Virus record (IMG/VR): IMGVR_UViG_3300029841_000117 | Coordinates: 26,681 to 90,680 of that record | Reading direction: 5' to 3' (one strand) | From: a virus | Taxonomy: Duplodnaviria; Heunggongvirae; Uroviricota; Caudoviricetes | Length of the DNA stretch: 64,000 nt | In this document: piece after piece, positions 1-64,000 of the stretch | Layout: every line of letters begins with the position of its first letter | Numbering within the stretch: the first letter of the stretch is position 1 | Notes under the pieces: model-generated | Seen by the model: the letters and a program-made list of their open reading frames with translations, nothing else | Databases searched by the model: none | Told to the model about the DNA's origin: nothing | Program-made: the position numbers and the translations under genes

Positions 1-476
1 TCATCCATGAACGTTGTGAGGTGCTTTGGTGCCTGATTATTGTAGTTTTTGAGGAAGAAAAGACCCTCGGTTGCCAGTCTGGTCAGGTCATAGGCATAGC
101 AGTACGGCAGATATGTAGAAGTAGACGCATCATGCAGATAAAACCCGCCGTTATACTCTGTTTCAAGCCATTCACGGGCTGTTTTCAGGTTGTAGCGCTT
201 CTTCATCTCATAGAAAATCTTGTTGAAAGCGAACAGCTTATCGTGAGATTTACCCTTTTCATTCAAAAGACTGCGAATATCCTTGTTGGATGCGTTCGCA
301 TTGGCATCGATGGTCACATCGGCGACATTCTTGTCAATAAAACCATCGATGAAATCCGAAAAGTTCAGTTGCGTTTCGTGGAAACCGTTCAGGTACTCGA
401 AATCTTCGCCATAACGCTCATTGAGTGTGGTCATAGCCTTTTCAAAGTCCCTGTTCATTTTGAGTGGAATGTTCAT
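1..476 (-). CDS. nrdD: Anaerobic (class III) ribonucleotide reductase NrdD-like, N-terminal part; gene runs off left edge
   Basis: Minus-strand ATG at 476-474 opens a frame with no stop before the window edge, so it is missing from the ORF track. Translation MNIPLKMNRDFEKAM...EWLETEYNGGFYLHDASTSTYLPYCYAYDL resembles the NrdD N-terminal motif (T4 NrdD GIIHVHDIDYS..PFTNCCLVDL). The overlapping plus ORF 21..539 has no protein-like features. Confidence 0.45.
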   Translation of the reverse strand, partial: MNIPLKMNRDFEKAMTTLNERYGEDFEYLNGFHETQLNFSDFIDGFIDKNVADVTIDANANASNKDIRSLLNEKGKSHDKLFAFNKIFYEMKKRYNLKTAREWLETEYNGGFYLHDASTSTYLPYCYAYDLTRLATEGLFFLKNYNNQAPKHLTTFMD

Positions 477-494
477 TGCTTAATCTCCCTTCGC

Positions 495-1280
495 TTATTG
501 TTGGTTCACCCAGTCATTTGCTGTCGAGAAGTCAAGTAATTTATTGTTCACACTAAGAACGGGCACCTGACTGATTCCAAGTGACAGCATCTCATCCACA
601 GAATTGTTCTCTGTGTACTTGATACCCTTTTCTTCCAGCTTCTTTTTCAGAACCTTGCACTTTGGACATCCTGTTGAGTACAAAGTAATTGCCATTGGCA
701 CCTCCTTCCAACCTTTAAGGTCGTCTTCCTCTGCAAGAAGCGTAATTGCTGAATAAACCTCAGCCCATGTTTCTACACGGAGCATCCCATTGGCTTCTGC
801 ATCATATTTTTTATTGTGTTGCGCAGTCATAAGGATTTTGAAATAGTTCCCACCCTCAAGATTGTGTGTACCATCATCGATGAGAACATCACCATTCACA
901 AGCTGCTTGTGGGAAGTGATAATGACATCGTTCCACGTTAGGAACGGGAAGTATTTGAATAACACCCGTTCCATTTTTGATGCGAGCGTATGGTAGTTCG
1001 ATGTGGTTACAATCAAGACCTTATGCCCATCTGCAATAAGCTTTTGCAAAGTTTCTGATGCACCATCAATTGGTTTAACACAATCCCAGAAATCATCCTC
1101 GAACAGTGGTGCGTACACCTGTTCATTCGTGAGCGTCGGGAATGCTTTAGAAATATCCCAACCGGTGATGTCTGTCAGCTTTGTAGTCGTCCCGTGTCGT
1201 GCATTTAAGTAATCAACCCAAGCACTCGCCAGTGACTCAATCGTGTCATCCATGTCAACCAAGATTGTCAGATGCTTCAT
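495..1280 (-). CDS. HAD-family 5'(3')-deoxyribonucleotidase fused to a C-terminal glutaredoxin/NrdH-like domain
   Basis: N-terminal DMDDT HAD motif. The last ~75 aa (ITLYSTGCPKCKVLKKKLEEKGIKY...VPVL) have a CPxC thioredoxin-fold signature. Confidence 0.55.
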   Translation of the reverse strand: MKHLTILVDMDDTIESLASAWVDYLNARHGTTTKLTDITGWDISKAFPTLTNEQVYAPLFEDDFWDCVKPIDGASETLQKLIADGHKVLIVTTSNYHTLASKMERVLFKYFPFLTWNDVIITSHKQLVNGDVLIDDGTHNLEGGNYFKILMTAQHNKKYDAEANGMLRVETWAEVYSAITLLAEEDDLKGWKEVPMAITLYSTGCPKCKVLKKKLEEKGIKYTENNSVDEMLSLGISQVPVLSVNNKLLDFSTANDWVNQQ

Positions 1281-1289
1281 TTAGCCTCC

Positions 1290-1847
1290 TTACAGTTCAT
1301 CAATCGTCATTTGGTGAGAACCAAGGTATTCGACCAACCAATCGATGACATTTCTTTTCAGGTCAGTCATTGACCCGTTATTCGTTATGTAATAATCTGG
1401 CTCAACATCGTCGAGCGCTGTCTCAGAAGGGTGTGCTTGCTGCTCTGGGGTGAGAGGACTCTTAAAGTTTTTTCTGACAACACGCAAATTAACTGTGTCC
1501 AATCCAGCTTCTTTGAGATAATCAATCTCATTTGGGAATCGGCAATCAGGAATCAGCACATAGTCCCACTCATTTGGGAATAGCTCCAAAATTGATGTAA
1601 CAAACCCTACCCAATAGTCAGGGCGTTTCTGCCGAATGATGTCTGTTCCGACATATTGAAGAATATGCCGACCAGCATCATCTTTCTGTCCGTCCCATCC
1701 AAAGAACTGCTTGCAAATATATTTGAGCAGGTCTGCGTAATGGGTAATCAAGACTTTATATCCGTCTGCTTCTAAAGCCGCTTTAAGCAATCCAGCAGTG
1801 GTGTCTTTGCCGTTTTGCGCTTTACCAGAAATCGTAATGACTTTCAC
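1290..1847 (-). CDS. Deoxynucleoside monophosphate kinase (phage dNMP kinase-like P-loop kinase)
   Basis: P-loop ISGKAQNGKDT at the N-terminus. Size and pattern resemble phage dNMP kinases. Confidence 0.5.
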   Translation of the reverse strand: MKVITISGKAQNGKDTTAGLLKAALEADGYKVLITHYADLLKYICKQFFGWDGQKDDAGRHILQYVGTDIIRQKRPDYWVGFVTSILELFPNEWDYVLIPDCRFPNEIDYLKEAGLDTVNLRVVRKNFKSPLTPEQQAHPSETALDDVEPDYYITNNGSMTDLKRNVIDWLVEYLGSHQMTIDEL

Positions 1848-1850
1848 CTG

Positions 1851-2327
1851 TCAACCTCCTTTGTGTTGCTTCGCATACTTTCGGAATTTGTCTATGGCTT
1901 GTCGAACATTCATTGGCGAATCTGGCGGTCGCCACTTGTGTTCGCCGCCGTAGTACAGCTCTCTGACCTTGCAAAATGCCGCAACCACAGGCTTGTCTGT
2001 ATCATCCACTTTGTGTTCACAAACAATTGCAACTGCCTTCTTACCAGCCTTCGTAAAGTCATCGACCATTCTTTGGATAGCAAGTCGTTGCCCGTATGGT
2101 ACTCTTGCATCCTTGTGTTTTACTTCGAGGAGTATGTATTCTGAGTCGTGATACTCAATTAGCCCATCGATATCCGTAGGGTAAATCCCGTTATCAAGTT
2201 CAAGCCCTTTGAAGTCGATGAGTTGTTTCATACGTTTGGGGTTCAGTATCTTGCTTTTCATAAGACCTCCAAATTCAGGCAGGTCTTGGTCGGTTGTCGT
2301 CATTGCCGAATAGCAATACAGCCGCAA
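1851..2327 (-). CDS. VRR-NUC / PD-(D/E)xK-type nuclease
   Basis: PTDIDGLIEY...ILLEVKHKD...GQRLAIQ...GKKAVAIV matches the PD..(D/E)xK..Q..G pattern of VRR-NUC domains. Confidence 0.4.
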   Translation of the reverse strand: MRLYCYSAMTTTDQDLPEFGGLMKSKILNPKRMKQLIDFKGLELDNGIYPTDIDGLIEYHDSEYILLEVKHKDARVPYGQRLAIQRMVDDFTKAGKKAVAIVCEHKVDDTDKPVVAAFCKVRELYYGGEHKWRPPDSPMNVRQAIDKFRKYAKQHKGG

Positions 2328-2357
2328 GAATCACAACGGCAACCGAAAGCGCCCCAT

Positions 2358-3032
2358 TCATTGTTTGCGCGGCATCATACCGCAGGTCTTTTTCTCTGAG
2401 CAAAAACCCATGAGCTTGCATTTGGGCATGAAGTAGTGGTCTACGATGTATTTCCATTCCTCCGAATAGTTCCCCAAAGCATCGCATACGTCGTTGAATA
2501 GCCCCCTGTATTCATGGTAGGCTCGATTGCACATTCTCTGATGCGACATATCCATCAGGTTGCGCATATTGTGCTTACACACAATTTTCGTCTCCATGCC
2601 AAGCGGAAGCCCTAATGCTGAGTCCTCACGAGGAACGCCAATAGTGTCGAGGCTCTCTAAGTATGATTTGATATGTTCCATCAAATCTTCATAGACTTCT
2701 TTCGCTTCTGGATTACCTTCGATGCTTGGCGGCGTAACATATCCAAAACCATGTTCATAGTCGATATATCGCGTACTCGCCTGAAGGCGTGTGGGCAGAC
2801 CGCCGATATGGGTGTACCACTCACGGATGACCCGTGCCGAATACCCTTCAAGAGTCAAATACACATCAGGGAACTCAAATGTTCTCCCATGTCCGCTCTC
2901 AAGACAGTCAATGCCTCTGAGATAATTCTTCTCATCATTACTGGTATTTGCTCCCCAGCAAATACCAGCCTCTACACCAATCATCGTGATTGGCTTTTTG
3001 TATGTATAATCTTGAACAATTACCTTTCCCAT
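2358..3032 (-). CDS. thyX: Flavin-dependent thymidylate synthase ThyX homologue (divergent active-site motif)
   Basis: HGRTFEFPDVYLTLEGYSARVIREWYTHIGG...QASTRY aligns with ThyX HETPFEH..F...ARQWFRHR..S...SGRY, and the C-terminal RNLMDM..R block aligns with RSLMNFL.LR. The RHR triad is replaced by YTH. Confidence 0.55.
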   Translation of the reverse strand: MGKVIVQDYTYKKPITMIGVEAGICWGANTSNDEKNYLRGIDCLESGHGRTFEFPDVYLTLEGYSARVIREWYTHIGGLPTRLQASTRYIDYEHGFGYVTPPSIEGNPEAKEVYEDLMEHIKSYLESLDTIGVPREDSALGLPLGMETKIVCKHNMRNLMDMSHQRMCNRAYHEYRGLFNDVCDALGNYSEEWKYIVDHYFMPKCKLMGFCSEKKTCGMMPRKQ

Positions 3033-3039
3033 TCGTTAC

Positions 3040-3777
3040 TTAACCTCCGTAAAGTTCTGGGTAACTGCTATAACACAAATAGGTATAGCCGTAATAGCTG
3101 CTGTACAGTTCAAGATAAACGCCGCTACCTTGTACCCCACCAGACTGGAATACGACTGACGGTTCATTCAAAACACGTTCGCCACTTAAAAGGCAGGCTG
3201 CTGCTTCAACGCAGGGTTCAAACGGAGTCAGGTTTTTGAAATAGTCTGTATTCGCGTTAGCATATTGTCCCTCTGCGTGAATGACCTCTTTGATTGTGTC
3301 TGGGAACTCTGGCGAGTCAGCTCTGTTGATAACCACCTCGCCAACAGCCAGCTTCCACTCAAAGGGCAAACGCTTGTCGCCACATTCTGCCGTGATAATC
3401 TTTGATAGCTCAAGCAAGTCTTCAAAGAAAACCTTTGTCACGTTTAAGCCGAGCACATCGATTTTCTTGTTTCTGGCTTTCTCTGCAACCACGCCCGCTT
3501 CATAATCACCGTTTAAGCAACTCTGCTTCATTATGCTGAGATAATCAATGTCATCAGAGAAGCCGTCTACTCCCTCCGTGTGGCGCACTGCCTCCTCTTC
3601 TGGCTCCTCAATTGTCTGGTTTGCGTCTGTTGCTGTGATAGCGGTTTCCAACGCATCGACTTCCGTTTTCTCCTCAATGGTCAACAGCGTTTCTTGTCTG
3701 GCAGATGCGCTACTGCATCCGCAGATTGAAACGCACATCATAGATACCAGCAAGAAGATAGTGAAAATTTTTCGCAT
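3040..3777 (-). CDS. Secreted lipoprotein with SleB/CwlJ-type (Hydrolase_2) cell-wall hydrolase domain
   Basis: N-terminal signal peptide with lipobox LVSMMCVSICGCSS. EVVINRADSPEFPDTIKEVIHAEGQY resembles the Hydrolase_2 core. Confidence 0.5.
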   Translation of the reverse strand: MRKIFTIFLLVSMMCVSICGCSSASARQETLLTIEEKTEVDALETAITATDANQTIEEPEEEAVRHTEGVDGFSDDIDYLSIMKQSCLNGDYEAGVVAEKARNKKIDVLGLNVTKVFFEDLLELSKIITAECGDKRLPFEWKLAVGEVVINRADSPEFPDTIKEVIHAEGQYANANTDYFKNLTPFEPCVEAAACLLSGERVLNEPSVVFQSGGVQGSGVYLELYSSYYGYTYLCYSSYPELYGG

Positions 3778-3801
3778 TGTTCTACCTCTCTACTGCCTAC
3801 G

Positions 3802-3838
3802 AAAAAAGAGCTCCAGAGTGTTTTACTCTGGGCTCTTC
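3802..3838 (-). terminator. Rho-independent terminator (also hairpin-forming on the plus strand)
   Basis: aaaaaagagctccagagtgttttactctgggctcttcc. On the minus strand the hairpin is followed by a T6 run, directly downstream of the CDS ending at 3868. Confidence 0.45.
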
Positions 3839-3867
3839 CACATAGTATGTTTAGCCTCTTACTTTTC

Positions 3868-4686
3868 TTATGCGTGCTGGAGAGTTTCTTTAATGGCAAA
3901 ACTGCCAAGGAACTCATCCAACATTTTTGTATCGCCGGGATTCAGCGGTTCTTCTGCCCGTGGTGCTCTCGGACGTGCCGCTCTCTGTGCTCGCACCGGT
4001 CGTGTGGGTTCAGTAGCAGCGACCGGAACAGCACCGAACCAATCAACTGTCGCACGACCAGTGGCATTCCAATCAAGCTGCGGTGTCGTTACCGGTGTCG
4101 TTACTCCTACGAGGTCTTCCATTGCAAGGTCTACAAGCGGGAGGTCAATCGGAATCCCATCGACAAACAACTGCCCATCTCTATAGTTCATTTCTACTGG
4201 ACGCGCAGCATTAACTGCTGCAGCAGTTACCGTCTCCGCCGCATTTGTCTCATTGATGGCATCAACAGCGGTATTTGTTACGGTTACATTGGCTGTTGCC
4301 CTTGTACCATTCCCAAAACTGACGGTTAACCCCATGTCCCGGAAGCAAATCGGTTCTCTGCTCTCAAGCTGGAACAGTCTGTTCTCATCGCCGACAACGA
4401 TAATGTCATTTACCTCCATACCGTTGTAATACTCCATTCCGAGCATAGCCGGTTTGAGAATATCGCTGTACCCCTGCTCATTGACAATACCAATTCTGTA
4501 CCCACGATAAATACCGTGGTCAGTATTGCGAACATCAAACGTGACACCTGCGTGTTCAGAGAGGAATCTATAAACGTCTCTCGTTACAATCAACGCAATT
4601 TCGCATCCTCCACCCGTATAGGCTCGTACTCGCGCTGCTTTCTGAAGAGCCTCCTCCAAAGCATTGTTGAACTCTGCTCTCGTCAC
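3868..4686 (-). CDS. Hypothetical protein (Thr/Ala/Pro-rich C-terminal half)
   Basis: Long ORF in the co-directional minus-strand array with 4-nt overlap coupling to the next gene. No recognisable motif. Confidence 0.4.
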   Translation of the reverse strand: MTRAEFNNALEEALQKAARVRAYTGGGCEIALIVTRDVYRFLSEHAGVTFDVRNTDHGIYRGYRIGIVNEQGYSDILKPAMLGMEYYNGMEVNDIIVVGDENRLFQLESREPICFRDMGLTVSFGNGTRATANVTVTNTAVDAINETNAAETVTAAAVNAARPVEMNYRDGQLFVDGIPIDLPLVDLAMEDLVGVTTPVTTPQLDWNATGRATVDWFGAVPVAATEPTRPVRAQRAARPRAPRAEEPLNPGDTKMLDEFLGSFAIKETLQHA

Positions 4687-4898
4687 TCGTCATCGACCTC
4701 CTCAATTGGAGACACATTACACTCGCTTACGAGCTTGTCGAAGCAGTCACAGCAAAGCTGCAAATCAACATTGTCTCCGTCATGGATACTGCCGTATCCG
4801 ATATGTTGTCTATGTATAGAGAAATCTTCCTGCAGGTCAAAGAGGTCAAGCTCCTTGCCGCAATAATTGCAGACACGTTTGTCTGACAAGTTTCGCAC
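4683..4898 (-). CDS. Small CxxC...CxxC zinc-ribbon protein
   Basis: Paired Cys motifs CNYCG ... CCDCFD. Translationally coupled to the downstream gene. Confidence 0.35.
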   Translation of the reverse strand: MRNLSDKRVCNYCGKELDLFDLQEDFSIHRQHIGYGSIHDGDNVDLQLCCDCFDKLVSECNVSPIEEVDDE

Positions 4899-4925
4899 CT
4901 CCTATGCACTTATAAAATCTGTGTT

Positions 4926-5378
4926 TTATATCACCCTTACTGTTGAAGCAGCAGGTTTGATTTTGAAACCACTGAGGAAGTCGTCCAGTTCCTCACCGCC
5001 ATATGTTCCATCGGTAAACCGCAATGGCTGTTCACAGCGTTCAATCTCAGACAGGATGACCGTGTTCAAGTCACTTAGGTATAGGATGCGGTTAAATGTG
5101 CGTCCCTTGAAATCCCGCGTGTCATATGCGGTAACGAAATACATAGCGGATGATTTCTTCGTGTTTAGAATGGAGTATGTATTAGAGAAGGACGCTACAT
5201 CAAATCCTCTTTGCATTACCCATCCCGGAAGATTCCCCAACTCTATTTCCCTCCAAAGAGTCTCAACCAGTTCTTTAGTATTACGCATATTATCAAGTAC
5301 GACACACACTGAAACATTCTCTTGTTGAGAGCAGAACAATAGTGCTTCTGCCAATGTGTCCCCGGTTAACACTTCCAT
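4926..5378 (-). CDS. Hypothetical protein
   Basis: ORF in the minus-strand array immediately upstream of dnaE. No motif recognised. Confidence 0.35.
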   Translation of the reverse strand: MEVLTGDTLAEALLFCSQQENVSVCVVLDNMRNTKELVETLWREIELGNLPGWVMQRGFDVASFSNTYSILNTKKSSAMYFVTAYDTRDFKGRTFNRILYLSDLNTVILSEIERCEQPLRFTDGTYGGEELDDFLSGFKIKPAASTVRVI

Positions 5379-5392
5379 GTTTTCACCTCCAA

Positions 5393-8300
5393 TTACAGAA
5401 CCTTGTCATACGCTGTCAGCTTGAAATACTCACCATCGCGCTGGTAGCCTTTACAGTAAATAATGTCACCGACTTTAACCGGCTCTTTCTTAAACTCACG
5501 ATTGAATAACGTGAACCTACTTTCCTTGCCGCTACCGATTGATTTCGTGAAGACGCTGTAAGCAAATTGCTCACCATCTCTTCTCCGAACCAGTGGCTTC
5601 ATATCTGTTATGTATAGCTTGCGTCTGTCTGCTTCATTGCCAGACACATATCCGATATAGCCCATCACATCATAGAAGTTACGGACTTTGATAATATCGC
5701 TTAGGTCGTCCATGCCAACTGCTTTTACCGCATCTTCTGCGCCACGCAAAATCGACATCACATCAAGAAGTGTGTAGCTCTTAGCTTCGCCACCAGACTT
5801 TGTAACACCGACTGCGTATCGCTTCACAATTTCTTCGAGTGGTGTTCCATCAACCTCAGTCTTTTTGATTTGCTTCGCTTGACCTCTCTTGAAGATATTA
5901 AAGAACAGGTCAACCATCCGAAGCAGCTCACGCTGATTGCCGAAATCAGAGAAGAAATCAAGCTTAATCAGAATATCAAGCTGCCTTGAGTTAATACTCG
6001 TTTTTTCATCGAGGTCTTTCAACAAATCCATAAAACAGGAATACTTGTTTTTTGCTGCAAGGTTGTACAGTTCATCGGCAAGACCAGCGCTCATATACTT
6101 GATTGACGTGAGACCCTTGGCGATGATTTTCCGCTCTCTATCGAAGAAGTATTCACCTCTGGACAACCCCCATTTAGGCAACGTAACTCGAATACCGACC
6201 TTATGGGCATAGCTTGTAATGTCAGCAGTCTTGTCCATATTGTCCCCGAAGATATTCAATGCTGCTGTTAAGAACTCCAATGGGTAATAGTAGCGCAAAT
6301 ATCCGCAGATATAACCGATGGACGAATAAGCGTCTGAGTGGTTCCACGAGAAGCCATACGCTGATGCATCCAGAATGATTTGCAGGAACGGCTTAATAAC
6401 CTCTTCGCAACGCTCTGCACTCATCTTGTACGCCTTTGAGCAATAAGCCACAAAGCGTTCTTCAATCTCCGGCAAGAGCTTTTCTGTTCCTTTTTTCTTG
6501 GCAATCGCTCGGCGGACGTTGTCTGATTCCGCGCTTGAGTAGCCGCAGAACTTAACCAAGAACTGCATAATGGTTTCCTGCATTGCGATTCGTCCTGCCT
6601 CTGGAGCAAGGAACTCATTCAGTGCGTCAAAACCGTTATCGTAAAACTCACCTTTGGCTACACTATCACGGAAGCTGGCACACGCAGGTCGGAGCAAGCC
6701 GTTACCAAACGACATCCACTTTAGCATTGAGAAATTCGGAATCTTTGACCGAGCAATATCGAGCGTGGCATCAGACATGAACTGCTTTAGATAATGCTGT
6801 GCGCTGTCAGACTCCCATTGGAAGATAAGCGTCGTATCGTCTCGGATACTTCTCCACACATCCATGTCCTCCATATCAGTGTTGTCTGGTGTCAAGCGCT
6901 CAATCCCAAGCATTTTACAGGTATCGTTGATGACACCGATATTATCCAAGCCAAGGATGTCAAGCTTGACATACATCAAGTCGTCCAGCTCTTTCATGTT
7001 AATCATGGATACCGGATACTCGGATGTGGAGATACTGCACAGACCAACCGTTTGGTCAATAGGCAGGTCACTGATAAGGACTCCACTCGGGTGTGTACCG
7101 ATGGAGACGATTGTTCCATTAACGATATCTACATACTTGAAGACATCTGGATACTTCTTTCGGATAACATCTTCATGGAGCTCCGCTTCTTTGCAGATGT
7201 GGTTTGCCACTTGAAGATAGTTCATGTCTGCGCGGTCTTTATAGAGAGCGCGGCAAACATCGCGGATTGCGCCTTTGAGTGCAATGGTATTAAAGGTAAT
7301 AATTTCTGCTGAACGAATACTCGGCAGATTCATCTTATCTTTAAGCAGGAACCGCTTAATTGTTTCTCTGTCCTTGCCAGAATAGTCCGTGTCAATATCA
7401 GCGTTTGTAACACGGGACGGATTCATAAAGCGGAAGAAATTCAAACCATACCTCATACTATCCATCTGCGTAATCCCCAAGAGATACGCAATCATGCTAC
7501 CTGAAACTGAGCCACGACCATAGCCGCACTGGATACCATTTTGCTTTTCCCACTCACGCAAGTAAGTTTGGAGCAGCATAAAGTCAATTGACTTCGTTGC
7601 CTTGTAAACATCGAACTCTTCATCGATAGTTTTCTGCAACTCTTCCTTTGTGTGATGCTTGAGTGCATATGGGTGGTTCTCAACTGCTGTCTGAATCTTG
7701 TCACGGAACGTCTTCTCTGGTTCAGAGTAGATATGTGGGTACTTTGTACCTCTATCTAATTCAAACGGCTCTACCATATCTGCCATCACATTGGTGTTTT
7801 CAATGGCTTGCATATATTCTGCCTCTGGAAGCGACCCTTGCTCTCTATATGCAGCAACTAACTCGTCGTAAGTCTTAAACTTCAAGTCCCAACGTTCTTC
7901 GCCATCAAACGTAATGTTTTTAGATGCCTGTAAGATACTTCTTCCTTTTTCATGCTCTGCATTGAGGACGTGCGTATCAGTTCCTGCAATCAAAGGGACA
8001 CCGGTACTCTTGCTAAGCAATAACAGTTTTTCGTTGTAGGTGACCTGCTTCTCATCCATGTGGTGACCGACTTCTAAGAAACAGCGGTGCTTATTTCGTT
8101 CAAGAAAATCCAGATAATACTGCTGAACCTGTTCGTCACCTTTCCCGAGAACGCCACCGACACAAGCCGTAGTGATGATAATGTTGTCAGATGTCGCAAA
8201 CAATTCGTTGAACGTGATTCGTGGGACATAGTAAAAGTGGTTGTCGGTTCTGCAGAAACTCTTAGACACAAGGCTGTTGAGTTCTAAGAACCCGTCGTAG

Positions 8301-8584
8301 TTCTTCGCAAGCAAGACACAGTGGTAGTTGTCTCTGATTTTTTCGTCGATGTTAAGCGTAAGATATGCCTCGATGCCGTGGATATACTTCATTCCAGCAG
8401 CTTCGATAGCACTTTTCTTGTGCCACCACTCAAAAACAGAGCCATGCTCCGTAAACGCCATTGCTTTCATGCCGCACTCTTTGGCACGCTCTATGTATTC
8501 GCCGTACTTTGTAACGGAGTCAATATTGGTAACACCGTTTGAAAGGTCACTATGCAAGTGGTATAGGGTGTATTGATTGCTCAT
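5393..8584 (-). CDS. dnaE: DNA polymerase III alpha subunit (PHP domain + polymerase core)
   Basis: N-terminal PHP signature YTLYHLHSDLSNGV...AFTEHGSVFEW and overall length about 1060 aa. The start is placed at the internal Met (MSNQYTLYHLHSD) because that ATG overlaps the primase stop as ATGA at 8581-8584. Confidence 0.85.
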   Translation of the reverse strand: MSNQYTLYHLHSDLSNGVTNIDSVTKYGEYIERAKECGMKAMAFTEHGSVFEWWHKKSAIEAAGMKYIHGIEAYLTLNIDEKIRDNYHCVLLAKNYDGFLELNSLVSKSFCRTDNHFYYVPRITFNELFATSDNIIITTACVGGVLGKGDEQVQQYYLDFLERNKHRCFLEVGHHMDEKQVTYNEKLLLLSKSTGVPLIAGTDTHVLNAEHEKGRSILQASKNITFDGEERWDLKFKTYDELVAAYREQGSLPEAEYMQAIENTNVMADMVEPFELDRGTKYPHIYSEPEKTFRDKIQTAVENHPYALKHHTKEELQKTIDEEFDVYKATKSIDFMLLQTYLREWEKQNGIQCGYGRGSVSGSMIAYLLGITQMDSMRYGLNFFRFMNPSRVTNADIDTDYSGKDRETIKRFLLKDKMNLPSIRSAEIITFNTIALKGAIRDVCRALYKDRADMNYLQVANHICKEAELHEDVIRKKYPDVFKYVDIVNGTIVSIGTHPSGVLISDLPIDQTVGLCSISTSEYPVSMINMKELDDLMYVKLDILGLDNIGVINDTCKMLGIERLTPDNTDMEDMDVWRSIRDDTTLIFQWESDSAQHYLKQFMSDATLDIARSKIPNFSMLKWMSFGNGLLRPACASFRDSVAKGEFYDNGFDALNEFLAPEAGRIAMQETIMQFLVKFCGYSSAESDNVRRAIAKKKGTEKLLPEIEERFVAYCSKAYKMSAERCEEVIKPFLQIILDASAYGFSWNHSDAYSSIGYICGYLRYYYPLEFLTAALNIFGDNMDKTADITSYAHKVGIRVTLPKWGLSRGEYFFDRERKIIAKGLTSIKYMSAGLADELYNLAAKNKYSCFMDLLKDLDEKTSINSRQLDILIKLDFFSDFGNQRELLRMVDLFFNIFKRGQAKQIKKTEVDGTPLEEIVKRYAVGVTKSGGEAKSYTLLDVMSILRGAEDAVKAVGMDDLSDIIKVRNFYDVMGYIGYVSGNEADRRKLYITDMKPLVRRRDGEQFAYSVFTKSIGSGKESRFTLFNREFKKEPVKVGDIIYCKGYQRDGEYFKLTAYDKVL

Positions 8585-9561
8585 CGCCATGACAGCCTCC
8601 CGTCGTAGAGTTTTTTCCAAGTGTCTTGACCTCTATCGACAGGACTGTCCTTATCGCCAAGCAAATCTTCCTTGTCCCAAATGTATTCAACGTTGACAAA
8701 CTGCTTTAACCGCTTGATATTGTGGTCGTCCCTGATGCAAACATCCTTGTCAAGGGCGAAAACCACCCTGCACCCAAGGGAGACCAGCAGTTTCATCTGA
8801 TTCGGATTAAGATGCGATGTCAAAATCGCACCAGTGTTGTGTACCCCATATGTATCTGCGAGTAAAACTGACTTACATCCTTCGAAAAGAATGATTTCTC
8901 CCTTTTTCCTGATGCCCTCCATGTTTTCTGCAAGACCATAAATAGTTTTCAGCTCACCCCACGCCATAAAGTAGGTGTATTTACGCAAACCTTTTTCTTT
9001 CCATGCCGGGTCAAGCGTTCTACCACCTACATTTACGATTTTTCCATCTGGATTCCGTATTGGATAGACCAATCTATCCGAAAAGCTGTCGTAGTACACG
9101 TCAAACTTGTCGAGTGAGCCTTTGGATATGCCCTCGCGCTCCCAAACAGCTAATTTGTCTGGTCTTTTTTCGTACCGTTCCATATAATCGTCTGGGAGCA
9201 CAGTTGATTTTGACTGCTTCTGCACTTTTTTCGGCGGCATAAACCTCTTGGCGACCTCAACTGTCGCCAATTTCTTTCTGGTGACCACATTACCATCGAC
9301 TCCGCTGTAATTCTTCAATTTTTCGATAGCTTCGGCATAACCACACTTGTCGTAATACCGAATGAATGTCAGTACGTTACCGCCGATACCCGATGAAAAG
9401 TCGTAGAATGAGTTTGTTTCCTTACGAACGGAGAAGGAGGGGGTTTTCTCATCTTTGAATGGCGACAATGCCCAATATTCTCCGTTCTTTTCTGTGAACT
9501 CTGTATATTGCGAGATGTATTCAAGGATATCGACTGATTCAATCAGCTCAGATAGCTCCAC
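8581..9561 (-). CDS. dnaG: DNA primase (DnaG-like, Toprim) with degenerate zinc-finger
   Basis: Toprim block ILFEGCKSVLLADTYGV...VVFALDKD. The N-terminal segment SPFKDEKTPSFSV...FYDFSSGIGGNVLTF aligns with CPFH.EKTPSF...CFGCG but lacks all four zinc ligands. GTG start preceded by GGAAGGAGGGG. Confidence 0.65.
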   Translation of the reverse strand: MELSELIESVDILEYISQYTEFTEKNGEYWALSPFKDEKTPSFSVRKETNSFYDFSSGIGGNVLTFIRYYDKCGYAEAIEKLKNYSGVDGNVVTRKKLATVEVAKRFMPPKKVQKQSKSTVLPDDYMERYEKRPDKLAVWEREGISKGSLDKFDVYYDSFSDRLVYPIRNPDGKIVNVGGRTLDPAWKEKGLRKYTYFMAWGELKTIYGLAENMEGIRKKGEIILFEGCKSVLLADTYGVHNTGAILTSHLNPNQMKLLVSLGCRVVFALDKDVCIRDDHNIKRLKQFVNVEYIWDKEDLLGDKDSPVDRGQDTWKKLYDGRLSWR

Positions 9562-9602
9562 CCCACCCCTCCTTCCGTATTTTATTTAATTATGTTGACA
9601 GC

Positions 9603-10916
9603 TTAAAAAGGTGTCTGTGGAATATGCTGTTTCGCCTGTTCATAGAGGATGTGATTTCCATCGAACAGCAAATCTATGTATTCGTCCTGCGTCATCTGCA
9701 TACCATTACGGTTTACAGTTACACGGAGTTTTTTGTTGCCGCACTCAGCACCATCAGCTTCGATTTCCTCTGGGGTTTTATCGGAAATCATTGCAATGGT
9801 TGATGCGTTACGAGCAATTTTTGCACTATCGGCAAGCTTACCGGTAATCGTTGCTTGAGCGGCGCCAATACCAGCAATATTCATCTCACCGCAAATCTGA
9901 TTCTTCACCATATCTACAAATCTGCCAAGCTCTTGGTAGCTGTCAAACGCATCGCCCTCGCCCTTACCCTTGAAGTAATCAACAATAAGAACATCAAGCC
10001 CTTGCGTATGTTTCACCTTATTCACAGCCGTAAAAATGCTCTGTTGGTCAAACATTGGGATATAGATATGTGTGAACTTGCGCGTTTTTAACCATTCCTT
10101 TGCATCCAGAATACGCTTTTCCTCTTCGTCGCTGTAATTGCCAGATGTCAATCGCTTGTACTCAATACCAGATAGGTGTGCCAAGATTCTTGATGTAAAC
10201 AGTCGCGTGTTTAGCTCACTGTCCAGATAGAGGACTGCGTAATCCTGCTTCAGCAAGTCAACTGCACAATTCAAAAGCATCATACTCTTGCCCTGCTTTT
10301 GCTCTGCGCCAAAGATGAACAGTTCTCCACGCTCAATGGTCGCATAATCGTTCAATGCAGGAAACTTAAAGGGAATACCTGCGTATCCAGCGCCTTGCCT
10401 ACCTTTGATTTCTTCCCAGCATTTATCTACGACATCTTTGTATGGCGGGACTTCATTTGTTGCTGAGAACTCCATCATCACATCATCCAGCATCTTGTAG
10501 ATTTTCTGTTCGATGTTTTCTTCGGACGGCTGAGTGCAAAGCTTCTGGCACTCTTTGAGTTGCTGGAAAGTATCCCGCCTAAAAGCCGCATCCATAACAT
10601 TGTTGACAAGCAGCTTGTACTCTTCAACAGTATTTCGAGCAATGCTGTCACTGTTGTCCATCAATGTATAGAGCTGGTCGATGCTGAGCTCATCTGCAAA
10701 ACGCCTTGTTGCTTCTTTAGCGGACAACGCTTGGATAATGTTATACGGGTCAATCGTCGTAATCCCGTCTCGTGCAAGAGAACAAATTGCCTGATAGATG
10801 TAGCGGTTCTCCTCGTTAGTGAAATGGTTTGGCAACAGTTGCTCTGAGTAATATGAGAACTCCGGGTGATGAATCAGCGTAGCGATAATGCCAGCTTCGC
10901 TCTCAACCCTTGCCAT
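9603..10916 (-). CDS. dnaB: Replicative DNA helicase, DnaB family
   Basis: N-terminal DnaB-like helical domain. Walker A GAEQKQGKS in a RecA-like C-terminal domain with the DnaB motif order. Confidence 0.7.
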   Translation of the reverse strand: MARVESEAGIIATLIHHPEFSYYSEQLLPNHFTNEENRYIYQAICSLARDGITTIDPYNIIQALSAKEATRRFADELSIDQLYTLMDNSDSIARNTVEEYKLLVNNVMDAAFRRDTFQQLKECQKLCTQPSEENIEQKIYKMLDDVMMEFSATNEVPPYKDVVDKCWEEIKGRQGAGYAGIPFKFPALNDYATIERGELFIFGAEQKQGKSMMLLNCAVDLLKQDYAVLYLDSELNTRLFTSRILAHLSGIEYKRLTSGNYSDEEEKRILDAKEWLKTRKFTHIYIPMFDQQSIFTAVNKVKHTQGLDVLIVDYFKGKGEGDAFDSYQELGRFVDMVKNQICGEMNIAGIGAAQATITGKLADSAKIARNASTIAMISDKTPEEIEADGAECGNKKLRVTVNRNGMQMTQDEYIDLLFDGNHILYEQAKQHIPQTPF

Positions 10917-10940
10917 GTCTTCACTTGCCCTAATAATTCA

Positions 10941-11726
10941 TCACCTCTTTCTCATCAACTCGTAATACTCACACATATCCTGCATCTCACACAGGTGTGT
11001 GCATTTGAAAAACTCTACTGATGGTTTGAAATCTGATTCCTCACGAATCTTTCCGATGCTCTTTGCAAGCCATTCTTTAGATTCGGCGTATGCCTGTTCC
11101 TTAAATGGCTCTATGATAAACAGCTTATCTCTAAAACAGTTGAAGCAAAGACTCTTTGGCGTCTTACCATATTCTTCTTCAACTGCCGCAGAGTAGATAT
11201 AAAGCTGTCTTAAATAAGCATCCAACTCTTCGTCAGCCTTAGTTGGTTTTGCTCTGCTGCTTCGTGGTTTCAAAATCCTCGACTTGTTGTCTACGACATA
11301 TAGGTCACCATCTTTTTCCCCAAGGAAGTCTATGTAACCAACAAACGGGATACCGTTTACTACGAAGTCAACTTTCTTTTCGACACCAACCATGCCATAC
11401 GGGAATGGCTGAAGTGCTTTAAGATATTGCAAGCCGCCAGTAAAGTAACTACTGAACACCTTCCTGTTTGGAGCACGTCCCACAACTTCAGTTTTGAAGT
11501 CTTGCAAGTACATATCGACAATCTGCCTTGGCGTTTTTTCACCTTTGTGATACAACTCAATAAGCTTGTGCATAAAAGTACCATAGCTTGAAAAGAACAT
11601 ATCCTTACCATGAAACTTCTTTATGTACTTCAAGTACCACCTATACGGGCAATCCTCAAAAGCCTTTATTCGTGAGTAGCTCCACACCATGTCATCAATG
11701 AGTGGTGCGTAGTTTACTTCTCCCAT
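10941..11726 (-). CDS. Cas4/RecB-like PD-(D/E)xK exonuclease with C-terminal Fe-S cysteines
   Basis: YSRIKAFEDCPYRWYLKY, GYIDFLGEKDGDLYVVDNKS (D..D.K) and a C-terminal cysteine cluster (CFNCF ... CTHLCEMQDMCEYY) with a spacing typical of Cas4-like nucleases. Confidence 0.6.
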   Translation of the reverse strand: MGEVNYAPLIDDMVWSYSRIKAFEDCPYRWYLKYIKKFHGKDMFFSSYGTFMHKLIELYHKGEKTPRQIVDMYLQDFKTEVVGRAPNRKVFSSYFTGGLQYLKALQPFPYGMVGVEKKVDFVVNGIPFVGYIDFLGEKDGDLYVVDNKSRILKPRSSRAKPTKADEELDAYLRQLYIYSAAVEEEYGKTPKSLCFNCFRDKLFIIEPFKEQAYAESKEWLAKSIGKIREESDFKPSVEFFKCTHLCEMQDMCEYYELMRKR

Positions 11727-11737
11727 AGGCGATTACC

Positions 11738-12109
11738 TTAGAATGGCAACCGGCTGTCATCAATTTCGCCATCATCAACCGTAGGCTGAGGGTCTGTGGT
11801 TTGAGAGCTACTCTCGTCGCCCTCAACTTCAAAGGAGAACATCTTGAAGTTGGTGTACGTCACCTTTTTCTCCTTGTCGTACTTTGTCGTGACATCAACG
11901 TCTCCAAGCTTAATACGCTCGCCCTCTTTCAGACAAGCAGCTTTCTTTGCCGCCGCAGTCCCAATGGCAAGAACAAAACCAGAAAAGTCTTGCTCGTACT
12001 CATTGGTCTGCTTGTTCTTTCTGCTGACCGACAACCGAACCTTTGTGCTCGTGTCGCTCATGGGAGTTACTTCCCAAATTTTTGCATAGGCACCTGTACG
12101 AAAACCCAT
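11738..12109 (-). CDS. ssb: Single-stranded DNA-binding protein
   Basis: OB-fold-sized protein with an acidic C-terminal tail ending DDGEIDDSRLPF, like the SSB DDDIPF tail. Confidence 0.6.
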   Translation of the reverse strand: MGFRTGAYAKIWEVTPMSDTSTKVRLSVSRKNKQTNEYEQDFSGFVLAIGTAAAKKAACLKEGERIKLGDVDVTTKYDKEKKVTYTNFKMFSFEVEGDESSSQTTDPQPTVDDGEIDDSRLPF

Positions 12110-12115
12110 AGTGTA

Positions 12116-12811
12116 TCACTCCTCAATCTTAAACGTTTCCTTGAAATCCGACAGAAGTTTTCCTGCCAACACGGACTCTGTAATTGCAAAGTAGTTGCCG
12201 CCCTTTGCGTACTTGGATACAAACTTTTTAACATCGTCTGTTTTATCCTTATGCACACTGAGATACTCTTTCAGTGTCTCATCAAAACTCTGAATGATTT
12301 GCTCGGCAATCATTTTGTCCTCTGCTGTTTCCGCCGCTCTCTGCTTGCTACGGAATGCATCAGGGTCTGCATCAGGTGTAGCAATATTGAAGAACTTGAG
12401 CAGGAAATAACGATTCGAATATGTCAAACCAGAGCCAAATGCCTGAGAAGCATCTCCCTGTTGCCCAACAAGCGCCCACTCAACATCGATACGCTCTTCC
12501 GGGTTGTCGTTATCAACCCAAGACCACATCATATCTGCGCTAACCAAGACCTCGTTGTTGTTTTCTTCATAGATATCACCCTTGCCGGTAGTCTTGGTCT
12601 TTTTGTATGTATATGGGGACACAATTGTGCTGCCCTGCTTGATATTCGGAATCAGAGACAGACCATACTTGTCCATAAATACCGAGATTTTTGCGAGAAT
12701 CTCATCCTCGGAAACATACTTGTAACCGTAGCCACTCTTGTTCTTCTGGATGACCTCCACTTGCTTTCTGATTCTGGCAAGTTTCTGATAAATGTTCATC
12801 TGTTCTGCCAT
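12116..12811 (-). CDS. erf: ERF-family single-strand annealing recombinase
   Basis: N-terminus MNIYQKLARIRKQVEVIQKNKSGYGYKYVSEDEILAKI is typical of ERF proteins. Confidence 0.6.
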   Translation of the reverse strand: MAEQMNIYQKLARIRKQVEVIQKNKSGYGYKYVSEDEILAKISVFMDKYGLSLIPNIKQGSTIVSPYTYKKTKTTGKGDIYEENNNEVLVSADMMWSWVDNDNPEERIDVEWALVGQQGDASQAFGSGLTYSNRYFLLKFFNIATPDADPDAFRSKQRAAETAEDKMIAEQIIQSFDETLKEYLSVHKDKTDDVKKFVSKYAKGGNYFAITESVLAGKLLSDFKETFKIEE

Positions 12812-12812
12812 T

Positions 12813-13391
12813 TCACCCCTCCATTAAATATGTCGCTCCCATGTCGGCAAGATGCAACAGGAGCGCCAGTTTGCTACGCTCAAAAATCTTACCAATGAAA
12901 GCGTTACCACCTTTTACTGCGGTGTCCCAACCGCCCATGTGGGCACGAATTGCCAAGATTTCTTCTGGCTCAAGGCGAATGAAATTCTGAAGGATGATAA
13001 TAGACTTATCTGCGTGTTCTCCACAGGGAAATTTTTCATCAACCTCATAAACCTCTTTTTTATACCACTGCCCAGTCTCTTCATCTTTGACATTCCGAAA
13101 GCCCTTTTTGTAGTAGTTGACTTTACAAAGGTCGTGCATCAAAGAAACAATTGCGATTGTTTCCTCGCTATAGGTGCCTTGTAGTCCGGCTGCCTCGATT
13201 CCGATTTTCAAACAATCATAAACATTAAGAGAGTGTTGCAAAAGCCCACCCTCATAGCATCCATGATACCTTGTCGAAGCCGGTGCCACGAAGAAATCAG
13301 AATGTTCGAGCCAGTCCAGTAAAGAATCCGAACCCTCTCGCGTAACTGTTTCCTTGTAGACCGCGAGGAATCTTTCCTTTAATTCGCTCAA
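12813..13391 (-). CDS. HD-domain phosphohydrolase (YfbR-like deoxynucleotidase family)
   Basis: H..H...HD pattern (RYHGCYEGGLLQHSLNV ... LMHDLCK). Confidence 0.55.
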   Translation of the reverse strand: MSELKERFLAVYKETVTREGSDSLLDWLEHSDFFVAPASTRYHGCYEGGLLQHSLNVYDCLKIGIEAAGLQGTYSEETIAIVSLMHDLCKVNYYKKGFRNVKDEETGQWYKKEVYEVDEKFPCGEHADKSIIILQNFIRLEPEEILAIRAHMGGWDTAVKGGNAFIGKIFERSKLALLLHLADMGATYLMEG

Positions 13392-13403
13392 TGAATCTCC
13401 TCC

Positions 13404-13679
13404 TTAATCAACGCACAACAGCTTGGCGAAGTTCTGCATGATTTTTTCATTCTTGTCGTGAGTGGTGCTGAGGCTGCTGCGAGTATCATTCAACCGCTGC
13501 ATATATGTATCGATTTCATCCATCGTGGTCTGGATGTCACTGTTGACCGCTTGCAGATTATCAATGGTGTTCTGAACCATCTGAACCGCATATGCGGACT
13601 CTTCTGTCAATTCAGCCAGACGCTTTTCCTTTTCCTGCAGCAAGTCCAATGCCTCTTGCTTTGTCTTCTTGAAAGCCAT
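13404..13679 (-). CDS. Hypothetical coiled-coil protein
   Basis: ORF preceded by RBS AAAGGAG. Helical, low-complexity sequence. Confidence 0.35.
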   Translation of the reverse strand: MAFKKTKQEALDLLQEKEKRLAELTEESAYAVQMVQNTIDNLQAVNSDIQTTMDEIDTYMQRLNDTRSSLSTTHDKNEKIMQNFAKLLCVD

Positions 13680-13744
13680 ACACTTTCTCCTTTCTTTCCA
13701 GATTTATACCTAAGCCGTTCGGCGATGTATGTTATTTAATTATG

Positions 13745-13769
13745 TTGATATATGTAAAAGAGAAACCCA
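13745..13769 (-). terminator. Rho-independent terminator
   Basis: Minus strand CCCACAGAAGTGGG followed by TTTCTCTTTT, 30 nt after the stop of the 13799..14749 gene. Confidence 0.45.
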
Positions 13770-13798
13770 CTTCTGTGGGAATCTCTTCATTCGCTTCG

Positions 13799-14749
13799 TT
13801 AGATTGAAAACGCCAGCTTCCAACGCTGATAATCTTCCATATAATTTTTTTCTATGCGGTTCTGCTTGTGCTCCAACTTGATTCTTCCGTTGAGCACATA
13901 AGTTCTGTCAGCGACAAAGTCTGTTGCTGCTTCTGAGAAATCGACCGGAATACCAGCTCGTTCTCTATCGTACATTCTGTAGAATAACCCTGACATCCAT
14001 ACTCTGTAGAAACTAAGTTGTTGCTGGGTGAGTCCATCTTCAATGGCTTTTGCTGATTTCTTAGATAAAATTGAACGAAGTGTCGCGGTCTTTTTTACTG
14101 CGCGAATACCACGCATCAAAGTATCGCCAGAAACTCTATCTCGTGTAATCGTTCGAGAGTAATTGGGATTCTTGTAGCAGAAGCTATTGAGTTCTGCTGC
14201 TTTATGGAACGCTGGCAGTGCTTCACGATAAAGCGGGACGTGCGTATCTTGATAGACAATTTCCATGTTGGCGAAGTCAATATCAGACGCTCTTACGAGA
14301 AGTGTATCATCTTCTTTGATGCCACCAAAAGCCATCCAATAATAACAACGGTAGGTGACATCGATTGTCTCTTCGCTCTCTTTGTCAAAGACCTCATCAA
14401 GAACACGTTGAAGATGGAGTGGGCTTGAGACCATCTGCCGCCTAACTTTTGCTAACCCCGCCGCCTCAATATTAAGCATCCCATCGCAAGCGTCTGGAAC
14501 CTTCATGGCAATACACCATTTTACATACTCTTTTAATATCGTGAGAGACATCCACTGGCTTCTGGAGCGCAGTGCAAGTATCTCATCGATAGCTGGCTGC
14601 AGTTCTTCTCTGTCTCTTGTACAGAGGTCTGCATTCCACGAAGTTTCATACGGTTCAAACGCTTCGAAAACTGTTGTGGCAACGTTAGCCGTGTTGATAC
14701 TCTTGGTATAGTCCTTAACGAATCTTGACTTTAACTCCGCATTGTACAT
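13799..14749 (-). CDS. Hypothetical protein, possibly a divergent tyrosine-recombinase/integrase-like protein
   Basis: RASDIDFANMEI ... THVPLYREALPAF loosely recalls the integrase catalytic-domain blocks (DIDL... TRTVPL). The HxxR and Y motifs are not convincing. Confidence 0.3.
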   Translation of the reverse strand: MYNAELKSRFVKDYTKSINTANVATTVFEAFEPYETSWNADLCTRDREELQPAIDEILALRSRSQWMSLTILKEYVKWCIAMKVPDACDGMLNIEAAGLAKVRRQMVSSPLHLQRVLDEVFDKESEETIDVTYRCYYWMAFGGIKEDDTLLVRASDIDFANMEIVYQDTHVPLYREALPAFHKAAELNSFCYKNPNYSRTITRDRVSGDTLMRGIRAVKKTATLRSILSKKSAKAIEDGLTQQQLSFYRVWMSGLFYRMYDRERAGIPVDFSEAATDFVADRTYVLNGRIKLEHKQNRIEKNYMEDYQRWKLAFSI

Positions 14750-14776
14750 AGCGAGCCTCCTACTTAGTATGTAGCA

Positions 14777-15214
14777 TTATGCTGGTACAACAGCGTTTAG
14801 GGCTGCGGCTTTCTTCCACACAGCAAGCAGCGCTTCGATGTCCAGATAGGCGATTGCACCCGTCGCCAGCAAGTTTGCTTCGGCAACTTGCTTCATGTGC
14901 TCCTCTGACAACGTAGTGATGTACTGCCCGAGGCGTTCTTTAGACATACGCTCTGGGTTTTCGCAAAGAACCATGCTGTCTCTGCGAAGCCCACTATCTG
15001 CTGCTTTGATGATAACGTGTGTAGGTTGGTTCGTCTTTTTGAGCGAACTGGTAAGTGGGAGTGCGATGATGTTGGGGCTGTATGCATTCCCCATGTTGTT
15101 CTGGAAGACGACGCCCGGACGCCAACCACTCTGTTCGCTGCCACTGCCACCGAACTTCATCAAATACACTTCACCAATCTGCGGAACCCGCTCTTTGTTA
15201 TTCTGAAAACCCAA
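14777..15214 (-). CDS. MazF/PemK-family toxin (mRNA interferase) with ~40-aa C-terminal extension
   Basis: ERVPQIGEVYLMKFGGSGSEQSGWRPGVVFQNNMGNAYSPNIIALPLTSS...THVII...SMVLCENPERMSKERL aligns across MazF (RYVPDMGDLIWVDFDPTKGSEQAGHRPAVVLSP...CLCVPCTTQ...). The track ORF starts at ATG 15283, but a TTGACT-18-TATACT promoter overlaps that ATG, so a TTG at 15214 with AAGGGG 9 nt upstream is the likelier start. Confidence 0.6.
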   Translation of the reverse strand: MGFQNNKERVPQIGEVYLMKFGGSGSEQSGWRPGVVFQNNMGNAYSPNIIALPLTSSLKKTNQPTHVIIKAADSGLRRDSMVLCENPERMSKERLGQYITTLSEEHMKQVAEANLLATGAIAYLDIEALLAVWKKAAALNAVVPA

Positions 15215-15253
15215 TATGCTAAACCCCTTAAATACAATTATGTTGATGTTTGG

Positions 15254-15283
15254 AGTATAGCACGTCCAATATGGCAGAGTCAA
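15254..15283 (-). promoter_or_regulatory. Sigma70-like promoter (-35 TTGACT, 18-nt spacer, -10 TATACT) for the MazF-like gene
   Basis: Read directly from the minus strand. Lies inside the long-ORF N-terminus, which supports the downstream TTG start. Confidence 0.45.
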
Positions 15284-15313
15284 GTCAATTATATAAACAA
15301 CATCAAAAAATAT

Positions 15314-15637
15314 TTAACCGGCTAACAAGGTGTAGGTGATTTCTTGTTCTTTGTCGTTTCTACCTCCACAAAAAACTGTGAAAACAGTTCCAATCACGGT
15401 CATTTCAGTGTCTATCTCGACACAACGTACTCGGTCAAAACATAAGGTATTTGCTCCAGATTTCAAGCAAATCATATTGGGGTTCTCGCATATCAACATA
15501 ACCGGGAATGATAACTTGAATTTGCATGGGTCTGAGACGCAATACCAACTCTGGTTCTCTGTGTAAAAGGAAATCTGCTGAGGCTTATGGTTTTCACAAT
15601 ACTCTTTAAGTTCCTTGACTGAGACTATCTTCTTCAT
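15314..15637 (-). CDS. Hypothetical Cys-rich protein; first gene of the leftward operon of the switch region
   Basis: ATG at 15637 preceded by GGAGG. No recognisable domain; not MazE/AbrB-like. Confidence 0.45.
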   Translation of the reverse strand: MKKIVSVKELKEYCENHKPQQISFYTENQSWYCVSDPCKFKLSFPVMLICENPNMICLKSGANTLCFDRVRCVEIDTEMTVIGTVFTVFCGGRNDKEQEITYTLLAG

Positions 15638-15656
15638 CCTGTAGTAAAAACCTCCA

Positions 15657-15685
15657 TTGATTTACGAGAAATCCCGTGTTATACT
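15657..15685 (+). promoter_or_regulatory. Sigma70-like promoter TTGATT-17-TATACT reading rightwards into a non-coding segment
   Basis: Near-consensus hexamers with a 17-nt spacer. Only a 6-codon ORF lies downstream. Confidence 0.5.
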
Positions 15686-15691
15686 ACAAGT

Positions 15692-15826
15692 GAGTCATTG
15701 CTGAGTGGTGTCAACGATGACTTCGACCTGTCGTTAACGGGTCGTTGCACGCTGTTATTACGTTGGTGTTCATGGCAGTGTGCGTTTTGTGGTAGCTCGT
15801 CTATATTGGCGAGCTACCTTTTTTAA
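15692..15826 (+). ncRNA. Candidate ~135-nt small RNA between the promoter at 15657 and the terminator at 15792
   Basis: Bounded by a strong promoter and an intrinsic terminator. No meaningful ORF. Confidence 0.35.
15792..15826 (+). terminator. Rho-independent terminator
   Basis: GTAGCTCG-tctatattgg-CGAGCTAC hairpin followed by CTTTTTT. Confidence 0.5.
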
Positions 15827-15829
15827 TTA

Positions 15830-15877
15830 TTGACAGAAACAGTTGTTTGTGTTAATCTGTCAATAGAAACAGTTGTT
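15830..15877 (+). promoter_or_regulatory. Repressor promoter (TTGACA-17-TAATCT) overlapped by two direct repeats AGAAACAGTTGTT (15835-15847, 15865-15877) as putative operators
   Basis: Read directly from the sequence. A third tgtcaac half-site occurs at 15908-15915. Confidence 0.5.
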
Positions 15878-15951
15878 GCGGTTTTATGCTACCACAAACA
15901 CAGTGGTCTGTCAACATCAAAACTTGGGCTATTTTTTTGGAGGACTTTAAC

Positions 15952-16755
15952 ATGGACTTCGGGCAGAGGCTAAAGAGCCTTCGTGCAGAACGGAACCTCA
16001 CACAGCAAAATCTTGGAGATGCAGTAGGTGTTTCCACGGTTACAATTCGCGCTTGGGAACGCAACGCTAAGAAACCCGCAATGGATGCGCTGCTTTCTCT
16101 CGGGCGGGCTCTCAATATATCGATAGACACGCTACTGGACTTCCATTTGGAGAACACACCAAACTACGCTTTGGTTCTCACTCCTGCCGAAAAAAAACTT
16201 TTGTCCAGCTATCAAGCTCTTGACAACTATGGCAAAAAAGCAGTTGACGCAATCTGTGTACTTGAGAAGGAAAGGGTCGATGCCGCTAAAACAATTCGTG
16301 TCATTCCAAAGGTCATAGATTTTCAGCAGGTCAACAGCGAGCGATTCATTCCACGCTATACTACTCCATCTGCTGCCGGTAGCTCTGTACCTCTCGACGG
16401 GGTTGACTTCGAGATGATTCTTGTTGATAGCTCCGTACCAGAGGAAGCAGACTACGCTGTTTATATCCAAGGTAACAGTATGTACCCATATATACATGAT
16501 GGTGATATGGTATATGTAAAAAAAGACGCAGAGCTTTCAGTTGGAGATGTTGGCATCTTCTGTGTCGATGGAGCAATGTATTGTAAGCAATACTATCTTG
16601 ATGATAATAACAATCTGGTTTTGGTTTCTGCAAACCCAGAGCTTCGCCATACAAACATCTTCGTCTCAGCCGACAGCGGACGTTCTGTAAAAGCCTGCGG
16701 TAAGGTGCTGCTGAAAGAAAAAATTGACCTTCCAGATTATTTGTTTGAGGATTGA
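15952..16755 (+). CDS. CI/LexA-like repressor: N-terminal XRE helix-turn-helix + C-terminal S24 peptidase domain
   Basis: HTH block QRLKSLRAERNLTQQNLGDAVGVSTVTIRAWERN. S24 motifs GNSMYP (Ser) and AMYCKQY (Lys). The real start is ATG 15952 with GGAGG 8 nt upstream (the track ORF begins at an upstream in-frame Met). Confidence 0.75.
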   Translation: MDFGQRLKSLRAERNLTQQNLGDAVGVSTVTIRAWERNAKKPAMDALLSLGRALNISIDTLLDFHLENTPNYALVLTPAEKKLLSSYQALDNYGKKAVDAICVLEKERVDAAKTIRVIPKVIDFQQVNSERFIPRYTTPSAAGSSVPLDGVDFEMILVDSSVPEEADYAVYIQGNSMYPYIHDGDMVYVKKDAELSVGDVGIFCVDGAMYCKQYYLDDNNNLVLVSANPELRHTNIFVSADSGRSVKACGKVLLKEKIDLPDYLFED

Positions 16756-16784
16756 AAAAGTAGGGCTCACGCCCTACTTTTTTA
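16756..16784 (+). terminator. Bidirectional rho-independent terminator
   Basis: aaaaag-GTAGGGC-tcac-GCCCTAC-ttttttat. Serves the repressor gene, and the leftward gene ending at 16782 on the other strand. Confidence 0.6.
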
Positions 16785-17369
16785 TAATTCCCAATGGATA
16801 TTACCTGCTCCATATTTACCGATTGATGGAACAATAAACTCATTTGGCACCCCATGCTCCTTTATAGCTTTCGCACACCAGATAAGAACATACGCCGTCA
16901 ATGGAGAGTCTGCTGAGATACCACTTGATATTACACTGGGGCTGTAAGACGCGCTTCTGTCTGCGTCATAGTCCAAAATCTTCCCGCGCTTTGCCATCAT
17001 AATTCTAAGCGCGTTTTCTGAATTCTTCATACATACTTCTCGCTGGACTTGCTCGTGATACTCTGGCGTCCATCCTGCTTTTGGTTTGCACCACCGTTCT
17101 TTTGGAAACAACTCGCAAAGTTGCTTACCGGCGAAGATTCCCTCATATACAGGAGCAACTTCCTCAGAAACTTGTTCTTTATTGTCTGGATTATGGATAA
17201 AGCTTTTCAGTCGCTGCTCAAGGCTGCGGTCTGTCACTACACTTTTCCACTCCGAAATTACCTGCTGTTTCTTGTCATACGCCTTTCGAGTGTTCCTCAC
17301 TGCGTTTTTATCTGACCCAAATTTAATGAGCAAGATAACTCCGAGAATCACAGCAATCACAAGTTCCAT
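16782..17369 (-). CDS. Membrane-anchored hypothetical protein (N-terminal TM helix)
   Basis: Hydrophobic N-terminus MELVIAVILGVILLIKF. No catalytic motif. Confidence 0.45.
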   Translation of the reverse strand: MELVIAVILGVILLIKFGSDKNAVRNTRKAYDKKQQVISEWKSVVTDRSLEQRLKSFIHNPDNKEQVSEEVAPVYEGIFAGKQLCELFPKERWCKPKAGWTPEYHEQVQREVCMKNSENALRIMMAKRGKILDYDADRSASYSPSVISSGISADSPLTAYVLIWCAKAIKEHGVPNEFIVPSIGKYGAGNIHWEL

Positions 17370-17384
17370 AAAGCCACCACTACA

Positions 17385-17615
17385 TCAGCCTAACGCAGAC
17401 TGGATATGTCCTTTCGCATCATCAATCTTTTCGAGCGCATCACTGAGACTATCAACCGCATCTTCCATACGCTCAAACTTCTCTGTTCCTTGCAAGTTTT
17501 CAGGATAGTTATCCATACAGTCTTGCTCACTGTCGCAGACTGTTTCCACAATGGATGCAGCATTGCTCAGCATTTTCAAGGCGTCTCTTAGCCGCCCTCT
17601 TCTTTTCTCATTCAC
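17385..17615 (-). CDS. Hypothetical small protein
   Basis: ORF in the minus-strand array. Confidence 0.3.
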   Translation of the reverse strand: MNEKRRGRLRDALKMLSNAASIVETVCDSEQDCMDNYPENLQGTEKFERMEDAVDSLSDALEKIDDAKGHIQSALG

Positions 17616-17967
17616 TCATACGCTCCCATACATTCGAAATGTTCAACTCAATTTTGATGAACTCTCGACCCTGCTTTGAAAAGCTAAAAGAGTTCAGTTT
17701 CGTAATTAGCTTGAAGAACCCGTTGGTTCTTCCCCCGTGAAGCTCAAGCTCATCACACACAATGACAATACGGAGTGTCTTTGTTTTTTCTTCAATATCT
17801 GCATGGACACTTTCGCATTCAATTTCAGATACCAACTCATCCACGCCATCACAAATCTCATCGATTTTAGAAAGCATTTCTTCTGAAATCTTATAGTCGC
17901 GTCCAAAGACCTTAGAACCATCGCTAATCAACTCCATGACGGAGTCTTTGCAAGTTGTGTACTCCAT
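17608..17967 (-). CDS. Hypothetical protein
   Basis: ORF in the minus-strand array. Confidence 0.35.
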   Translation of the reverse strand: MEYTTCKDSVMELISDGSKVFGRDYKISEEMLSKIDEICDGVDELVSEIECESVHADIEEKTKTLRIVIVCDELELHGGRTNGFFKLITKLNSFSFSKQGREFIKIELNISNVWERMSE

Positions 17968-17979
17968 TCCAGCCTCCTC

Positions 17980-18369
17980 TTATTCAATCGGTTTAGTGAG
18001 ACCGTGGAATGTAAATGTCAAACGGACTCGGTTCTTAACCAATGGATAGACCTCCATGTTGTTTGCAAACTCTGCTACTCTCGCAAACCACTCCGGTTTG
18101 TCAAAAGCCAGCGTCTCTCCCTCGACACTGATGCTCCCCATCGTTTTGAACGGTGTATTTAATTTGTAGGAAACTTCAACGTCAGAATCCCTTGTAATGT
18201 ATTTTAGTGCCGCATGAGCAAACTGCATCTGCTGCAGCTTCATCGGATTCAAAACCGTTGTCTTTTCTTCATCTGCTGCGACATCGTCCTTAACGCTATC
18301 GATGAACTCATCCATTGCGTTTCGCAGCTCCTCGTCTGACATAAACTTCAAGTCAAAGCCGTTATCCAT
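17980..18369 (-). CDS. Hypothetical protein
   Basis: ORF in the minus-strand array. Confidence 0.4.
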   Translation of the reverse strand: MDNGFDLKFMSDEELRNAMDEFIDSVKDDVAADEEKTTVLNPMKLQQMQFAHAALKYITRDSDVEVSYKLNTPFKTMGSISVEGETLAFDKPEWFARVAEFANNMEVYPLVKNRVRLTFTFHGLTKPIE

Positions 18370-18423
18370 TTGACCACTCCTTCAATTCAATTCTATCACA
18401 AAGATACAGATTATCAAGGCAAA

Positions 18424-19044
18424 TCAACCAAGGTTGCACACAATTTCAACCTCTCCAACTGCATTGTCGCCCAAGATATGTAGCAAAGAATTCGCAATCA
18501 TGTTGACATCAATTCTCCCGTTAAAGCACAATGAAAAGCGCTTCATATCCATACTCTGTTTGGAAGCTACTTCGTCCAACTTGGTAGCTGGTACATCTTC
18601 TACTTCTACTTCGGCATCCTCATCAGATGTTTTCCCATGCAGCAATTCATCCCACGCATCCTTTTGCGCTGTACTCATAGAGTGACCAACTGGGAACTTG
18701 ATATTCAGCTTGTTCATTTGGATATGCCGACGAATCGTAAGTGGTTGCACTCCGAACATGGCGGCAAAACTCGTTGCGTTAGCGCCATAGTTTTCCATCA
18801 TGTGTTTGAGATACTCTTCTTGCATTGAAGCCGTCAGTGCCTTGAAGTCATCCCATGTAATTGGCTGGTTCAAATTAACGGTCACAACTTTCCCATTCCT
18901 TTCCTTCCATTGTTTTTGCGTCATGTGGTCTGTTGACATTGAGCATTTCTTGCTCTTGCTTCCGCACTTGCGGTACTTTGCTTGCTGTGCAATACGTTTA
19001 CGCTGCCAGCAATCATACTCAAAATCAGACATCATTGCGCACAC
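18424..19044 (-). CDS. Hypothetical protein with possible C-terminal HTH (SFAAMFGVQPLTIRRHIQ)
   Basis: ORF in the minus-strand array. Cys-rich N-terminus. Confidence 0.4.
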   Translation of the reverse strand: MCAMMSDFEYDCWQRKRIAQQAKYRKCGSKSKKCSMSTDHMTQKQWKERNGKVVTVNLNQPITWDDFKALTASMQEEYLKHMMENYGANATSFAAMFGVQPLTIRRHIQMNKLNIKFPVGHSMSTAQKDAWDELLHGKTSDEDAEVEVEDVPATKLDEVASKQSMDMKRFSLCFNGRIDVNMIANSLLHILGDNAVGEVEIVCNLG

Positions 19045-19250
19045 CTCATTCTCTTCGAAACTTCGAACTTATCCTCAAGTTCTTTCGGTGTCCGTGCTTT
19101 TCCAAGCTTCTTAAACTCTCCGTCAACAAGCTCATACAGGAAATAAAACTCACGGCTCTCTTTACTGGTAAGAATAAAGCAGAGCTCATGCTCGGCATTA
19201 TAATATCCAACCCAGACTCTTTCACCTTTGGGGTATTTGGGTTCAGCCAA
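19032..19250 (-). CDS. Hypothetical small protein
   Basis: ORF overlapping its neighbours by a few nt (translational coupling). Confidence 0.3.
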   Translation of the reverse strand: MAEPKYPKGERVWVGYYNAEHELCFILTSKESREFYFLYELVDGEFKKLGKARTPKELEDKFEVSKRMRCAQ

Positions 19251-20589
19251 GAAGCTCCACCGCCCTCTGCATCAAAGCATTGTGTTCGTTTTCTAAAGCA
19301 CCCGAAATCACTTCATCTAAAAGGCTGTTAAGGATTTCGCCAACACGTTTCCCTTGTTCAATGCCGAGGTTCACAATATCTCTTCCGTTGATTTGCAAGT
19401 CTTTTAATGCGAAACACTGCTCCGCTTCTAAAACCTCAGACATAATGGAACCGAGTGCAATGCATCTTTCGATTCTGGACTCCTGTGTACCCTCTGCATG
19501 GGCAAGAATATCAGCCATCCGCACATCCAAAAACTGTGAGAACCGACGTTCACCGAGTTTATGCAGCCATTTGCGGACTGTGCGGGGTGTTGGCTCAATC
19601 ATAGTGTCGTGATAAAGCACGAGTTCAAGAACTTCCTGCTTTGTCTTATTATCGAACCGCAGTCTATCCAAAACTTGTTCTGCAATATCACGGCTTGGTA
19701 CCCCATGACCGTGGAAGTGCCCACCGTTTTCATCTTCAGTGTAGCATTGTGGCTTTCCGATGTCGTGGAGTAGTAAGGCTACCTTAACAGACACATCGGT
19801 ACCCTTGTAGTTCGCAACAGCGTGGGCAATATGCTCGTACACAGTGTATTGATGATACTTGTTGTTCTGTTCAAACCCAATGCAAGGCTCCATTTCTGGA
19901 ATAATCGTCGCAATAACATCTGAGAAATTCAGCAGCACATTTAAGATGCCGTCGCCGAGCAGCATTTTGCAAAGCTCGCCATTGATTCGCTCTGCAGCAA
20001 TACGTTTTAGCATCCAAGCATCCTTGTGGATGGCAGCGGCTGTCTGTTCTTCGATAGAAAAGCCATAGGTCGCTGCGAATCTCAGCGCTCGCAAAATGCG
20101 AAGCGCATCTTCTTCAAAACGCTCATCAGGATTGCCAACACAGCGAATAATCCCTGCTTGTAAATCATCTCTCCCGTGGAAGGGGTCAATCAATCCAGCA
20201 CTGTTGTACGCCATAGCGTTGATGGTGAAATCCCTGCGAGACAAGTCCTTATAAATGCTCTCGGTAAACTCCACATAATCAGGGTGCCTCCCGTCTGTAT
20301 AGTTTCCATCAATTCGAAACGTTGTGACCTCATACTTCCCAACAGTGCCCATGTCAACCGTTACTGTTCCATGCTGCAGCCCAGTATCAATTGTCTTTAT
20401 GCCACGACGATGCATTAGTTCCTTAACTTCGTCCGGTGTAGCAGAGGTACAGATATCCCAATCTTTTGGTTCTTTCCCAAGCAGACTGTCTCGGACACAT
20501 CCGCCAACCACATATGCCTCATGGTTTTCATATCGGAGATTCAGCAGAACTGCTCGCGCACCTTTAGGGATAGAAATCCTATGCATCAA
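19243..20589 (-). CDS. cca: tRNA nucleotidyltransferase (CCA-adding enzyme) with HD domain
   Basis: GGCVRDSLLG + DWD Pol-beta head motif of class II CCA enzymes. C-terminal HD motif LLLHDIGKP. Confidence 0.75.
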   Translation of the reverse strand: MMHRISIPKGARAVLLNLRYENHEAYVVGGCVRDSLLGKEPKDWDICTSATPDEVKELMHRRGIKTIDTGLQHGTVTVDMGTVGKYEVTTFRIDGNYTDGRHPDYVEFTESIYKDLSRRDFTINAMAYNSAGLIDPFHGRDDLQAGIIRCVGNPDERFEEDALRILRALRFAATYGFSIEEQTAAAIHKDAWMLKRIAAERINGELCKMLLGDGILNVLLNFSDVIATIIPEMEPCIGFEQNNKYHQYTVYEHIAHAVANYKGTDVSVKVALLLHDIGKPQCYTEDENGGHFHGHGVPSRDIAEQVLDRLRFDNKTKQEVLELVLYHDTMIEPTPRTVRKWLHKLGERRFSQFLDVRMADILAHAEGTQESRIERCIALGSIMSEVLEAEQCFALKDLQINGRDIVNLGIEQGKRVGEILNSLLDEVISGALENEHNALMQRAVELLG

Positions 20590-21601
20590 TCGCCCTCCTG
20601 TTTACACTCATAACGAACTCCTCAACTTTCTTCATATCCGGGTTATCTGGGAGGCTCGTGTTTTGCTTTGCATAATTGAGTCGTTTTTCAAAGTCAGAAA
20701 CCATTTCAAAAAACTCTGGTCTATATGTTCCATCTTCCAGTTGATAGTCACCCTTACGGATACTCATCAGCAGAGGCAGGTCATCACCACGATATGTGAC
20801 AATATCCTCTTTCTCCAGAATATCCAAGCAGAGAAGGTACAAGCGAATAAGATGCATCGCGTGTTTGTTCAAATGCTCATCGTCCTTCTTGTGGTTTCTG
20901 TGGTTGAGCTTCTCATACGTCCCGATAACATTCGTCAGGTCGTTGATTACACTATTGAACTCTCTGACCGGATACTTTTTAAGCTGGATATCTGCAAAAA
21001 TCTCACGGTCTAAATCCTCTCGCGGACTCTCATCTGTATAGAGAACAATGCTGCCGTTTTCAAAAATTGTGTATCGACTCTCAAATGATTTAACGGCGCC
21101 TTTCATAGAGTTGAGAATATGTTCCTCTCTTCTTGCCTGTGACAGCCTATCTCGCGCAAGAGCATTCTCCAAGCGCCGGAGCTGCTGATTCGCATAACCT
21201 CCAAAAGAATGAACTGCTCGTTTGGACAGAAACATTTTTCTGTTGGCAATCATTTCTCTGCCAATGTCTGAGATATAGAAATAGTGCTCTGGCTTACACC
21301 CAAGCATTTCAATCGTATTTGGATTACAATTTAGGAGCAGGCTCACCAGCTTATTAAAAGCATAGATTGTCGTATCCGTTTGTGTATTAACGACCTGCTC
21401 AAAGCTCGTCAGACCAAGCAAATCTGATTCGCTGTTCAACGCACACCCTCTTACATCAACATCGGATGTTTCGACGTTTGTTCCATAGGAATAGCTGCCA
21501 CCAAGCGTAAGAAAGATAATCTTGCTCCCGAGGTGCTCGTTTGTTCTAAGGAAATCATAAGCAGAACCGTTGACCATCTCTTTGATTTGCTCAATCGTCA
21601 T
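20579..21601 (-). CDS. Pol-beta-superfamily nucleotidyltransferase of unknown specificity
   Basis: GGSYSYGTNVETSDVDVRG fits the GS-x10-DxD minimal NTase signature. Long helical C-terminal region. Confidence 0.5.
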   Translation of the reverse strand: MTIEQIKEMVNGSAYDFLRTNEHLGSKIIFLTLGGSYSYGTNVETSDVDVRGCALNSESDLLGLTSFEQVVNTQTDTTIYAFNKLVSLLLNCNPNTIEMLGCKPEHYFYISDIGREMIANRKMFLSKRAVHSFGGYANQQLRRLENALARDRLSQARREEHILNSMKGAVKSFESRYTIFENGSIVLYTDESPREDLDREIFADIQLKKYPVREFNSVINDLTNVIGTYEKLNHRNHKKDDEHLNKHAMHLIRLYLLCLDILEKEDIVTYRGDDLPLLMSIRKGDYQLEDGTYRPEFFEMVSDFEKRLNYAKQNTSLPDNPDMKKVEEFVMSVNRRAIDA

Positions 21602-21605
21602 AACC

Positions 21606-22820
21606 TTACTCCTTTTCTTCTCTCGCCCTGAGTGCTGAAATGCACCCAGCTAAAATCTGTGCAGCTCTTACGGCTTCATCAGCCGTGTTTTTCTTTGAGA
21701 ACGAAATTCTGATGGAAGACCGCGCTTCATCTTTGGACAATCCCATTGCAGATAAAACGTGACTTGGTTCTGCTTCGTGACTCCTACACGCAGACCCGGC
21801 AGAAACACAAACTCCCTTGCCGTCCAACATAAGCAAGAGCGTTTCGCCATCGACGCCGTCCATTCTCAAGTTAATTGTCTTTCCGGGTGTAAGAATCGAC
21901 ATACCATTTACATGGACGCAGCTTTCATCACCCGTATCTTTAAGCGCTTCATTCAGCGCCATGAAAAATCGCTGTTTCAATGTTGAAACCCACACCGTAT
22001 CTTCGTGCAAACTCTTCGATGAAATCTCACAAGCCTTTCCGAATCCTACGATACCAGCAACATTTTCTGTTCCACCCCTCAGCCCGAACTCTTGCTCTGA
22101 ACCACCATATACAATGGGCGTAAGTTTGGACTTATCCTTTGCGTACAAAGCTCCAATGCCTTTACACCCATGAATCTTATGTGATGACACCGAAAGGAAA
22201 TCGCAACCGATTTTCACTACATCAATAGGATAGCATCCTGCAGCTTGCACGCAATCTGTGTGGAACAGAATCCCGCGCTTCATGCAAATCGTTCCAATAT
22301 CTTCGATTGGGTTGATTGCGCCTGTTTCATTGTTCGCAAACATCACAGATACGAGCCCCGTATCTGCCCGTAATGCGTCCTCAATGACAGCAGGAGAGAC
22401 CCTGCACTCACTGGATACCGGAATATACTCTACATGAAACCCGTCTTTTATAAGCGATTCTGCGGCTCGTAGGACGGAATCATGCTCAACAGCCGATACC
22501 AAAATGTGCGTCTTACCGATACTCTTCAGATAGTCCTTCAAACCCCGAAAGACTAAATTGTTTGCTTCGCTACCACCAGATGTAAAAATGATTTGCTCTG
22601 GTTCTGCGTTGATTAAAGCTGCCACTTGCGCTCTGGCTTTCTGCACAGCCTCATTCGCAGCTCGTCCAAACTTATAGAGGGTTCCTGCATTACCATACTC
22701 CGTTGTCAGGTATGGCATCATTGCTTCAAGAACCCGTTCATCCATTTGTGTGGTGGCAGCATTGTCAAGGTAAATCACAAGTGACCACTCCTTTTGTTTT
22801 ATATGATGCACTAATACCAC
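21606..22820 (-). CDS. iscS: Cysteine desulfurase (IscS/NifS class V aminotransferase)
   Basis: IYLDNAATTQ N-terminus, PLP-lysine block SVSSHKIHGCKG and a C-terminal active-site Cys loop. Confidence 0.8.
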   Translation of the reverse strand: MVLVHHIKQKEWSLVIYLDNAATTQMDERVLEAMMPYLTTEYGNAGTLYKFGRAANEAVQKARAQVAALINAEPEQIIFTSGGSEANNLVFRGLKDYLKSIGKTHILVSAVEHDSVLRAAESLIKDGFHVEYIPVSSECRVSPAVIEDALRADTGLVSVMFANNETGAINPIEDIGTICMKRGILFHTDCVQAAGCYPIDVVKIGCDFLSVSSHKIHGCKGIGALYAKDKSKLTPIVYGGSEQEFGLRGGTENVAGIVGFGKACEISSKSLHEDTVWVSTLKQRFFMALNEALKDTGDESCVHVNGMSILTPGKTINLRMDGVDGETLLLMLDGKGVCVSAGSACRSHEAEPSHVLSAMGLSKDEARSSIRISFSKKNTADEAVRAAQILAGCISALRAREEKE

Positions 22821-22866
22821 TCATCAAGCGCCTTTCAAAGCCTTGTGGCACAAGTGATTCAAGCCA

Positions 22867-23457
22867 TCATTTATTTCTAACAGCCTCGTTATGCGAATTT
22901 GCCGCAATGATTTCATCAAGCGTCCGAGGCGTGTAGTCCATCCACGGCATCATTGCTCCGACATTAAACATCTGGCAAGGTGTCGTGTACAGTTCCTCCA
23001 TCAGATACTTGTCATGCTCCATCATGTTCCACTCGAAAGAATTGTGGACGTGTCCATACAAGTGGAAGGAACCGTAAAAGTGATTCTTAAAGCACGGAAT
23101 TGGGTAATGGCAAAGAATCACTGTTCGACCGCTGTCCTTCACTTCGAGATACTCTGTGACCTTAACAAACTCCCGCAAGAACTTGTTGTCATTGCACCGG
23201 TCATGGTTCCCTTTAATCAGGAACTTCTGTCCTTTTAAGGAACGCAAAATAGGGATAGCATCTTGTGCCTTACACCAGAACATATCCCCAAGAACATACA
23301 CAATATCGCCCGGAGAAACCACTGCATTCCACCGGTCAACCAGTGCTTCGTCCATCTCCAGAAGCGATTTGAACGGACGGTTATCAAAGGCAATCACGTT
23401 TGCATGACCATAATGCCAATCTGAAATGTAGAACTGTTTATTGCTTTGTTCTTGCAT
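22867..23457 (-). CDS. Calcineurin-like metallophosphoesterase
   Basis: ISDWHYGH, GDMF, GNHD and a conserved His-rich C-terminus. Confidence 0.6.
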   Translation of the reverse strand: MQEQSNKQFYISDWHYGHANVIAFDNRPFKSLLEMDEALVDRWNAVVSPGDIVYVLGDMFWCKAQDAIPILRSLKGQKFLIKGNHDRCNDNKFLREFVKVTEYLEVKDSGRTVILCHYPIPCFKNHFYGSFHLYGHVHNSFEWNMMEHDKYLMEELYTTPCQMFNVGAMMPWMDYTPRTLDEIIAANSHNEAVRNK

Positions 23458-23740
23458 TTTTTAACTCCTCGATTCTGTCTGCCGCAAGAACGAGCAGCCA
23501 CTTTGGAACACGACTCTCATCTCCCATTCGTCCCGGTGCAAGCGTTGTTCCGTATTGACGGAGGAGAATGACCACTTCGTCATCCAGAATCTGCTTGGCT
23601 ACGTCGTGCAGGTTTCCGATTGCCTGTAATCTTTGCGGCTCGCGCGACTTTCTTTTAAGGTACTCCGGCTTGCTTGCTGGACATTCATAGCAAGAATACA
23701 TCTCATAAATACCACAGCCACCGTCTTTATAGCAACTCAT
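23438..23740 (-). CDS. Hypothetical Cys-containing small protein
   Basis: ORF in the array. Confidence 0.3.
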   Translation of the reverse strand: MSCYKDGGCGIYEMYSCYECPASKPEYLKRKSREPQRLQAIGNLHDVAKQILDDEVVILLRQYGTTLAPGRMGDESRVPKWLLVLAADRIEELKNARTKQ

Positions 23741-23751
23741 ATTTTTCCTCC

Positions 23752-24066
23752 TTAGAACGGAAGGCGTTCGTCTTGCTCAACACGAATAAGCTCCCGAACC
23801 CTTAGCAAAAACTCTTCCTCATCCAAAGCTTGGATGTCTTGGTATCGTAGATACTCAATCAATTCATGGACAGCCGTTGTCAGGGCTATATCGATTTTGT
23901 TTTCGATATCTGTCTGCTGGTTCAGGAACTCTTCTGTGTGCTGCCTGTTTCGTTCTATTGTGGTGACTAAATCTCCTCGTGTATTTTCGAGGCGGCATTC
24001 TAAACGTCCGAGTTTCTCATAGATATCGCAAATACAAGTAGCAACTTCAGCCGGTGTCATATCCAT
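23752..24066 (-). CDS. Hypothetical protein
   Basis: ORF in the array. Confidence 0.35.
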   Translation of the reverse strand: MDMTPAEVATCICDIYEKLGRLECRLENTRGDLVTTIERNRQHTEEFLNQQTDIENKIDIALTTAVHELIEYLRYQDIQALDEEEFLLRVRELIRVEQDERLPF

Positions 24067-24881
24067 TTTTCAACATACTCTCTTTCTTGCGAGAAAATGG
24101 GAGGCTCTCGGTCAATAACCCAACGGTTTCTGAAAACTTCAACCGTTTCAGTCTTATTGAGGATAGAGACGGTCTCTCTAACTCTTGTTTTGTAACAAGC
24201 CGAACCACGCTTACAGTCAACAGGGAAGTCATTCCAGTTGATACCGCAGTCCTTCCAGAGCATATCTTGAATAACGTTACAGCTTTTACCATGAAGCTCT
24301 TTCTGGCTAAAGTTTGCCTGCCCAACTGCCTCGATACTGTTGCGGGTTGCATCTTGCTGACGCCAAATCAGGCAGTTGCAAACTTCGTCTTTGGGAATAG
24401 AAAAAACTCTGGCATCAAACATGGCTGTACCCATCTTTGCGACCAGAGTTTCAATGTACTTATTTGTGCCATTGTTACTGTTGCGCATCGCTTCTGGGAA
24501 GTTTTTCCACAGCTCAGCAGTATAGGCATTTGAAAAAGCGAGCGTAGCCATTGAAGCGGAAACGCTGCACATCTTTTGGATGTTGTATCCGAACCATGCA
24601 TCCGTTGTGATTGTCGCATAGTCTGTAAGCACCAACGTGATTTCATCTGACTGCGTATATCCGAAGACACAGCCCTGAATGTTTTCACACAGGTACTTCA
24701 TTGTATTTTGCATCGTTGTCATCAAGATACGGTCAAATGGCTTTTCCATACCTCTTGTGAATGTATGAAACGCCTTGCCGTCCACTCTGATAATGGTTGG
24801 AATCCGACGAGTCAAATAGTTGCGAGCAATATTCTCGTAGCCTTTCATTCTGTCGCCGAGTGAATCATATTTCTTACTCAA
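24057..24881 (-). CDS. Thg1-like protein (tRNA-His guanylyltransferase family 3'-5' nucleotidyltransferase)
   Basis: TIIRVDGKAFHTF, GYTQSDEITLVL and the SVSASMATLAFSNAY block align with the human THG1 motifs VVVRLDGRNFHRF, AYGQSDEYSFVF and THVASQFASSY. Confidence 0.75.
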   Translation of the reverse strand: MSKKYDSLGDRMKGYENIARNYLTRRIPTIIRVDGKAFHTFTRGMEKPFDRILMTTMQNTMKYLCENIQGCVFGYTQSDEITLVLTDYATITTDAWFGYNIQKMCSVSASMATLAFSNAYTAELWKNFPEAMRNSNNGTNKYIETLVAKMGTAMFDARVFSIPKDEVCNCLIWRQQDATRNSIEAVGQANFSQKELHGKSCNVIQDMLWKDCGINWNDFPVDCKRGSACYKTRVRETVSILNKTETVEVFRNRWVIDREPPIFSQEREYVEKWI

Positions 24882-24924
24882 GTGGGTTCACCTCCAAAGT
24901 ATGTATGCAGGCTTGCACCTGCAA

Positions 24925-25425
24925 TTATGATGCGAAGTATCCAGACGGCATCTCAACAAATGGATATGCCGGAGTGGGAATCAGGCACAGACCAGTTTCT
25001 GTGCAAGCATTTGGTTGGTTCATGTCAGTTGCTTGTTTGAGGTCGAAGATGATGACGCCTTCATCTGCGAAGCGAACACCCGGCGCCTTTAACGGAACAT
25101 TCATCTCGACACCAATACCGGCTTTTACAAGCGCCGTCAGCGCACGATTTCCAACCGGAATCATTCTCTTCTTGGGCTTTCCGTCTTTCGTAGAATCCGA
25201 TGTAAAGAACTTCATCGCGTTCGGCGTTTCTTTGGCACAAGGCTGCAACGCAATCTGCGTTTTGTCTCTGCTGATAAACAGCCGCACAAACGGCGGATAG
25301 CCAATCTCGGAAGCTGTTGCAAGGTTAAAGGAGATGCGGTTCTTCAGGATTCGAACCTCTGCAATACTGAATGTACGAGGAACACCAACCACATCAAAGT
25401 TGTCTAAGATACTCATTGTTTCCAT
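24925..25425 (-). CDS. Hypothetical protein
   Basis: ORF in the array. Confidence 0.35.
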   Translation of the reverse strand: METMSILDNFDVVGVPRTFSIAEVRILKNRISFNLATASEIGYPPFVRLFISRDKTQIALQPCAKETPNAMKFFTSDSTKDGKPKKRMIPVGNRALTALVKAGIGVEMNVPLKAPGVRFADEGVIIFDLKQATDMNQPNACTETGLCLIPTPAYPFVEMPSGYFAS

Positions 25426-26476
25426 CCTTTCGAGGTTTAATTACAAAAAAGCCATCCAATATCCGAGGGACATCAGATGCAGACAAATCTGCCACCTCAT
25501 CAACTGATGGAACCGGAACGACATTTTCGCCCTTTAGAATCTGTTGCACCTCAAGCCAAAGTTCTCTCGGAATAATCGCTTCGTGATAGCCTTGGATAAA
25601 AAACTGGTTAGCACGTCCGTCGTTCCGAATAGAGCGATGCGAAAAGATATCCACGGTAACGGTCTTCTGCATCAAAACGTCACCGGAATATTTCTCATTT
25701 GTCAAGATTGTCTTTACCGTAGAGTATGTCCACTGACCACCTCGTGGGGATGGAATACCTTGCTGGTTTAAGATGTAGCAGATTTCAGGAATCGTTTTGT
25801 CATCGTAGAACATTTGATAAATCAGCCGCACAACATTCGCTTCAGGTTCGTAAATCTCCAGCAGCCTCTTATCTCTGGTGTACCCATAGAGGTCTGCGAG
25901 CTTTGGGAGCCCCTTCTCAAATCTTTTCTGGAACCCCCATTTCACGCTCTCAGACTTTGCTTCTGACTCGCCTTGCGCAATAGCAGCCATAACGACCATC
26001 AGAAGCTCGCCGGTCTGTGTCAAGGTATTGATTGCAATATCCTCAAAATAAACAGCAACCGGCTTGTCCAGTGCCTTGAGCATACGCACAGTGGCAACGC
26101 AGTCAACAACATTTCGTGCGAACCTTGCAATGTTCTTCACGATAATCATGTCGATTTTGCCTGCTTTACAATCATCAATCATCCGTAAGAAGTCCGTGCG
26201 TTTCTTTACGGAAGTCCCAGAAATCCCTTCATCGGCGTAGATGTCATAAAGCCGCCACCCCGGATGCTTCGACACATATTCTTTGTAATACTGGCACTGC
26301 AGCTCGTAGCTTGCGAGCTGGTCTTTGTTGTCCGTACTGACTCTGCAATACGGCGCGACCACCAATGGGTCTTCTTCGCTGTGCTCAGTAGTCTTTTTAA
26401 TCGAAGCGGGAATACACTGGACTTGTGCGCTATGCTCATAAGCATTGCGTATCTCATTTTGTTTATTTGTTTCCAA
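25394..26476 (-). CDS. Serine recombinase (resolvase/invertase catalytic domain + recombinase domain)
   Basis: Catalytic-serine block APYCRVSTDNKDQLASYELQ followed by a recombinase-domain-like region. No obvious C-terminal zinc ribbon. Confidence 0.7.
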   Translation of the reverse strand: METNKQNEIRNAYEHSAQVQCIPASIKKTTEHSEEDPLVVAPYCRVSTDNKDQLASYELQCQYYKEYVSKHPGWRLYDIYADEGISGTSVKKRTDFLRMIDDCKAGKIDMIIVKNIARFARNVVDCVATVRMLKALDKPVAVYFEDIAINTLTQTGELLMVVMAAIAQGESEAKSESVKWGFQKRFEKGLPKLADLYGYTRDKRLLEIYEPEANVVRLIYQMFYDDKTIPEICYILNQQGIPSPRGGQWTYSTVKTILTNEKYSGDVLMQKTVTVDIFSHRSIRNDGRANQFFIQGYHEAIIPRELWLEVQQILKGENVVPVPSVDEVADLSASDVPRILDGFFVIKPRKDGNNEYLRQL

Positions 26477-26527
26477 CTTGTGTCACCCCTTTCGAATATG
26501 TATCTGTAACTTAGGGTGACCTATCGA

Positions 26528-26687
26528 GATGCGGGTGGGGATTTGCACCCCACAACCATTAGTCGTGCACTTTCAACACGATTGACGCTTGCAACCGCCG
26601 CGCAGTATGTCTTGCGCCGCCCTGACTGCCGTTTCTATGGGTGTTTATTAACACCAGCAGCGCGTCTACCTGTTCCGTCACCGCATC
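26528..26687 (-). other. Oversized tRNA-like element A (160 nt)
   Basis: Minus strand: acceptor GATGCGG pairs perfectly with the 3' CCGCATC. D-arm-like ACGGAACAGGTAGACGCG. A T-arm-like hairpin GTGGGGTGCAAATCCCCAC with G at loop position 55. About 115 nt lie between the D-arm and T-arm. No CCA. Confidence 0.4.
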
Positions 26688-26691
26688 ATCG

Positions 26692-26991
26692 TTATCTCAG
26701 GGTATTGAACAGAGGAGGAGCTGTTACCTGCGCAGGAGTATCTCGCTCAATGGCGAAGATTTTCCAGTCAAAGTTCTTACCATACCGTTCAGCCCACGCA
26801 ATGTCCTCAAGAACCACGGCGTTCTCATTCAGGTCTTCGCCTTCAAGATAAGACTCTTTGACTTCGTCAGGAGAGATATCGTAAACCTCGGCGACACGTC
26901 GGCACATCTCATCATGCGCCGCATCGTGCGTATCGAAATACTCAGGCTCGGAAATTTCTCGCTCCATTACTTCAATCAGCATATACTTCAT
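26692..26991 (-). CDS. Hypothetical acidic protein
   Basis: ORF in the array. Confidence 0.35.
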   Translation of the reverse strand: MKYMLIEVMEREISEPEYFDTHDAAHDEMCRRVAEVYDISPDEVKESYLEGEDLNENAVVLEDIAWAERYGKNFDWKIFAIERDTPAQVTAPPLFNTLR

Positions 26992-27019
26992 AGCATTTTC
27001 TCCTTATAAAACTCAGGTT

Positions 27020-27328
27020 TTATTCGTAACATACGAACACATGACCCACGAAATCACCGCCACCAATGAGATACGAGCCAACATATTTCAGTCTGTCCTT
27101 CTCATCTTCCCGGATTTCCTCGCCGGTCATTTTTGTTACAACCTTCATTGGATATGTCTGATTCTCGGTATCAACCATGCACCAAAGGCAAGGTCGAATC
27201 ACGTCTTGAACATCCACATGAAGAACTTGTTCGTTGCATCTTGCAACGCGGTCATCGAAGTACAACATCGGGATATTGATTACCTGTTCTGCTGTAATCT
27301 CCAATGGATACTTGTAGATTACTCTCAC
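27020..27328 (-). CDS. Hypothetical protein
   Basis: ORF in the array. Confidence 0.35.
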   Translation of the reverse strand: MRVIYKYPLEITAEQVINIPMLYFDDRVARCNEQVLHVDVQDVIRPCLWCMVDTENQTYPMKVVTKMTGEEIREDEKDRLKYVGSYLIGGGDFVGHVFVCYE

Positions 27329-27337
27329 GTTTGCCTC

Positions 27338-27886
27338 CTATAGATTTAGAGATTCCAAAAGCTCTCGTTGCGGCGAGAACTCTTTATACAATTCGACCTC
27401 CTTGGTCAGCCGAGCCAAGATTGCTTCTTCCTTGACCGCGTACCTGCCCAAGTAAACTTTCTTATGGTTATAAGTAATGCTGGCAACCCACTTCTTACGT
27501 TGTTTGTCGAAGTAGACGCCAGCGACACCAGACGTATTGCACGAATACAGGCTGCGGTTTCTGTCGTTCTCAGAACGCTCGCAACACCGCAAGTTTTTCT
27601 TCCTGTTATCCGCTTTGTTTTTGTTGATGTGGTCAACGCATTGACCGGGCTTTGCGTGCATCACAAGTCGATGGAACCGGACAAAGCGTCGAACGCCATT
27701 ATAAAAGTAGCTGCTGACAAGATAACCGTCCTTGTCACAGTACCAACTGTCGCGCCCCTTGATAAGGGGGAGGTCTTCCAAATCAAAAAGGAATTCGGTC
27801 GTCTTGATTCGCAGGATACCGTATGTATCGAGAAGTTCAATCCGCATTATGTTCTGTCCAATCCGGCTTGAAGGCGTGTAAAACAT
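27338..27886 (-). CDS. HNH homing endonuclease with AP2 DNA-binding domain
   Basis: HNH_3-like block CVDHINKNKADNRKKNLR and AP2-like block SGVAGVYFDKQRKKWVASITYNHKKVYLGRY. Confidence 0.6.
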   Translation of the reverse strand: MFYTPSSRIGQNIMRIELLDTYGILRIKTTEFLFDLEDLPLIKGRDSWYCDKDGYLVSSYFYNGVRRFVRFHRLVMHAKPGQCVDHINKNKADNRKKNLRCCERSENDRNRSLYSCNTSGVAGVYFDKQRKKWVASITYNHKKVYLGRYAVKEEAILARLTKEVELYKEFSPQRELLESLNL

Positions 27887-28034
27887 GGTATGCCATCTCG
27901 GTAACTATCTCCAACCTAATTCCAATAGCGTCTGCCATTGTCTTATTCACACTACACGCCAAGAACCTGTCGAAAGACCCGTTCTCTTCGTAATCACAAA
28001 TGGCATTCTCAATCAAGTGTTCTGCATCACTCAT
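27837..28034 (-). CDS. Hypothetical small protein
   Basis: Short ORF overlapping the HNH gene start by about 50 nt. Confidence 0.25.
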   Translation of the reverse strand: MSDAEHLIENAICDYEENGSFDRFLACSVNKTMADAIGIRLEIVTEMAYHVLHAFKPDWTEHNAD

Positions 28035-28151
28035 TCTTCACCACCTCCCACAACATTGTTTGTAACCGCTTTCCGCATCGGTCGTTTCTCTAAACCCCTC
28101 AACCGATGTGCATGGGCATTGGTCGTAAACCAGAACTCACGAGCGTTGCTT

Positions 28152-28176
28152 GCAATGCGAGTGAGTAAAAGAAAAA
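28152..28176 (-). terminator. Rho-independent terminator
   Basis: Minus strand GCCCGC-tac-GCGGGC followed by GGTTTTTCTTTT. Confidence 0.45.
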
Positions 28177-28225
28177 CCGCCCGCGTAGCGGGCTTCTGGT
28201 TTACGAGCATAGTGCCGAATTCTTG

Positions 28226-28245
28226 CTTTTGCCTTTGGCGAAAAG
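28226..28245. repeat. Dispersed hairpin family, copy 1: CTTTT-GCCTTTGGCG-AAAAG
   Basis: Same 10-nt loop as the copies at 49077 and 50604, with a different but complementary stem. Lies about 50 nt downstream of a leftward gene stop. Confidence 0.5.
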
Positions 28246-28293
28246 CTGCTGAGAGAAATATGTATAACAGCAAATCTACAAAGCGGTCGTTGC

Positions 28294-28545
28294 CTACATC
28301 CATTCGGAGACAGTCCAGTATGTCAAACTGCCATTCTCTTCGTACTCGTATTTTGAAATAACCTCATCCACAGAATAGTAATCGCCATCAGCAGGAATGA
28401 GCTTATCACCATCCCAAGAACAATAACCAACCAACAATCCCTGTTCAATTCTCTCGCTGCTTAGATACGGCAAAAGGCTTTCTGGATAGTTGGTTCTAAC
28501 CATAATTTCAACTGGATGATTTGGAAGGACATCCCTGACTGTCAT
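28294..28545 (-). CDS. Hypothetical protein
   Basis: ORF in the array. Confidence 0.35.
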   Translation of the reverse strand: MTVRDVLPNHPVEIMVRTNYPESLLPYLSSERIEQGLLVGYCSWDGDKLIPADGDYYSVDEVISKYEYEENGSLTYWTVSEWM

Positions 28546-28750
28546 TGGTTCTTCTCCTGTTAATTACCCCATCGATATGTCCAACTTTAATGAAGCCTTC
28601 CGGCTCGTCCAAGTCAATCGCATATCCGTTATTGATTTTAATGAACGATGTGCCATCCACAACCCACAGGTCACCGAAGCATGGATTCAAATAGATGTCA
28701 CCATCTTGGTATTTTTCGTTCTTGTGCTCGTTGCGCTCAGTCACAGCCAC
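28508..28750 (-). CDS. Hypothetical protein
   Basis: ORF in the array. Confidence 0.3.
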   Translation of the reverse strand: MAVTERNEHKNEKYQDGDIYLNPCFGDLWVVDGTSFIKINNGYAIDLDEPEGFIKVGHIDGVINRRRTNDSQGCPSKSSS

Positions 28751-28771
28751 ACCTCCAATCGGTCATCTTAA

Positions 28772-28884
28772 ATGTGGGCGAGGATTTGCACCTCGCATGG
28801 AAAGAAAATTGGTTTGACGGGTTTATCAGGTCTGCAGCACTGTCTCTCCCACCCGCTCGGCGTCTACCTATTCCGCCACCACAT
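28772..28884 (-). other. Oversized tRNA-like element B (113 nt), paralogue of element A
   Basis: Minus strand: D-arm TGGCGGAATAGGTAGACGCC identical in pattern to bacterial tRNA-Leu. T-arm-like CGAGGTGCAAATCCTCG. Acceptor ATGTGGT/CCCACAT pairs 6 of 7. About 60 nt between the arms have no canonical anticodon stem-loop. Confidence 0.4.
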
Positions 28885-28895
28885 ATGTTCTATGT

Positions 28896-29216
28896 TCAGC
28901 TTAATCCATCCACAAAATCCCACTCGATATTGTAACGGAATTCATCGTTCAAAATTCCGTCCAGCAGTTCGTCGATATACTCCTCATCGTCTCGGTCTGT
29001 CGGGACGGGAATAATCATCTCAAACTCTGGAGCAAACGTGGACGGTTTCACCCAAATCGTTCTTTTCTCCATAGCTGGAACCTCCTTGTCGCATAAGGGG
29101 CAATACCCTGCAGTTTCGCCAAACTGTATATTCACATGATGCCCGCATCTTGGGCAGTGGATAATGCCGCTCATGCAAATCAACCTTTCACAAATCTCTT
29201 TCCGCACAGCGGACAA
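28896..29216 (-). CDS. Zinc-ribbon hypothetical protein
   Basis: CPRCGH...CPLC motifs. Confidence 0.35.
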   Translation of the reverse strand: MSAVRKEICERLICMSGIIHCPRCGHHVNIQFGETAGYCPLCDKEVPAMEKRTIWVKPSTFAPEFEMIIPVPTDRDDEEYIDELLDGILNDEFRYNIEWDFVDGLS

Positions 29217-29383
29217 CTGCGTATCTCGACAATGTCTTGGGTTGTAAAACCACCGTCATCGTCAAGCACTCTTACTCTCAACATCCCTTGTCTGTTTACG
29301 GACATCTCAATGCCGCTATATTCAGCGGTCTGGTTCATTGGAACAAAATCATTTGTCCCAGATTCACAATATGGACATTTCAT
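29180..29383 (-). CDS. Zinc-ribbon hypothetical protein
   Basis: CPYC...CPLCG motifs. Confidence 0.35.
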   Translation of the reverse strand: MKCPYCESGTNDFVPMNQTAEYSGIEMSVNRQGMLRVRVLDDDGGFTTQDIVEIRSCPLCGKRFVKG

Positions 29384-29586
29384 CTGACTACCCTCGTCTC
29401 TCTTTGCAAGAACTTTTTAATGCAGTCTCCACAATCATAGCTGACCTTGCAATTGTTCCCGCAACAATCGCCATCGCTCACAAAAGAGCAAAGCACATTC
29501 TCGCAAGTATCCCCGCCGCAAAACTCTATCAGCTCATCGGTATTCATAGTGGCTATTTTCCTTTTGATTTCCTCGAAATTAGTCAT
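29380..29586 (-). CDS. Small Cys-rich hypothetical protein
   Basis: 10 Cys in 68 aa. Confidence 0.3.
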   Translation of the reverse strand: MTNFEEIKRKIATMNTDELIEFCGGDTCENVLCSFVSDGDCCGNNCKVSYDCGDCIKKFLQRETRVVR

Positions 29587-29590
29587 CGAA

Positions 29591-30370
29591 TTAACCTTTC
29601 ATATCTTTCCAGTAGCAGTAGAGACACCCGTAGGGGCATCTCGTCTTATGTTTCAGCAGTTCAGTTTTCCCTGCATAACACATACAGCCCTTTCGTTGAT
29701 AGCCAGCCCCGCTTGATTCTGCATCCTCAGAAAATCCGAGCAGATTGAGGTCGTAGTCTGAAATGCAGCCACAGGCAATCGGCTCCGTAAGACCGGGTTC
29801 TGCACAGGACTCAATTCGGAGAACTTTGCCGTTATCCAGCCCTTCCCAGAACTGCTTTGCTTGCCGCAGCATATCGTCCACTTTTGAAAGCTGTGCTTGA
29901 GACGGAGCGAAACCGCTATCGCCATAGGGAAGCGGCAATCCAGCCTTTTTGAACCGGCTTCTTGCGTGTGGATACATATCAATAACGCTCACTCTGTATC
30001 GCTGAAATCCCATTTCCATAAAGGAAATCATTGTACGGTATGCAACTGAAAGTCCTTTCTCTGTGGGGATGATGGGGTCGATGCGAATGACGATTTTCTC
30101 CATCGGGAACCCAGCTTTAACCAACTCCATAATTGCGGCAAACTCCTCGTATGGAGTTGGTACATTAGGTTCCAAAGCAGAGTGCCCGTATCCAGTGATT
30201 GTTGCATGGACAATGAGTCTGTCTTTGTGTTCAAGAGCGGCATCGAAGAAATCCGGCGACACACACTTCGTAATTAGAACAGCAGCATCAACTCTGTCTA
30301 ATTTCTCGACCCAAGACAAATCAACGCCTGCGTCTCCCGCTTCTGTAATTCCAATCTTGTATAATGCCAT
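29591..30370 (-). CDS. Hypothetical protein with C-terminal Cys cluster (possible Fe-S, DUF1848-like)
   Basis: C-terminal GCMCYAGKTELLKHKTRCPYGCLYCYW. The family assignment is uncertain. Confidence 0.4.
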   Translation of the reverse strand: MALYKIGITEAGDAGVDLSWVEKLDRVDAAVLITKCVSPDFFDAALEHKDRLIVHATITGYGHSALEPNVPTPYEEFAAIMELVKAGFPMEKIVIRIDPIIPTEKGLSVAYRTMISFMEMGFQRYRVSVIDMYPHARSRFKKAGLPLPYGDSGFAPSQAQLSKVDDMLRQAKQFWEGLDNGKVLRIESCAEPGLTEPIACGCISDYDLNLLGFSEDAESSGAGYQRKGCMCYAGKTELLKHKTRCPYGCLYCYWKDMKG

Positions 30371-30376
30371 ATCAAA

Positions 30377-30733
30377 TCAGCCTTTCATCCATTCGTGTAT
30401 GAATTTAATTGCCGCGCCTTCACTTTTTTGTTCTGCATTAAACTCCATGTCGTCGAAACCAAGCTGCTCAAAAATACATTCTGCCATAATCTGCAACGCT
30501 CCACGAAAACCGTAGTCAGCAACCATCTGTTCCAGAGAAGCATAGTATGAGGAGCAGTATGTGCAAATTTCGTCCAGAGTATAGTCCTGTAGGTCAACAA
30601 CAGCGTGACACACAATATAATTCCCAAACCATTCTCTGTACTCGATGTAGCTGTATCTTGTATCCGTCACCTTTGCCATATACTGGGCGCAATCTGGGTC
30701 TGTGCAGGTATAGTTAAGCTTCAGTTTCTTCAT
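30377..30733 (-). CDS. Hypothetical protein
   Basis: ORF in the array. Confidence 0.35.
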   Translation of the reverse strand: MKKLKLNYTCTDPDCAQYMAKVTDTRYSYIEYREWFGNYIVCHAVVDLQDYTLDEICTYCSSYYASLEQMVADYGFRGALQIMAECIFEQLGFDDMEFNAEQKSEGAAIKFIHEWMKG

Positions 30734-30734
30734 G

Positions 30735-30998
30735 TCAGCCGTTTACCCCGTTTACCAGCGATTCCAGCATATCTTTTAGCTCTGTGTCGTCTGGCATAAT
30801 GACATCGTAGTTGAACGGGAAGAGGCGCTTGATGCCAAGAATCTGTTCCTTATTGGAATAGACGACCTCGGTCACCGAAACCATACACATTTCCATGTAC
30901 TTCTTTGTAAGCTCGTCTTTTGTATCGCCAACGACTTTGAACCAATAGTCTTCATACTCATCATCCATATGGTCAAAGATAAAATCTTCTCTCTTCAT
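30735..30998 (-). CDS. Hypothetical protein
   Basis: ORF in the array. Confidence 0.3.
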   Translation of the reverse strand: MKREDFIFDHMDDEYEDYWFKVVGDTKDELTKKYMEMCMVSVTEVVYSNKEQILGIKRLFPFNYDVIMPDDTELKDMLESLVNGVNG

Positions 30999-31013
30999 AA
31001 ATTCTCCTTCCGC

Positions 31014-31211
31014 TCATTCTCCAACTTGTTTATCCGATGCGCTATAAACAAGTTCTTTCCGTAGCTCATTCTTCAATCTGCACTTAGCCAACCGCTTGTT
31101 GGACTTTTTGGCTTTTGCCCACCCATTGTGGTTGTTCGCCCAGCAAGCATATCTGTGGCTGAACTCAGACTGCCAGCCGAGTTTTCCTTTATAAGTGTTA
31201 GCCTTCTTCAT
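31014..31211 (-). CDS. Hypothetical small basic protein
   Basis: Short ORF. Confidence 0.25.
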   Translation of the reverse strand: MKKANTYKGKLGWQSEFSHRYACWANNHNGWAKAKKSNKRLAKCRLKNELRKELVYSASDKQVGE

Positions 31212-31219
31212 AGTTCACA

Positions 31220-31633
31220 TCACATTTCTGCTCTGACCCGCATAAGGATTTTACCAAGGCGATTTTCTCCAACGCCATCACAGACGCCCCAGATGCGGTC
31301 GCCCCAAGTGTTGCCTTCAATGAGTTCGGCATCCTTGGTCGCAACAAGCTTGTCTGCCAAATCAGGATTCTGTGAGAACTTTGCCTTGCAAATCTCATAC
31401 ATAACGGTATCTTTGACCGCCTCCCAGTCACCACGGAGCTTAACCCTACGCCCAAGCCTCTTTGCCTCTGACGGATTCAGACGGCAAAACTCAGTCATAC
31501 GTTCTGGGCATTTAGCCGCTTGAAACGCCGCCTCGTTATTCTCAAAACACATTCCGTTGTAGGTAACTGGTGCCGAGTAGAAGTTACTCAGAAAATAATA
31601 CTCACCTCTAAACTCGCTGATACTTACTCCCAT
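31220..31633 (-). CDS. NADAR-domain protein (YbiA/DUF1768 family; NAD and ADP-ribose associated)
   Basis: FRGEYYFLSNFY ... ENNEAAFQAAK ... EGNTWGDRIWG matches the NADAR core. Confidence 0.6.
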   Translation of the reverse strand: MGVSISEFRGEYYFLSNFYSAPVTYNGMCFENNEAAFQAAKCPERMTEFCRLNPSEAKRLGRRVKLRGDWEAVKDTVMYEICKAKFSQNPDLADKLVATKDAELIEGNTWGDRIWGVCDGVGENRLGKILMRVRAEM

Positions 31634-31645
31634 GTTATACCCCCA

Positions 31646-31861
31646 TCATTTCGTATCGATATATACAGAGCATATGTCCGGTTCTTTTGTCGTCAGACGC
31701 TGCGCCAACCACTCTTTCCCGATGAATTTATCGAATAGGGAGCACGTTACCATGTCGGCATTAACTTCTCGTACAAATCCAACCGGTGTGTAGTCCACAA
31801 GAACTGGGATTCCCACTGTTGATTGACTGTATGAACCATCGTTCTTAAAAAATATATCCAT
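31646..31861 (-). CDS. Hypothetical protein
   Basis: ORF in the array. Confidence 0.3.
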   Translation of the reverse strand: MDIFFKNDGSYSQSTVGIPVLVDYTPVGFVREVNADMVTCSLFDKFIGKEWLAQRLTTKEPDICSVYIDTK

Positions 31862-31867
31862 AGCGGC

Positions 31868-32308
31868 TTAGCTCCTCCAGCATTTCAGGTCTTCGTCCCA
31901 CCACTCCGTAGTTGTGTACGGTGACTTTTTGCGGTAAGTTATCCTGTGCAGATAGTTCCGTCCACAGTGATGGAATTCTTCAAAGGCACGCTCTTCATCA
32001 GGGAAATATACAACATTGCTGTACGTTGACCCGGAGCCAAGGATTTCTGGCTCCTCAATGCCAGTTTCATAAAGCACCCTACAATCAGAGTCGGTGTCTT
32101 CCTCCTCGTCGAAGTCGCAGTTCTCTTCATCGAGCTCATCGCTGTCTGAAATGTACTCAAGTTCGCCAAGGTTAATCTCGTCAATATGTTCTTTGGCATA
32201 TTTGATTGCCTCTTCAAACGTCAGTTCGCGTGGAACCATAATACTGCTGTTATACACAGCCATACATTGGACGGTCACATTGAGCTTCCGCATATTTTTA
32301 TTCTCCAT
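31868..32308 (-). CDS. Hypothetical acidic protein
   Basis: ORF in the array. Confidence 0.35.
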   Translation of the reverse strand: MENKNMRKLNVTVQCMAVYNSSIMVPRELTFEEAIKYAKEHIDEINLGELEYISDSDELDEENCDFDEEEDTDSDCRVLYETGIEEPEILGSGSTYSNVVYFPDEERAFEEFHHCGRNYLHRITYRKKSPYTTTEWWDEDLKCWRS

Positions 32309-32931
32309 TAGTCAACCTCCCACGCATAATCGAAATGTCTCCGGTACGAATTTCCTTTACGAACGTCGCCCTTATAGCGTCTGATTTTTCTATTGGAATA
32401 TGCCTTCCAAAACGTCTGCCTGTTTGAGTTCTTGGGGTACTGGATGTAACTTCCGACCGGCTGATAAACGCCGTCTTTCCAACCCCAGTCTGTATAGCCG
32501 ATACTTGACTTATATCCGTAGGTCATAATACGCATCAGCTTTTCTTTCTTCTGTTTGCGCATCTTGCGCCGATATGCTCTCCCGGTTTTTCTCGGTTCAC
32601 ACAGTTTGCCCTGCGGCTTGTCCGCCTCAAAAGCATCACTGCAATAACCACTGATAAAAAACTCAGTCTGGACTTTATCGCAACCGCAGTATTCAAGCTG
32701 CGGTTCGTAGCCACCTTCTCTTGCAACCCTGAGCCTATGCTCAATGCCTTCACAAATTGGGCATTCATCACAAGTGAACTTTCTTCCACAGAACTCAAGC
32801 ATGATTGACCTCCTGATGAAAAGTCTTACTGCTTCGTCAAGATATACTCCGTATTTGCTGTTTGGATAGTAATTGTGTCTTCGCCGTTTCCCCACGGAGT
32901 AAAATCCAAAACAGTAGATGTATGTAGGCAA
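32308..32931 (-). CDS. Hypothetical Cys-rich basic protein (start may be the internal Met near 32802)
   Basis: The longest frame overlaps the upstream ORF by about 100 nt. An internal Met (MLEFCGRKF) avoids the overlap. Confidence 0.35.
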   Translation of the reverse strand: MPTYIYCFGFYSVGKRRRHNYYPNSKYGVYLDEAVRLFIRRSIMLEFCGRKFTCDECPICEGIEHRLRVAREGGYEPQLEYCGCDKVQTEFFISGYCSDAFEADKPQGKLCEPRKTGRAYRRKMRKQKKEKLMRIMTYGYKSSIGYTDWGWKDGVYQPVGSYIQYPKNSNRQTFWKAYSNRKIRRYKGDVRKGNSYRRHFDYAWEVD

Positions 32932-33137
32932 TGATACCGGTCGTCATAATCGGGCAAATACTTGATAAAGCCACGCTCTCCGACCTCCAAGTAAACAACG
33001 TATGCCTTTCGACCGAGCACCTCGTCATGCAATGGATTTGCTCTGCCGTTTTTGCTCTTAATCGATGTAATCGTGTAATAAGCCGCTGGGACATATGTCC
33101 TGCTTAGCTCATATCCCTTCCACAAATCCATAATCAT
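32826..33137 (-). CDS. Hypothetical protein
   Basis: ORF in the array. Confidence 0.3.
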   Translation of the reverse strand: MIMDLWKGYELSRTYVPAAYYTITSIKSKNGRANPLHDEVLGRKAYVVYLEVGERGFIKYLPDYDDRYHCLHTSTVLDFTPWGNGEDTITIQTANTEYILTKQ

Positions 33138-33282
33138 CCTCCATCAATTGCAGTTTCGTCCGCGCTACTCGCTTTGCGCTGGCGTGTCTTCCTTGCAGTT
33201 ATTTCTTTGTTTGCAGAACCAGCACCCGTCTTGCCCCCACCAAAACCAGTCTGGCATTGATGGTCTTGGTTTTCTTTTCGCC

Positions 33283-33528
33283 TTACCCACAATTATGCCT
33301 CTCACAAGGGAACGGACAACTATCGCACTGCGAATAGTCACAAGCATTTTCATAGTCGCACAGGCAAAGACACTTCAACCAATATGCAAGACCGCCAATG
33401 ACTGCTGCTGTTGCCAGCGCAAACAGAATTACACGAAAAATCATGTCCACCACCTCACCAGCAATCGTAGTCAGTAATGTCTTTTTCTTCGCCGCAGACA
33501 GGACACTTAATTGTAATCGCCGTTCCAA
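33283..33528 (-). CDS. Small membrane protein with Cys-rich tail
   Basis: TM helix ILFALATAAVIGGLAYWL. Confidence 0.3.
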   Translation of the reverse strand: MERRLQLSVLSAAKKKTLLTTIAGEVVDMIFRVILFALATAAVIGGLAYWLKCLCLCDYENACDYSQCDSCPFPCERHNCG

Positions 33529-33817
33529 TGCCTGTTCCGGTCAACTCGTACAAATACTTGCTGCCATTCTTACATGACTTGTAGTGACTGTCTCTGAACG
33601 CTCTTTCTGCTTTCTTCTCGTTATCTGACATCTGACATAAGGAATGGGTGCGACAATACTCAGTCATCTCCACTGCCCTTTGAATCTCTTCATCCTTGTT
33701 CCATTCGGCGACCTTCTTTTGCAGGCTCTTATTCAGTTCAGCGAGGAAATCATATTCGTCCTGCACATCTTTCAACAACCCCTTGAAATCTCTGTGAACT
33801 CTGAGCATTTGTGTCAC
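33455..33817 (-). CDS. Hypothetical protein with C-terminal CPVCG zinc ribbon
   Basis: ORF in the array. Confidence 0.35.
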   Translation of the reverse strand: MTQMLRVHRDFKGLLKDVQDEYDFLAELNKSLQKKVAEWNKDEEIQRAVEMTEYCRTHSLCQMSDNEKKAERAFRDSHYKSCKNGSKYLYELTGTGIGTAITIKCPVCGEEKDITDYDCW

Positions 33818-33891
33818 TCCTTTCGATTCTTTTCTTCAAGCAATCATAGGCTGGATTGCTCAAAGAAAAGAGCCGAATAACTCGGCTCTGT

Positions 33892-34347
33892 TTATATGTA
33901 AGCGGCTTGTAATGAGCCGCTCCGTTCTCTTCGTAACATTCCGAGAAGCCTGTCTGCGTCTACGTCTGTCAAAATCCTGTACCATTCAGAATGGAAGAAC
34001 AGCTCCAGACTTTTTAACAACCCCTCGTCTTCATTACGAAGTGCCGAACGATAATCATCTGCTGCGACTGCAACAATGGCATTTGCCAAATTATGCCACG
34101 GGTCGTCTCCACTGCGATTTAGTCTGTGTAAACTAATAGAGTCTGTTGGTTTTCGCTTGCTCAAACAACCACAAGAATTTCTTCGTCCAGCCTTTAAGTT
34201 GAGCGCATATTCAACAAATATTTTTCCGCACTCGCATTGGCATAGCCACTTGGCGTGTCTGGTATTTCCGTTATCAGCACGAGAAATAACCTTTACCATG
34301 CCATTACCAAACTCCATTCCTGTCAAATCTTCTACTGCTCTTGGCAT
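33892..34347 (-). CDS. Hypothetical protein with CQCECG...CGC zinc-binding motif
   Basis: ORF in the array. Confidence 0.35.
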   Translation of the reverse strand: MPRAVEDLTGMEFGNGMVKVISRADNGNTRHAKWLCQCECGKIFVEYALNLKAGRRNSCGCLSKRKPTDSISLHRLNRSGDDPWHNLANAIVAVAADDYRSALRNEDEGLLKSLELFFHSEWYRILTDVDADRLLGMLRRERSGSLQAAYI

Positions 34348-34353
34348 TAAAAA

Positions 34354-34623
34354 TCAGTCCTTTTCTGCGAGAAGGAAGTCAGGGTTGATAACCTTGAAGC
34401 TGATGTTGCTTCGGACATTGCGCATAACTACACCTTCTCGTTTTTGTTCCTTACGAACCACTGATTTTCCCTTGGAATACTCGACCAGCTCAGCGATAGT
34501 TTCGGGCAGGGTTTTGTCCTCCTCAACAATCGGAACAGTCTTAATTCCATACGGCTCAAGCAGTTTCTTGATTTCTGCCGTGCCACACTTGTGGTCTGGA
34601 TAAATCAGGTTAAAGGCAAACAA
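34354..34623 (-). CDS. Hypothetical protein
   Basis: ORF in the array. Confidence 0.3.
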   Translation of the reverse strand: MFAFNLIYPDHKCGTAEIKKLLEPYGIKTVPIVEEDKTLPETIAELVEYSKGKSVVRKEQKREGVVMRNVRSNISFKVINPDFLLAEKD

Positions 34624-34721
34624 GTCGTACCCACTAATGTGGTACTTGTTGCCCTGAATCTGGTTGCCGCAAATCTCACCTTGTAAAACGATGGTTTTAA
34701 TAATTCAAAGGAGGGTGTCCT

Positions 34722-35489
34722 ATGCGACATTTGGCAACAATCCGTGAGATTGCATCTCTTCGCCCGATTGCAGGAGCTGACCGCATTGAAGTTGCGCAGG
34801 TCGATGGTTGGGAATGTGTGGTTCAGAAAGGCGAGTTCCATACAGGAGAGCATATCGTTTACATTGAGGTCGATTCTATCGTCCCAGAGCGCCCAGAGTT
34901 CGAGTTCTTGAGAGACAGAAAGTTCAGAGTTCGCACCATTAAGCTGCGTGGTCAGGTCAGTCAGGGTTTGGTTCTCCCGCTGTCCATTCTGCCGAATGGC
35001 GCTCCCGCCGATTTGGGTGCCGATGTGACCGATGTTTTGGGCATCAAGAAATATGACCCTGAAGCACAGCAGGAGGCGCAGCTCTTAACAAAGCAACCTC
35101 AGAAACCACAAAGTGCAATCGCTCATTTCTTGATGCGGTTTAAGTGGTATCGTAAGTTGTTTATGAAACCCAAACGCAAGGGTGGATTTCCTGATTGGAT
35201 TGTCAAGACGGATGAAACCCGCATTCAAAACCTTACGACGCTCTTTGAGATGGAGCGTAACAAGGGAACGAAGTTCTCTGTCACAGAGAAAGTTGATGGG
35301 CAGTCAGCGACGTATTACCTGCGCAAAATTTCCAAGCGCAAGTATGAGTTTGGTGTTTGCAGCCGTAATATCTATCTCGGAACGCCGGATAACAGTTCTT
35401 ACTGGACGATTGCTAAGAAGTACAATATCGAAAACGTACTGCGGCAGCTTATCGGTGATTATGAAACCATCGTTTTTAGCTTCTGCTGA
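34722..35489 (+). pseudogene. Truncated Rnl-type ATP-dependent RNA ligase (N-terminal OB module + motifs I and Ia only)
   Basis: Strong RBS AAAGGAGGG then ATG. MRHLATIREIASLRPIAGADRIEVAQVDGWECVV matches the N-terminal module of DraRnl/Rnl5-type ligases, followed by motif I TEKVDGQSATYY and motif Ia FGVCSRN. A stop follows immediately, so motifs III-V are absent and no downstream frame continues the gene. Confidence 0.5.
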
Positions 35490-35967
35490 TAACTCTTTTG
35501 AACTTCAATGAGCTATTTGCGATGTAATCATCAATCAGTTTGCTCTGTGCTTTTGTCTCTGCATAGGCAGTGATGGTGATGGACTTTTTGCTCCAGTCCA
35601 AGGTATAGCTGTCTGCAGCGACATTCGTGATGTGATGTGTTGCCAGAAAATCTCGAAACTCTTGCATCGCCTCCAAATTATCCGACATAATGACGTTCAC
35701 ATAGGTCTTGTCTTTTGAGAACCTGTTGCTTAATGCGACAGCTAAACAGCAGCCAACACCGCTTGCAATGGAAACAGTTGCAAGGGCGAGGCTGCTGTCA
35801 CTTGTTACGATATCTTTTGTGATGCTAAGGTAGATAAAATTTGACAAGCCGAGAGCGACTCCGGCAAGGACACAACGATTTCTCTGTACCAAGATTGTCT
35901 TGGCTGTACCAAGCGTGTTGTCCAGCACCTTAGCGAAAAATAAAATGACCAGATATACGGCTGTCAA
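35476..35967 (-). CDS. Membrane protein (DUF2179/YitT-like C-terminal domain)
   Basis: Three predicted TM helices, then NVIMSDNLEAMQEFRDFL...HHITNV. Confidence 0.45.
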   Translation of the reverse strand: MTAVYLVILFFAKVLDNTLGTAKTILVQRNRCVLAGVALGLSNFIYLSITKDIVTSDSSLALATVSIASGVGCCLAVALSNRFSKDKTYVNVIMSDNLEAMQEFRDFLATHHITNVAADSYTLDWSKKSITITAYAETKAQSKLIDDYIANSSLKFKRVISRS

Positions 35968-35983
35968 ATAATCTCCTCCTTAT

Positions 35984-36199
35984 TTAGAAATCAAAAAATT
36001 CTTGGTAAGCCCATACGCCGACAAAGATACCAGCGGGGATGCACCACAAAAGCAGAAAGGCTGGGTTATGCAGCTTGATGCTCCAAACAATTGGCATAAT
36101 CATCGTAAGAATGATTAGCGCAATCGAGACGATGGAGACAGCAATGCAAATTAGAACTTTAACCCAATCTTTTGCATTGTCCCACCATTTTTCCATCAC
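35984..36199 (-). CDS. Small membrane protein
   Basis: Two hydrophobic helices. Confidence 0.35.
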   Translation of the reverse strand: MMEKWWDNAKDWVKVLICIAVSIVSIALIILTMIMPIVWSIKLHNPAFLLLWCIPAGIFVGVWAYQEFFDF

Positions 36200-37086
36200 G
36201 GTTCGAGACTAATGATGGGCGTTGAGCCAGTCACCGTAGGCAGCTCGCCGTTCCACTGCTCATACTTGATTTTTTCAATCAACTCATTGGTAAGTGAAGC
36301 CGCAATCTTGCGGTTTGCGTCGGCTTCTGCCTCCGCAGCAATACGCAATGTCTCTGCTTTTGCTTCTGCTTCAATAACTGCTTTCTCTGCGTTAATCTGT
36401 GCGACCTCTCTGTCTTTCTCAGCCTGAACCTTGGCGGTTTGCTTTTCAATATTCGCCAACTCAAGCTCCTGCTGAGCAGTGACTTTCTTCTGGATAGCCG
36501 CAGCCGTTTCATCGTCAACTGAGATATCCGTAAAGTTTACAGTGTCAATAATGATGCCATACTGGTCGAACTTCTCACGCAAATAGGTATCCAACTCGGC
36601 ATTGATTTCAGTACGCTTGTCGCCAAAGATGTCGGTGACAGGGTAGTTTGCGGAAACTTCCTGCGTCCACGCCACAACCTTGGGCTTAATAAACGAATCC
36701 TTGATTGCCTCGCCAGATTTTCCTTTGAACATTGCAAAGGTTTCGGAGACTCGTGCCTCATCAAAACGATATGAGAACTCAATATTCACTCGGACAGTCT
36801 TACCATCAGAGGTAGGGATGTTGAAACTCTCATCCTTGGGTGAGTCGCCCTTATCCTCAGCCGTCAGATATGACTGCTCAATACCGATAGAATACTTGGT
36901 CACCTTTTTGGTCGGAGCAACCAGATGCCAGCCCTGTTCCAAGACCTCGCCATCAACGCCGCCGTTCATGTTATACACGACGCCGACGTAACCTGCGGGA
37001 ATCTTCTCCAGACACACAACGCAGCAAACCAAGCCGATAATCAGCACAAGTGCCAGCAAGATTGCGCCAAGTTTACCCTTCTTCAT
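36196..37086 (-). CDS. SPFH/band-7 (prohibitin/HflC-like) membrane protein
   Basis: N-terminal TM helix, SPFH-like core, and a long C-terminal coiled coil rich in A/E/K. Confidence 0.6.
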   Translation of the reverse strand: MKKGKLGAILLALVLIIGLVCCVVCLEKIPAGYVGVVYNMNGGVDGEVLEQGWHLVAPTKKVTKYSIGIEQSYLTAEDKGDSPKDESFNIPTSDGKTVRVNIEFSYRFDEARVSETFAMFKGKSGEAIKDSFIKPKVVAWTQEVSANYPVTDIFGDKRTEINAELDTYLREKFDQYGIIIDTVNFTDISVDDETAAAIQKKVTAQQELELANIEKQTAKVQAEKDREVAQINAEKAVIEAEAKAETLRIAAEAEADANRKIAASLTNELIEKIKYEQWNGELPTVTGSTPIISLEP

Positions 37087-37258
37087 TCTTTTACTTCCTT
37101 TTCTTCGTCAGTTTTTTTCTCCGTTTCCTCGGAGATTTCTTTCTTCGCATCATTGTACAATCGCATTCCAACTCCGCCGACGCCCTTAAAGGCGAAACTC
37201 AAACAGAACCAGATAAGCACAAGCACAATGACTACGATGAGCCAGAACACGATGTTCA
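37086..37258 (-). CDS. Small membrane protein (57 aa, below the ORF-track size cutoff)
   Basis: MNIVFWLIVVIVLVLIWFCLSFAFKG... read from the minus strand between two annotated genes. Confidence 0.25.
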
Positions 37259-37654
37259 TGTTGTTGCCTCCTGCTCTAAGACTCTTGGTATGTATGTGCG
37301 GGTTTCCATACGCTCTTCGACCTTTCTGGTCTTACCCAGCGCTTCACGCACAAGGTTCAAAAGGTTTTTGCCTTTGTCGCTTTCAAGAAACTGAACGAGC
37401 GGCTCAAGAATTTCTACCGTATCCTTGCACTCGCGCCGTGCTTGACGACACTTTGCAAGCTGTGTAGCAACTTTGGCTCGCTCTTTGTAATCAAGACCGT
37501 CAAGCTCCAGTTTGTGAAGGTAGTCCTGCGTGAGCCTATCCATGCGGTTCACCTCATCATAGTTCCACGCATAGTCCCTTTGCGCATTCTCCATCAGCTT
37601 ACAGAAGCTACTGATAGATTCTGAAAACTGTGGTGCCGCCTTTACTTTACCCAC
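37256..37654 (-). CDS. Hypothetical protein
   Basis: ORF in the array. Confidence 0.35.
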   Translation of the reverse strand: MGKVKAAPQFSESISSFCKLMENAQRDYAWNYDEVNRMDRLTQDYLHKLELDGLDYKERAKVATQLAKCRQARRECKDTVEILEPLVQFLESDKGKNLLNLVREALGKTRKVEERMETRTYIPRVLEQEATT

Positions 37655-37668
37655 GCAAGCCCCCTTTC

Positions 37669-38943
37669 TCAGCCGTAGCTGACCTCGTCTTTGTCTGTTC
37701 GGATAGAAATAAACACCGGGAACTGTAAGCTCTCAGCACCGGTGTTTTTGTCATATGATATTTCCTTGTATTTTACCTCGCACAACCGTCCGGGCATTTC
37801 ATCTTTAGCCGCCCAAAAAGCTGTACGCTGCTCATCGGAAAAGCCAGACCCAACATTTACTTCGTTGCCTTTGTAGTCCAGCACAAATGCGCCCAACGTT
37901 CCTGCAAGCCTGCCGCTTCCTTCTTCACAACGCAAGATATGCAAATCCATAGTGTAGAAGCGTTTGACTTTGAGGATTCCGTTGTGACGCTTTCGCTTAT
38001 ATGGAACATCAAAGTTGACCATCAAGCCCTCTTTGTCCTCCCGAACCATTTGCTCTAATAGCTCATCGATTTTTGTCTGGTCTTTACCGTGATATAAAAC
38101 AGGGAGGATGTTGACTCGACCATCTTGCGGAATGAAGCGATGAAGCTGGTCTAAGAAAGACCGGCGATACCCATAGCCTCCCTCGCTTACACCAGCATCA
38201 AATTCTTCTGTCGTCAGCACGTCGAAGATGGTGTAGCAAACTGCCGTTTTATCAGTGTCATCTGAGTTGATAATGCCCGTTGCCTTGCGGAATGCCTCAT
38301 TGTCAGACAGCGCTCCTTTATCGCGCAAGGTAAGTTCACCGTCAAAAACATAGCTATCGTTATCGTCGATTTTGAGCGCGTCCAGAATGTGCCCGAACCC
38401 TTCGTAGGGAACTCCGCTTCTTGCGAACAGTTGCCCTTTGTAGTATGTTGCTCTGACACCATTCAGTTTTTGAGTGAGCCAAAACTCTGTGCCGTCCTTG
38501 ACTGGGTATTTGTCGATTGGATATGCCTGCTGAACCTCCCATTCGGGAATCAGTCCGGGGATAACCTTGTTCACAGTTTTCGCTGTGACACCCAACCGAA
38601 GTGTTTTTGACAGAAGTTCAATGTAAAACTCGGATGACTCCGGGTCAGTTAAACACTGCACGAAGACCCGCACTTGATATACAGTTGCTGCGTCCAATGC
38701 TTTTCGCTTTGCCAGCAGCTCACAAATTTCGAAGATGTCGGTCATTGTGATTGTAATTGCTGGGTCATACTCGACAGGCGTTCGCAATGTTTGTTCCGAA
38801 ATCTTGTACGTTAGCATTGGATTCAAAGCGTAGTACAAAATCTTACGGAAATTCTCAACATCTTTGAAGGCTTGCAAGACCCGCATTTTACTAATCGCGC
38901 CGCTTGCGTTCTGCAAACAGCGGACGATTGCTATTTCTTCCAT
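37669..38943 (-). CDS. ATP-dependent DNA ligase
   Basis: Motif I WLTQKLNGVRATYY (KxxGxR), EGLMVN-type motif IV and a C-terminal OB domain. Length 424 aa. Confidence 0.65.
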   Translation of the reverse strand: MEEIAIVRCLQNASGAISKMRVLQAFKDVENFRKILYYALNPMLTYKISEQTLRTPVEYDPAITITMTDIFEICELLAKRKALDAATVYQVRVFVQCLTDPESSEFYIELLSKTLRLGVTAKTVNKVIPGLIPEWEVQQAYPIDKYPVKDGTEFWLTQKLNGVRATYYKGQLFARSGVPYEGFGHILDALKIDDNDSYVFDGELTLRDKGALSDNEAFRKATGIINSDDTDKTAVCYTIFDVLTTEEFDAGVSEGGYGYRRSFLDQLHRFIPQDGRVNILPVLYHGKDQTKIDELLEQMVREDKEGLMVNFDVPYKRKRHNGILKVKRFYTMDLHILRCEEGSGRLAGTLGAFVLDYKGNEVNVGSGFSDEQRTAFWAAKDEMPGRLCEVKYKEISYDKNTGAESLQFPVFISIRTDKDEVSYG

Positions 38944-38952
38944 ACAATCACC

Positions 38953-39699
38953 TTACGGCTGTGAGCCGTAGGCTGGCATCGGATTGAGCTTGTGCAGGTT
39001 CTGCGTATGCTTCTTTGCAATTACTTTGTCGATGTCTTCATCCCCACTACTACCGTGCATGATGTAGTTGTCGAGCTGCATATAGGTAAAGCCCAGATTG
39101 TCTTCGTCTGTCTTACCGCAAAGACCGTCCGATGGAGTCTTGTCCACCAGCTCACGAGGAATGGGGAGTTCGTAGCCAATCTGACGAACCTCATGCACCA
39201 TGATATTTGCGAGTGGGCTGAAGTCACCAGCGCTGTCACCGAATTTTGTGGAGTATCCAACATAATCTTCAGAGCGATTGCAGGTGTTTGCCACCCGACC
39301 TCCGCGAGCCAAAGACTGCGCGACCATATAGAGCGTCGCCATACGCAGCCTTGGAGGGAGATTGACCGCTGCCTGATTGCTTACTCCAGATGGCATTGCT
39401 CTGCCGACTACATCAACCATCTTGCTGTATGCGCCGCCAATGTCAACTGTAATACTTGCAATGCCAAGCGTATCGACCAGCAGCTTGGAGTCTGCGATAT
39501 CTTTCTGCCGACCATTCGGCATCAGCACACCGATAACCCGCTCTGCGCCAAGGGCTTCAACACAAAGTGCTGCGACCACGCTGCTATCTTTGCCACCGGA
39601 AATGCCGATAACAGCACAGCAGTCGTTGCCGTTTGCAGCGAAATATTCTCGAATCCACTGCACGATTTCATCTTTTGTTCTTTTCGGATTTGCCAGCAT
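38953..39699 (-). CDS. nadE: NH3-dependent NAD+ synthetase
   Basis: PP-loop GISGGKDSSVVAALC, NLPPRLRMATLY, and TKFGDSAGDFSPL...DEDNLGFTYMQLDNYI, co-linear with E. coli NadE TKYGDGGTDINPL...DEVALGVTYDNIDDYL. Confidence 0.8.
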   Translation of the reverse strand: MLANPKRTKDEIVQWIREYFAANGNDCCAVIGISGGKDSSVVAALCVEALGAERVIGVLMPNGRQKDIADSKLLVDTLGIASITVDIGGAYSKMVDVVGRAMPSGVSNQAAVNLPPRLRMATLYMVAQSLARGGRVANTCNRSEDYVGYSTKFGDSAGDFSPLANIMVHEVRQIGYELPIPRELVDKTPSDGLCGKTDEDNLGFTYMQLDNYIMHGSSGDEDIDKVIAKKHTQNLHKLNPMPAYGSQP

Positions 39700-39700
39700 A

Positions 39701-40126
39701 CTATACCTCTTTTCTCCACAACTCTACTGTGTACTTATCGGACAGTTCCTTTTGGATAAGACCCAAAATCACATTCCAGTCCCCACCGCCAAGACCGCAT
39801 CCAATCTTAAACGGCATGGCAATTGTTTCTCCTGCAGGTATGGTCAACTTAATCCGTTTTAAGCAGCTCTGAAATGCGGTGTAATCTGTGTACAGTTTCC
39901 CATCATATCCGTAGTTGCTCTGCGCAAACATATTGACAACGACTTTACCGTCGTTAGCTTGAACGAACTGCGTCTGACCGAACGCATTGCGCTCTTCGTT
40001 GCAGAAGCCAACATAGGCGTTATAGACTTCTGGATACTTGGCTCGAACCTGTTTCGCCACACCACTACCCATTCTCGCCTGACAGTTAACCTGATGGCAA
40101 ATATATTTGGCGTGGGTCTGAAACAA
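39701..40126 (-). CDS. Macro-domain protein (ADP-ribose binding/hydrolase)
   Basis: ICHQVNCQARMGSGVAKQV and the GCGLGGGDW glycine-rich loop are typical of macro domains. Confidence 0.6.
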   Translation of the reverse strand: MFQTHAKYICHQVNCQARMGSGVAKQVRAKYPEVYNAYVGFCNEERNAFGQTQFVQANDGKVVVNMFAQSNYGYDGKLYTDYTAFQSCLKRIKLTIPAGETIAMPFKIGCGLGGGDWNVILGLIQKELSDKYTVELWRKEV

Positions 40127-40152
40127 ATCTCCATCAATAATTTGTACCGGTA

Positions 40153-41643
40153 TCAGAACGTTCCTCCGTGAAGATTCTTACGAACCTCATCCAGCGTGAA
40201 CTGCTTTTCAAACTTTCCATCTCTAAACACGGTGCGCAGCTCATTGCTGTCCTGTGCTTCAGCCCAAGTAAGACCATCAACGTAATCGTAGCCGTCATTA
40301 GTTTTGACTACGCGGCAGCAACCACGCTGAGACTTCTTAAAATGTCCTGTGTCTGTCTTGGGGTTCTTGAAAATCATAATCGGTTTGCCGTCGGCATCTT
40401 CTGCATATGTCGCTTTAACTGCAATGCCGAATGTATCCCTTGTGTACGGATTGTACTGTTTGCTTCCATCGCTCTCGATTGTCTCTAAGCACTCCATTGA
40501 GAATGAACCGACACCGAGCGAAACATTATTGATTGCAAAGCCGTTTTTCTCCAAAAGAGAATAGATTTGCTCACAGCGCTGCGGAGTAATGCTGTCCCCG
40601 TAAATTGCCTTGACGTGCGGATTCAGCACCTTGTACCCCTTGCTATTTACTGTGCCGCCAAAGATGTCCCACAGACGATATACGGTCTCAGTGATTACAC
40701 TAACAGGGTCACCGCTGTCGCCGCGAATTGAGATGAAGCCATCGTGATTTAGGATGTCATCTTTGAGCTGAGGGAGGACTTTTTCAACAAGATTCCAATA
40801 GTCATAGCTGTCGCTAACCATTGAGAAGCTTTGATGCGGATACACCTCACAAAGAAGTCGTCGAATCTGTGTCACCTCATCACCGTCAACAGCAAAGTTG
40901 GAACACATTACGCTGTGTTCTGTTGAGAGCGCACCATATGCGACAGGTTCCTTGCTACAATCACAGTTGTAATTATGCTCAAGCCACAAAATCGCAGGAA
41001 CTGTCGCCGTATTCAAGAAGCTCAGGCAGAAAGCCGCTGCGCTCTTTGTTGCACTTTCAACGCTCTCTTGCCCGCGCATAGAAAAATCGCCAAGGAGCCT
41101 CGCACGAACCACACTGTCATCGCAAGTGCGTTCTGCATACTCATTGACGATTTTACGATATCTGTACCCAACCTCAGCGGAGACTTGCGTATGCCACATT
41201 GTGCAAGAGAGCATCGTCTCGATGGTGTTGACCAGCCATACGAAGTTAGGGTGTGTATTTGAGATTTCAATTTGTGGGACTTTGATATTGGTTCTCGTTC
41301 CTTCGGGAACAGCACGAATCTGTAACGGAAGATAGCCGAGGTCATGCAATTCACGAAGCCGTTTCTCTCCAACGCCTTTCGTTCTAATTGTTGCCCCAAG
41401 AACTCTGGTGTACTCCTTGAGTACACTATCAAACGGGACATTAAAGAAGTGGTCGTTGAATGCCTCAATGAGATATTCCTGAATGAATGCCTGAAGCCCA
41501 AACAGTGTAACCTTATCGGTATCACCGAGGCGACTCATGCGTGGCGTGTAGTAGGAGACCATTTTGGTCAAGCCATTCGGATACTGTTCAGCGTGACACG
41601 TCTTATAGAAGTCCAGACACAGGAGCGGATTATATGTAATCAT
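40153..41643 (-). CDS. NAMPT-family phosphoribosyltransferase (NadV-like nicotinamide PRTase or Namat-like enzyme)
   Basis: Co-linear with human NAMPT: DFYKTCHAEQYP (DSYKVTHYKQYP), IRAVPEG, GDFSMRG (HDFGYRG), VSDSYD, IRGDSGDP (IRPDSGNP), KGYKVL...IYGD, TLDEVRKN (SFDEIRKN). Confidence 0.8.
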   Translation of the reverse strand: MITYNPLLCLDFYKTCHAEQYPNGLTKMVSYYTPRMSRLGDTDKVTLFGLQAFIQEYLIEAFNDHFFNVPFDSVLKEYTRVLGATIRTKGVGEKRLRELHDLGYLPLQIRAVPEGTRTNIKVPQIEISNTHPNFVWLVNTIETMLSCTMWHTQVSAEVGYRYRKIVNEYAERTCDDSVVRARLLGDFSMRGQESVESATKSAAAFCLSFLNTATVPAILWLEHNYNCDCSKEPVAYGALSTEHSVMCSNFAVDGDEVTQIRRLLCEVYPHQSFSMVSDSYDYWNLVEKVLPQLKDDILNHDGFISIRGDSGDPVSVITETVYRLWDIFGGTVNSKGYKVLNPHVKAIYGDSITPQRCEQIYSLLEKNGFAINNVSLGVGSFSMECLETIESDGSKQYNPYTRDTFGIAVKATYAEDADGKPIMIFKNPKTDTGHFKKSQRGCCRVVKTNDGYDYVDGLTWAEAQDSNELRTVFRDGKFEKQFTLDEVRKNLHGGTF

Positions 41644-41864
41644 TCAGTTTTTCCTCTTTTCTTTAGCTTTTCACCATATTTTTCAAAAAACACAGCAAAC
41701 GCAAACGGTGCTGCAACAATCCAGAAAACGCCTACCATAATATACCCGTCTTCGAACCCATTATATTTGTTATATGGTTCTACGATAACGTACAAGCGGC
41801 AAAGTGCGAATGTTACAATCGCACCAATGCAGAGGTACAGGAGCACCAAAAGGACTATCATCAT
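41640..41864 (-). CDS. Small membrane protein
   Basis: Two TM helices. Coupled between rtcB and the NAMPT-like gene. Confidence 0.35.
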   Translation of the reverse strand: MMIVLLVLLYLCIGAIVTFALCRLYVIVEPYNKYNGFEDGYIMVGVFWIVAAPFAFAVFFEKYGEKLKKRGKTE

Positions 41865-43066
41865 TCCTCTTCACCCGCCTTAAAGTTATAAATCGGCTTG
41901 ATGATGGCATCAATGGTCACTGTTGGTTCGACATTGTTTACGATATCATCCATACCTTTGTATGCCATCGGGCATTCATCGAGCGTGCTTCTTCCAACAG
42001 ATGTAGTGTAGATACCCTCCATCTGCTTCTTGAACTCAGAAACTGTGAATGTCTCTTTCGCCGCGCTGCGGCTCATCAAACGCCCAGCTCCATGCGGGGC
42101 AGAGAAGTTCCAGTCTTCATTTCCTTTGCCGGTACACAGCAAACTACCGTCTCTCATGTTGATAGGAATCAGCAGCCGCTCACCAGCTTGTGCAGAGACC
42201 GAGCCCTTGCGAAGAATCATATTCTCTACATCGATGTAGTTGTGAATAGTCGTAAACTGCTCTTCGACATGGAAGCCCATACCCTTAACAATGGTGTCCA
42301 TCATTGCTTGGCGGTTAAGTTCAGCAAAACGTTGAGCAATTTTCATGTCATGGATATACTGCTCAAACAATTCTCCCTCAACGTATGCAAGCTGCTTTGG
42401 AACTCCCGGCTTCTTTGCCTTCATGCCTTTAAGAACAGCTTGGATTTCTTTTTGTCTTCCAGCCGCTTTTAACTCGTTGACGACCTCCTCGATTTCTTCC
42501 TTGGAATACGAGGTTAACGCCTTGAACGCAGCTTCCTGATAGAAGTTAGCAATCTCCAGACCAAGGTGTCTACTGCCGGAATGCACCACAATATAGATGT
42601 GCCCATCATCATCTTTGTTGGCTTCGATGAAATGATTTCCTCCACCAAGCGTACCGATGCTTTTATATGCGCGGTCTACATTGACCATCTTTGCACAGCA
42701 CAGTTCCGACAGGTCGATGCTACTTGCATATCTATGAGCTTCTGTGCGAATCTCAAAACCGGACGGAACTCCTGCACGAATAACTTTGTCCAGCTTCTGC
42801 GGTTCAATATGCGTTTCTTTGATACGGATAGTTTCCATGCCGCATCCAATGTCAACGCCGACAAGGTTCGGGCAAATCTTATCCTTGATGGTCATCGTGG
42901 TTCCGATTGTACAACCAGCCCCAGCATGAATGTCTGGCATCATACGGACTTTGCTTCCCTCGATGTACGGTTGATTCAAAAGATTGATAACCTGAGAGAT
43001 AGACTCATTATCGACCACGTCGGTAAACACCTTTGCAGTGCCAAACTTACCCTGTAACTCAAGCAT
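41861..43066 (-). CDS. rtcB: RtcB-family RNA ligase (3'-phosphate/5'-OH)
   Basis: MPDIHAGAGCTIG, VGVDIGCGM, HNYID and NFSAPHGAGR signatures. Confidence 0.8.
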   Translation of the reverse strand: MLELQGKFGTAKVFTDVVDNESISQVINLLNQPYIEGSKVRMMPDIHAGAGCTIGTTMTIKDKICPNLVGVDIGCGMETIRIKETHIEPQKLDKVIRAGVPSGFEIRTEAHRYASSIDLSELCCAKMVNVDRAYKSIGTLGGGNHFIEANKDDDGHIYIVVHSGSRHLGLEIANFYQEAAFKALTSYSKEEIEEVVNELKAAGRQKEIQAVLKGMKAKKPGVPKQLAYVEGELFEQYIHDMKIAQRFAELNRQAMMDTIVKGMGFHVEEQFTTIHNYIDVENMILRKGSVSAQAGERLLIPINMRDGSLLCTGKGNEDWNFSAPHGAGRLMSRSAAKETFTVSEFKKQMEGIYTTSVGRSTLDECPMAYKGMDDIVNNVEPTVTIDAIIKPIYNFKAGEEE

Positions 43067-43085
43067 TTGCCCGCCTCCTTTAAGA

Positions 43086-43898
43086 TTAAATGAGCGAAAT
43101 CATCTCGCTATTTCCGCGATAGATACTATCTGTGGTAAACACACGACTGATTAAGCCGTCTGTGAGAACCGTTCCACTGTGAATTGTGTTTTCACAATGG
43201 GTCACATACAAATACACCTCATTCGCGCCAGCCTCTTTTAGTGCCTTAGCTGTAAAAGTGAATGTGCCTCCGCGAGAACAAATATCATCGACAATCAGCA
43301 CATTTCTATCGGTAACCTTTTCTGGGCTCGTCAGTTCCAGCCGTTCAATTTTCCCGGTGCGCCAGTCTCTGTGCTTGATGCAGAACACATACTCTCTGCC
43401 AGCTTGCGATGAATATCGTTTTGCTGCTCCTTCATCAGGATAGCACAGCAACACATTTTTGTCATTCAACTTGTCCAAGACTCTTCGAATATTTGACTGC
43501 GCATCTATCACACAGACCCTATCAAACAGTGCTGTTGAAACATTCGAGTGCGGGTCGCTGACAAGCACCCGGTCAAAGCCTAATGCGTTGATGAACTCTG
43601 CAAACCATTTCAACGTAAAGACTTCATCTGCATTTTTTACTCTATCCATTCTGGCGTTTGGAATATACGGCAGACTCAAACGGATGATAGGTCTTTGGTT
43701 ATTCTCTCGAATATGGTTTGTCAAGTACCACAAGAGAATACACTCTTCATCGTTGTCGTATTTCCATGTGATACTGAAAATGGGCGATTCCATTGGTTGA
43801 GCAAACATCCGTGGGGGAAGATGCGGAGAGAATCTGAAAGAGGTTGTTCCATCAGGGAACTTTGTAAACTCGACCTGCTTGTCGTTGACAAGAATCAT
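43086..43898 (-). CDS. Ribose-phosphate pyrophosphokinase family enzyme (Prs-like; PRPP synthetase or ADPR-PP synthetase-type homologue)
   Basis: PYIPNARMDR (PYFGYARQDR), DRVLVSDPH, and the PRPP-binding loop VLIVDDICSRGGT. Confidence 0.7.
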   Translation of the reverse strand: MILVNDKQVEFTKFPDGTTSFRFSPHLPPRMFAQPMESPIFSITWKYDNDEECILLWYLTNHIRENNQRPIIRLSLPYIPNARMDRVKNADEVFTLKWFAEFINALGFDRVLVSDPHSNVSTALFDRVCVIDAQSNIRRVLDKLNDKNVLLCYPDEGAAKRYSSQAGREYVFCIKHRDWRTGKIERLELTSPEKVTDRNVLIVDDICSRGGTFTFTAKALKEAGANEVYLYVTHCENTIHSGTVLTDGLISRVFTTDSIYRGNSEMISLI

Positions 43899-44455
43899 GC
43901 CGTGACCCCCTCGTTCTCGATGTTAATCTGGCACATTTTCATTGCCGACAGTGCAGTCTTGTGACTCTCTGGTGTCACGCCAGCGCAGCAGGAAGCATCG
44001 ACCGTAATCTTAACTTCCGGCATAAACGCCTTGAGCAGCAAGGCATTTGAGATAACACAGATATCGGTACAAAGACCAACAAGGACAATTTCTTCTATGC
44101 CATCACCAAACGCAACTTTTGGATATAGGCGACCAGCAAGTGCTAATGAACCAAACGTTTTCTTCTCGAAACCATTCAACTTGTCATCCGCTGGATGCTT
44201 GCTCTGAATTGCTGCTTTGACTGAGCTATGAATCTGCCAGCCATTACTTGCAGATATACAGTGTTTTACCGGCAACAGTCTTCCTTCTTGCGTTTCGAGG
44301 TAATCATCAGAATGGGTGTCTTGTGTCCACAAAACTTCCCCATCAAACTCTTCAATTTTCTTGACGACCTTCGGCACAATAGCCTGTGCCTCCGGTGTCC
44401 CGAGCGCACCATCAATAAAGTCGTTCTGCATATCAACGACAACAAGAACCTTCAT
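43895..44455 (-). CDS. Isochorismatase-family hydrolase, nicotinamidase (PncA)-like
   Basis: VVVDMQNDF N-terminus and catalytic Cys block VGLCTDICV. Confidence 0.55.
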   Translation of the reverse strand: MKVLVVVDMQNDFIDGALGTPEAQAIVPKVVKKIEEFDGEVLWTQDTHSDDYLETQEGRLLPVKHCISASNGWQIHSSVKAAIQSKHPADDKLNGFEKKTFGSLALAGRLYPKVAFGDGIEEIVLVGLCTDICVISNALLLKAFMPEVKITVDASCCAGVTPESHKTALSAMKMCQINIENEGVTA

Positions 44456-44470
44456 TCTTCACCCTCCATC

Positions 44471-44992
44471 TCACAGCGACGTTTGTTTGCTAATAAAGTT
44501 TATCGCTTTGCCTGTTTTCTTGTTTACACCATGTCCAACAACATGGACGAGGTAATCTTCCCAAGTTTCTCCCGCTTTCCAATACTCGGAGTCCTTTTCG
44601 TATGTACCGGTTTCTCTTACAACTTCGATTTGAATAGTCCCTTTGAAGTCTGGAATTATCGTAGTCGTCCACGGTCTCTCTAAGTGATAATTGAAGTTTG
44701 GGTTATAGGCAAGAACTTCATGCAGCAGAAATACAGATACAAGACCGGCATCTGCACAGAACCGCCCCAACGGCTTCTTTGTGTCAGAATCAAAAACTGT
44801 GCATCCCCAGTCTCCATAGATGGTGTCATGGGTCAAATAATTTTTAATCCCAAGTCGCTCCATATATTCACCGTACTCACAATAATGCCAGTCGTTCTTA
44901 GTTATCCCGTTTTCATTGCGAATAATGTAGCAGGGGTCTGTAATGATAATGTCACCATCAAACTCTTTTTCCGGGGTACTCTGATATCTCAT
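44471..44992 (-). CDS. Hypothetical protein
   Basis: ORF in the array. Confidence 0.4.
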   Translation of the reverse strand: MRYQSTPEKEFDGDIIITDPCYIIRNENGITKNDWHYCEYGEYMERLGIKNYLTHDTIYGDWGCTVFDSDTKKPLGRFCADAGLVSVFLLHEVLAYNPNFNYHLERPWTTTIIPDFKGTIQIEVVRETGTYEKDSEYWKAGETWEDYLVHVVGHGVNKKTGKAINFISKQTSL

Positions 44993-45189
44993 TCTTGCTC
45001 GCCCTCCTTATACTTACAGCGAATATCTTTCTCACGCTTACGATTATAGGCTCGTTTGTTTGGAACAATTTGAGTAACGGGGCGAGCACAAGTCCAGAAA
45101 TTGCGTGCTCTCTTCGCTTGAAGTTTTCGCCTATTCTTGTCTGTCATTGAACTCGCCTCCGTTCTCAATTTGCCGACCGCTTTCCGCAT
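44989..45189 (-). CDS. Small basic hypothetical protein
   Basis: Arg/Lys-rich 66 aa. Confidence 0.3.
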   Translation of the reverse strand: MRKAVGKLRTEASSMTDKNRRKLQAKRARNFWTCARPVTQIVPNKRAYNRKREKDIRCKYKEGEQE

Positions 45190-45428
45190 GGGGCGTGATT
45201 GTTACAGAAGCCCCATGTGCACAAAGTGACATTTTTAGCAAGCAATTTCCGGGTTATTATTTTTATTCGCTGAATAAAAATTATAACCTCGGAAATGCGA
45301 GGCTAAAAATGAAGAACTCAAATCTTTTCTTCTGCTTTAAGCGAGAAGATACTACACGTTTTGCTGAGACATATGTATGTAGTCAATCTTCAAAGCGGTC
45401 TGTATCATAGCGGTTATCCGCTTATGTT

Positions 45429-45983
45429 TTAGGTTGCAATACGTCTCCCATCCATGCTCAGGAGCTGTGCGAACGCCTCGTCTTCTTCTTGCTGCTTTTC
45501 CACTTCATCATTCTGGATAGCCACAAACACTACACTGCACATACCGATGAGGTCATCGATGGAGAAATCCTCTTCCTCAATGGTTTCATCTTCGTCGGGT
45601 TCCTCTTCCAGAGAATCGAGGAAGTCGTCATCTGCATCGGCGTACTCTTCATCTTCATCTTCCTCGTCGTCCCATGCGCCGTAGTCATCGCCCCATTCGA
45701 GGACATCCTCTTTGTAGTCTTCGAAGTCATCGTCATCGAGACCATCATAATCAAAGGCGCTGTTACGACGGTAGTAATAGTACCCGCTGGGGAGGTTGCC
45801 AAGGAAGTCTCGGATGTCCCTCCAGCCGTAGTCGGCGATAGCATCGCGGATATCTTCTTCGACGCTGTCATCGTAATCATCATCGTCATAGATGTCCTCA
45901 CAGATATCGCAGTCAAAGTCGTTGCAAAAGTCTTTCAGTTCACACCACTCAGTGATATTGTCAATAAATTCATTCCTTGTCAT
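45429..45983 (-). CDS. Highly acidic Asp/Glu-rich protein (candidate DNA mimic)
   Basis: About 40% D+E with long DDDDYDD / EDEDEEYADADDD runs. Aromatic residues interspersed. Confidence 0.45.
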   Translation of the reverse strand: MTRNEFIDNITEWCELKDFCNDFDCDICEDIYDDDDYDDSVEEDIRDAIADYGWRDIRDFLGNLPSGYYYYRRNSAFDYDGLDDDDFEDYKEDVLEWGDDYGAWDDEEDEDEEYADADDDFLDSLEEEPDEDETIEEEDFSIDDLIGMCSVVFVAIQNDEVEKQQEEDEAFAQLLSMDGRRIAT

Positions 45984-45986
45984 GTT

Positions 45987-46469
45987 TTAATCCTCCATTT
46001 CCACTATTTCAGTTGAGACCCTAACGAGCTTGGACAATGCTTTTTCTGTCAGGAACGCATATTGTACGCCAAGCTGCGTACTGGTTAACTCTTTTCGCAT
46101 TGCTGTAGCCGCCACGTCAATCGACACATTGCTATTTCTCAGCTTTGTAAATTTACTTTTCAAATTACTTCCTCCGCCAGCCATATATCCGATTACCAAA
46201 TCGACATTTGGAGCGGTGCCGAGCCTTGAAGAAACCACGAACCGAAGCCAATCCTCAGACCTTTCATCAAACTCCAGAACAGAGAGTCCATCCAAGTCTG
46301 TGAGCAGATATGTTTGGACATATCCCACCCGAGAGTTTTTGACTGCCATCGGCAAGGCATCGAAATAATTTGTGGCAAGATAAAAGCCGCATCCGAAATC
46401 TCGGTGCGGCTTACACTTGTTCAGGGTTGGTACATCGAAATCTGCCGGAGTACCGTGATACAGATACAT
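45987..46469 (-). CDS. Hypothetical protein (MYLYHGT...GFYLAT N-terminus)
   Basis: ORF in the array. Family uncertain. Confidence 0.4.
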   Translation of the reverse strand: MYLYHGTPADFDVPTLNKCKPHRDFGCGFYLATNYFDALPMAVKNSRVGYVQTYLLTDLDGLSVLEFDERSEDWLRFVVSSRLGTAPNVDLVIGYMAGGGSNLKSKFTKLRNSNVSIDVAATAMRKELTSTQLGVQYAFLTEKALSKLVRVSTEIVEMED

Positions 46470-46490
46470 GGCAACCCTCCTCTATAAAAT

Positions 46491-46566
46491 TGGTCTGGGT
46501 GAGAGGACTCGAACCCCCGACATCTTGCTCCCAAAGCAAGCGCACTACCATCTGTGCTACACCCAG
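46491..46566 (-). tRNA. tRNA-Pro (anticodon TGG), CCA encoded
   Basis: Manual cloverleaf. Acceptor CTGGGTG/CACCCAG, anticodon arm CTTGC-TTTGGGA-GCAAG, T-loop TTCGAGT. Confidence 0.8.
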
Positions 46567-46595
46567 ATATAATGGTTTTGTTTCCGAACACACAC

Positions 46596-46656
46596 GCACT
46601 ACTGATGGGTTCGAACCATCCTCACCATAAGCATCGCCATCAATGCTTAGTAGTGC
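46596..46656 (-). tRNA. Degenerate 61-nt tRNA-like gene lacking an anticodon arm (probable pseudo-tRNA)
   Basis: Acceptor GCACTAC/GTAGTGC (7/7), D-arm AGCA-TTGATGGCGA-TGCT, T-arm GATGG-TTCGAAC-CCATC. Only 9 nt lie where the anticodon and variable arms should be. No CCA. Confidence 0.35.
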
Positions 46657-46694
46657 GTGCCGGGGCAAAAAGGAAAACGGATATGTCAGTCCGT

Positions 46695-46770
46695 TGGAGC
46701 TGGTGACAGGGCTCGAACCCGCGACCCAGTGAGTACAAATCACTTGCGCTACCAATTACGCTACACCAGC
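46695..46770 (-). tRNA. tRNA-Thr (anticodon TGT), CCA encoded
   Basis: Acceptor GCTGGTG/CACCAGC, anticodon arm AGTGA-TTTGTAC-TCACT. Confidence 0.8.
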
Positions 46771-46814
46771 GTGCACCCTCGTCTTTCCGAGGTGTCAGCT
46801 TTTAGCTAAAAGGC

Positions 46815-46883
46815 TGCTGATGACTGGACTTGAACCAGCGGCTCGCACTTCCGGTGCTGCTCTACCAACTGAGCTACATCAGC
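46815..46883 (-). tRNA. Atypical 69-nt tRNA-like gene (standard acceptor, D and T arms; anticodon arm reduced to GCAC-CGGAA-GTGC; no CCA)
   Basis: GCTGATG-TA-GCTCAGTTGGTAGAGC ... GCTGG-TTCAAGT-CCAGT-CATCAGC. Four nt short of a canonical tRNA. Confidence 0.4.
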
Positions 46884-46997
46884 ATAGATACGCCCTGCGC
46901 CCGTAGGACTCCGTGTGCACCCGGCTGTGTCTCTTACAGAGATAACAGTTGAGTGATGAACTAACCGTACAAACGTAAGCATGACCAACAGAGCAGA

Positions 46998-47073
46998 TGG
47001 AGCTGGAACTCGGAGTCGAACCGAGAACCCACGCTGTACGAAAGCGTCACTCTACCAGTTGAGCTATTCCAGC
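46998..47073 (-). tRNA. tRNA-Thr (anticodon CGT), CCA encoded
   Basis: Acceptor GCTGGAA/TTCCAGC, anticodon arm ACGCT-TTCGTAC-AGCGT. Confidence 0.8.
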
Positions 47074-47232
47074 ATATATGCCATCCTGAAACTATGGCGA
47101 TGTCATTAACACCGCCAATACAAACTCACTATGATGGCAGTTTTGATAGCGTGAAAGGAGAATCATGGATAAATCATCGTGGCACAAGGGATTGCAGGGA
47201 TAAAAAACAAGCTCTAATACCGAAGATGATTT

Positions 47233-47307
47233 TGGCAGGGGCAGTAGGATTCGAACCTACGAATAACGGAGTCAAAGTCCGCTGTGTTACCGCTTCACCA
47301 TACCCCT
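47233..47307 (-). tRNA. tRNA-Gln (anticodon TTG), CCA encoded
   Basis: Acceptor AGGGGTA/TGCCCCT, anticodon arm GCGGA-CTTTGAC-TCCGT, T-arm GTAGG-TTCGAAT-CCTAC. Confidence 0.8.
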
Positions 47308-47425
47308 ATATCTGCAGGCTCATGCAGCGGCGTCCCGCCAAACCAACCTGTAACCGACTTCCAGAGCAGGCTCTGGCGTGTCGTAAAGGCATTTCCTTTA
47401 ACGCATAATTTAATGGTTTCTTACT

Positions 47426-47502
47426 TGGAGCGGCGTACCAGACTCGAACTGGCACCACCGGTTTGGAAGACCGGAGTGCTAACCGTTGAACACCAACGCC
47501 GC
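47426..47502 (-). tRNA. tRNA-Gly (anticodon TCC), CCA encoded
   Basis: Acceptor GCGGCGT/ACGCCGC, anticodon arm CCGGT-CTTCCAA-ACCGG. Confidence 0.8.
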
Positions 47503-47688
47503 ATGGTCGGCTTCTCGCTTAGATTGTCACACGCTACCGGCAACTACGCTCCGAAAAGTCGTAGCCCCTATTCCGTCAGGTCAAACCGGTCTTGACGCAT
47601 CAAGACAAGCGCAGTTTTCAGCAAGCATTTTCATTCTTTGTGAGGTAAGCCGATAATCGCTCACATCAGTTGGGAGCTACCCAACAAC

Positions 47689-47764
47689 TGGCAGGGGTGA
47701 ATGGATTCGAACCACCATCTGACGGTTTTGGAGACCGCTATGTTAGCCATTGCACCACACCCCT
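47689..47764 (-). tRNA. tRNA-Trp (anticodon CCA), CCA encoded
   Basis: Acceptor AGGGGTG/CACCCCT, anticodon arm GCGGT-CTCCAAA-ACCGT. Confidence 0.8.
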
Positions 47765-47854
47765 TGGCGGAGTGGACAGGACTTGAACCTGCACATCCTT
47801 TCGGATTACTCACGGTTTAGCAAACCGCTGCCTTACCGTTAGGCTTACCACTCC
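47765..47854 (-). tRNA. tRNA-Ser (anticodon GCT), type II, CCA encoded
   Basis: Acceptor GGAGTGG/CCACTCC, anticodon arm GCGGT-TTGCTAA-ACCGT, long variable arm. Directly abuts tRNA-Trp. Confidence 0.8.
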
Positions 47855-48543
47855 ATTGGAATTACTTTATTATACAGAGCAATAAATTTCTCATTGACCT
47901 GCTTATCCACATGATAATGTCCAAAGAACCACCGCTTGAATGTGAGGTCGGAACAAACCCTATCCAAAAAGCTGACCATCGGGTCGTTCTCGTACCAGCT
48001 TGCGAGCAGAGTTTGAACACTCCTTGGCGCACAATGTGTAATTACATAGTCAACTCGCCAATTATTTTCTTCGAGCGCTGCAATCGCTCGTTCCATTTCT
48101 TCTCTGGACGGCATTTCCTCTTTCCACCATGAGATATGTTCCACGCGATACTCTTTATCAACAGAGCGAGCACCGCCCATGCAGAAGATTTTCTTTCCAT
48201 CAATCGTGAGCACCTGCCCTCTGTCCAGATGATAGATGTCAGGAGCGATTTCACGCACCTTTCCGCCAAATTTGTCAATCAGCGGGAACTGGTAGAGCAT
48301 ATCAAAGTTCTCATGGTTGCCATCAATCCAAAGTGTCGTAAAGTTTTTCGCTGTCAGCCAGTCTTGCCACCACATCTCTCGATGCGAACCGTCCCAGCAG
48401 AGTCCAAAATCGCCACATATGATTACGAAATCATTCTTCGTCAATTCCTTTTGTTGTGGGAACTTTGTTGTATTAAGCTTGGCAATATCAATGTTTGCGT
48501 GTGTATCTCCAGTGACATAAATCATGCTCAGTTCCTTTCTCAT
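47845..48543 (-). CDS. Calcineurin-like metallophosphoesterase (second copy of this family)
   Basis: GDTHAN, GDFG, GNHE motifs. The 3' end overlaps the 5' end of tRNA-Ser by about 10 nt. Confidence 0.55.
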   Translation of the reverse strand: MRKELSMIYVTGDTHANIDIAKLNTTKFPQQKELTKNDFVIICGDFGLCWDGSHREMWWQDWLTAKNFTTLWIDGNHENFDMLYQFPLIDKFGGKVREIAPDIYHLDRGQVLTIDGKKIFCMGGARSVDKEYRVEHISWWKEEMPSREEMERAIAALEENNWRVDYVITHCAPRSVQTLLASWYENDPMVSFLDRVCSDLTFKRWFFGHYHVDKQVNEKFIALYNKVIPMEW

Positions 48544-49076
48544 CTGCAGTCCATATGTATATTCTGTTCTGGTCTCTTCGGTTATCTCCTGTAGCGACGG
48601 GATTTAGATGAGCTGAAAGCGAGTTCAAATCCCAAGCGGCGATGATGAAATCATTGGGAGACAATGGGTTCGACGGTCGCTCATCGGATGGAGATGACAA
48701 GACATCGAGAATAGTTTTAATGAGCTGTACAGCGAGCTTAGGCGCCTTCGCAGCAGGCTGCGGGCGGGGAATTGTGCTGTCCAGCAAAGTGATACTTCAG
48801 CCTTTGGCGTGAAGCACATTCCTTACGAAATGTTATTCACTGCAAATGATAATTTGATTATCCTGTAATCTACATGGAGGTAGCTCCCTACGAGGAGGAG
48901 CTCCGGCACCCAGTGACTGGCGTGCGACATCTTTTGGTCGTCTCGTTGAATCCATTGTGGCACAATGGATTCAAGTGATTCGGGCTGCTCACCGTGTGGT
49001 TCGCAGCCTCGAAGGATGACTTGAGTCTGCAGGTGAATGCGCCTCCGGGGAGGTTTTCCTCCCTATCAAGTTGTTA

Positions 49077-49096
49077 CTTATGCCTTTGGCGATAAG
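49077..49096. repeat. Dispersed hairpin family, copy 2: CTTAT-GCCTTTGGCG-ATAAG, inside a ~60-nt repeat also present upstream of the RT
   Basis: Lies 50 nt downstream of the RT stop. The flanking TTGTTACTT and CCTCCGGGG..CCTCCC blocks are shared with the copy at 50560-50625. Confidence 0.55.
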
Positions 49097-49145
49097 CATT
49101 GCTTTCGCAATTATGCATTACAGGATTGCGGGTTATTTATAGACG

Positions 49146-50282
49146 TTACCGCAGGTCGTCCTTCATCATGCGGATTACATCCACATTCATTTTCTTGTTG
49201 ATGTAAGCTACAATTGCGTCGATGGTCTCTTTTTCGACCATACGATAATAGCTATGCAGACCATACATTACCTGTACATCATTCCGCTCCCAAGCGACAC
49301 CATTGTTCTTATCTGTGATGTAATTGTACAGCATTGACTGGAACTGCTTTTTCTTTTTATGACCGACCGTAATCTCGTTGTCCTTATTCAGCATAACGCC
49401 AAGATTCCAGTTGCGTCCCGCTGATGAACCATACCGAGTCTTGCTTGCATTGATTGTGAACGGGGCACCAAAGCTGTTCAATGTACTTACTACCAGCTCT
49501 TCAACAGAACGAACATCAAAATCATACTTGGATGAAATGATGAAGTCATCCGCATATCTGGTATAAATGAAGCTCTGTTTTTCAAAATTACGGAGCGTAT
49601 TCGACAGTTTGAAATCAACCGGAATCATCATTACGTTTGTGATAAGCGGTGAAATTGGGGTACCTTGCGGTAGCCCACCATTTAAGAACGCTAACGACAT
49701 AGCTGCCCGCAATGCTGCCTCGCCCTGTGGCTCTTTAACAATCTCACTAAAAGGAAAAACCATCGAGAACATTGAGATGGCATAATCCAATGTTGTGCTG
49801 CCAAAAAAGTCGTGCAGGTCAAGCTTTGCGAACCATTTGCTGCTGTTCTTCTGGTGACGCTTAACCGCATCGACTGTACTCCGCTTCTTTACATAAGCAA
49901 ACGCGGCAGTATGATAGAGTGCATGGAAATCATCCTCGAAAATCGTTTTGAGTCTTCTCAGGGCGTCCATCAGCTCTGCCTTTGGCGCATCGATTCTACG
50001 AAGACCACCAGATTTCTTTGGGATGTAAAAGGTCTCATACAACTCGCTCCGTTCCTTTGCACGAAGCTCTGCTGTATCGTTATTAAATCGCACGAGTTTT
50101 CCGATTAAAGCTTCAACACCAATCTTGCTGGAAAAATGTTCACTGACATTTTCGACCTCGTATGTTCTTGTGTTTGCAATATTGGCATTGACAACCGGAG
50201 GTGTCTGATAGTTTTGAAACAGGTACTCTTCCAGTGTCATCTGATGATAAATCGGTGACTGCCTAACAGTGATATAGACCAT
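49146..50282 (-). CDS. Reverse transcriptase, retron-type (RT domain only; no maturase or endonuclease domains)
   Basis: IPKKSGGLRRIDAP, LDLHDFFGS, GLPQGTPISPLITNV, IYTRYADDFIISS and INASKT align with retron Ec86 RT (IDLEDFF, LLPQGAPSSPKLANL, IYTRYADDLTLS, INSKKT). RBS AAGGAGGGG upstream. Confidence 0.8.
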   Translation of the reverse strand: MVYITVRQSPIYHQMTLEEYLFQNYQTPPVVNANIANTRTYEVENVSEHFSSKIGVEALIGKLVRFNNDTAELRAKERSELYETFYIPKKSGGLRRIDAPKAELMDALRRLKTIFEDDFHALYHTAAFAYVKKRSTVDAVKRHQKNSSKWFAKLDLHDFFGSTTLDYAISMFSMVFPFSEIVKEPQGEAALRAAMSLAFLNGGLPQGTPISPLITNVMMIPVDFKLSNTLRNFEKQSFIYTRYADDFIISSKYDFDVRSVEELVVSTLNSFGAPFTINASKTRYGSSAGRNWNLGVMLNKDNEITVGHKKKKQFQSMLYNYITDKNNGVAWERNDVQVMYGLHSYYRMVEKETIDAIVAYINKKMNVDVIRMMKDDLR

Positions 50283-50603
50283 TTCTTCCCCTCCTTGTCC
50301 AATAACTAACTGTAACCTACATATGTCTGCTGCTTCCCAGAATTCCTAAGTCTGAAGACTACGTCGTCCTTGTGGGAGGTGGTGCGAGCTCTTGCAAGAT
50401 GCGAGATTTTTTTTCTTTGATTTCTTGCGACTGACAGCATGAGTTTGATGTTAGTACATTTCGCCCATGTATCGAAGAATTGGCGAAAAGTGCTTGACAT
50501 TTGGTTGGTTTTGTGGCGCGATGCTGCCGACCCGTGGCAGCCGGTTTGCTTTCAGGGTTCCGCCGCGTCATCCTCCGGGGGTCATCCTCCCGACAATTTG
50601 TTA

Positions 50604-50623
50604 CTTTAGCCTTTGGCGTAAAG
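50604..50623. repeat. Dispersed hairpin family, copy 3: CTTTA-GCCTTTGGCG-TAAAG
   Basis: In the 378-nt non-coding region upstream of the RT and 40 nt downstream of the stop of the 50661..51467 gene. The stem differs from copy 2 by compensatory AT/TA swaps. Confidence 0.55.
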
Positions 50624-50660
50624 CTCTCTTACGAGAAAATCCGTTACAGTCTGTGGCGCA

Positions 50661-51467
50661 TTAAGGCTGCGCCATACCTAATAATTCAAACAGTTCTTCG
50701 TCCGTAAAGACATTTTGAGTTGTGAATGGCTTGATGAAAAACACGCCGTCCTCTCGTTGTTCGACAATCGTGTCAGGGCTCAACGTGCACACCGGTCTTA
50801 CCCCGGAACAGCTTGATGCTGTCAGCCTGTTTAACACACCAGAGCGATTCGAAATCGCCGCTCTTTCGGTCTCAACATCGTCTAACAGCCAGAAGCTCAT
50901 AAATCCACGGTCTGAATCAAGCCCTGCATAACGAGCTTTCAGGTCGAACAAGTCGGCTGTCGGATTCGGACGAATGCCTTTTCTTTTGAATAAGTCAAAG
51001 CGCCGCCCATCTTGGAGGCTAAAAATGTCTGCAATTGATGGTAGGCGAATCAACGAAGACACTCGGTTCTCTCCGACCACATACTCTTTCCTGACCAAAG
51101 AAGCAATCTCGTGGTCTTCAAAGAAATACAGAAACCCGTAATGGTCTTCATAGCGAGCATAACTATACCTCACAAAGGCACCGGGCGAAGAATCATTATC
51201 GTGCATTGCGTGATACCACATCATCTGGTCACTGTTCAAGAACGAAAACAGATTTGACACTGGATACTTCGCATTATTAACACGCCTATAATGCCCAGTC
51301 TCTTCCGCCGCATCGAAGCACAGGTAGTCGATAGCTTTTTCTGTGATAAAATCACAGTTTGGATTGCCTTTCAGCCAAACAATCGGGTACGGGTTGTCTT
51401 TGTCCACACCGTACTTGCCCATCACGAGTTGTGCACCTACTTTGAGAGCACCAACGGTTGTGTCCAT
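50661..51467 (-). CDS. Hypothetical protein
   Basis: ORF between the E1-like gene and the RT upstream region. Confidence 0.4.
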   Translation of the reverse strand: MDTTVGALKVGAQLVMGKYGVDKDNPYPIVWLKGNPNCDFITEKAIDYLCFDAAEETGHYRRVNNAKYPVSNLFSFLNSDQMMWYHAMHDNDSSPGAFVRYSYARYEDHYGFLYFFEDHEIASLVRKEYVVGENRVSSLIRLPSIADIFSLQDGRRFDLFKRKGIRPNPTADLFDLKARYAGLDSDRGFMSFWLLDDVETERAAISNRSGVLNRLTASSCSGVRPVCTLSPDTIVEQREDGVFFIKPFTTQNVFTDEELFELLGMAQP

Positions 51468-51498
51468 ACCTTACCCCTCCCTTCGTTCTTTTTGAAAA

Positions 51499-52176
51499 TT
51501 AAAACGCATCCAACAGCGGCTGGAATGCGTCACAAATAATCAGCTTATTCAGCCCCTTGCCCCTGATGTACTTGACGAAGTTGCTCACGCCCAGAGCACA
51601 AATCACTCTGACCGTAGTCACAACGCCAAGCGTGATGCCACAAGCTGAGACCGGAGTTTCTTCCGCCGCCTCATCGTGTGTAAAATTCATGGAGTTGAGG
51701 AGGTCTTTCTTCATCTTGTAGTCAGACCAATCAGCAGCATAGTGCTGACCAGCCTCCAGCAGAGTTCTGAAATCAAACATCGCCTTTACATACGGATTGT
51801 CGAAGTGTTTCTCAACAATCTTTTTTCTCAGCTCGATGTTATCGACGCACAAGAACACATAGCCGGATAACTGCTGCCCGTCCCACCCATCCTTGTAAAG
51901 CTTCAGGTCATCCTTAACATCAGGATTGATGTCGAAAAGAATATCCGCCAATGCCTCGACCTTAGAGCGCCCAATGTCCTGCTGACGGAAAATCTGATTT
52001 GCCAGATTGTGCGGACTTACTGTGTCCATATCCCACAGTGCGATGTTCGTGAGTCCTAAGCGAACCAGCAGCTCCGCAACCGTCGCGCCGACAGAACCAC
52101 ACCCGACGATGTGGATTCTACAATCAACCTTCTCGGGCTGGAAATATTCATAGCTCTTTGACAGGTCAATAGCCAT
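51499..52176 (-). CDS. E1-like (ThiF/MoeB family) adenylyltransferase, minimal 225-aa form
   Basis: Rossmann motif IHIVGCGSVGATVAELLVRLGL and WDMDTVSPHNLANQ (ThiF D.D.VE.SNLNRQ). Confidence 0.6.
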   Translation of the reverse strand: MAIDLSKSYEYFQPEKVDCRIHIVGCGSVGATVAELLVRLGLTNIALWDMDTVSPHNLANQIFRQQDIGRSKVEALADILFDINPDVKDDLKLYKDGWDGQQLSGYVFLCVDNIELRKKIVEKHFDNPYVKAMFDFRTLLEAGQHYAADWSDYKMKKDLLNSMNFTHDEAAEETPVSACGITLGVVTTVRVICALGVSNFVKYIRGKGLNKLIICDAFQPLLDAF

Positions 52177-52177
52177 A

Positions 52178-53134
52178 TTACTTACCTCCTAAGTATGCAT
52201 AAGGGTCGTAGTCATCTTCGTCTTCCCAGCCATTCATTGATTCTTGGCAGGCATTCTGTCCATGCCAACCAGCTCCAATTCTGGTTCTGGGTTTCTCTCC
52301 CTCGTTCTTTTTACCAGATGACTTATCCTTGTTTTCTTCTTTCTTACTGTCCTTCTTGTCGTCGGACTTACCCGCAAGCGGATTGTACGGAGCACCTGCC
52401 GGAGCCCCCTTGTATCCCTGATTGTAGTAACCGCCGTATCCGCTCTGACCGCCATATGCATAGGACTTTGACTTCACCATATCCTTCGCGTTTTTGATAA
52501 ACTCATCAAGTCCTTCATTCTGACCGATAATCTTGACCGTGATATCTTTATCCTCAAACATCACGTTCTTCTTGAGGTCATAGATTTTATTTGTGCTTGC
52601 AAATGACTTGTTCCAAATCATAAAGATGTAGAAGTCATTATCGCCAAGCATCCCGAGGATTTCCTCTTGATGATTGAGGTCAACAGAGGATGGAGACGTA
52701 CCCATATTTACATGGGAATGTCCCTGCATATAGATGTGGTTGAAACGCTCATCTTCGATGTTTTCCTGAATCCACAGAGCATATTTCTCGGTGTCCATCT
52801 CAACCGTTGCGCCGGTTACCTCCTGCGGATAGACAACGATGTCATCGATGACATACTCGTCAAGCGATTCATCTTCAGTTCGACGTGCGACACCATGCCA
52901 TGCGACCTCTTTATCGAACTCTTTGATAAGCATAGTCATCTTTGCCCACGCCTCTGCGCTGAAGTAAACTACTGCCTTTCTGTCACCACATGAGAACGCT
53001 TTGGTAAAAGAAAGCTTTCCATCCGAGAGCTTTGTAAGTGACAAAGCCTTCTCAAAATCTTGACGGCACTCATCAATGAGTTCCTGCGTCAACTTAATTG
53101 GTCTGCTCATTTTGCGCCTCCTCCGTCTGCTCAT
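52178..53134 (-). CDS. JAB/MPN (JAMM) metalloprotease with Gly/Tyr/Lys-rich low-complexity tail
   Basis: JAMM motif E...HIYMQGHSHVNMGTSPSSVD (HxHx7Sx2D). Ends 2 nt before the E1-like gene. Confidence 0.6.
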   Translation of the reverse strand: MSRRRRRKMSRPIKLTQELIDECRQDFEKALSLTKLSDGKLSFTKAFSCGDRKAVVYFSAEAWAKMTMLIKEFDKEVAWHGVARRTEDESLDEYVIDDIVVYPQEVTGATVEMDTEKYALWIQENIEDERFNHIYMQGHSHVNMGTSPSSVDLNHQEEILGMLGDNDFYIFMIWNKSFASTNKIYDLKKNVMFEDKDITVKIIGQNEGLDEFIKNAKDMVKSKSYAYGGQSGYGGYYNQGYKGAPAGAPYNPLAGKSDDKKDSKKEENKDKSSGKKNEGEKPRTRIGAGWHGQNACQESMNGWEDEDDYDPYAYLGGK

Positions 53135-54587
53135 TCATTGCCTCCTGCTCATCAAGCCATCTAATTGCTTCGTTCGGCTTTACAACGCGACCATCTGGCA
53201 ACTCAATACAACGACTGACCGTGTTATTTGACCACATGGTTCTCATAAACTCGCCCATAACTGCACTGTCGCCGAAGTTCAGACTCTTACAGGACGCAAT
53301 ACACTGCTCAAGTGCACCGATATAATTTCGTTTTCTCAGCAGTTCATTGATAGTCCTGCTGTAATTGCCCATGCAATGATAACGGTCAATATGCGTATTA
53401 GGCATATAACCATCAAATGTGTAATCAGAAAAATCACCAGTCTGCGCAGAAACACTACCATTCAGGTCGAATCTATATGCTGCGCAAAAGCGGATTCTAA
53501 GCCGAGGATTTTCACTTACGAAAATCTCCTGCATCAGCTTCTGCATTTTCTCTGAAGCTGCCGCATTGTGACCGTTGCCACCATCCGGTCGATACACATA
53601 ACTGCTTCTATTGTTGATTGCTCGCTCAGCCATATCTCTGTCAAAGTATTCAAGGTAGTCTTTAACCGAGAAATACATATCCGTATTGCTAACATGAGAC
53701 AGGACAAGTCTGTTGTTGCAGAGGAAATAATCCATGATTTCAGAATCTCCACCGCCCTCTGCAATTCTTTGCTCAAGCCCCAACAATCTGATGCACTTGT
53801 CATTGCGGCGCGACAGATACGCGCCGATAGAATCATTGAGTCGCTGAATCTCCATGTCAATAGATTGGATTTCATTGCGAACAGTATCGCATTCGATGCG
53901 CTCATATCTGGTTTCAAAATCACCCAGCAACTGACGAATCCGCGCTGTTCTGAAATCATATCCCTCGGCAAGCTTTGCAATGTACTTCTCATAGTTTGCC
54001 GAATTTGTTTCTCGCAAGGATTGCATCAATGCAAGCTCATCTTCTGTCAAACCATCATCCTGATTCAGGTACCACGGCATGAATGCAAGAATAGATACCT
54101 GAAGGTAATGCATTTTCTTAACATCAAGATTGTCAACGAAGACAATCACCGACTTCTTGTCAGGGTTGATATAACAATCAACATTGAATGACTTCCGATA
54201 AAACGCTTTGACCTTATCAAGACGGTGATACTCTGGGTAGATAGAAGTAAACTTGTCCTCCACAATCTGCATACAAGCCAGATTGCTATTTTGGTCAGCA
54301 TTGAAGCTATGGACTATGAGCGCACCGCTGGCATTCATTTGATAACTGCTACAGATAGCACTAACCGCACGTTCTGCTGGAACGTTACGGATAGTGTTCC
54401 CATCATAATTGGTCGAACCGAAAGTCAGGTAGACACTTTCGTCCTCTTTGATTCGAGGTGCAACCAGTGCACGAAGCGTTGAAAGGAACGAACAGTCATT
54501 GCCAAAATAGCTTCCGGTAATGTTCTGGAAAAAGCTATTAGCCGCCTCTGACGTAAACGGTGTCGATGTAATGCTTGTCTTGAACAC
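53094..54587 (-). CDS. Hypothetical 497-aa protein, first gene of the JAB-E1 operon
   Basis: Overlaps the JAB gene start by about 40 nt. No recognisable domain. Confidence 0.4.
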   Translation of the reverse strand: MFKTSITSTPFTSEAANSFFQNITGSYFGNDCSFLSTLRALVAPRIKEDESVYLTFGSTNYDGNTIRNVPAERAVSAICSSYQMNASGALIVHSFNADQNSNLACMQIVEDKFTSIYPEYHRLDKVKAFYRKSFNVDCYINPDKKSVIVFVDNLDVKKMHYLQVSILAFMPWYLNQDDGLTEDELALMQSLRETNSANYEKYIAKLAEGYDFRTARIRQLLGDFETRYERIECDTVRNEIQSIDMEIQRLNDSIGAYLSRRNDKCIRLLGLEQRIAEGGGDSEIMDYFLCNNRLVLSHVSNTDMYFSVKDYLEYFDRDMAERAINNRSSYVYRPDGGNGHNAAASEKMQKLMQEIFVSENPRLRIRFCAAYRFDLNGSVSAQTGDFSDYTFDGYMPNTHIDRYHCMGNYSRTINELLRKRNYIGALEQCIASCKSLNFGDSAVMGEFMRTMWSNNTVSRCIELPDGRVVKPNEAIRWLDEQEAMNEQTEEAQNEQTN

Positions 54588-54613
54588 AGAAACACCTCAA
54601 TTCATTTTTATCT

Positions 54614-54698
54614 TGGTGGGGAATATCGGATTTGAACCGATACGGCATACGCCAACAGAACTTAAATCTGTTGTGTCTTCCAATTCCACCAATTCCCC
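54614..54698 (-). tRNA. tRNA-Leu (anticodon TAA), type II, CCA encoded
   Basis: Acceptor GGGGAAT/ATTCCCC, anticodon arm ACAGA-TTTAAGT-TCTGT, variable stem GGCGTATGCC. Confidence 0.8.
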
Positions 54699-54699
54699 A

Positions 54700-54730
54700 T
54701 GAAAAGAGCCGCCCCATGAAGGGCGGCTCT
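54700..54730 (-). terminator. Rho-independent terminator
   Basis: AGAGCCGCCC-ttcatg-GGGCGGCTCT then TTTTC on the minus strand, downstream of the 54741..55019 gene. Confidence 0.55.
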
Positions 54731-54740
54731 AATCTAAAAC

Positions 54741-55019
54741 TTAGGCGTTGTCCGCCTTAACGACGTTCAGCAGGAAGCACTTCTCGGTAATGCCGAACTG
54801 CTGGAAGGTCTTATCGAGGTCGCCGGGGTTCAGAGAAGAACCATCGAGGTGCATGACACCACGAGTGTAATCAACGCCGTTTGCCTCAAGGCAGGAGCGC
54901 AGGGTGGTATTCTCATCGATGATGACAGCCTCACGCTTAACATTGTTGCCAACAGTAACCTTAATCATTATGTATTCTCCTTTTATTCGTTTTTTGTTTT
55001 TTGGGTGGTGGGGCGGCAT
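54741..55019 (-). CDS. Small hypothetical protein, possibly beta-grasp/ubiquitin-like (true start probably MIKVTVGNN)
   Basis: About 76-aa core beginning MIKVTV. Does not end in GG. Confidence 0.35.
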   Translation of the reverse strand: MPPHHPKNKKRIKGEYIMIKVTVGNNVKREAVIIDENTTLRSCLEANGVDYTRGVMHLDGSSLNPGDLDKTFQQFGITEKCFLLNVVKADNA

Positions 55020-55041
55020 AGCCGCCCCGTTGCAGTGTCTC

Positions 55042-55533
55042 TTACTGAGCGACAGTGATGTTGCTCATCACGGTTGCCTTCTCAGCCGCAATCTCTTCGA
55101 GAACAGTGGGGAGCTTCTCTTCGAGCTTGTTGAGGTTGATGATGGCAGCGCCAAGGCGGTCAGCGACCCAATCCTTCACATCGCCGGTAACACCGTCGAG
55201 GAACAGGGTGATGCACGCCAGCTTGTCATCGTCACGGGTCTCGGAGCCGAAGGATGCGCCAACTGCGTTGATATTGCCTGCACCATGAGTTGTGCCGACA
55301 CCGAAGATGGGCTCCTTGCCATCCTCGCCGCCCTTCAGGACGAGCTCCTTGGGACGATACTTCTCGATGGTCTTGATGTCCTCAAGCTTCATTGCGGAAG
55401 TGACGACGACTGCGTCGCCTGCGATAACGATTTTTGCCATGTGTATGTACTCCTTGATTTCAAATGTACCCCTATTAGTTCGTCTTACGACTATCCGCCC
55501 ACACCACGAGGAGGTTGGAGCCATTGTGGACAT
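55042..55533 (-). CDS. Hypothetical protein (probable start at internal MAKIVIAGD)
   Basis: GGAG-like RBS before the internal Met. Gly/Ala/Val-rich. Confidence 0.35.
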   Translation of the reverse strand: MSTMAPTSSWCGRIVVRRTNRGTFEIKEYIHMAKIVIAGDAVVVTSAMKLEDIKTIEKYRPKELVLKGGEDGKEPIFGVGTTHGAGNINAVGASFGSETRDDDKLACITLFLDGVTGDVKDWVADRLGAAIINLNKLEEKLPTVLEEIAAEKATVMSNITVAQ

Positions 55534-55614
55534 AAAACCACTGAAGCAACTGCCCCAGTGGTTATGGTTTTATCTTGCACCACTTCCGTGGTGCTGATGC
55601 TTTTGATACACAGA

Positions 55615-56274
55615 TTAGAAACTGAAAGCCGGGGCGACGCCATAGGAATACCTTGCGTAGTAATTGTACGCGTTGCCGTTCGTGTACACAAAGCAGAAGC
55701 CGGTGCTGTAGTAGTAATAAGGAGAACGCAGCATAGTGTACTCAGCGGAACCATTACGCTTCTTGCCCCAAGGGACATCTTCTTGCCGGTAATATTCGTA
55801 CCAATGACCTTCGCCCGGTGCCGAATAGATGTTCCGTCCAAAGGTTTCTTTTTCGGACTTAATCCAAAACTTGCACTCCGTTTCGAGCAATTCGTTCGCT
55901 CCGTCATAGGTGTTTGCAGTAAGCTTGATTACTGGTTCGACCACCTCAAGAATCTCGTCTGGCATGAGCTGGTAAATTACGCCATCTTCGTCGTTCATCT
56001 TATGGAACAACTCTGTTGCACCCCAAGAGCCTCTGTTCGTGTCGTTGCTATTCCAACGATGCCGGTTTGGAAGGCAGTCAACCATCTCCCAAGTCAGTGG
56101 GAGGATACGACCACTTTTTGTAACATCGTGTTTGAATCCAATGATACGGAACTGAACCAGCGTATCGTCTTTTAATCTGACGTTTTTGAAATCTCCTAAT
56201 CTAAGGAAGTCGGGTGCCATATCCCCAAGCCCCTTCAGCGAACGCCACGGCATATTATCCAAACATTCAGGCAT
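55615..56274 (-). CDS. Hypothetical protein
   Basis: ORF in the array. Confidence 0.4.
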   Translation of the reverse strand: MPECLDNMPWRSLKGLGDMAPDFLRLGDFKNVRLKDDTLVQFRIIGFKHDVTKSGRILPLTWEMVDCLPNRHRWNSNDTNRGSWGATELFHKMNDEDGVIYQLMPDEILEVVEPVIKLTANTYDGANELLETECKFWIKSEKETFGRNIYSAPGEGHWYEYYRQEDVPWGKKRNGSAEYTMLRSPYYYYSTGFCFVYTNGNAYNYYARYSYGVAPAFSF

Positions 56275-56302
56275 ATGTTACCTCCATCCATTATCATTTA
56301 GT

Positions 56303-56392
56303 TGGCGGGGAGTGTAGGATTCGAACCCACGGACGGCTTTCACCGTCAACGGTTTTCAAGACCGCCACCATAAGCCACTCGGTCAACTCCCC
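56303..56392 (-). tRNA. tRNA-Ser (anticodon TGA), type II, CCA encoded
   Basis: Acceptor GGGGAGT/ACTCCCC, anticodon arm GCGGT-CTTGAAA-ACCGT, T-loop TTCGAAT. Confidence 0.8.
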
Positions 56393-56424
56393 AAATAAAA
56401 AGAGACGGGTCATTCGCCCGTCTC
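56393..56424 (-). terminator. Rho-independent terminator
   Basis: GAGACGGG-cgaatga-CCCGTCTC then TTTTTATTT on the minus strand, at the 3' end of the 56410..57072 gene. Confidence 0.55.
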
Positions 56425-57072
56425 AGTCTCAGTTTCATCTTCTTCATCTTCCGGCTCGTCCACGCCGTCGATGTCATATTCATCATACGGAAACTCTGTA
56501 AAGACTTCACAGCCGCTTTCTTTTTCCGTTATAATCATCGGTCGATAGATATGGAAACCGTAATCTTCTGAAAGCTCTTTCAAAAATCCATCAAGGATTT
56601 CATCGACAGCTTCATAGCCATACGCTTCTAAGATATTTGTTCCGTCGTTGTCACCCTCCTGCAGCGCGATTGCGAGGAAATCTGCCATAGCCAAACAGAG
56701 TTCATCATCTCGCTCATACATAGCATCCTCTATGTCCATCCATGTTTCATCGCTTTCTTCTTTGCCGCCATCTGGATTATCTCCCGGAACATACTTGTTG
56801 TCTGTAATCACAACAGGAAAGAGATAGCGTGTGTAGAATTTCTTCGACACCGCCGTACAGTCCTCCTCACTCACGCAAGGTTCTTTGTACTCAATTTTTT
56901 CGTTGCCCTTTGCAACAGCCAAAACTGGGAGGTCGTTTTCCTCGGTAAGATACACGGCGTACTCCGTGTCGGTGTTCTCAGCGATGAGAACCATTTCTTT
57001 GTTCAAACGTTTTCTGCTTGCTTGAAAAAACCCCCATACTGCATCAGCGGGGATATGAATATGAACTCCCAT
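56410..57072 (-). CDS. Hypothetical protein with strongly acidic C-terminus
   Basis: The track ORF extends to 57246, but its first 58 codons read through tRNA-Lys. The real start is ATG 57072, preceded by TAAGGAGG. Confidence 0.45.
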   Translation of the reverse strand: MGVHIHIPADAVWGFFQASRKRLNKEMVLIAENTDTEYAVYLTEENDLPVLAVAKGNEKIEYKEPCVSEEDCTAVSKKFYTRYLFPVVITDNKYVPGDNPDGGKEESDETWMDIEDAMYERDDELCLAMADFLAIALQEGDNDGTNILEAYGYEAVDEILDGFLKELSEDYGFHIYRPMIITEKESGCEVFTEFPYDEYDIDGVDEPEDEEDETETETGE

Positions 57073-57098
57073 AAGGAACCTCCTTATATATTTGACTT

Positions 57099-57174
57099 TG
57101 GTACTCCCGACGAGGCTCGAACTCGTGACCCCAGCATTAAAAGTGCCGTGCTCTACCAACTGAGCTACGGAAGT
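57099..57174 (-). tRNA. tRNA-Lys (anticodon TTT), CCA encoded
   Basis: Acceptor ACTTCCG/CGGGAGT, anticodon arm CGGCA-CTTTTAA-TGCTG. Confidence 0.8.
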
Positions 57175-57345
57175 ATATTGACCGGCTATTACGGTATGCC
57201 CAGAAAGGTGGACACGCTTGAGTTCCACAAACAGTTTTGCCCGCAAAAGATGGAGGTGAATATTTGATGGAGGTGTTTATCTTGATGCAGGTACGAAGAA
57301 AGGAACTTACAAATGAACGAAGGACACGCGCATGGCAAAACTGCA

Positions 57346-57429
57346 TGGTGCAGGATAAGAGACTTGAACTCTTACGCCGATGGCAGCGGGACTTGAATCC
57401 GCCGTGTCTGCCAATTCCACCAATCCTGC
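57346..57429 (-). tRNA. tRNA-Leu (anticodon CAA), type II, CCA encoded
   Basis: Acceptor GCAGGAT/ATCCTGC, anticodon loop TTCAAGT, variable stem GCCATCGGC, T-arm AGAG-TTCAAGT-CTCT. Confidence 0.7.
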
Positions 57430-57436
57430 ATATTTC

Positions 57437-57643
57437 TTATATCCAACCAGCTAATACTGCGATTGTCGTCACACTCAAAACGGTTAGTACAATGTTGTCA
57501 TACACTATTCGATTGTGGAGATTTTTGCTTGCTCGCTCAACCTTTCTTTGGAGTCGCTCAATTTCTTCTTTTTTGCTTTCGCGCTCAAATTTGTATTTGC
57601 ACCACGCTTCGCCTGATATGAAGTCACCACGCTCCACGTTCAT
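57437..57643 (-). CDS. Small tail-anchored membrane protein
   Basis: C-terminal TM helix LTVLSVTTIAVLAGWI. Confidence 0.3.
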   Translation of the reverse strand: MNVERGDFISGEAWCKYKFERESKKEEIERLQRKVERASKNLHNRIVYDNIVLTVLSVTTIAVLAGWI

Positions 57644-57666
57644 CCCTCCTTACCAAAGCCATGTTT

Positions 57667-57993
57667 TTATTGAATGCCGTCTACCCACAACTCTAACGTG
57701 CGACGATTTGCGTACTGTTTACAGAGCTCTTCGATGGACACACCATGTGCCTTTGCATCCGTTTTCATTGCCGTAAACTGGTCTCTGTATTTTTTGACTA
57801 TCTTTTCAACGGCAAGAAAATGCTCTTTGTCTTTAGGATAGAAGGCAATATCATCAAGGCAGACACTGCTTATATCTCCCGTGTGGCAAATTACTTTCCA
57901 GCAATTTTTGCATGGCGCATCATCTATGCTCACCATATGATTGATGCAGTCACTGCAGTGGACAACCACTCCATTTACCTTAATTGGTTTCAT
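57667..57993 (-). CDS. Hypothetical Cys-rich protein
   Basis: ORF in the array. Confidence 0.35.
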   Translation of the reverse strand: MKPIKVNGVVVHCSDCINHMVSIDDAPCKNCWKVICHTGDISSVCLDDIAFYPKDKEHFLAVEKIVKKYRDQFTAMKTDAKAHGVSIEELCKQYANRRTLELWVDGIQ

Positions 57994-58016
57994 TGGTTGC
58001 TCCTCCTTTTATGAGG

Positions 58017-58092
58017 TGGTGGAGATAGCCGGACTCGAACCGGCGACCCTCTGCTTGCAAAGCAGATGCTCTCCCAACTGAGCTATATCCCC
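58017..58092 (-). tRNA. tRNA-Ala (anticodon TGC), CCA encoded
   Basis: GGGGATATAGCTCAGTTGGGAGAGC... anticodon arm TCTGC-TTTGCAA-GCAGA. Confidence 0.8.
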
Positions 58093-58218
58093 ATACTTTA
58101 CGGCATAAAACCCAAGTCAACTCCGCCGTTTGATGTTCCCCACACTAATACCTCAATGCTTCGGATTGCATCAATAAGCCTTGCGCTCCGATACTCAAGG
58201 AATGAACATCGTTCCCAC

Positions 58219-58291
58219 TGGCGCCGAGAGCCGGTCTTGAACCGCCATTATAGCCTGCAGTGCTATGTTTTACCAGTTAAACTACCTCGGC
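58219..58291 (-). tRNA. Atypical tRNA-like gene (acceptor and CCA intact; anticodon loop ACTGCAG without U33; 3-nt variable region)
   Basis: GCCGAGG-TA-GTTTAACTGGTAAAAC-ATAGC-ACTGCAG-GCTAT-AAT-GGCGG-TTCAAGA-CCGGC-TCTCGGC-G-CCA. Confidence 0.4.
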
Positions 58292-58320
58292 AAAAAGCGC
58301 CGCCGAAGAATCGGCGGCGC
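58292..58320 (-). terminator. Rho-independent terminator
   Basis: GCGCCGCCGA-ttct-TCGGCGGCGC then TTTTT on the minus strand, just upstream of the atypical tRNA. Confidence 0.55.
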
Positions 58321-58807
58321 TAAAACTCATTCAATCTATTGCACTTAATCTCCGCTACACTTGGATTAGGGCTGGTCTCGTGCTTTTTTCATAGTAGAGC
58401 CTCCTAACTACATCCCATGTGGTGCGCCGAATGTCGGCGCTGTTGAAGCATTAGGTATTGCAGATTGAACTGCTTTATATAAACAACTCGCTACCGTCCA
58501 GCCAAGTGGTACTCCCTGCGGTCACATATACACCCGACGAACCATCAGTCTTGGATTTTATAAAAGGTTGGTGTTTATGCTTTAAGGCTTGAGCTTTGTT
58601 CAAAGAAAAAACTTTAAGCGTTGAGCCTTTAACCTTCAGTTTTGACTTTTGAGTTTTACAGTGATATTTCACCGGAACCAAGCCGACGTTCATCTTATGT
58701 CGCTTGGTTGCAGTGACTCTTTTCATCATAATTTGATTTTGTAAAACCCATTACAAAAAATAGACAGCTTAGCAGGCTGGAGCCAAATTCTTTTTTACTT
58801 TACTTAT

Positions 58808-58826
58808 CTGTATTTGGCGAAAACAG
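58808..58826. repeat. Dispersed hairpin family, degenerate copy 4: CTGT-ATTTGGCGAAA-ACAG, preceded by TTTACTTTACTTAT
   Basis: Shares TTACTTAT and TTTGGCGA with the other copies. Lies 45 nt downstream of the stop of the 58874..59515 gene. Confidence 0.35.
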
Positions 58827-58873
58827 AGAAGGCATATGATTCAGGGTTTTCGGACGGCAGCGAAGTTGATTGC

Positions 58874-59515
58874 TTAATAGGTAATTTCCAGCTCAGTCAG
58901 AGCGTTGGACACAGACAGCGCGGAATCAATCTCGACAACGAAGTCGTTGATTTCCTTTTCCAGCGTAGTCAACTCTGTCGTAATGTTGATGGGGTCAACA
59001 ATCTCCAACGTCTGAGCAGCGATGAAGTCAGCACGAACCTTTTTGATTTCGTCGCTGGCACCCTTCATATCGACATTGCCGTAAAGGGACTTGACATACT
59101 CATCGGCACGCATCTCCAGCATATCGCCGTTGTTCTTGTCCGCCTCAAGACGAGCACGGCGATTGTCATTGTCCAGCTTCTTGAGAAGCAACTGCTTCAG
59201 CGGGATACCGTGGTTCTTCATCTCGATTGCTTCGGCAACCGTGTACTCTTTGCCACCAATCGTTACCTTGACAGTAGCGTTGGACAGCGTAACCGCACGC
59301 TTGATAGCGTCGCGGCGAGCGATGAGGTCTTTTGCCGACTGATATGCAGCACGAATTTCTTCGCTATAAGTGCCGATGCTAACACCAGCAACCTTGTTGT
59401 TGCTGTGTTTATTTGCAAAAACGAACGTGCCCTGCTGGATGCTCTTCTGAATACGAGCGTCGAGCGTCTTCAGCTCACAGAGCGCCTTATGGACGGTCAT
59501 CTTTTCAGTAGTCAT
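58874..59515 (-). CDS. Hypothetical protein
   Basis: ORF in the array. Helical and charged. Confidence 0.4.
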   Translation of the reverse strand: MTTEKMTVHKALCELKTLDARIQKSIQQGTFVFANKHSNNKVAGVSIGTYSEEIRAAYQSAKDLIARRDAIKRAVTLSNATVKVTIGGKEYTVAEAIEMKNHGIPLKQLLLKKLDNDNRRARLEADKNNGDMLEMRADEYVKSLYGNVDMKGASDEIKKVRADFIAAQTLEIVDPINITTELTTLEKEINDFVVEIDSALSVSNALTELEITY

Positions 59516-59548
59516 TGATTTACTCTCCTAATCTTTGAAATTTGAAAA

Positions 59549-59845
59549 TCACTTGCTGTTTGCAACAGCAGATTTCAGGGTAGAACCCGGCTTAAACACC
59601 GGAACACGCTTGGCAGGGATATTCACTGGAATATTTGCCCTCGGATTGCGTCCAACTCTTGCTGCTCGTTCCTTACTCTCAAAGGTTCCGAACCCAACGA
59701 GCTGGACTTTGTCGCCAGATACAAGCGCATCAGAAATGATACTGAGAACCGCTTCGAGCGCGACCTCGGCACTCACTTTGGTTATTCCTGCCCTTTGCGC
59801 AAGTTCGCTAATCATATCTTCCTTGTTTATCGAAACCACCCTCAC
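59549..59845 (-). CDS. hup: HU/IHF-family histone-like DNA-binding protein
   Basis: GFGTFESKERAARVGRNPRANIPVNIPAKRVPVFKPG matches the HU arm signature. Confidence 0.7.
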   Translation of the reverse strand: MRVVSINKEDMISELAQRAGITKVSAEVALEAVLSIISDALVSGDKVQLVGFGTFESKERAARVGRNPRANIPVNIPAKRVPVFKPGSTLKSAVANSK

Positions 59846-60654
59846 TTCCAGTTTGTTGTGATGCGACCATCAGGATGGATGATGATGTTGGAGTAACCAT
59901 CCCCATAGTCATTATGGCGTTGCTGCCACATATCGCCCAGCGTTAAACGGGCGTGTTTTCCTGCATAATCAAAGGTTGCATAGACGAAGAAATCTCCGAT
60001 GCGGAATGTGTGAACATCAATTTCCGGGTCGTTCTGCAAATCGTTCCAAACATCCACTGGATAATCTTTCTTTTCGAGACCGCTCAAGAAGCGGAATGAA
60101 AAGCTACTCGCTTCCAGCTTCATATATTCTTTGATGAAAGCAAGTGTGGGATTCTCAACCACCGTTTGCACAGTGCATCCCGGATAACCAGATGGGTCTG
60201 CCCAGACATAATCGTTGCGGGAAAGGTTGATGTGAGCCAGCCCATTCAGCTCCGTGTTAAAGCCCGTAGTGTTGATAGAGCAAAACACGTTGTTGCTATT
60301 ATCCTTATAGGTCTGAATAATGTGTGCGATATGCTCAGGATACAAACCCGGCTCGCCGCCAGTGATTGACAGTCGGGCATCGGGGTGTTCGGCTAAAACC
60401 CGCTTTAACGCTTCGATTTGTGCGTCAAAGTCATTATCGCCAGACATCGGGTTCTGCCGCTCCAAGCAAAACGGGCAATAGAACGGACATTCCTGCGTTG
60501 TAATCATCTGAACATTGATGCGATAGTAAAGCGGGCGTCCGAGAGAAGTCCTCGCAGTACGACTGTTCAATCTGTACTGTAAATCTCTGTTCATTTCTGC
60601 CCGTACATCCTCGTAAGAACTGAGGAACGGTATCTGATTCATTTTGCTGCTCAT
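59842..60654 (-). CDS. Radical SAM enzyme (activase-like; CxxxCxxC + GGEP)
   Basis: ECPFYCPFC cluster and SITGGEPGLYPE SAM-binding motif. Confidence 0.55.
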   Translation of the reverse strand: MSSKMNQIPFLSSYEDVRAEMNRDLQYRLNSRTARTSLGRPLYYRINVQMITTQECPFYCPFCLERQNPMSGDNDFDAQIEALKRVLAEHPDARLSITGGEPGLYPEHIAHIIQTYKDNSNNVFCSINTTGFNTELNGLAHINLSRNDYVWADPSGYPGCTVQTVVENPTLAFIKEYMKLEASSFSFRFLSGLEKKDYPVDVWNDLQNDPEIDVHTFRIGDFFVYATFDYAGKHARLTLGDMWQQRHNDYGDGYSNIIIHPDGRITTNWK

Positions 60655-61225
60655 CTAAGGAACCCTCCATTCCTCTGTTAACTTGCGAAGTCTTGTAATT
60701 CCTCTTGCGCTTCGCTTACGGTGTCAGCGGAAAACTGAAAGACACCATTGAGAAAAACTTCAATATGCCCTCGGACATATCGGAACTCGTAATTCCCATA
60801 ACTCATGTCTCACACCTCCCGCAATTTTTTATGGGAGAAGGTTTTACCTCAATAGGTTCGGGCGCGACTCCGAAAAACTATTTTCAACTCCAGCCTTCCA
60901 AGGATGCACTTTCATGTTTGTTTTTCAACTCCCACGCGGTGGCAGCATTTCCTCCACTTGAACACTTTCGTAGTCCCGCACGCCCCGTAATGGCTTTCAG
61001 ATTTTGGATGCCTCCTCACTTACCTTCACCAATACAGGGTCTAAGCGTTAGGCAGGTTGTGCGCACAGGGTTCACATCCCATTAAACCCACCCCACGGAA
61101 TCGTACCGTGCCAGCCTTACGGCATCGAACCTCGCTTTAGCGTGAACCAAACCCGACCGACAACCAGATAGATTCCGCCATACCCGTACCACCGGAGTTC
61201 GATGAACCCCGGAAAACCGAGCCGT

Positions 61226-61624
61226 TTAACCATGTTCGACCAGCCGATTGAAAAGCTCGGTATCGACAAATGCTTTGTCGTTGCCGCCGATATTGTCGAA
61301 CATTTTTCTCGCCGCTTCACGCTTAATTACGACATAGCGACCAGTGGGATAAATGCCTTTCTGCATTTCGACCTTGGCTACGCTGTTCGGCTTGCTGGTA
61401 GCCTCTATCAGCGTTACGCCCAACGCCATTTTTGCGCGGCACTTTTCGCACGGCTCATAGTCGATAACCATGTGCCTCGGCGCTTCAAAATCCTCATGCT
61501 TCCGACCATCACCAATGTGACCGAGAAGCGCAACCTCGTTGCGTTCTTCACCACACCAGAAGCAAACCGGAATTGTTGGATTAAGACCGTGCTTCGGAGA
61601 TAACTTGATTCCTGCGTTTGACAT
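61226..61624 (-). CDS. Hypothetical zinc-binding protein (CFWCGEE ... PCEKC; weak deaminase-like pattern)
   Basis: Two Cys pairs with a cytidine-deaminase-like PCxxC. Not confidently assignable. Confidence 0.4.
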   Translation of the reverse strand: MSNAGIKLSPKHGLNPTIPVCFWCGEERNEVALLGHIGDGRKHEDFEAPRHMVIDYEPCEKCRAKMALGVTLIEATSKPNSVAKVEMQKGIYPTGRYVVIKREAARKMFDNIGGNDKAFVDTELFNRLVEHG

Positions 61625-61770
61625 TTATCAGACCTCCTAATGAAAATCGCTCAGCCACGCTAACACTCAACCCGTTCAAGAAACCTCAGACTTTTCATTG
61701 AGTAAAACTCTTTTGTATGATTGCAAGTTTTCGACGGTGTTGTAGTGAAAGGAGCTGAAACTTCGAGGCA

Positions 61771-62010
61771 TTACTGGATTACAATATGCCTCGTGAAAAG
61801 CAGATACAGACCGAACGGGAGAGTAATCAAAGCTGCTGTACAGTCTTTGTCCTCAAACGTTGTGCCTGTGGATGCCATCCAGAAAACTCCGATGGTGATG
61901 AGAAGAAGCACCGCGCCCATCAGCTTCTGTCTGGCAAAAAGTTTCCGGCGGCGCTGGTTTCTTGTTCTCGACCTTTGACGGGGATACGCGACCCCAGTAT
62001 ATGTAGCCAT
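61771..62010 (-). CDS. Small membrane protein
   Basis: Basic N-terminus and two TM helices. Confidence 0.3.
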   Translation of the reverse strand: MATYTGVAYPRQRSRTRNQRRRKLFARQKLMGAVLLLITIGVFWMASTGTTFEDKDCTAALITLPFGLYLLFTRHIVIQ

Positions 62011-62179
62011 ACAGAAACCTCCTGCTTTTGATTTTCCTCACTCTGCGTTTACACGGGCTTGTGACCGTTTATCAAAAACTCGATAAGCCGCATTACGGCG
62101 ACCGCGTTGGCTCCCCACCTCATTTAACGCCGCCAATTTCCCTTTTGCCTACGGCGTACCAGCATCGGTCGAATAAAAC

Positions 62180-62452
62180 TCAGATAGTGGCATAAGCGGT
62201 ATGACCGCTGCCCCATTTAACAAGAACCCTCGGGCAAAGCACATTACCAATGATGGTAACGCCATCAGAGCAGCGGGCAATGTGCTTTCCGTCCTCATGG
62301 TGAAAACTCACTTTGGAACCGGAGCGATTTACAAGCCCTCTCACTCGTTCTTTGAAAACATCATAGGACATATGAAAAACTCCTTTAGCGAATTGTCGGA
62401 TATCCGCAGACGGTGGCTTAAATGCCACCGTTTCGCCGTCATTACGGCTCAT
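62180..62452 (-). CDS. Hypothetical protein
   Basis: ORF in the array. Confidence 0.3.
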   Translation of the reverse strand: MSRNDGETVAFKPPSADIRQFAKGVFHMSYDVFKERVRGLVNRSGSKVSFHHEDGKHIARCSDGVTIIGNVLCPRVLVKWGSGHTAYATI

Positions 62453-62555
62453 CAGTGCGGCTCAGGGTATAAGAAAACCACCGGCGGAAGCCCATTAGAA
62501 AACAACTGCCATATGGCATGGACTCGCGGTGGTTCAAATACCCTCACTGAGATAT

Positions 62556-63305
62556 TTAGTTGTCTTTCTTGGTTTTGAAATCCAGCTCATAGGTCTTGCC
62601 GGTGACAATGCGGTGGCAAACCTCAGCCAGATAATTGCGGAAATACCGGTGATTTGCGCAGGTTACGGTCAGCGCCTTGCGGTTCTTCTTGGAATAAACC
62701 GACATCAGGAAGTTGACATCATGGCTCGTTGCCTTGTACTGCTCGCCGAGCATAGCGGTGATAACCGTCTGCAAAGTCTTGAGCAGGTTCGTCTTACTGG
62801 TCGGATTCTTGCCCATATCAAACTCGCGGGCGATTTCGCTCATAGCATAGCTGTCATTGACAGCCTTGGGGTCGATACCAAGGTCAACCGCTTTCTGCGC
62901 GGTCAACAGGAAGTTCATCTTCTGCGCGATACTCGACCAATTCTCATTGGCGCCGATAGAACCACAATACTTGTGGAGCTTGAGCAGGTCAATCTGCCGT
63001 TCCTTGTCCACGATAGCGCGAACCGGCACCTTGTCATCACCCTTCTGCTCGTCCTTAACCCCGATAGTCACAAAGGACAGGGTCGTGACGGCGGTAAGCA
63101 TGGGATTATCAGTGTTCTTGCAATCCTCGAAGCACATATCCCGAACGGTAGCGGTGTACTCATTGATTTTCTCGGTCATGGCTTTGTCGGCTTTGGAAGC
63201 GTCCTCAAACTTGCCATTCTGGATTGCATCATTGTAATCCTTGACAAGGGCTTCGGTTTCAGAGCGCAACTGTGCCAATTTAGCGGTGTTTTCTTCTCTG
63301 GTCAT
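62556..63305 (-). CDS. Hypothetical protein
   Basis: ORF in the array. Confidence 0.4.
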   Translation of the reverse strand: MTREENTAKLAQLRSETEALVKDYNDAIQNGKFEDASKADKAMTEKINEYTATVRDMCFEDCKNTDNPMLTAVTTLSFVTIGVKDEQKGDDKVPVRAIVDKERQIDLLKLHKYCGSIGANENWSSIAQKMNFLLTAQKAVDLGIDPKAVNDSYAMSEIAREFDMGKNPTSKTNLLKTLQTVITAMLGEQYKATSHDVNFLMSVYSKKNRKALTVTCANHRYFRNYLAEVCHRIVTGKTYELDFKTKKDN

Positions 63306-63860
63306 TTTGAAATGCCCCTTTCACAGATTTTTGGTGATAACAAAGTTTATCACTCAAGAAAGCCGCTGAAAGATTTCTCAGTCAGCGGCTCTATCAATGA
63401 TAAACTCAAGGACACGGCGGCGGCTCTGCACTCGGCTCATGGGGCATAACCCGCCCATGCAACTATTGCAGTATCGAACGCCGCTCATATCATTTCTAAT
63501 ACTCGCGTCGATTGAGTGAAGTTCTGCTTATTCACAATACTCAACCAAATCCGACTTTCATATCTATATGCCCTCATTTTCGGCTCCTCGGAGCGCAACA
63601 CCCTTGGGTGGAAAACTCGGACGATACTACTAACCATCAGAGGTCTTTCTCGTATAGCCATCAGTTATGCAAGCCGCACTTAGGTTCATAGGCACAAACC
63701 TCCGGGGATTTTCACTATCTCGTACCATGAGCCTAACTCTCATGCACCGGCGACGCCTTTGATAGCAAAGGTACTCACATTGACACTCACTCAATGGTGT
63801 GTTGGCTTACCATACCCGAAAGTGGCGGACATCTCCGCTTGTATTTCGTGGCTTGCCGTG

Positions 63861-64000
63861 CGGGGTCTTGCCCTGCACCCTTAACCGCAAGGGGTGTACC
63901 CTGTGTGCGGCGGGGCGGCGGGGTCTTGCCCTGCACCCTTAACCGCAAGGGGTGTACCCTGTGTGCGGCGGGGCGGCGGGGTCTTGCCCTGCACCCTTAA
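63861..64000. repeat. GC-rich 58-bp perfect tandem repeat (at least 2.4 copies, continues past the right edge)
   Basis: Unit cggggtcttgccctgcacccttaaccgcaaggggtgtaccctgtgtgcggcggggcgg recurs at 63861, 63919 and 63977 with period 58. Preceded by about 550 nt of non-coding DNA containing hairpins. Confidence 0.7.

Follow-up and report, generated by a model that had tools for sequence, protein, structure and literature searches.

The genes from 24881 to 19243 on the minus strand of the window (the whole 64,000-nucleotide stretch of phage DNA analysed here) probably form a co-transcribed accessory module, organised in two sub-blocks, that would restore end-damaged tRNAs. It belongs to a phage of roughly 80-130 kb from gut Clostridia, and its targets would be host and phage tRNAs that ribonuclease-type defences have damaged at their ends. 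Support for a repair role of the cluster comes from the families its proteins belong to, from catalytic motifs that are intact and from gene coupling that is conserved. The families concerned have demonstrated RNA-end chemistry: 5'-end repair by Thg1-like proteins (TLPs), addition of 1-2 nt to 3' ends by RlaP, CCA addition combined with an HD phosphohydrolase, and sealing by RtcB and Rnl5. Phage RNA-repair sets with RlaP, CCA-adding enzyme, Thg1 and ligases have already been described and the general idea is published (PMC7824862). What is new here is that two pairings of enzymes are conserved and that a recurrent inversion has split an RNA ligase gene.

Layout of the cluster and the 3' end enzymes

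Every ORF named in an earlier note on this DNA was present at exactly the coordinates it gave, all on the minus strand with the exception of a ligase fragment on the plus strand. The note had, however, overlooked a metallophosphoesterase and two small ORFs within the cluster. The first gene encodes a bacterial-type TLP, a predicted 3'-5' nucleotidyltransferase of 274 aa (24057..24881). It is followed by a 104-aa ORF of no family (23752..24066), which overlaps the TLP stop by 10 nt and is kept in close relatives only, and a 100-aa Cys-rich ORF, also of no family (23438..23740), which overlaps the phosphoesterase start by 20 nt and has a 75%-identical homologue between Thg1 and phosphoesterase in related contigs L141-143. 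Next come a calcineurin-type binuclear metallophosphoesterase, aq_1665-like and 196 aa long (22867..23457), a cysteine desulfurase (21606..22820), a Pol-beta nucleotidyltransferase of 340 aa (20579..21601) and a class II CCA-adding enzyme with a C-terminal HD (HDIG) phosphohydrolase domain (19243..20589). A 72-aa ORF of no family (19032..19250, minus strand) lies 3' of the CCA gene; its homologue directly follows the desulfurase gene in L100-L102. From TLP to CCA gene, neighbouring ORFs overlap by 10-20 nt or lie no more than 46 nt apart, and the stretch between these two genes contains no terminator-like site on the minus strand. The arrangement was seen again in many related contigs, so the genes have not come to lie together merely by chance. 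As these come mostly from one phage family with a conserved backbone, part of this conservation may be inherited synteny rather than selection.

The CCA-adding enzyme was identified correctly in the earlier note. It contains a PolyA_pol head (6e-38), tRNA_NucTran2_2 and HD (7e-10) domains, and scored 285 bits on NCBIfam PRK13299, slightly below the cutoff of 290. Motifs GGCVRD29, D43xD45, RRDFT118, EDALR160 and HDIGK275 are present and the flexible-loop region aligned without gaps to the CCA enzyme 6ibp. The adjacent Pol-beta-fold protein, which the note had left unassigned, was placed by family searches, a check that the note had proposed, in RlaP (PF10127, 64.8 bits with the cutoff at 23; phrog_388, 2e-52 over its full length), a family reportedly first named by Burroughs and Aravind in 2016, and carries motifs GGSYSYG34 and D47xD49. 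In the window the last 11 nt of the RlaP gene are also the start of the CCA gene. Across lineages this overlap is 8-11 nt, with RlaP/CCA amino acid identities of 68/60% in L101, 67/53% in L129 and 59/38% in L132, from an Anaerophilus genome; the overlapping pair is also kept in L135-138 and L141-143.

RlaP family members add 1-2 nt to RNA 3'-OH ends with little NTP specificity and restore aminoacylation of over-trimmed tRNA (PMC12776372). We infer that this first sub-block would rebuild the 3' end. The HD domain or the phosphoesterase would strip a 2',3'-cyclic or 3'-phosphate if needed, RlaP would put 1-2 nt (e.g. the discriminator N73) back onto the 3'-OH, and the CCA enzyme would then finish the CCA. 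Given the low NTP specificity, faithful restoration of N73 by RlaP would be inefficient. LbaCas13a cleaves tRNA at A|CCA. Some immunity nucleases cut off the 3' tail of tRNA together with the discriminator, and the authors state that it is not known how phages counter them (PMC12851939). As a testable candidate, the RlaP-CCA pair may counteract this newly found tRNA-tail-cleaving immunity.

The phage tRNA array (46491..58291, minus strand) bears on whether these enzymes act in repair. It holds 13 tRNA genes, one more than the earlier note had counted, plus a tRNA-like gene (46815-46883), and lacks a tRNA-His. All 13 tRNAs have a genomically encoded CCA, so the CCA enzyme is dispensable for phage tRNA maturation, which favours repair over maturation. 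Their 5' ends are paired. The cluster might instead be housekeeping for phage translation rather than counter-defence, serving maturation and quality control of the 13-14 phage tRNAs and boosting host tRNA turnover, for example by re-adding CCA removed by exonucleases or fixing mis-cut 5' ends in a tightly packed array. In line with this, the array is large, its tRNA-Ser and tRNA-Trp abut with zero spacer, the tRNA-like gene has no CCA, and a second metallophosphoesterase (232 aa; 47845..48543, minus strand; Metallophos 5e-14) lies immediately upstream. We nevertheless consider a housekeeping role quite unlikely: CCA addition and 5' editing are superfluous for all 13 tRNAs, over 20 kb separate cluster and array, and in phages these families repeatedly occur alongside RNA ligases, which suggests damage repair.

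The proposed 5' end proteins and the cysteine desulfurase

Assignment of the 24057-24881 product as Thg1-like was confirmed by PF04446 (4e-29) and phrog_4717 (3e-91). Its best PDB match is the Bacillus thuringiensis TLP (BtTLP, 4kgk; 1.6e-61), eukaryotic Thg1 matching at 1e-8 or weaker, and the protein has the metal carboxylates D34, D79 and E80. Such proteins had been called rare in phages, but 87 IMG/VR stretches came up in a single pattern scan, and there is a PHROG family for them. Bacterial TLPs are described as repairing 5'-truncated tRNAs by templated 3'-5' addition (PMC3061083). The phosphoesterase matched Metallophos (3e-6), phrog_547 (1e-44) and PDB 1xm7 (2e-11), and its motifs D13xH15, G57D58, GNHD83-86, H117 and GH136xH138 are invariant among 32 homologues. 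With its AF2 model (pLDDT 82), the top Foldseek match was 1xm7, a protein of unknown function, followed by LpxH pyrophosphatases, rather than known RNA end-healing phosphatases. As the second sub-block, the two proteins would rebuild the 5' end: TLP would restore lost 5' acceptor-stem nucleotides with the 3' strand as template, and the phosphoesterase may ready or finish the 5' end, e.g. by trimming it or turning ppp into p.

This second pairing is also conserved. The order Thg1-(small ORF)-phosphoesterase-desulfurase is kept in L135-138 and L141-143. In an unrelated phage (L078) the phosphoesterase stop overlaps the Thg1 start, and Rnl5 and RlaP are also present, whilst in a jumbo contig (L068) a stretch of 6 kb contains Rnl5, Thg1, a phosphoesterase-like gene and a CCA head domain. 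In a set of 48 diverged Thg1 loci, neighbours within 10 kb included Rnl5 (12/48), RlaP (7/48) and two phosphoesterase types (6/48 and 7/48); about half had no RNA-repair neighbour. A homologue of the second metallophosphoesterase adjoins GP88-Thg1 in L101 and L031.

Alternatively, the genes may share no single pathway and form a hypervariable accessory island of independent auxiliary functions (an RNA nucleotidyltransferase pair, TLP, phosphoesterase and Fe-S desulfurase), brought together by insertion hot-spots and shared ancestry. Relatives do carry variable inserts between the sub-blocks (HNH-AP2, NADAR, PTH2, CxxCxxCC, methyltransferase, DUF1848), deletion-fusion variants were found, and L100 and L139/140 have kept the phosphoesterase and desulfurase although no Thg1, RlaP or CCA gene lies nearby. 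Moreover, outside the phage family of the window no desulfurase was found near Thg1 (0/48 diverged loci). An island of unconnected genes is still unlikely, as the RlaP-CCA stop/start overlap persists down to 38% CCA identity, the phosphoesterase-Thg1 overlap reappears in L078, and RNA termini are the substrate of all partners.

The desulfurase is a group I, IscS/NifS-like enzyme (Aminotran_5, 3e-80), as the earlier note had it. Its nearest NCBIfam models are NifS (405 bits), DndA (362) and IscS (341), each below its cutoff, and it has both the PLP lysine (K215 in SSHK) and the catalytic cysteine (C345 in GSAC). It adjoins the phosphoesterase gene in the window as well as in L101, L135-138 and L141-143, and travels with that gene in this phage family, to which its link with the cluster is specific. 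The suggestion that it hints at tRNA thiolation is unsupported because no ThiI, MnmA or TtcA-type enzyme was found among the scanned window ORFs and because the desulfurase does not accompany Thg1 outside this family (none of the 48 diverged loci); in one related lineage its neighbours are instead a PAPS-reductase-type gene and DUF1848.

More broadly, desulfurase, phosphoesterase and TLP might together serve sulfur-dependent nucleic-acid modification (tRNA thiolation or DNA phosphorothioation) rather than end repair. The conserved phosphoesterase-desulfurase adjacency and the strong, albeit sub-cutoff, DndA score would fit, as would the PAPS-reductase-type PP-loop gene directly 5' of the desulfurase in L139/140. 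The scanned ORFs of the window itself, however, include no PAPS-reductase or DndC/D/E homologue, the ThiF-like gene (51499-52176) passes the cutoff of no specific sulfur-transfer family, and candidate Fe-S or Cys-rich clients exist instead (DUF1848 and a radical SAM protein). Sulfur modification is thus very unlikely. The desulfurase more probably supplies sulfur to Fe-S/Cys-rich phage proteins, or to the PP-loop thiolation enzyme of relatives, than takes part in end repair.

RNA ligases and the invertible segment

RtcB, the 3'-phosphate/5'-OH RNA ligase, was found where the earlier note had placed it (41861..43066, minus strand; PF01139 2e-65; PDB RtcB matches around 1e-16), inside a run of NAD-salvage genes 17 kb from the cluster. 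The second ligase gene lies 10 kb away. The note had read it as a truncated Rnl-type fragment. Its ligase identity holds, but the gene is not decayed: an inversion of the first 251 codons has split it. The 5' part of this Rnl5-type gene (34722..35489, plus strand) has an RBS, the PHA02142 OB domain, motif I (K190VDG) and, of the RNA_ligase domain, no more than the first third; it lies on the inverted segment and runs out of register past residue 251. A 3' remnant of about 110 codons (34354..34684) is left on the minus strand and carries a weak RNA_ligase annotation in the identical contig L155. The intact ligase of relatives (L026:1282-2367) is 361 aa long, scored 163.8 bits on TIGR02306 (cutoff 151) and matched Naegleria NgrRnl (5cot) at 4e-52.

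The invertible segment spans 792 bp (34685..35476) and is bounded by perfect 13-bp inverted repeats, AAAACGATGGTTT at 34685-34697 and AAACCATCGTTTT at 35464-35476. One repeat lies inside coding sequence, so inversion splits the enzyme gene. The inversion junctions are exact reciprocal exchanges inside the 13-bp core, which may resemble the centre of hix sites. Eighteen IMG/VR contigs had the intact ligase junction and none the window junction, whilst an independent contig (OIWK01006262.1) has the same orientation as the window. Both orientations were found in each of two alleles that are about 89% identical to each other; the inversion is thus recurrent. No invertase gene lies next to the segment. 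A serine recombinase of 360 aa directly upstream of the cluster (25394..26476, minus strand; Resolvase and Recombinase domains) is a candidate for the inversion.

For breaks elsewhere in the tRNA, RtcB would seal 3'-P/5'-OH ends and the Rnl5-type nick-sealing ligase 3'-OH/5'-P ends. Inversion of the 792 bp at its 5' end could toggle the ligase gene off and on. The window has no P-loop protein besides DnaB and no polynucleotide kinase, so TLP and Rnl5 cannot use the 5'-OH ends made by most ribotoxins. The end-repair reading of the earlier note is supported in part, by RNA-end chemistry, intact motifs, kept coupling and encoded CCA, but not as regards thiolation or a self-contained system.

Comparison with known systems

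Comparative genomics of jumbo phages assigned RlaP, CCA-adding enzyme, Thg1, RNA ligases and RtcB to RNA repair (Iyer, Anantharaman, Krishnan, Burroughs & Aravind 2021; PMC7824862). The window has the same families, and PTH2 occurs in its relatives. By contrast, the contigs here, at about 50-133 kb, fall short of jumbo size and carry a CI-like repressor; RlaP is translationally coupled to the CCA enzyme instead of a ligase, TLP is coupled to a metallophosphoesterase and cysteine desulfurase, and the ligase gene is invertible.

In Pseudomonas RtcB-RlaP-RtcA operons, RlaP has been proposed to restore nucleotides lost from damaged tRNA before repair is completed (Carruthers, Fatma & Huang 2025 preprint; PMC12776372). 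It shares family PF10127 and the Pol-beta motifs with the window protein. There RlaP is flanked by RtcB and RtcA and the proposed model is one of anticodon-loop damage, whereas window RlaP overlaps the CCA/HD gene with RtcB 20 kb off. This arrangement suggests that RlaP acts at the 3' terminus of tRNA, and would avoid the 3'-OH/RtcB incompatibility noted by those authors.

Compared with BtTLP (4kgk), the window TLP gives a nearly full-length match (E = 1.6e-61) with shared catalytic carboxylates, but is phage-encoded, phosphoesterase-coupled and carries an insertion of about 30 residues at 120-151; its activity is predicted. T4 Pnkp-Rnl1 heals and seals tRNA-Lys cleaved by PrrC, and is likewise a phage-encoded pathway against a host tRNA nuclease. 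The window has no Pnkp, Rnl1 or any kinase; sealing would fall to RtcB or Rnl5, and end-rebuilding polymerases absent from the T4 pathway are added. With the Rnl5 ligases (NgrRnl, 5cot; Deinococcus DraRnl, TIGR02306) the intact gene of relatives shares an N-terminal OB and a nucleotidyltransferase domain, whilst in the window that gene is split with its first 251 codons inverted. Site-specific inversion switches include the Hin, Gin and Cin segments and the intragenic invertons of gut bacteria. The window segment resembles them in its short inverted repeats, exact reciprocal junctions and occurrence of both orientations in nature, but its repeats are only 13 bp and no invertase gene adjoins. 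Unlike promoter-flipping switches, the window inversion splits an enzyme gene, and its two orientations are known from separate contigs.

Enzymes of the RNA-end gene cluster

The window is a co-directional run of minus-strand genes of about 45% GC with negative GC skew throughout, and its backbone includes genes for a DnaE-type Pol III alpha, a primase, DnaB and a PD-(D/E)XK nuclease. An earlier note had proposed that it encodes a toolkit for repairing tRNA ends, and all the ORFs named there were recovered in place. In minus-strand order from 5' to 3', the cluster comprises a serine recombinase (25394-26476), a 166-aa ORF, a Thg1-like 3'-5' polymerase (TLP; 24057-24881), 104-aa and 100-aa ORFs, a metallophosphoesterase (22867-23457), a cysteine desulfurase (21606-22820), the nucleotidyltransferase RlaP (20579-21601), a CCA-adding enzyme with an HD domain (19243-20589) and a 72-aa ORF. 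Adjacent ORFs share 10-20 nt or lie no more than 46 nt apart, and no minus-strand terminator-like site was found between the TLP and CCA genes. The cluster had no megablast match among 50,697 GenBank phage records, which left no annotated relative to work from. IMG/VR contains some 30 contigs of 50-133 kb that are nearly identical, together with many diverged relatives, and public metagenomes contain more than 8,000 homologues of the window RlaP and of the window TLP. Genome matches and homologues point to gut Clostridia as the host.

The CCA-adding enzyme carries all the class II head motifs (GGCVRD29, D43xD45, RRDFT118 and EDALR160) and aligns to structure 6ibp through the flexible loop without gaps, indicating that the loop is intact. 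It scored 285 bits against the PRK13299 equivalog, slightly below the cutoff of 290, compared with 64 bits for the A-adding model and a PcnB score below that model's own cutoff. The best models and structures are those of CCA enzymes, which favours a predicted CCA-adding activity over addition of CC only, A only or poly(A). Its nearest counterparts are the CCA enzymes of Planococcus and Geobacillus, but these lack the HDIG phosphohydrolase domain found in the window enzyme (PF01966, 7e-10; motifs HDIGK275 and YHD326).

The neighbouring Pol-beta-fold nucleotidyltransferase had been left unassigned, with a profile search suggested to place it. That search identified it as RlaP, with 64.8 bits to PF10127 (cutoff 23), matching the N-terminal half only, and a full-length match to phrog_388 (2e-52). 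The Pol-beta motifs GGSYSYG34 and D47xD49 are present. No PDB sequence matched at E <= 1 in a copy of the database that possibly lacked the PfRlaP structure. The RlaP family takes its name from gene adjacency to RNA ligase. In the window no RNA ligase gene adjoins RlaP and its neighbour is the CCA enzyme; the nearest ligases, Rnl5 and RtcB, lie about 13 kb and 20 kb away. RlaP is nearer to an Rnl5 gene in some relatives (loci L078 and L064).

The TLP scored 101.6 bits (4e-29) against PF04446 (cutoff 29.2) and matched phrog_4717 at 3e-91. Its best PDB match was the Bacillus thuringiensis TLP (4kgk, 1.6e-61), with eukaryotic and archaeal Thg1 at 1.8e-8 or weaker, identifying it as a predicted bacterial-type TLP. 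The palm-domain metal carboxylates D34, D79 and E80 are all present when aligned to BtTLP, and the protein carries an insertion of about 30 residues. Among the contigs L005-L022, relatives that are otherwise 97-100% identical, two classes of TLP allele occur, with about 99% and about 92% protein identity to that of the window, pointing to recombinational replacement of the TLP gene alone.

All the metal motifs of the phosphoesterase at 22867-23457 (DxH, GD, GNH[DE], H and GHxH) are present and were invariant among 32 homologues. It most resembles the uncharacterized protein aq_1665, followed by LpxH-type pyrophosphatases, MJ0936, Vps29 and Mre11. Sequence and fold searches found no 2',3'-cyclic phosphodiesterase/3'-phosphatase healing domain of the Pnkp or lambda-phosphatase type, and an AF2 model searched with Foldseek matched aq_1665 and generic family members, none of them specific to RNA healing. 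Two database proteins from public assemblies of relatives, P0344 and P0243, are deletion-fusion variants of the region corresponding to 22867-26476. One fusion joins serine recombinase residues 1-132 in frame with phosphoesterase residues 60-196, removing the TLP and small ORFs; the other joins the 104-aa ORF to the phosphoesterase. These may be either real microhomology deletions or assembly chimeras.

The desulfurase is a group I enzyme (Aminotran_5, 270 bits) with its PLP lysine in SSHK212-215 and a catalytic cysteine loop at GSAC342-345. Its presence had been read as a hint of tRNA thiolation. However, profile searches (Pfam, NCBIfam and PHROGs) covering about 70 ORFs of the window found no sulfur acceptor or thiolation partner (tRNA thiolase, IscU, ThiI, MnmA or DndC), and tblastn of the window with relatives' PAPS-reductase, GP88, PTH2 and CxxCxxCC proteins likewise found no sulfur-transfer partner. 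We therefore rejected tRNA thiolation as unsupported. A PAPS-reductase-type gene neighbours the desulfurase only in the related lineage L139/140, where it precedes the desulfurase along with DUF1848. The 72-aa ORF, which in the window follows the CCA gene, comes immediately after the desulfurase in L100-L102. Possible Fe-S clients encoded in the window are a DUF1848 protein and a radical SAM protein, and several Cys-rich proteins occur alongside the module in relatives. We tentatively consider Fe-S supply or another thiolation chemistry the more likely role. A ThiF/E1-like adenylyltransferase of 225 aa (51499-52176, minus strand), followed by two large family-less ORFs, matched ThiF, Cap2-like, MoeB and TcdA models, all below threshold, with no specific family above cutoff and no demonstrable link to the desulfurase.

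Gene coupling across lineages and the tRNA genes

Two sub-blocks, RlaP-CCA and Thg1-phosphoesterase-desulfurase, are kept across lineages while the intervening DNA varies. The RlaP and CCA ORFs overlap by 8-11 nt in the window, in a 55-68%-identical relative (L101), in the sister lineages L135-138 and L141-143, and in two bacterial loci, a Clostridia MAG (L129; RlaP/CCA identity 67/53%) and the genome of Anaerophilus nitritogenes (L132; 59/38%). No CCA gene is present at two other bacterial RlaP loci. The order Thg1-(small ORF)-phosphoesterase-desulfurase recurs in L135-138 and L141-143, and L101 has Thg1 followed at a distance by RlaP-CCA-phosphoesterase-desulfurase. In L078, from an unrelated phage, the end of the phosphoesterase ORF overlaps the beginning of Thg1 and Rnl5, RlaP and GP88 are close by, and on a jumbo contig (L068) Rnl5, Thg1, a phosphoesterase-like gene and a CCA head domain all lie within 6 kb.

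We also counted the genes within 10 kb of Thg1 at 48 diverged Thg1-bearing viral loci. Rnl5 was the most frequent neighbour (12/48), followed by RlaP and a type 2 phosphoesterase resembling 47845-48543 (seven loci each) and a type 1 phosphoesterase resembling 22867-23457 (six); CCA and RtcB genes were each found at two loci and the desulfurase at none. A large share of the synteny evidence comes from one phage family, and these counts indicate that more than common descent links the RNA-end enzymes and that the desulfurase link is family-specific.

The type 2 protein of the window is a second, different metallophosphoesterase (minus strand), directly upstream of the tRNA array, for which no PDB sequence match was found. 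Its homologues in the diverged relatives L101 (672-1433) and L031 form a run with GP88 and Thg1, in that order. An HNH-AP2 homing-endonuclease-like gene lies at 27338-27886 (minus strand). In the sister lineages L135-137 homologues of this gene separate the two repair sub-blocks, which fits a region where genes are often exchanged.

The tRNA array described previously is present, but its count of 12 is too low: ARAGORN called 13 tRNAs, and Rfam added one tRNA-like gene. In all 13 tRNAs the CCA is encoded in the genome and the first base pair is formed, and tRNA-His is absent from the window and from the arrays of relatives. We thus rejected two roles for the enzymes, maturation of phage tRNAs by the CCA enzyme, because every tail is already encoded, and G-1 addition to a phage tRNA-His by the TLP, because there is no such tRNA. 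Together, the encoded tails and the missing tRNA-His favour a role in repair.

The tRNA-like gene (46815-46883, minus strand; 54.8 bits to the Rfam tRNA model, not called by ARAGORN) has normal acceptor, D and T arms, an anticodon arm with a 4-bp stem and 5-nt loop, and no encoded CCA. A 23-mer spanning this odd arm is exact in 11 IMG/VR relatives. The gene may be a pseudogene, or may specify a tRNA-like RNA that acts as a decoy or regulator. The genes for tRNA-Ser(GCU) and tRNA-Trp (47689-47854, minus strand) have no spacer, the A of the Ser CCA directly preceding Trp +1, so that one RNase P cut would yield both mature ends.

An inverted segment in the Rnl5 ligase gene

The earlier note had described a truncated RNA ligase. 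The gene is indeed incomplete in the window, but the cause is a 792-bp inversion relative to the intact gene of relatives. There the Rnl5-type ligase is full length (361 aa; TIGR02306 163.8 bits, cutoff 151; NgrRnl 4e-52), whereas in the window it is split between 34722-35489 (plus strand) and 34354-34684 (minus strand) and the full-length protein with OB and nucleotidyltransferase domains is lost. The inverted segment (34685-35476) contains the RBS and the first 251 ligase codons, including motif I K190. It ends in a perfect 13-bp inverted repeat, one copy intergenic and the other within the ligase coding sequence, with no further copy in the window, and the junctions are exact reciprocal exchanges inside the repeat.

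In IMG/VR, 18 contigs have the intact junction and none has that of the window. The window orientation was found in a metagenome contig, OIWK01006262.1, whose sequence differs by 7%. Typical assembler k-mers are longer than 13 bp, so such a repeat should not cause misassembly; for this reason, and because the breakpoints are identical in an independent 7%-diverged contig, we rejected an assembly artefact. Two alleles of the segment are known, about 89% identical to each other, and each occurs in both orientations. Allele A is split (OFF) in the window and intact (ON) in L126 and L009, and allele B is OFF in L127 and ON in L118 (98.9% identity). The inversion has thus occurred at least twice with identical breakpoints, counting only two independent OFF genomes. 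A further contig with the same OFF product, L155 (ENA ERZ827488 NODE_1196, 33,130 bp), was not counted because it is 100% identical to the window across the 8,630 bp compared, its first base being window position 30860, and so represents the same strain assembled elsewhere as a shorter contig. This pattern fits a site-specific, probably reversible switch. The serine recombinase and a tyrosine-recombinase-like gene (13799-14749) are no more than candidates for the invertase.

The second ligase, RtcB, was confirmed. It lies inside a run of NAD-salvage/ADP-ribose genes (38953-44455, minus strand) in the order isochorismatase/nicotinamidase-like, PRPP-synthetase-like, RtcB, a 74-aa ORF, nicotinate phosphoribosyltransferase (above its NCBIfam cutoff), Macro domain and the NAD synthetase NadE (38953-39699; SGGKDS motif). 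A NADAR protein is encoded at 31220-31633, and several diverged phages (L039, L044 and L051-54) have homologous NAD genes close to Thg1. The tyrosine-recombinase-like protein (MrpR N-domain) belongs to a conserved backbone block (13799-16755) with a MazF/PemK-like endoribonuclease toxin (14777-15283), a 107-aa ORF and a divergent CI-like repressor (HTH and S24 peptidase, plus strand). RtcB-type ligases can reseal MazF-type cuts, making the joint presence of phage-borne MazF and RtcB notable.

Elsewhere in the window, three minus-strand structured RNAs scored well over their gathering thresholds (RAGATH-36, 60957-61113; RAGATH-4, 63394-63524; RAGATH-16, 63700-63771). A reverse transcriptase (RVT_1, 378 aa) adjoins a DUF6273 protein (49146-51467, minus strand), and the two may form a diversity-generating retroelement.

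A proposed repair pathway and its relation to known systems

From these gene assignments we infer a mechanism for repair of 3' ends, 5' ends and internal breaks. At the 3' end, the HD domain or the phosphoesterase would take off a phosphate where needed, RlaP would restore as many as two nucleotides, and completion of the tail would fall to the CCA enzyme. In published work RlaP adds 1-2 nt to RNA 3' ends, prefers damaged-tRNA mimics, has low NTP specificity and allows over-trimmed tRNA to regain aminoacylation (PMC12776372). At the 5' end, the TLP would fill in with the 3' strand as template and the phosphoesterase would prepare or finish the end. Internal breaks would be sealed by RtcB, or by Rnl5 when its gene is intact. 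A P-loop motif search for polynucleotide kinase found no 5'-OH kinase in the window.

Cleavage of tRNA is an emerging major arm of bacterial immunity. Cas12a3 cleaves tRNA tails 2-4 nt from the 3' end, discriminator included, and its authors state that viral resistance to it is unknown (PMC12851939). LbaCas13a cuts tRNA at A|CCA. Because the 3' tail is universal, nucleases that remove it cannot be evaded by phage-encoded variant tRNAs (PMC12851939). A lost discriminator is beyond a CCA enzyme alone and could be restored by the RlaP-CCA pair. We tentatively propose two linked readings, which we consider more probably wrong than right: that the translationally coupled RlaP-CCA/HD pair counters tRNA-tail-cleaving immunity and that the Rnl5 inversion makes a counter-defence gene phase-variable. 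The pair would then be a dedicated two-step system rebuilding discriminator and CCA on tails cut past the CCA by Cas12a3, some Cas13 or HEPN nucleases, with the TLP-phosphoesterase pair as its 5'-end counterpart. Reversible splitting and rejoining of the Rnl5 gene would let the phage vary its repair capacity.

The RlaP-CCA/HD operon is widespread in phages and offers a concrete, testable candidate answer to tRNA-tail cutters. The TLP-phosphoesterase pairing could give bacterial Thg1-like proteins a physiological role, and a recurrent inversion breaking Rnl5 would be unusual on/off variation in a phage repair enzyme. The cluster is of value mainly because it opens tRNA-tail counter-defence to direct testing.

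Phage repertoires for RNA repair that include RlaP, CCA enzymes, Thg1, ligases and PTH2 have been described for jumbo phages by comparative genomics (PMC7824862). The class is therefore known and the general idea of a phage tRNA-repair toolkit is not new; at present the cluster is a well-annotated example of this predicted class. It differs from those repertoires in its TLP-phosphoesterase pairing, family-specific desulfurase and invertible ligase gene. Whereas RlaP is coupled to a ligase in jumbo-phage RNA repair, in the window it is coupled to the CCA enzyme.

Follow-up and report, generated by a model that had tools for sequence, protein, structure and literature searches.

Two elements of a 64-kb phage sequence belong to a large unannotated family of tRNA-Leu-like RNAs without an anticodon arm

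Earlier tRNA mimics, such as tmRNA, the Y RNAs and viral tRNA-like structures, each revealed new biology. YrlA-type RNAs have been reported in bacteria and in some phages, near RNA-repair genes such as rtcB. Two elements, A and B, were originally predicted in a 64-kb window (the whole stretch of viral DNA that was analysed) as paralogous tRNA-Leu-like sequences with a paired acceptor stem. The analysis presented here indicates that they are members of a large unannotated phage RNA family that is tRNA-Leu-derived and has no anticodon arm. The literature searched included no description of this RNA, though it may be present as an anonymous earlier prediction among 10,006 viral candidate structured RNAs. 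The word 'tRNA' does not occur in the paper on the re-annotation of phage SPP1 (PMC6316719), which carries a member.

Both elements were located within 1–2 nt of the positions originally predicted, on the minus strand, as is every gene of that region of the window. Element A (26527–26687) is a full family member of 161 nt including the discriminator, and a slightly aberrant copy. The 5′ strand of its acceptor stem, GAUGCGG (26681–26687), forms seven of seven pairs with CCGCAUC at 26528–26534. Motif searches located the D arm, ACGGAACAGGUAGACGC (26662–26678), which becomes (A/G)CGGAACAGGUAGACGC when written with a variable first base, and the T arm, GUGGGG-UGCAAAU-CCCCAC (26535–26553). The acceptor 3′ strand and the discriminator occupy 26527–26534, and CCA is not encoded. 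Folding of the 108-nt variable centre (26554–26661) gave a 6-bp stem, CUGCUG/CGGCAG, around a small hairpin, followed by three to four more hairpins.

Element B (28770–28885), 116 nt with the discriminator, is likewise a full family member. The 5′ strand of its acceptor stem, UAUGUGG (28879–28885), makes six of seven pairs with 28771–28777, giving the helix (U)AUGUGG/CCACAU(U), which covaries family-wide. The D arm, GCGGAAUAGGUAGACGC (28860–28876), has a 3-bp stem and a loop of the tRNA-Leu type with G18 and G19, and the T arm, GCGAGG-UGCAAAU-CCUCGC (28778–28796), has a 6-bp stem and G at position 55. The acceptor 3′ strand with the discriminator (28770–28777) again has no encoded CCA. In a constrained fold, the variable centre (28797–28859) has the closing helix GGAGAGA/UCUUUCC, which ends 2 nt (AU) before the T stem.

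Common to A and B are an acceptor stem of 7 bp, U8-G9, a D arm of the tRNA-Leu type, a 6-bp T stem and the loop UGCAAAU; the G55 pointed out in the original prediction is present in both T arms. The gap between the D and T arms is in both cases a centre of 60–108 nt, and that of A has no similarity to that of B. That the centres form no anticodon arm, as predicted, was borne out by folding: at this position, 23 nt are enclosed by a 6-bp stem in A, and no stem forms in B.

The motif CGGAANAGGTAGACGC, allowing up to two mismatches, gave two matches in the window against 0.08 expected, and exact matches to GGTGCAAATCC were found in A and B and nowhere else, each of the two motifs being present exactly twice. 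The covariance model R1, whose seed alignment contained A and B themselves, gave 84.2 bits for B (E 8e-21) and 69.3 bits for A (E 8e-17), and the next-best matches in the window, its two genuine tRNA-Leu genes, reached 27 and 17 bits. A and B are paralogous and tRNA-Leu-like, as predicted. The features defining the proposed family (7-bp covarying acceptor stem, UG, GCGGAAUAGGUAGACGC-type D arm, variable centre, CAU, 6-bp covarying T stem with the loop UGCAAAU, and no CCA) were found in both elements, with deviations in A at G10 and at the CAU junction.

Standard RNA detection, suggested as a check alongside the original prediction, identified neither element. ARAGORN in default, intron (-i0,200, introns of up to 200 nt) and tmRNA (-m) modes called no gene in the A–B region, and Rfam 15 gave no match at A or B, either at gathering scores or at E≤10 (positions 26400–29000). 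Hence neither element qualified as a canonical tRNA, defined by the Rfam RF00005 gathering score of 29 bits or an ARAGORN call. In the window and 18 related loci, no Rfam family overlapped any element at gathering or permissive thresholds; the only Rfam matches near elements were tRNAs, ROOL, drum, hammerhead and DUF3800-VIII. Among the 203–205 family members examined, one overlapped an ARAGORN tRNA call. A megablast search of positions 25000–30000 against cultured phages gave no match.

The same core was found in more than 240 viral contigs by two viral-contig scans, each giving at least 120 loci. Species-representative genomes contained 93 loci, almost all in Bacillota and mostly in prophages; for 57 of them, phage genes were seen at a distance of no more than 8 kb. 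The core is also present in about 100 cultured phage records, among them those of SPP1, phi3T, SBSphiJ and phiFL2A, and it is annotated in none; the covariance model gave 82.5 bits for SPP1, 73.4 for phi3T and 72.3 for SBSphiJ1. The SPP1 element occupies 6647–6756 of NC_004166.2 on the plus strand, and that of phi3T occupies 50191–50326 of KY030782.1 on the minus strand. The hosts of the carrying phages span Bacilli and Clostridia. Multiple copies with differing centres are present in the window and at L088, L181, L156 and L069. Protein annotations that are doubtful or hypothetical cover element sequence in two records ('gene 10' of SPP1 and phi3T_57).

The family retains the 'top half' and tertiary core of a tRNA, i.e. 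the 7-bp acceptor stem, U8, the tRNA-Leu-type D arm with G18 and G19, and the 6-bp T stem, with A15 and U48 positioned for a Levitt pair. The order of the arms is canonical (acceptor 5′, D, centre, T, acceptor 3′). In the seed alignment, 98.2% of cells were paired, as compared with about 36–44% in slid registers, and there were 160 double-sided changes against 40.7 in shuffles. Covariation was seen for seven of seven acceptor pairs and four of six T-stem pairs. The acceptor strands took 112 distinct forms among 203 elements, 181 of which had at least six of seven pairs. The D stem covaries as well, being either GCG/CGC or GUG/CAC among divergent copies and also among the relatives of B itself.

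Most loci were found by patterns in which some bases of the D arm and T loop are fixed, and the invariance of those bases is thus partly by construction. When position 55 was left free in the search, the T loop was UGCAAAU in 89 of 103 matches; G55 is therefore not a search artefact. A tRNA-Leu origin of the family is indicated, because the best non-family matches of R1 are the tRNA-Leu genes of the window and the 5′ core matches annotated cyanophage tRNA-Leu genes.

The anticodon arm is lost or shrunk in family members to 0–15 unpaired nt or to a mini-hairpin of 4–5 bp with a 3–7 nt loop, and in many members this position holds just a tetraloop on a 4-bp stem, or nothing. No conserved 7-nt anticodon loop and no splice motif were found in 132 diverse members. 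A hypervariable structured insert of 45–130 nt leaves at the variable-arm position of a class II tRNA, and in 67 of 132 representatives its final central helix is separated from the T stem by exactly 2 nt. No motif common to the central arms was found across the family. For one subfamily, MAFFT with RNAalifold gave a poor alignment that recovered the core alone and no consensus structure for the centre. Complementarity of the A and B centres to possible antisense targets within the window was at chance level only.

The core of A deviates from that of the family by an A10·C25 mismatch and by the junction AAUGGUU in place of CAU. In its relatives L188, L214 and L233, G10 restores the pair. A carries changes that weaken the core and, in near-identical relatives, has diverged faster than its flanks; it may be a decaying copy. 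A comparison of rates between centres and flanks, made on few independent pairs, showed excess change in the window lineage only, within the core of A. Compensatory change was observed in relatives of B: the D-arm pair C11-G24 is replaced by U11-A24 in L214, and the closing helix is preserved in L214 and L233 through a change of G·U to G-C.

The ends of the elements are not typical of tRNA. Pair 1–72 is G-C in just 31% of representatives, and the stem is extendable beyond 7 bp more often than expected by chance, the expectation being a rough estimate. The discriminator is A in 47% and U in 32% of representatives, and this lack of conservation speaks against one common aminoacylation identity. 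Only 3 of 132 elements encode CCA, and in 50% the discriminator is followed by U. These figures fit the substrate preference of RNase Z in Bacillus and may be hints of maturation.

Where the nearest tRNA gene lies within 1 kb, it is on the same strand as the element in 59 of 59 cases, 50 of them within 500 nt, and elements are co-oriented inside phage tRNA arrays. No tRNA genes were called at 138 of 205 loci, and most host phages are temperate, with genomes of about 40 kb. In small phages or phages without tRNAs, the element is just ahead of or inside a late or packaging operon. It lies between gene 9 and scaffold gene 11 in SPP1 and between ArpU and terS/terL in phiFL2A, and follows yonN in phi3T. 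No conserved neighbour protein was found within 6 kb, the largest cluster being TerL at 27 of 205 elements, and no conserved downstream gene was found, clusters of downstream ORFs having at most five members. A scan for sigma-70-type promoters around A and B gave none that was convincing. An 'unannotated ncRNA' has been reported upstream of yonK in SPbeta (PMC5467207); it was considered as evidence of expression and rejected, as the SPbeta record has no family member and a DUF3800-VIII motif is found there instead.

In the window, a serine recombinase gene (25394–26476, minus strand) and a gene for an HNH_3+AP2 protein (27338–27886, minus strand) adjoin the elements. As originally noted, A lies 50 nt from the recombinase start and the HNH-AP2 gene is between A and B. 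This gene is about 650 nt from A and about 880 nt from B and interrupts neither. Of the 132 elements that are followed by an ORF, 5 have a recombinase downstream, and all five belong to the window's own lineage; the 'bracketing' of an HNH gene by two elements is common to close relatives only. The serine recombinase and the HNH endonuclease are incidental neighbours, outside the system. Just downstream of A is a tRNA repair/maturation module that encodes a Thg1-like protein, RlaP and an HD-domain-containing CCA-adding enzyme.

With somewhat more confidence than doubt, we interpret A and B as genes of a phage-encoded, tRNA-Leu-derived RNA family whose products are predicted to be non-decoding, trans-acting tRNA mimics. 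The RNA would be transcribed together with its neighbours and excised in the manner of a CCA-less tRNA, by RNase P and RNase Z, and the product would persist as a stable L-shaped RNA of 95–180 nt that mimics a tRNA in trans. A tRNA-binding factor, of either host or phage origin, would recognise the constant 'handle'; G55 and the absence of an anticodon would keep the RNA out of normal translation, and the variable arm would supply a lineage-specific function. A lineage-specific arm would explain the presence of two to four copies per phage with unrelated centres, as in A and B. Given that the central arms have no common motif, they might instead be tolerated insertions and not functional modules. 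A narrower proposal, put forward tentatively, is that a translation-inert tRNA-Leu-like handle with a fast-evolving arm serves in trans either as a decoy or inhibitor of tRNA-acting host factors or defences, or as an adaptor through which a tRNA-binding enzyme reaches targets specific to the lineage. If true, phages, even SPP1, would possess a new type of RNA for counter-defence or host takeover.

It is rather unlikely that the elements are instead cis-acting 'punctuation', in which the tRNA-like fold is only a site where RNase P and RNase Z cut polycistronic transcripts of late genes or tRNA arrays, and the excised RNA has no function of its own. Mitochondrial tRNAs and mascRNA act in this way. 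The location of the element within or at the head of operons in SPP1, phiFL2A and phi3T is in keeping with such a role, as are the freely varying acceptor sequences, the unconserved centres and the finding of a terminator-like hairpin within 120 nt downstream in only 15% of representatives. However, an ordinary tRNA-like fold would suffice for cleavage, which has no need of a near-universal G55, a tRNA-Leu tertiary core or compensated structured centres. Dense tRNA arrays already offer many cleavage sites, and several copies with different centres in some phages also speak against punctuation. A role as a non-decoding leucine acceptor or LeuRS ligand, either an amino-acid donor or a sponge or regulator of LeuRS, is improbable. 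Bacterial LeuRS ignores the anticodon, and thus the RNA could be leucylated or simply bind LeuRS, loss of the anticodon arm being in itself no block to recognition. The D arm and the positions of A15 and U48 are those of bacterial tRNA-Leu, and tRNA-Leu genes are the nearest non-family matches of R1. The main identity element of LeuRS is A73, but fewer than half of the representatives have A as the discriminator; CCA is not encoded, no constraint is seen on the first base pair or on the acceptor stem as a whole, and G55 alters the elbow.

The remaining proposals stem from the original prediction and have fared poorly. That A and B are intron-containing, split or permuted tRNA-Leu genes, the centre being removed and the halves rejoined (e.g. 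by RtcB) to a decoding tRNA, is very improbable, even with the repair module just downstream of A and the 6-bp stem at the anticodon-arm position of A. The canonical order of the arms means that the gene is not permuted, and ARAGORN with introns allowed found none in the A–B region and a call in 1 of 203 members. No conserved anticodon loop or splice-site motif was found, many members have a mini-stem or nothing at the anticodon-arm position, most loci have no called tRNA genes, and no repair-gene cluster is among the conserved neighbours within 6 kb of family members. We give equally little credence to the view that the elements are attachment or recombination sites of tRNA origin used by the adjacent serine recombinase, or that they are neutral decayed tRNA pseudogenes. 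The position of A 50 nt upstream of the recombinase start and the relaxed-looking substitutions in its core would fit these explanations, but the recombinase is adjacent in one lineage only, and the family is conserved across phages of Bacilli and Clostridia. The acceptor halves covary with each other instead of matching a host tRNA, and such within-element covariation over more than 100 acceptor sequences points to selection on the RNA fold. Decay through homing-endonuclease activity is likewise contradicted by a core kept with compensatory changes in hundreds of unrelated phages and by an HNH gene that interrupts neither element.

For the window, the recombinase and the HNH endonuclease are hence removed as a false lead, both being bystanders. 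The family is abundant, with hundreds of loci as a lower bound from the scans made here, yet is absent from Rfam 15, undetected by ARAGORN and unannotated even in the easily manipulated model phages SPP1, phi3T and SBSphiJ, and naming it fixes the annotation. It is a testable candidate for phage interplay with the tRNA-processing, tRNA-sensing or tRNA-targeting defence machinery of the host.

Like the family, bacterial class II tRNA-Leu has an acceptor stem of 7 bp, U8, a D stem of 3 bp whose loop is AAU(U/A)GGUAGA, A15/U48, G19/C56 and an extra arm just before the T stem, and elements are co-oriented with tRNA genes. The family differs from tRNA-Leu in having no 5-bp/7-nt anticodon arm, a T stem of 6 bp and not 5, G55 in place of U/psi55, a discriminator that is not fixed and no encoded CCA, whereas the window's own tRNA-Leu genes encode CCA.

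The tRNA-like domain of tmRNA, which acts with SmpB, is also a tRNA top half without an anticodon arm, and its long insert likewise leaves and re-enters by a helix that takes the place of the variable arm, directly 5′ to the T arm; we take the insert helix of the family to resemble the P2 helix of tmRNA. Unlike tmRNA, the family keeps a full D stem and has no G3·U70 alanine identity, pair 3–70 being UA, AU, CG or GC, with G·U in 1 of 39 sequences, and its centre, being short and variable, leaves no room for pseudoknots together with a tag reading frame. Neither ARAGORN -m nor the Rfam tmRNA model gave a match at the elements.

The YrlA or bacterial Y RNA module is likewise a non-decoding tRNA mimic with D-arm-like and T-arm-like elements. 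It is circularly permuted, with a loop-closed acceptor and ends that form a Ro60-binding stem, whereas the family has the canonical order and an open acceptor end; the elements gave no Rfam match to YrlA or Y RNA at E≤10, and the family has no conserved neighbour protein. In mascRNA, menRNA and engineered 'tRNA scaffolds', as in the family, a tRNA-like fold in a longer transcript could direct cleavage by RNase P and RNase Z. In the engineered scaffolds, a cargo hairpin replaces the anticodon arm, whereas the cargo of the family is at the variable-arm position. All of these are eukaryotic or artificial, in contrast to a natural phage family with the hallmarks of G55 and a 6-bp T stem. ROOL, GOLLD and drum are, like the family, non-coding RNAs of phage tRNA arrays, and ROOL and drum were seen in the same array as an element at L020 and L151, respectively. 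These three RNAs are in Rfam, are not tRNA-shaped and have no sequence or structure similarity to the family.

Elements A (26527–26687) and B (28770–28885) both lie on the minus strand, as do all the genes surrounding them, and the window sequence bears out the original description of the two elements when it is read on that strand. Element A comprises the acceptor strands GAUGCGG/CCGCAUC, U8 and G9, the D arm ACGGAACAGGUAGACGC, a 108-nt centre between the D and T arms, and the T arm GUGGGG-UGCAAAU-CCCCAC. Element B shares these 5′ and 3′ modules, which enclose a 63-nt centre, and the two centres are unrelated to each other. Each of the motifs shared by A and B occurs nowhere else in the 64-kb window. 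ARAGORN called 13 ordinary tRNAs in other parts of the window but none at A or B, and Rfam 15 gave no match to either element at gathering scores or at E ≤ 10. The single-sequence folding energies were unremarkable (z = −1.5 and −0.2), so the argument for a structure depends on comparative evidence from other sequences.

Viral contigs were scanned with the pattern AGGTAGACGC, then 45–75 or 100–130 nt, then GGTGCAAATCC. The two scans, one per spacer range, gave at least 120 loci each and, when pooled, at least 205 distinct elements after duplicate removal. A stricter pattern found 93 loci in species-representative genomes, nearly all of Bacillota (Paenibacillus, Bacillus, Lactobacillaceae, Leuconostoc, Weissella and many Clostridia MAGs), and phage genes were present in the 8 kb retrieved at 57 of them. 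BLAST against cultured phages listed about 100 records per query, from phages of Listeria, Bacillus, Enterococcus, Leuconostoc, Lactobacillus, Geobacillus and Paenibacillus, and none of the records listed carries an RNA annotation at the match. A covariance model of the family, R1, seeded with sequences including A and B, identified complete members in SPP1 (NC_004166.2, 6647–6756; 82.5 bits), between gene 9 and scaffold gene 11; in phi3T (73.4 bits), directly after yonN; and in SBSphiJ1 (72.3 bits), within its tRNA cluster. Only the 3′ part of the phiFL2A element was matched (30.3 bits); this element lies in the 800 nt that separate the ArpU regulator from the terminase genes. The SPP1 element is overlapped by 'gene 10' (6525–6734, minus strand), which is flagged as conflicting with its conceptual translation, and the phi3T element by the hypothetical gene phi3T_57; both are probably mis-annotated protein genes over the RNA element. 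The 2018 re-annotation of SPP1 (PMC6316719) never mentions tRNA.

Among 203 elements, 112 different acceptor 5′ strands were found; even so, 181 of the elements form at least six of the seven acceptor pairs, and 185 have every T-stem pair. In an alignment of 39 sequences, pairing holds in 98.2% of cells, compared with 74% in shuffles and about 36–44% in slid registers, and double-sided changes number 160 versus 41 in shuffles. Compensatory change was seen in this alignment at all seven pairs of the acceptor stem, for which the seed sequences had been picked as intact, and at four of the six pairs of the T stem, which was unselected. The D stem was fixed by the search patterns; in divergent copies recovered with core HMMs it changes from GCG/CGC to GUG/CAC. 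With T-loop position 55 unconstrained, UGCAAAU was still present in 89 of 103 matches, and hence G55 is a genuine hallmark of the family. By inspection of listed examples, U55 occurs in about five terminal T loops, and most other departures from UGCAAAU belong to internal second T arms. Every sequence of the seed alignment has A15 and U48, which is the Levitt pair usual for bacterial tRNA-Leu. The top matches of R1 outside the family are the window's own tRNA-Leu genes, and the family 5′ core also matches annotated tRNA-Leu genes of cyanophages. The 13 tRNA genes called by ARAGORN form a dispersed array at 46491–58291 (minus strand) of the window; Rfam added a tRNA at 46815–46883 that ARAGORN did not call, and the ARAGORN call of tRNA-Leu(caa) at 57346–57429 falls below the Rfam gathering score.

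The centre was analysed by constrained folding of 132 diverse members. The position of the anticodon arm is taken by 0–15 nt or by a mini-hairpin, often CUUA-loop-UAAG. One or more helices follow within the centre; in 67 of 132 members the final one stops exactly 2 nt (AU) short of the T stem, where class II tRNAs carry their long variable arm. Helix P2 of tmRNA occupies the same position. Some centres (L134, L179, L192, L235, L173, L237, L151, L159, L069 and L196, all retrieved loci) contain a second, canonical T arm of the GGUUCGAAUCC type, which would give these RNAs two T loops. No other conserved feature was found in the centres of the 132 members. In several phages there are two to four copies, and their centres differ.

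CCA is encoded in only 3 of 132 representatives, whereas the real tRNA-Leu genes of the window do encode it. Among representatives, 47% have A and 32% have U as the discriminator, and 50% have U directly after it; pair 1–72 is G-C in only 31%, and the acceptor helix is often extendable by one to three pairs. Because the discriminator and acceptor stem vary, a single aminoacylation identity for the family is unlikely. Terminator-like hairpins occur within 120 nt downstream of 15% of representatives and upstream of 4%.

No neighbouring protein is conserved across the family elements. In tRNA-carrying phages the element lies inside the tRNA array; at the 59 loci with the nearest tRNA less than 1 kb away, that tRNA is always on the same strand (59/59), and in 50 it is within 500 nt. 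In temperate phages without tRNAs, the element lies between an ArpU/RinA-like late regulator and HNH/TerS/TerL genes. Other RNAs found with a family member on the same phage contig, in or near the tRNA array, are a ROOL RNA (L020, 4042–4646), a drum RNA (L151, 2574–2692) and a type II hammerhead ribozyme (L159, 1036–1099). Three RAGATH RNAs score above the Rfam gathering scores on the minus strand of the window, RAGATH-36 at 60957–61113, RAGATH-4 at 63394–63524 and RAGATH-16 at 63700–63771. In SPbeta (L363, 3014–3079) and phi3T (L362, 3863–3928), the late operon transcribed by YonO carries a DUF3800-VIII RNA motif at its head, upstream of yonK; this motif may correspond to the 'unannotated non-coding RNA' to which PMC5467207 refers.

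In the window, A is followed by a serine recombinase (25394–26476) and, just past it, by a contiguous tRNA maturation/repair module at 19243–24881, all on the minus strand. The module encodes in order a Thg1-like 3′-5′ polymerase (24057–24881), a metallophosphoesterase (22867–23457), a class V aminotransferase/cysteine-desulfurase-like protein (21606–22820), an RlaP nucleotidyltransferase (20579–21601) and a CCA-adding enzyme with an HD domain (19243–20589). This neighbourhood is suggestive but is lineage-specific, as most carriers are small temperate phages. The recombinase, with 360 aa and Resolvase and Recombinase domains, is short for a phage integrase; a zinc-ribbon or coiled-coil part was not detected in it, and its 3′ end overlaps a 166-aa ORF (24925–25425) with no family match. 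It may be a split or truncated gene. On the minus strand near B, a strong hairpin of the intrinsic terminator type (28177–28193; GCCCGC-UAC-GCGGGC, then a U run) sits inside the mechanically called ORF 28031–28303. This ORF is thus unlikely to be a real gene, and a short separate transcript may cover the small genes downstream of B. The arrangement from A to the recombinase is common to the close relatives L055, L188, L214, L222 and L233, and B is present in all of these but L222.

Element A appears slightly degraded, with an A10·C25 mismatch and an atypical junction. In L055, L188 and L222 the flanks are 99.7–100% identical over 2 kb, yet A differs at 2–6 positions, mostly in the supposedly conserved core (G10/A10, D-loop position 16, T stem and discriminator), which suggests a local substitution hotspot or a decaying copy. 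In L214, element B shows a compensatory change from C11-G24 to U11-A24 in the D stem and a change from G·U to G-C in the helix closing the centre.

A and B are therefore members of a conserved, structured, strand-specific and tRNA-Leu-derived RNA family that is unable to decode. The original prediction had offered intron-containing or permuted tRNAs, attachment or recombination sites of the adjacent recombinase, or decaying tRNA genes; all three readings, the last in the form of neutral pseudogenes, are contradicted by the family-level data. A function of the RNA itself is favoured over a mere cleavage signal, given the specific change to G55, a tRNA-Leu tertiary core that is kept even as the acceptor sequence changes freely, and the multiple copies per phage with different centres. 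A role as a cleavage signal is less likely, and could exist alongside a function in trans. For such a function, RNase P and RNase Z would excise the RNA like a CCA-less tRNA, and the product would act as a tRNA mimic, its constant handle engaging a tRNA-binding factor and its variable arm conferring a lineage-specific function.

No Rfam family and no paper describing this RNA were found, and it may be present as an anonymous entry in large motif catalogues. Among known kinds of RNA, it belongs with the tRNA mimics. The tRNA-like domain of tmRNA is closest to it in architecture and tRNA-Leu is closest in sequence, and the family fails the defining tests of both.

Follow-up and report, generated by a model that had tools for sequence, protein, structure and literature searches.

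On the evidence of sequence comparison, the window (the whole 64,000-nt stretch of phage DNA analyzed here) carries members of a new family of large phage RNAs that are structured and bear a sequence-specific recognition hairpin, and this family is well supported even if its members prove to be no substrates of a reverse transcriptase (RT). Five complete units of 220-340 nt each (A1, A2, A3, B1 and B2) lie in the window, all on the minus strand, and three of them surround a retron-type RT gene; this linkage is the main clue to their function. We found no published description of such units, or of their arrangement around an RT gene, in the literature. The RT gene, the units and their recognition hairpins (P2) are as follows.

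49146-50282, minus strand: retron-type RT gene, 378 aa, YADD catalytic motif; A1 upstream, A2 and A3 downstream
50649-50310, minus strand: unit A1, 340 nt; closing helix CUGUAAC (50649-50643) / GUUACAG (50316-50310), with G 50642 and G 50317; 67.2 bits
50604-50623, minus strand: P2 of A1, CUUUA-C-GCC-AAA-GGC-UAAAG; third copy of the original prediction
49123-48863, minus strand: unit A2, 261 nt; CUGUAAU + G 49116 ... G 48870 + AUUACAG; 75.6 bits; fold z-score -7.3
49077-49096, minus strand: P2 of A2, CUUAU-C-GCC-AAA-GGC-AUAAG; second copy of the original prediction
48845-48544, minus strand: unit A3, 302 nt; UUGCAGU + G 48838 ... G 48551 + ACUGCAG; 67.0 bits
48795-48814, minus strand: P2 of A3, CUUCA-C-GCC-AAA-GGC-UGAAG; overlooked in the original prediction
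45400-45175, minus strand: unit B2, 226 nt; GACCGCUUU + G 45391 ... G 45184 + AAAGCGGUC; 15.3 bits; fold z-score -9.2
45329-45348, minus strand: P2 of B2, divergent apex, CUUCU-C-GC-UUAAA-GC-AGAAG
28287-28065, minus strand: unit B1, 223 nt; ACCGCUUU + G 28279 ... G 28073 + AAAGCGGU; 38.1 bits, E 2e-6; fold z-score -5.4
28226-28245, minus strand: P2 of B1, CUUUU-C-GCC-AAA-GGC-AAAAG; first copy of the original prediction

The units occupy entire intergenic gaps and end about 20-30 nt ahead of either a gene's RBS or the following unit. The 3' end of A1 is separated from the RT start codon (50282) by 27 nt and the 5' end of A2 lies 22 nt past the RT stop codon, while A3, which has an ortholog in one relative (L121), begins 17 nt beyond A2 and finishes directly before a metallophosphoesterase gene. 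The B units are 4 kb and 21 kb from the RT gene; B1 stops 30 nt short of the start codon of a 65-aa ORF and B2 28 nt short of that (ATG, 45146) of a small basic ORF, and the two ORFs share no relationship. A gene for an HNH endonuclease is close to B1.

Every unit is closed by an inverted repeat that forms a helix of 7-9 bp, flanked on its inner side by two invariant G's, one just past the 5' strand and one just ahead of the 3' strand. Two adjacent hairpins follow the 5' G: P1, whose sequence is free and whose loops are GNRA in all three A units, and then P2, whose outer stem covaries and leads through a bulged C to a fixed apex. Directly after P2 comes a conserved GUAACAAnUUG, which like a second segment, AUGUAG, is single-stranded, and then 120-250 nt of further helices. 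This distal part is multi-branched in minimum free energy folds of the A units, with no single msd-type hairpin, and includes a long covarying hairpin in the B units: in B1, P1 and P2 are followed by a long hairpin that carries a GC-rich side branch, and then by P4, and B2 shares this architecture, its long hairpin being about 80 nt. Folding energies are well under those of shuffles in A2, B1 and B2, as the z-scores above show.

Covariation across units from more than 100 related metagenomic phage loci is strong in all helices. For P1 and P2, 98.5% of cells are paired among 35 distinct sequences (shuffles 74.9%, slid controls about 42%), and 13 of the 14 pairs show double changes. Applied to eight B units, RNAalifold predicts 43 pairs, with double changes in 26. 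The closing helix occurs in more than 12 compensatory versions among A units and four among B units; its 100% pairing is partly by construction, because the 3' strands were located through a complementarity search, but their constant position and the flanking G's, invariant in both the A-unit and the B-unit alignments, are independent of that search. A scan against Rfam 15, of the window at the gathering threshold and of all unit regions at E<=5, returned noise only and no family matching the units.

P2 is the element that first drew attention. On the minus (gene-sense) strand it reads G-CUUNN-C-GCC-AAA-GGC-NNAAG-U, and the exact 20-nt pattern CTTNNCGCCAAAGGCNNAAG (minus strand) occurs four times in the window, vs 0.00 expected from shuffles, which bears out the original view that it is no chance palindrome. 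The NN/NN positions are complementary in all four exact copies (TT/AA, CA/TG, AT/AT and TA/TA), and the motif is present in at least 119 IMG/VR loci, with both NN pairs complementary in 121 of 152 instances and more than seven dinucleotide combinations; the claim of a variable yet complementary stem holds. The list of members needs revision. Three of the four copies first listed (28226, 49077 and 50604) are exact, while the supposedly degenerate one at 58808-58826 is no member: the 5'-domain covariance model that recovers the four exact copies at E 4e-15 to 2e-6 gives no match there even at E<=10. The exact copy at 48795 and a diverged fifth at 45329-45348 (CTTCT-C-GC-TTAAA-GC-AGAAG) had been overlooked. 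The latter scores weakly (15.3 bits, E 0.33), and we count it as a member because it shares unit ends and fold with the family, not because of its model score. A fifth exact match to the 10-mer, at 49978-49987, lies inside the RT ORF without a stem and is coincidental.

Details of the hairpin also change. What had been described as an invariant 10-nt loop folds instead as the bulged C, three GCC/GGC base pairs and an AAA triloop, and the upstream TTACTT(A/T) block corresponds, on the opposite strand, to the 3' arm of the stem together with the conserved GUAACAAnUUG behind it. The element is best read as RNA of the gene-sense strand, in agreement with the G.U pairs and with the GNRA loops of the neighboring P1; since G.U pairs become A.C mismatches on the other strand, their frequency fits sense-strand RNA only. 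The reported lack of a U-tract is inexact. The P2 stem is itself A/U-rich and without a U-run, unlike an intrinsic terminator, but the 28226 copy has GCCCGCUACGCGGGC and a U-run 25 nt further on; that hairpin is a side branch of the long internal helix of B1 and is absent in a relative (L061). The only terminator-like site (28179-28193) is 33 nt beyond P2 and within B1.

The RT itself is best matched by retron RTs (PADLOC RT_II-A, 5.7e-46; NCBIfam retron_St85_RT, 2.4e-51), although its score of 174.7 bits is below the NCBIfam curated cut-off of 235, and its nearest solved structures are the RTs of retrons Ec83, Ec78 and Ec67. Retron RTs carry the signature motifs NAxxH and VTG; aligned to the Ec83 RT, NAKIH becomes AVKRH and VTG becomes NLG, so that only the H and the G are retained. 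Relatives of this RT number in the thousands in gut metagenomes, on contigs of 115-225 kb, and conserved genes for a ThiF-like and a DUF6273-like protein lie upstream. PADLOC found no effector among the neighboring ORFs tested. Two other RT-bearing elements were considered and rejected. For a group II intron, in which RNA domains I-IV and V/VI would surround the RT ORF, no Rfam intron model matches at E<=5 and the retron model fits the RT better (2.4e-51 vs 2.2e-24). For a diversity-generating retroelement (DGR), comparing 47800-51700 exhaustively with the entire window, diagonal by diagonal and for every combination of strands, brought up no template/variable repeat pair with adenine-specific differences, and blastn was likewise empty.

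Linkage between units and RT recurs well beyond this genome. Of 17 RT loci at 41-99% identity, 14 have a 5'-domain match 220-380 nt upstream of the RT ATG, a second match usually starts 13-60 nt past the RT stop among loci with downstream flank present, and all 5'-domain matches at these loci are on the RT strand. Nearly all RT relatives examined have one unit directly upstream and one or two directly downstream, a layout that persists down to 41% RT protein identity in a different phage background; the upstream unit has been lost in one of them (L133). The P2 apex varies from lineage to lineage (GCC-AAA-GGC, GCC-UAA-GGU, GC-UGUUA-GC, G-UUGUCAA-C and GG-UUAAA-CC), and within one genome the units mostly have a common apex and different outer stems. 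In the present genome the apex is constant in four of the five units and differs in B2.

In our preferred reading, in which we place about as much belief as doubt, the units may be retron-like msr-msd RNAs that serve a single phage RT. They would be co-transcribed with the minus-strand genes, the P2 apex would be recognized by the RT, and the closing repeat would bring the 5' G beside the template end, from where the RT could prime and reverse-transcribe the unit's distal portion into single-stranded DNA, with B1 and B2 as extra substrates in trans. Because units end 20-30 nt before an RBS or the next unit, template copying or RNase H removal may also change expression of the downstream gene. 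Retron ncRNAs are defined by inverted repeats at their ends (IRa2/IRa1), beside which stand a branching G and an opposing G (PMC13402713). Such repeats and G's are found in all five units and in their relatives, and an ncRNA stands beside the RT gene on the same strand (A1, and likewise in 14 of 17 RT relatives). Set against the retron reading are the five RNAs and lack of a recognizable effector, the partly kept signature motifs, and an RT below curated cut-offs; the multi-branched distal A units, the different apex of B2 and the relative without an upstream unit are further points.

The strongest competitor, possible but in our view doubtful, is that the units are RT-independent, cis-acting modules of polycistronic transcripts and that the RT gene merely sits in a unit-rich region. 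They would then be folded 'insulators' or leaders governing processing, stability or translation of the next gene, with P2 bound by another phage or host protein in the manner of lambda nut/boxB and N. The placement of all units in intergenic gaps, ending just short of an RBS or the next unit, suits such modules, as do the distance of the B units from the RT gene and a relative (L069) in which a complete unit follows a terminator and lies well away from that relative's RT. An apex that tracks lineage fits any other genome-encoded partner equally well. What these modules leave unaccounted for is that RT flanking is kept among RT relatives as distant as 41% identity, whose phage background is different, and that a closing repeat with two invariant G's is a specific hallmark of retron RNA. 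A2, moreover, precedes another unit and not a gene, and is therefore no leader.

Quite improbable is a new self-cleaving or otherwise catalytic RNA that cuts long phage transcripts and would resemble the ribozymes behind the RAGATH name. Three RAGATH RNAs occur in the window, and the multi-helix junction, GNRA loops and conserved single strands would be in keeping with catalysis, but no Rfam ribozyme family matches even at E<=5, no core sequence of a known class is recognizable by eye, and the RT linkage would be left unexplained. We give very little credence to sites acting as DNA, whether cruciforms or single-strand hairpins for recombination or mobility (attC-, REP/HUH- or MITE-like) or DGR target hairpins; the copies are dispersed near an RT gene, TTAC adjoins the hairpin on the plus strand and the HNH gene is close to B1, but the RT is retron-type, the scan of 47800-51700 against the window shows no DGR repeat pair, G.U pairs and GNRA loops point to a one-strand RNA, and orthologous units hold position in diverged phages while drifting by compensatory change, unlike a recently mobile element. 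The original idea of a free-standing 3'-UTR stability or processing hairpin, factor-dependent terminator or duplex-DNA protein site at a constant distance behind each gene is scarcely credible, because P2 is one stem-loop of a multi-helix RNA whose closing helix joins sequences that lie 220-340 nt from each other, scans for promoters and terminators reveal no enrichment, and the constant distance holds for three copies (37-49 nt past a stop codon, because units start 6-28 nt past the upstream stop) but not for the 48795 copy, which follows another unit.

Returning to the retron-like reading, a wider and more speculative proposal, which we hold only tentatively and think rather unlikely, is that widespread large gut phages of Clostridia may carry a retron-derived system in which one RT serves several template RNAs (five here). 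As each RNA is fused 5' of a gene, reverse transcription would yield a set of distinct single-stranded DNAs, which could serve for example as decoys against host defenses, or would switch downstream genes. The grammar of retron RNA (terminal repeat, two bordering G's, recognition hairpins) is present in a phage in five copies and with no recognized effector. If the units are RT substrates, they would put retron chemistry to a new use in biology and would form a natural multi-template system that deserves attention in retron-based DNA production; if the multi-template proposal is also true, this would be a viral use of that chemistry with several templates. The units are open to direct testing, since exact coordinates, candidate priming G's and a covariance model are established.

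The lambda nut site consists of boxA and a boxB hairpin bound by N. The units resemble it in having a short hairpin with a fixed, lineage-specific apex and a free stem next to a conserved linear motif, recurring intergenically just after genes, and differ in that the hairpin is built into a closed RNA of several helices, 220-340 nt long, and in that the units are linked to an RT gene, with no N-like protein identified. The window also holds RF03153, RF03104 and RF03047 (RAGATH motifs and similar candidate structured RNAs from between the genes of gut phages); the units match no Rfam family at any threshold tried, but occur in the same kind of genome and, like RAGATH-type RNAs, are supported by covariation only. 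Canonical retrons are bacterial anti-phage systems of one ncRNA, one RT and an effector gene, in which the msd region takes the form of a long hairpin and its DNA copy (msDNA) is joined by a 2'-5' bond. Compared with retron msr-msd RNAs (Ec83/Ec78 type I-A, St85 type II-A), the present system has five RNAs per RT, three around the gene and two far away, is encoded by a large phage of gut Clostridia that looks virulent, and not in a bacterial defense island, and has no recognized effector, an RT in which NAxxH and VTG are not kept, a multi-branched distal region and a predicted msDNA. Shared with those retrons are an RT with a retron-like sequence, a structured RNA directly upstream on the same strand, terminal inverted repeats with a conserved G on each side, small stem-loops right after the 5' G, and a size within the range of larger retron RNAs. 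In the hyRNA of the type VI Retron-Vpa2, an RT template and a downstream small ORF share one transcript and translation of the ORF depends on reverse transcription (bioRxiv 10.1101/2025.10.22.683967). The units have no sequence relationship to it, the ORFs downstream are mutually unrelated, no HTH partner was found, and a regulatory link here would be wholly putative; the layout is nonetheless similar, with small ORFs starting 28-30 nt past the ends of B1 and B2 and genes following closely on A1 and A3.

The hairpins that brought this genome to attention are one element of something larger. We consider it very probable that the hairpin, called P2 here, forms one stem-loop in large structured RNAs of a new family, and likely that this family is functionally tied to a reverse transcriptase (RT) encoded between two of its members. 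The original prediction, which read four hairpin copies as a 3'-UTR RNA element, a terminator or a protein-binding DNA site rather than chance, rested on an observation that is real but incomplete: it was right in kind, in that P2 belongs to an RNA element, and wrong in scale, as P2 is part of a larger unit. A pattern scan for additional units gave, on the minus strand, only the five listed here, along with chance-level matches. Their ends fall 20-30 nt before a ribosome-binding site, or before the next unit.

Structured RNA units in the window, each complete and intergenic, with verified coordinates
50649-50310, minus strand: A1
49123-48863, minus strand: A2
48845-48544, minus strand: A3
28287-28065, minus strand: B1
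45400-45175, minus strand: B2

The window contains five exact matches to the 10-mer GCCTTTGGCG, all on the plus strand, and the 20-nt pattern, with its flanks and free stem positions, occurs four times vs 0.00 in shuffles. The copies first listed at 28226, 49077 and 50604 are all exact; another exact copy, at 48795, had been overlooked, and the supposed degenerate copy at 58808 is no member, having only TTTGGCGAAA in common with the others and giving no match to the covariance model even at E<=10. The 10-mer at 49978 lies within an ORF, lacks a stem, and was discarded. On the sense strand P2 reads G-CUUNN-C-GCC-AAA-GGC-NNAAG-U, and folds into an outer stem of 6 bp with a closing G.U pair, topped, beyond a bulged C, by three G-C pairs that carry an AAA triloop. 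The pattern recurs across IMG/VR contigs, in no fewer than 119 stretches, and both free stem positions are complementary in 121 of 152 instances (TT/AA 39, CA/TG 20, AT/AT 20, TA/TA 15, CT/AG 9, TG/CA 6, GG/CC 2, plus wobble variants), those without pairing being mostly unrelated chance matches. Of 35 sequences, 30 have the closing G.U, and two further stem positions show U.G. Because these pairs become A.C mismatches on the opposite strand, the structure is that of the sense strand, i.e. the transcript.

An attC, REP or IS200-type DNA hairpin is contradicted by this strand-specific structure with its G.U pairs and by the stability of orthologous positions. A tRNA-like element finds no ARAGORN call at the hairpin sites and does not fit the arm geometry, a T7-like phage RNA-polymerase promoter has its GGGAGG downstream of only two copies, and sigma-54 and sigma-70 promoters, on either strand, are dismissed by spacing that varies among copies and scans that show no enrichment. 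Group II introns, known ribozymes and other Rfam families gave no matches, and the units are without a match in Rfam 15 whether gathering thresholds or E<=5 are applied.

Comparison with orthologs in diverged phages shows that the copies at 48.5-50.7 kb each head a non-coding unit of 260-340 nt. Flank alignment of many loci places another hairpin, P1, directly 5' of P2, free in sequence and often with GNRA loops (GAAA, GUAA), and reveals conserved single-stranded segments beside the hairpins (YUGYAAY-G-NAU upstream, GUAACAAnUUG downstream). The A units end in CAUGUAG-RUURCAR, whose last seven bases are complementary to the unit's first seven. This closing helix, P0, exists as CUGUAAC/GUUACAG, UUGUAAC/GUUACAA, CUGUAAU/AUUACAG, UUGCAAU/AUUGCAA, UUGCAGU/ACUGCAG, CUGCAAU/AUUGCAG, CCGUAAC/GUUACGG, CCAUAAU/AUUAUGG, GUGCAAU/AUUGCAC, UUGUGAU/AUCACGA and others, with double changes at all seven pairs among 20 units; slid controls pair at 22-42%. 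The 3' strands were located by complementarity, which by itself accounts for part of the 100% pairing. Independent of this search are the constant position and the two invariant G's, one following the 5' strand and one preceding the 3' strand. In upstream units the 3' strand lies at a constant 25-55 nt before the RT start, and a partner was found for the real 7-mer in 26 of 29 cases vs 7 of 29 with a reversed-7-mer control. A whole-unit A-type consensus was attempted with MAFFT, which could not align the variable interior, and thus only P0, P1, P2 and a mid hairpin are supported for this type; the distal part is multi-branched in energy folds.

The mid hairpin of A2, A3 and their orthologs belongs to a second family of hairpins, whose core is (C)CAUUGUGCCACAAUGG or CUUGUGCCACAAG and which also occurs by itself. 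A separate hairpin (GGCGCAGCCUUAAUGCGCC), whose variants in relatives retain pairing (e.g. GGCAC..GUGC, GGCGCG..GCGUC), spans the stop codon of the gene immediately before A1 (DUF6273/Hoc-like).

Further hairpins
22834-22863: second family, solitary, between two genes (22.8 kb)
47168-47197: second family, solitary, between two tRNA genes (47.2 kb)
48946-48974: second family
48652-48666: second family
50655-50673, minus strand: stop-codon hairpin upstream of A1

The copy at 28226 (B1) and a diverged sister at 45.3 kb (B2) make up a second subtype. They share the ends GACCGCUUUG(U/A)AGAUU and AUGCGGAAAGCGGU, which pair, with a G on each side, as the closing helix ACCGCUUU/AAAGCGGU; in relatives the helix covaries (GUUGCCCU/AGGGCAAC, GUCGCCUU/AAGGCGAC, GUACCCGU/ACGGGUAU) at a constant 207-217 nt. 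Of the 43 pairs that RNAalifold predicts for eight B-type units, 26 show double changes; the fold is made up of the closing helix, P1, P2 and two further hairpins, a long one and a last one. A view of B1 and B2 as "msr-only orphans" (msr-msd being the retron RNA) was dropped because both have this closing helix of their own. Nor is the copy at 28226 a truncated one followed by a terminator, as the "terminator" branches off the side of the long hairpin and is missing in one relative. The ORF directly after B2 (44989-45146, minus strand; most likely start ATG 45146, behind GGAGG) encodes a very basic, Arg/Lys-rich product of 52 aa without a family match; the ORF following B1 is acidic and unrelated to it. 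Downstream of B1, past one small ORF, lies a gene for an HNH_3 and AP2-domain endonuclease of the homing-endonuclease type (27338-27886, minus strand).

The ORF between A1 and A2 (49146-50282) encodes the RT (Pfam RVT_1, 1.2e-19). Its best matches are retron RTs (PADLOC RT_II-A, 5.7e-46; NCBIfam retron_St85_RT, 2.4e-51, below the NCBIfam cut-off), and the closest solved structures are the retron Ec83, Ec78, Ec67, Kva2 and Ec86 RTs. The whole window lacks a template/variable repeat pair, and in this context the enzyme is therefore not that of a diversity-generating retroelement. Gut metagenomes are very rich in this RT family: among the scored candidates 5341 proteins reach E<=1e-10, many of them on contigs of 115-225 kb. 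The covariance model of the 5' domain was applied to 17 loci encoding RT relatives of 41-99% identity (L127 being a duplicate of L122). Fourteen of them have a unit head 220-380 nt ahead of the RT start, and a second head follows 13-60 nt past the RT stop in most loci with the downstream flank present, often with a third; all matches were on the RT strand. The upstream head was not found at E<=1 in two loci besides L133, an Alistipes-binned contig in which the upstream unit is missing from 1650-1710 and only CUGUAAUG is left to separate the RT ribosome-binding site from the stop of the gene before it, apparently through a clean deletion. In the most distant relative, a 35-kb phage contig (MT835544; 41% identity), the upstream unit is recognisable with every element compensatorily changed (UUGUGAU-G-AAU, P1, CACUC-A-GG-UUAAA-CC-GAGUG, ACGAAUUGUC ... 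GUUUAG-AUCACGA), and ends 28 nt before the ATG. The same contig (MT835544.1) has a weak second candidate head (26201-26253, minus strand; E 2.1) roughly 1 kb downstream from the RT gene, with a P2-like hairpin, CAUUA-CACC-UAA-GGUG-GAUG.

The apex C-GCC-AAA-GGC is identical in four units of this genome while their outer stems all differ, which argues against simple homogenisation by gene conversion. The pattern speaks for selection on both parts, with the apex making a sequence-specific contact and the stem being structure-specific. Across RT lineages the apex takes other forms (GCC-UAA-GGU, GUC-AAU-GAC, GCC-GUC-GGC, GC-UGUUA-GC, G-UUGUCAA-C) that are mostly common to the units of one genome. 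Such lineage-wise change is what co-evolution with a genome-encoded partner would predict; the RT is the obvious candidate for that partner, but not the only one.

The setting is a large phage with nearly all ORFs on the minus strand, encoding a DnaE-type polymerase, helicase, primase and ligase, as well as RtcB, a CCA-adding enzyme, NAMPT, PRPP synthetase, a serine recombinase and 13-14 tRNA genes. The nearest cultured relatives are Thomasclavelia, Clostridioides and Bacillus phages, with only ~46% amino-acid identity in the polymerase, and nucleotide searches of the phage collection gave no match; contigs with relatives of the RT gene were binned with Oscillospiraceae, Acutalibacteraceae and other Clostridia. 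Four genes upstream of A1 and the RT keep their order, also in a diverged relative (L063), and encode products of 497 aa and 318 aa (no family match), a 225-aa ThiF/E1-like protein and a 268-aa DUF6273-like protein. Three candidate structured RNAs lie on the gene-sense strand near the window's right end, followed by a GC-rich tandem repeat with internal inverted repeats that continues past the window end.

Other features
46491-47854 and 54614-58291, minus strand: two tRNA gene clusters (ARAGORN, 13 genes)
46815-46883: extra tRNA gene (Rfam), without ARAGORN call
51499-54587, minus strand: conserved four-gene block
60957-61113, minus strand: RAGATH-36 (Rfam, 132.8 bits)
63394-63524, minus strand: RAGATH-4 (Rfam, 149.7 bits)
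63700-63771, minus strand: RAGATH-16 (Rfam, 95.6 bits)
63860-64000, plus strand: 58-bp tandem repeat, 2.4 copies, 100% identity, just past RAGATH-16

Full-text searches of the literature on phage-encoded retrons or RTs and on multi-RNA retrons found no description of this arrangement. NAxxH and VTG are signature motifs of retron RTs, whereas the phage RT, aligned to Ec83, has AVKRH and NLG instead. A retron also has one RNA where five are found here, no effector gene was recognised by PADLOC among the neighbouring ORFs tested, and the distal part of the A units is multi-branched. Because RT motifs, RNA number, effector and A fold argue against a canonical retron, we file the units as retron-like. 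In retron RNA, the inverted repeats IRa2 and IRa1 lie either side of msr and msd, bordered by a branching G and an opposing G (PMC13402713). Our units have the same grammar of inverted repeats at both ends with bordering G's, their msr-like hairpins come right after the 5' G, and they occupy the position typical of retron RNAs. That they are retron-type template/primer RNAs seems to us, from sequence comparison, an even call; they probably work like a retron RNA and derive from one, without forming a canonical retron. In Type VI retrons, a hybrid RNA carries on one transcript both the template of the RT and a small ORF under translational repression (10.1101/2025.10.22.683967), which the units here, ending 20-30 nt before a ribosome-binding site, resemble by analogy only.
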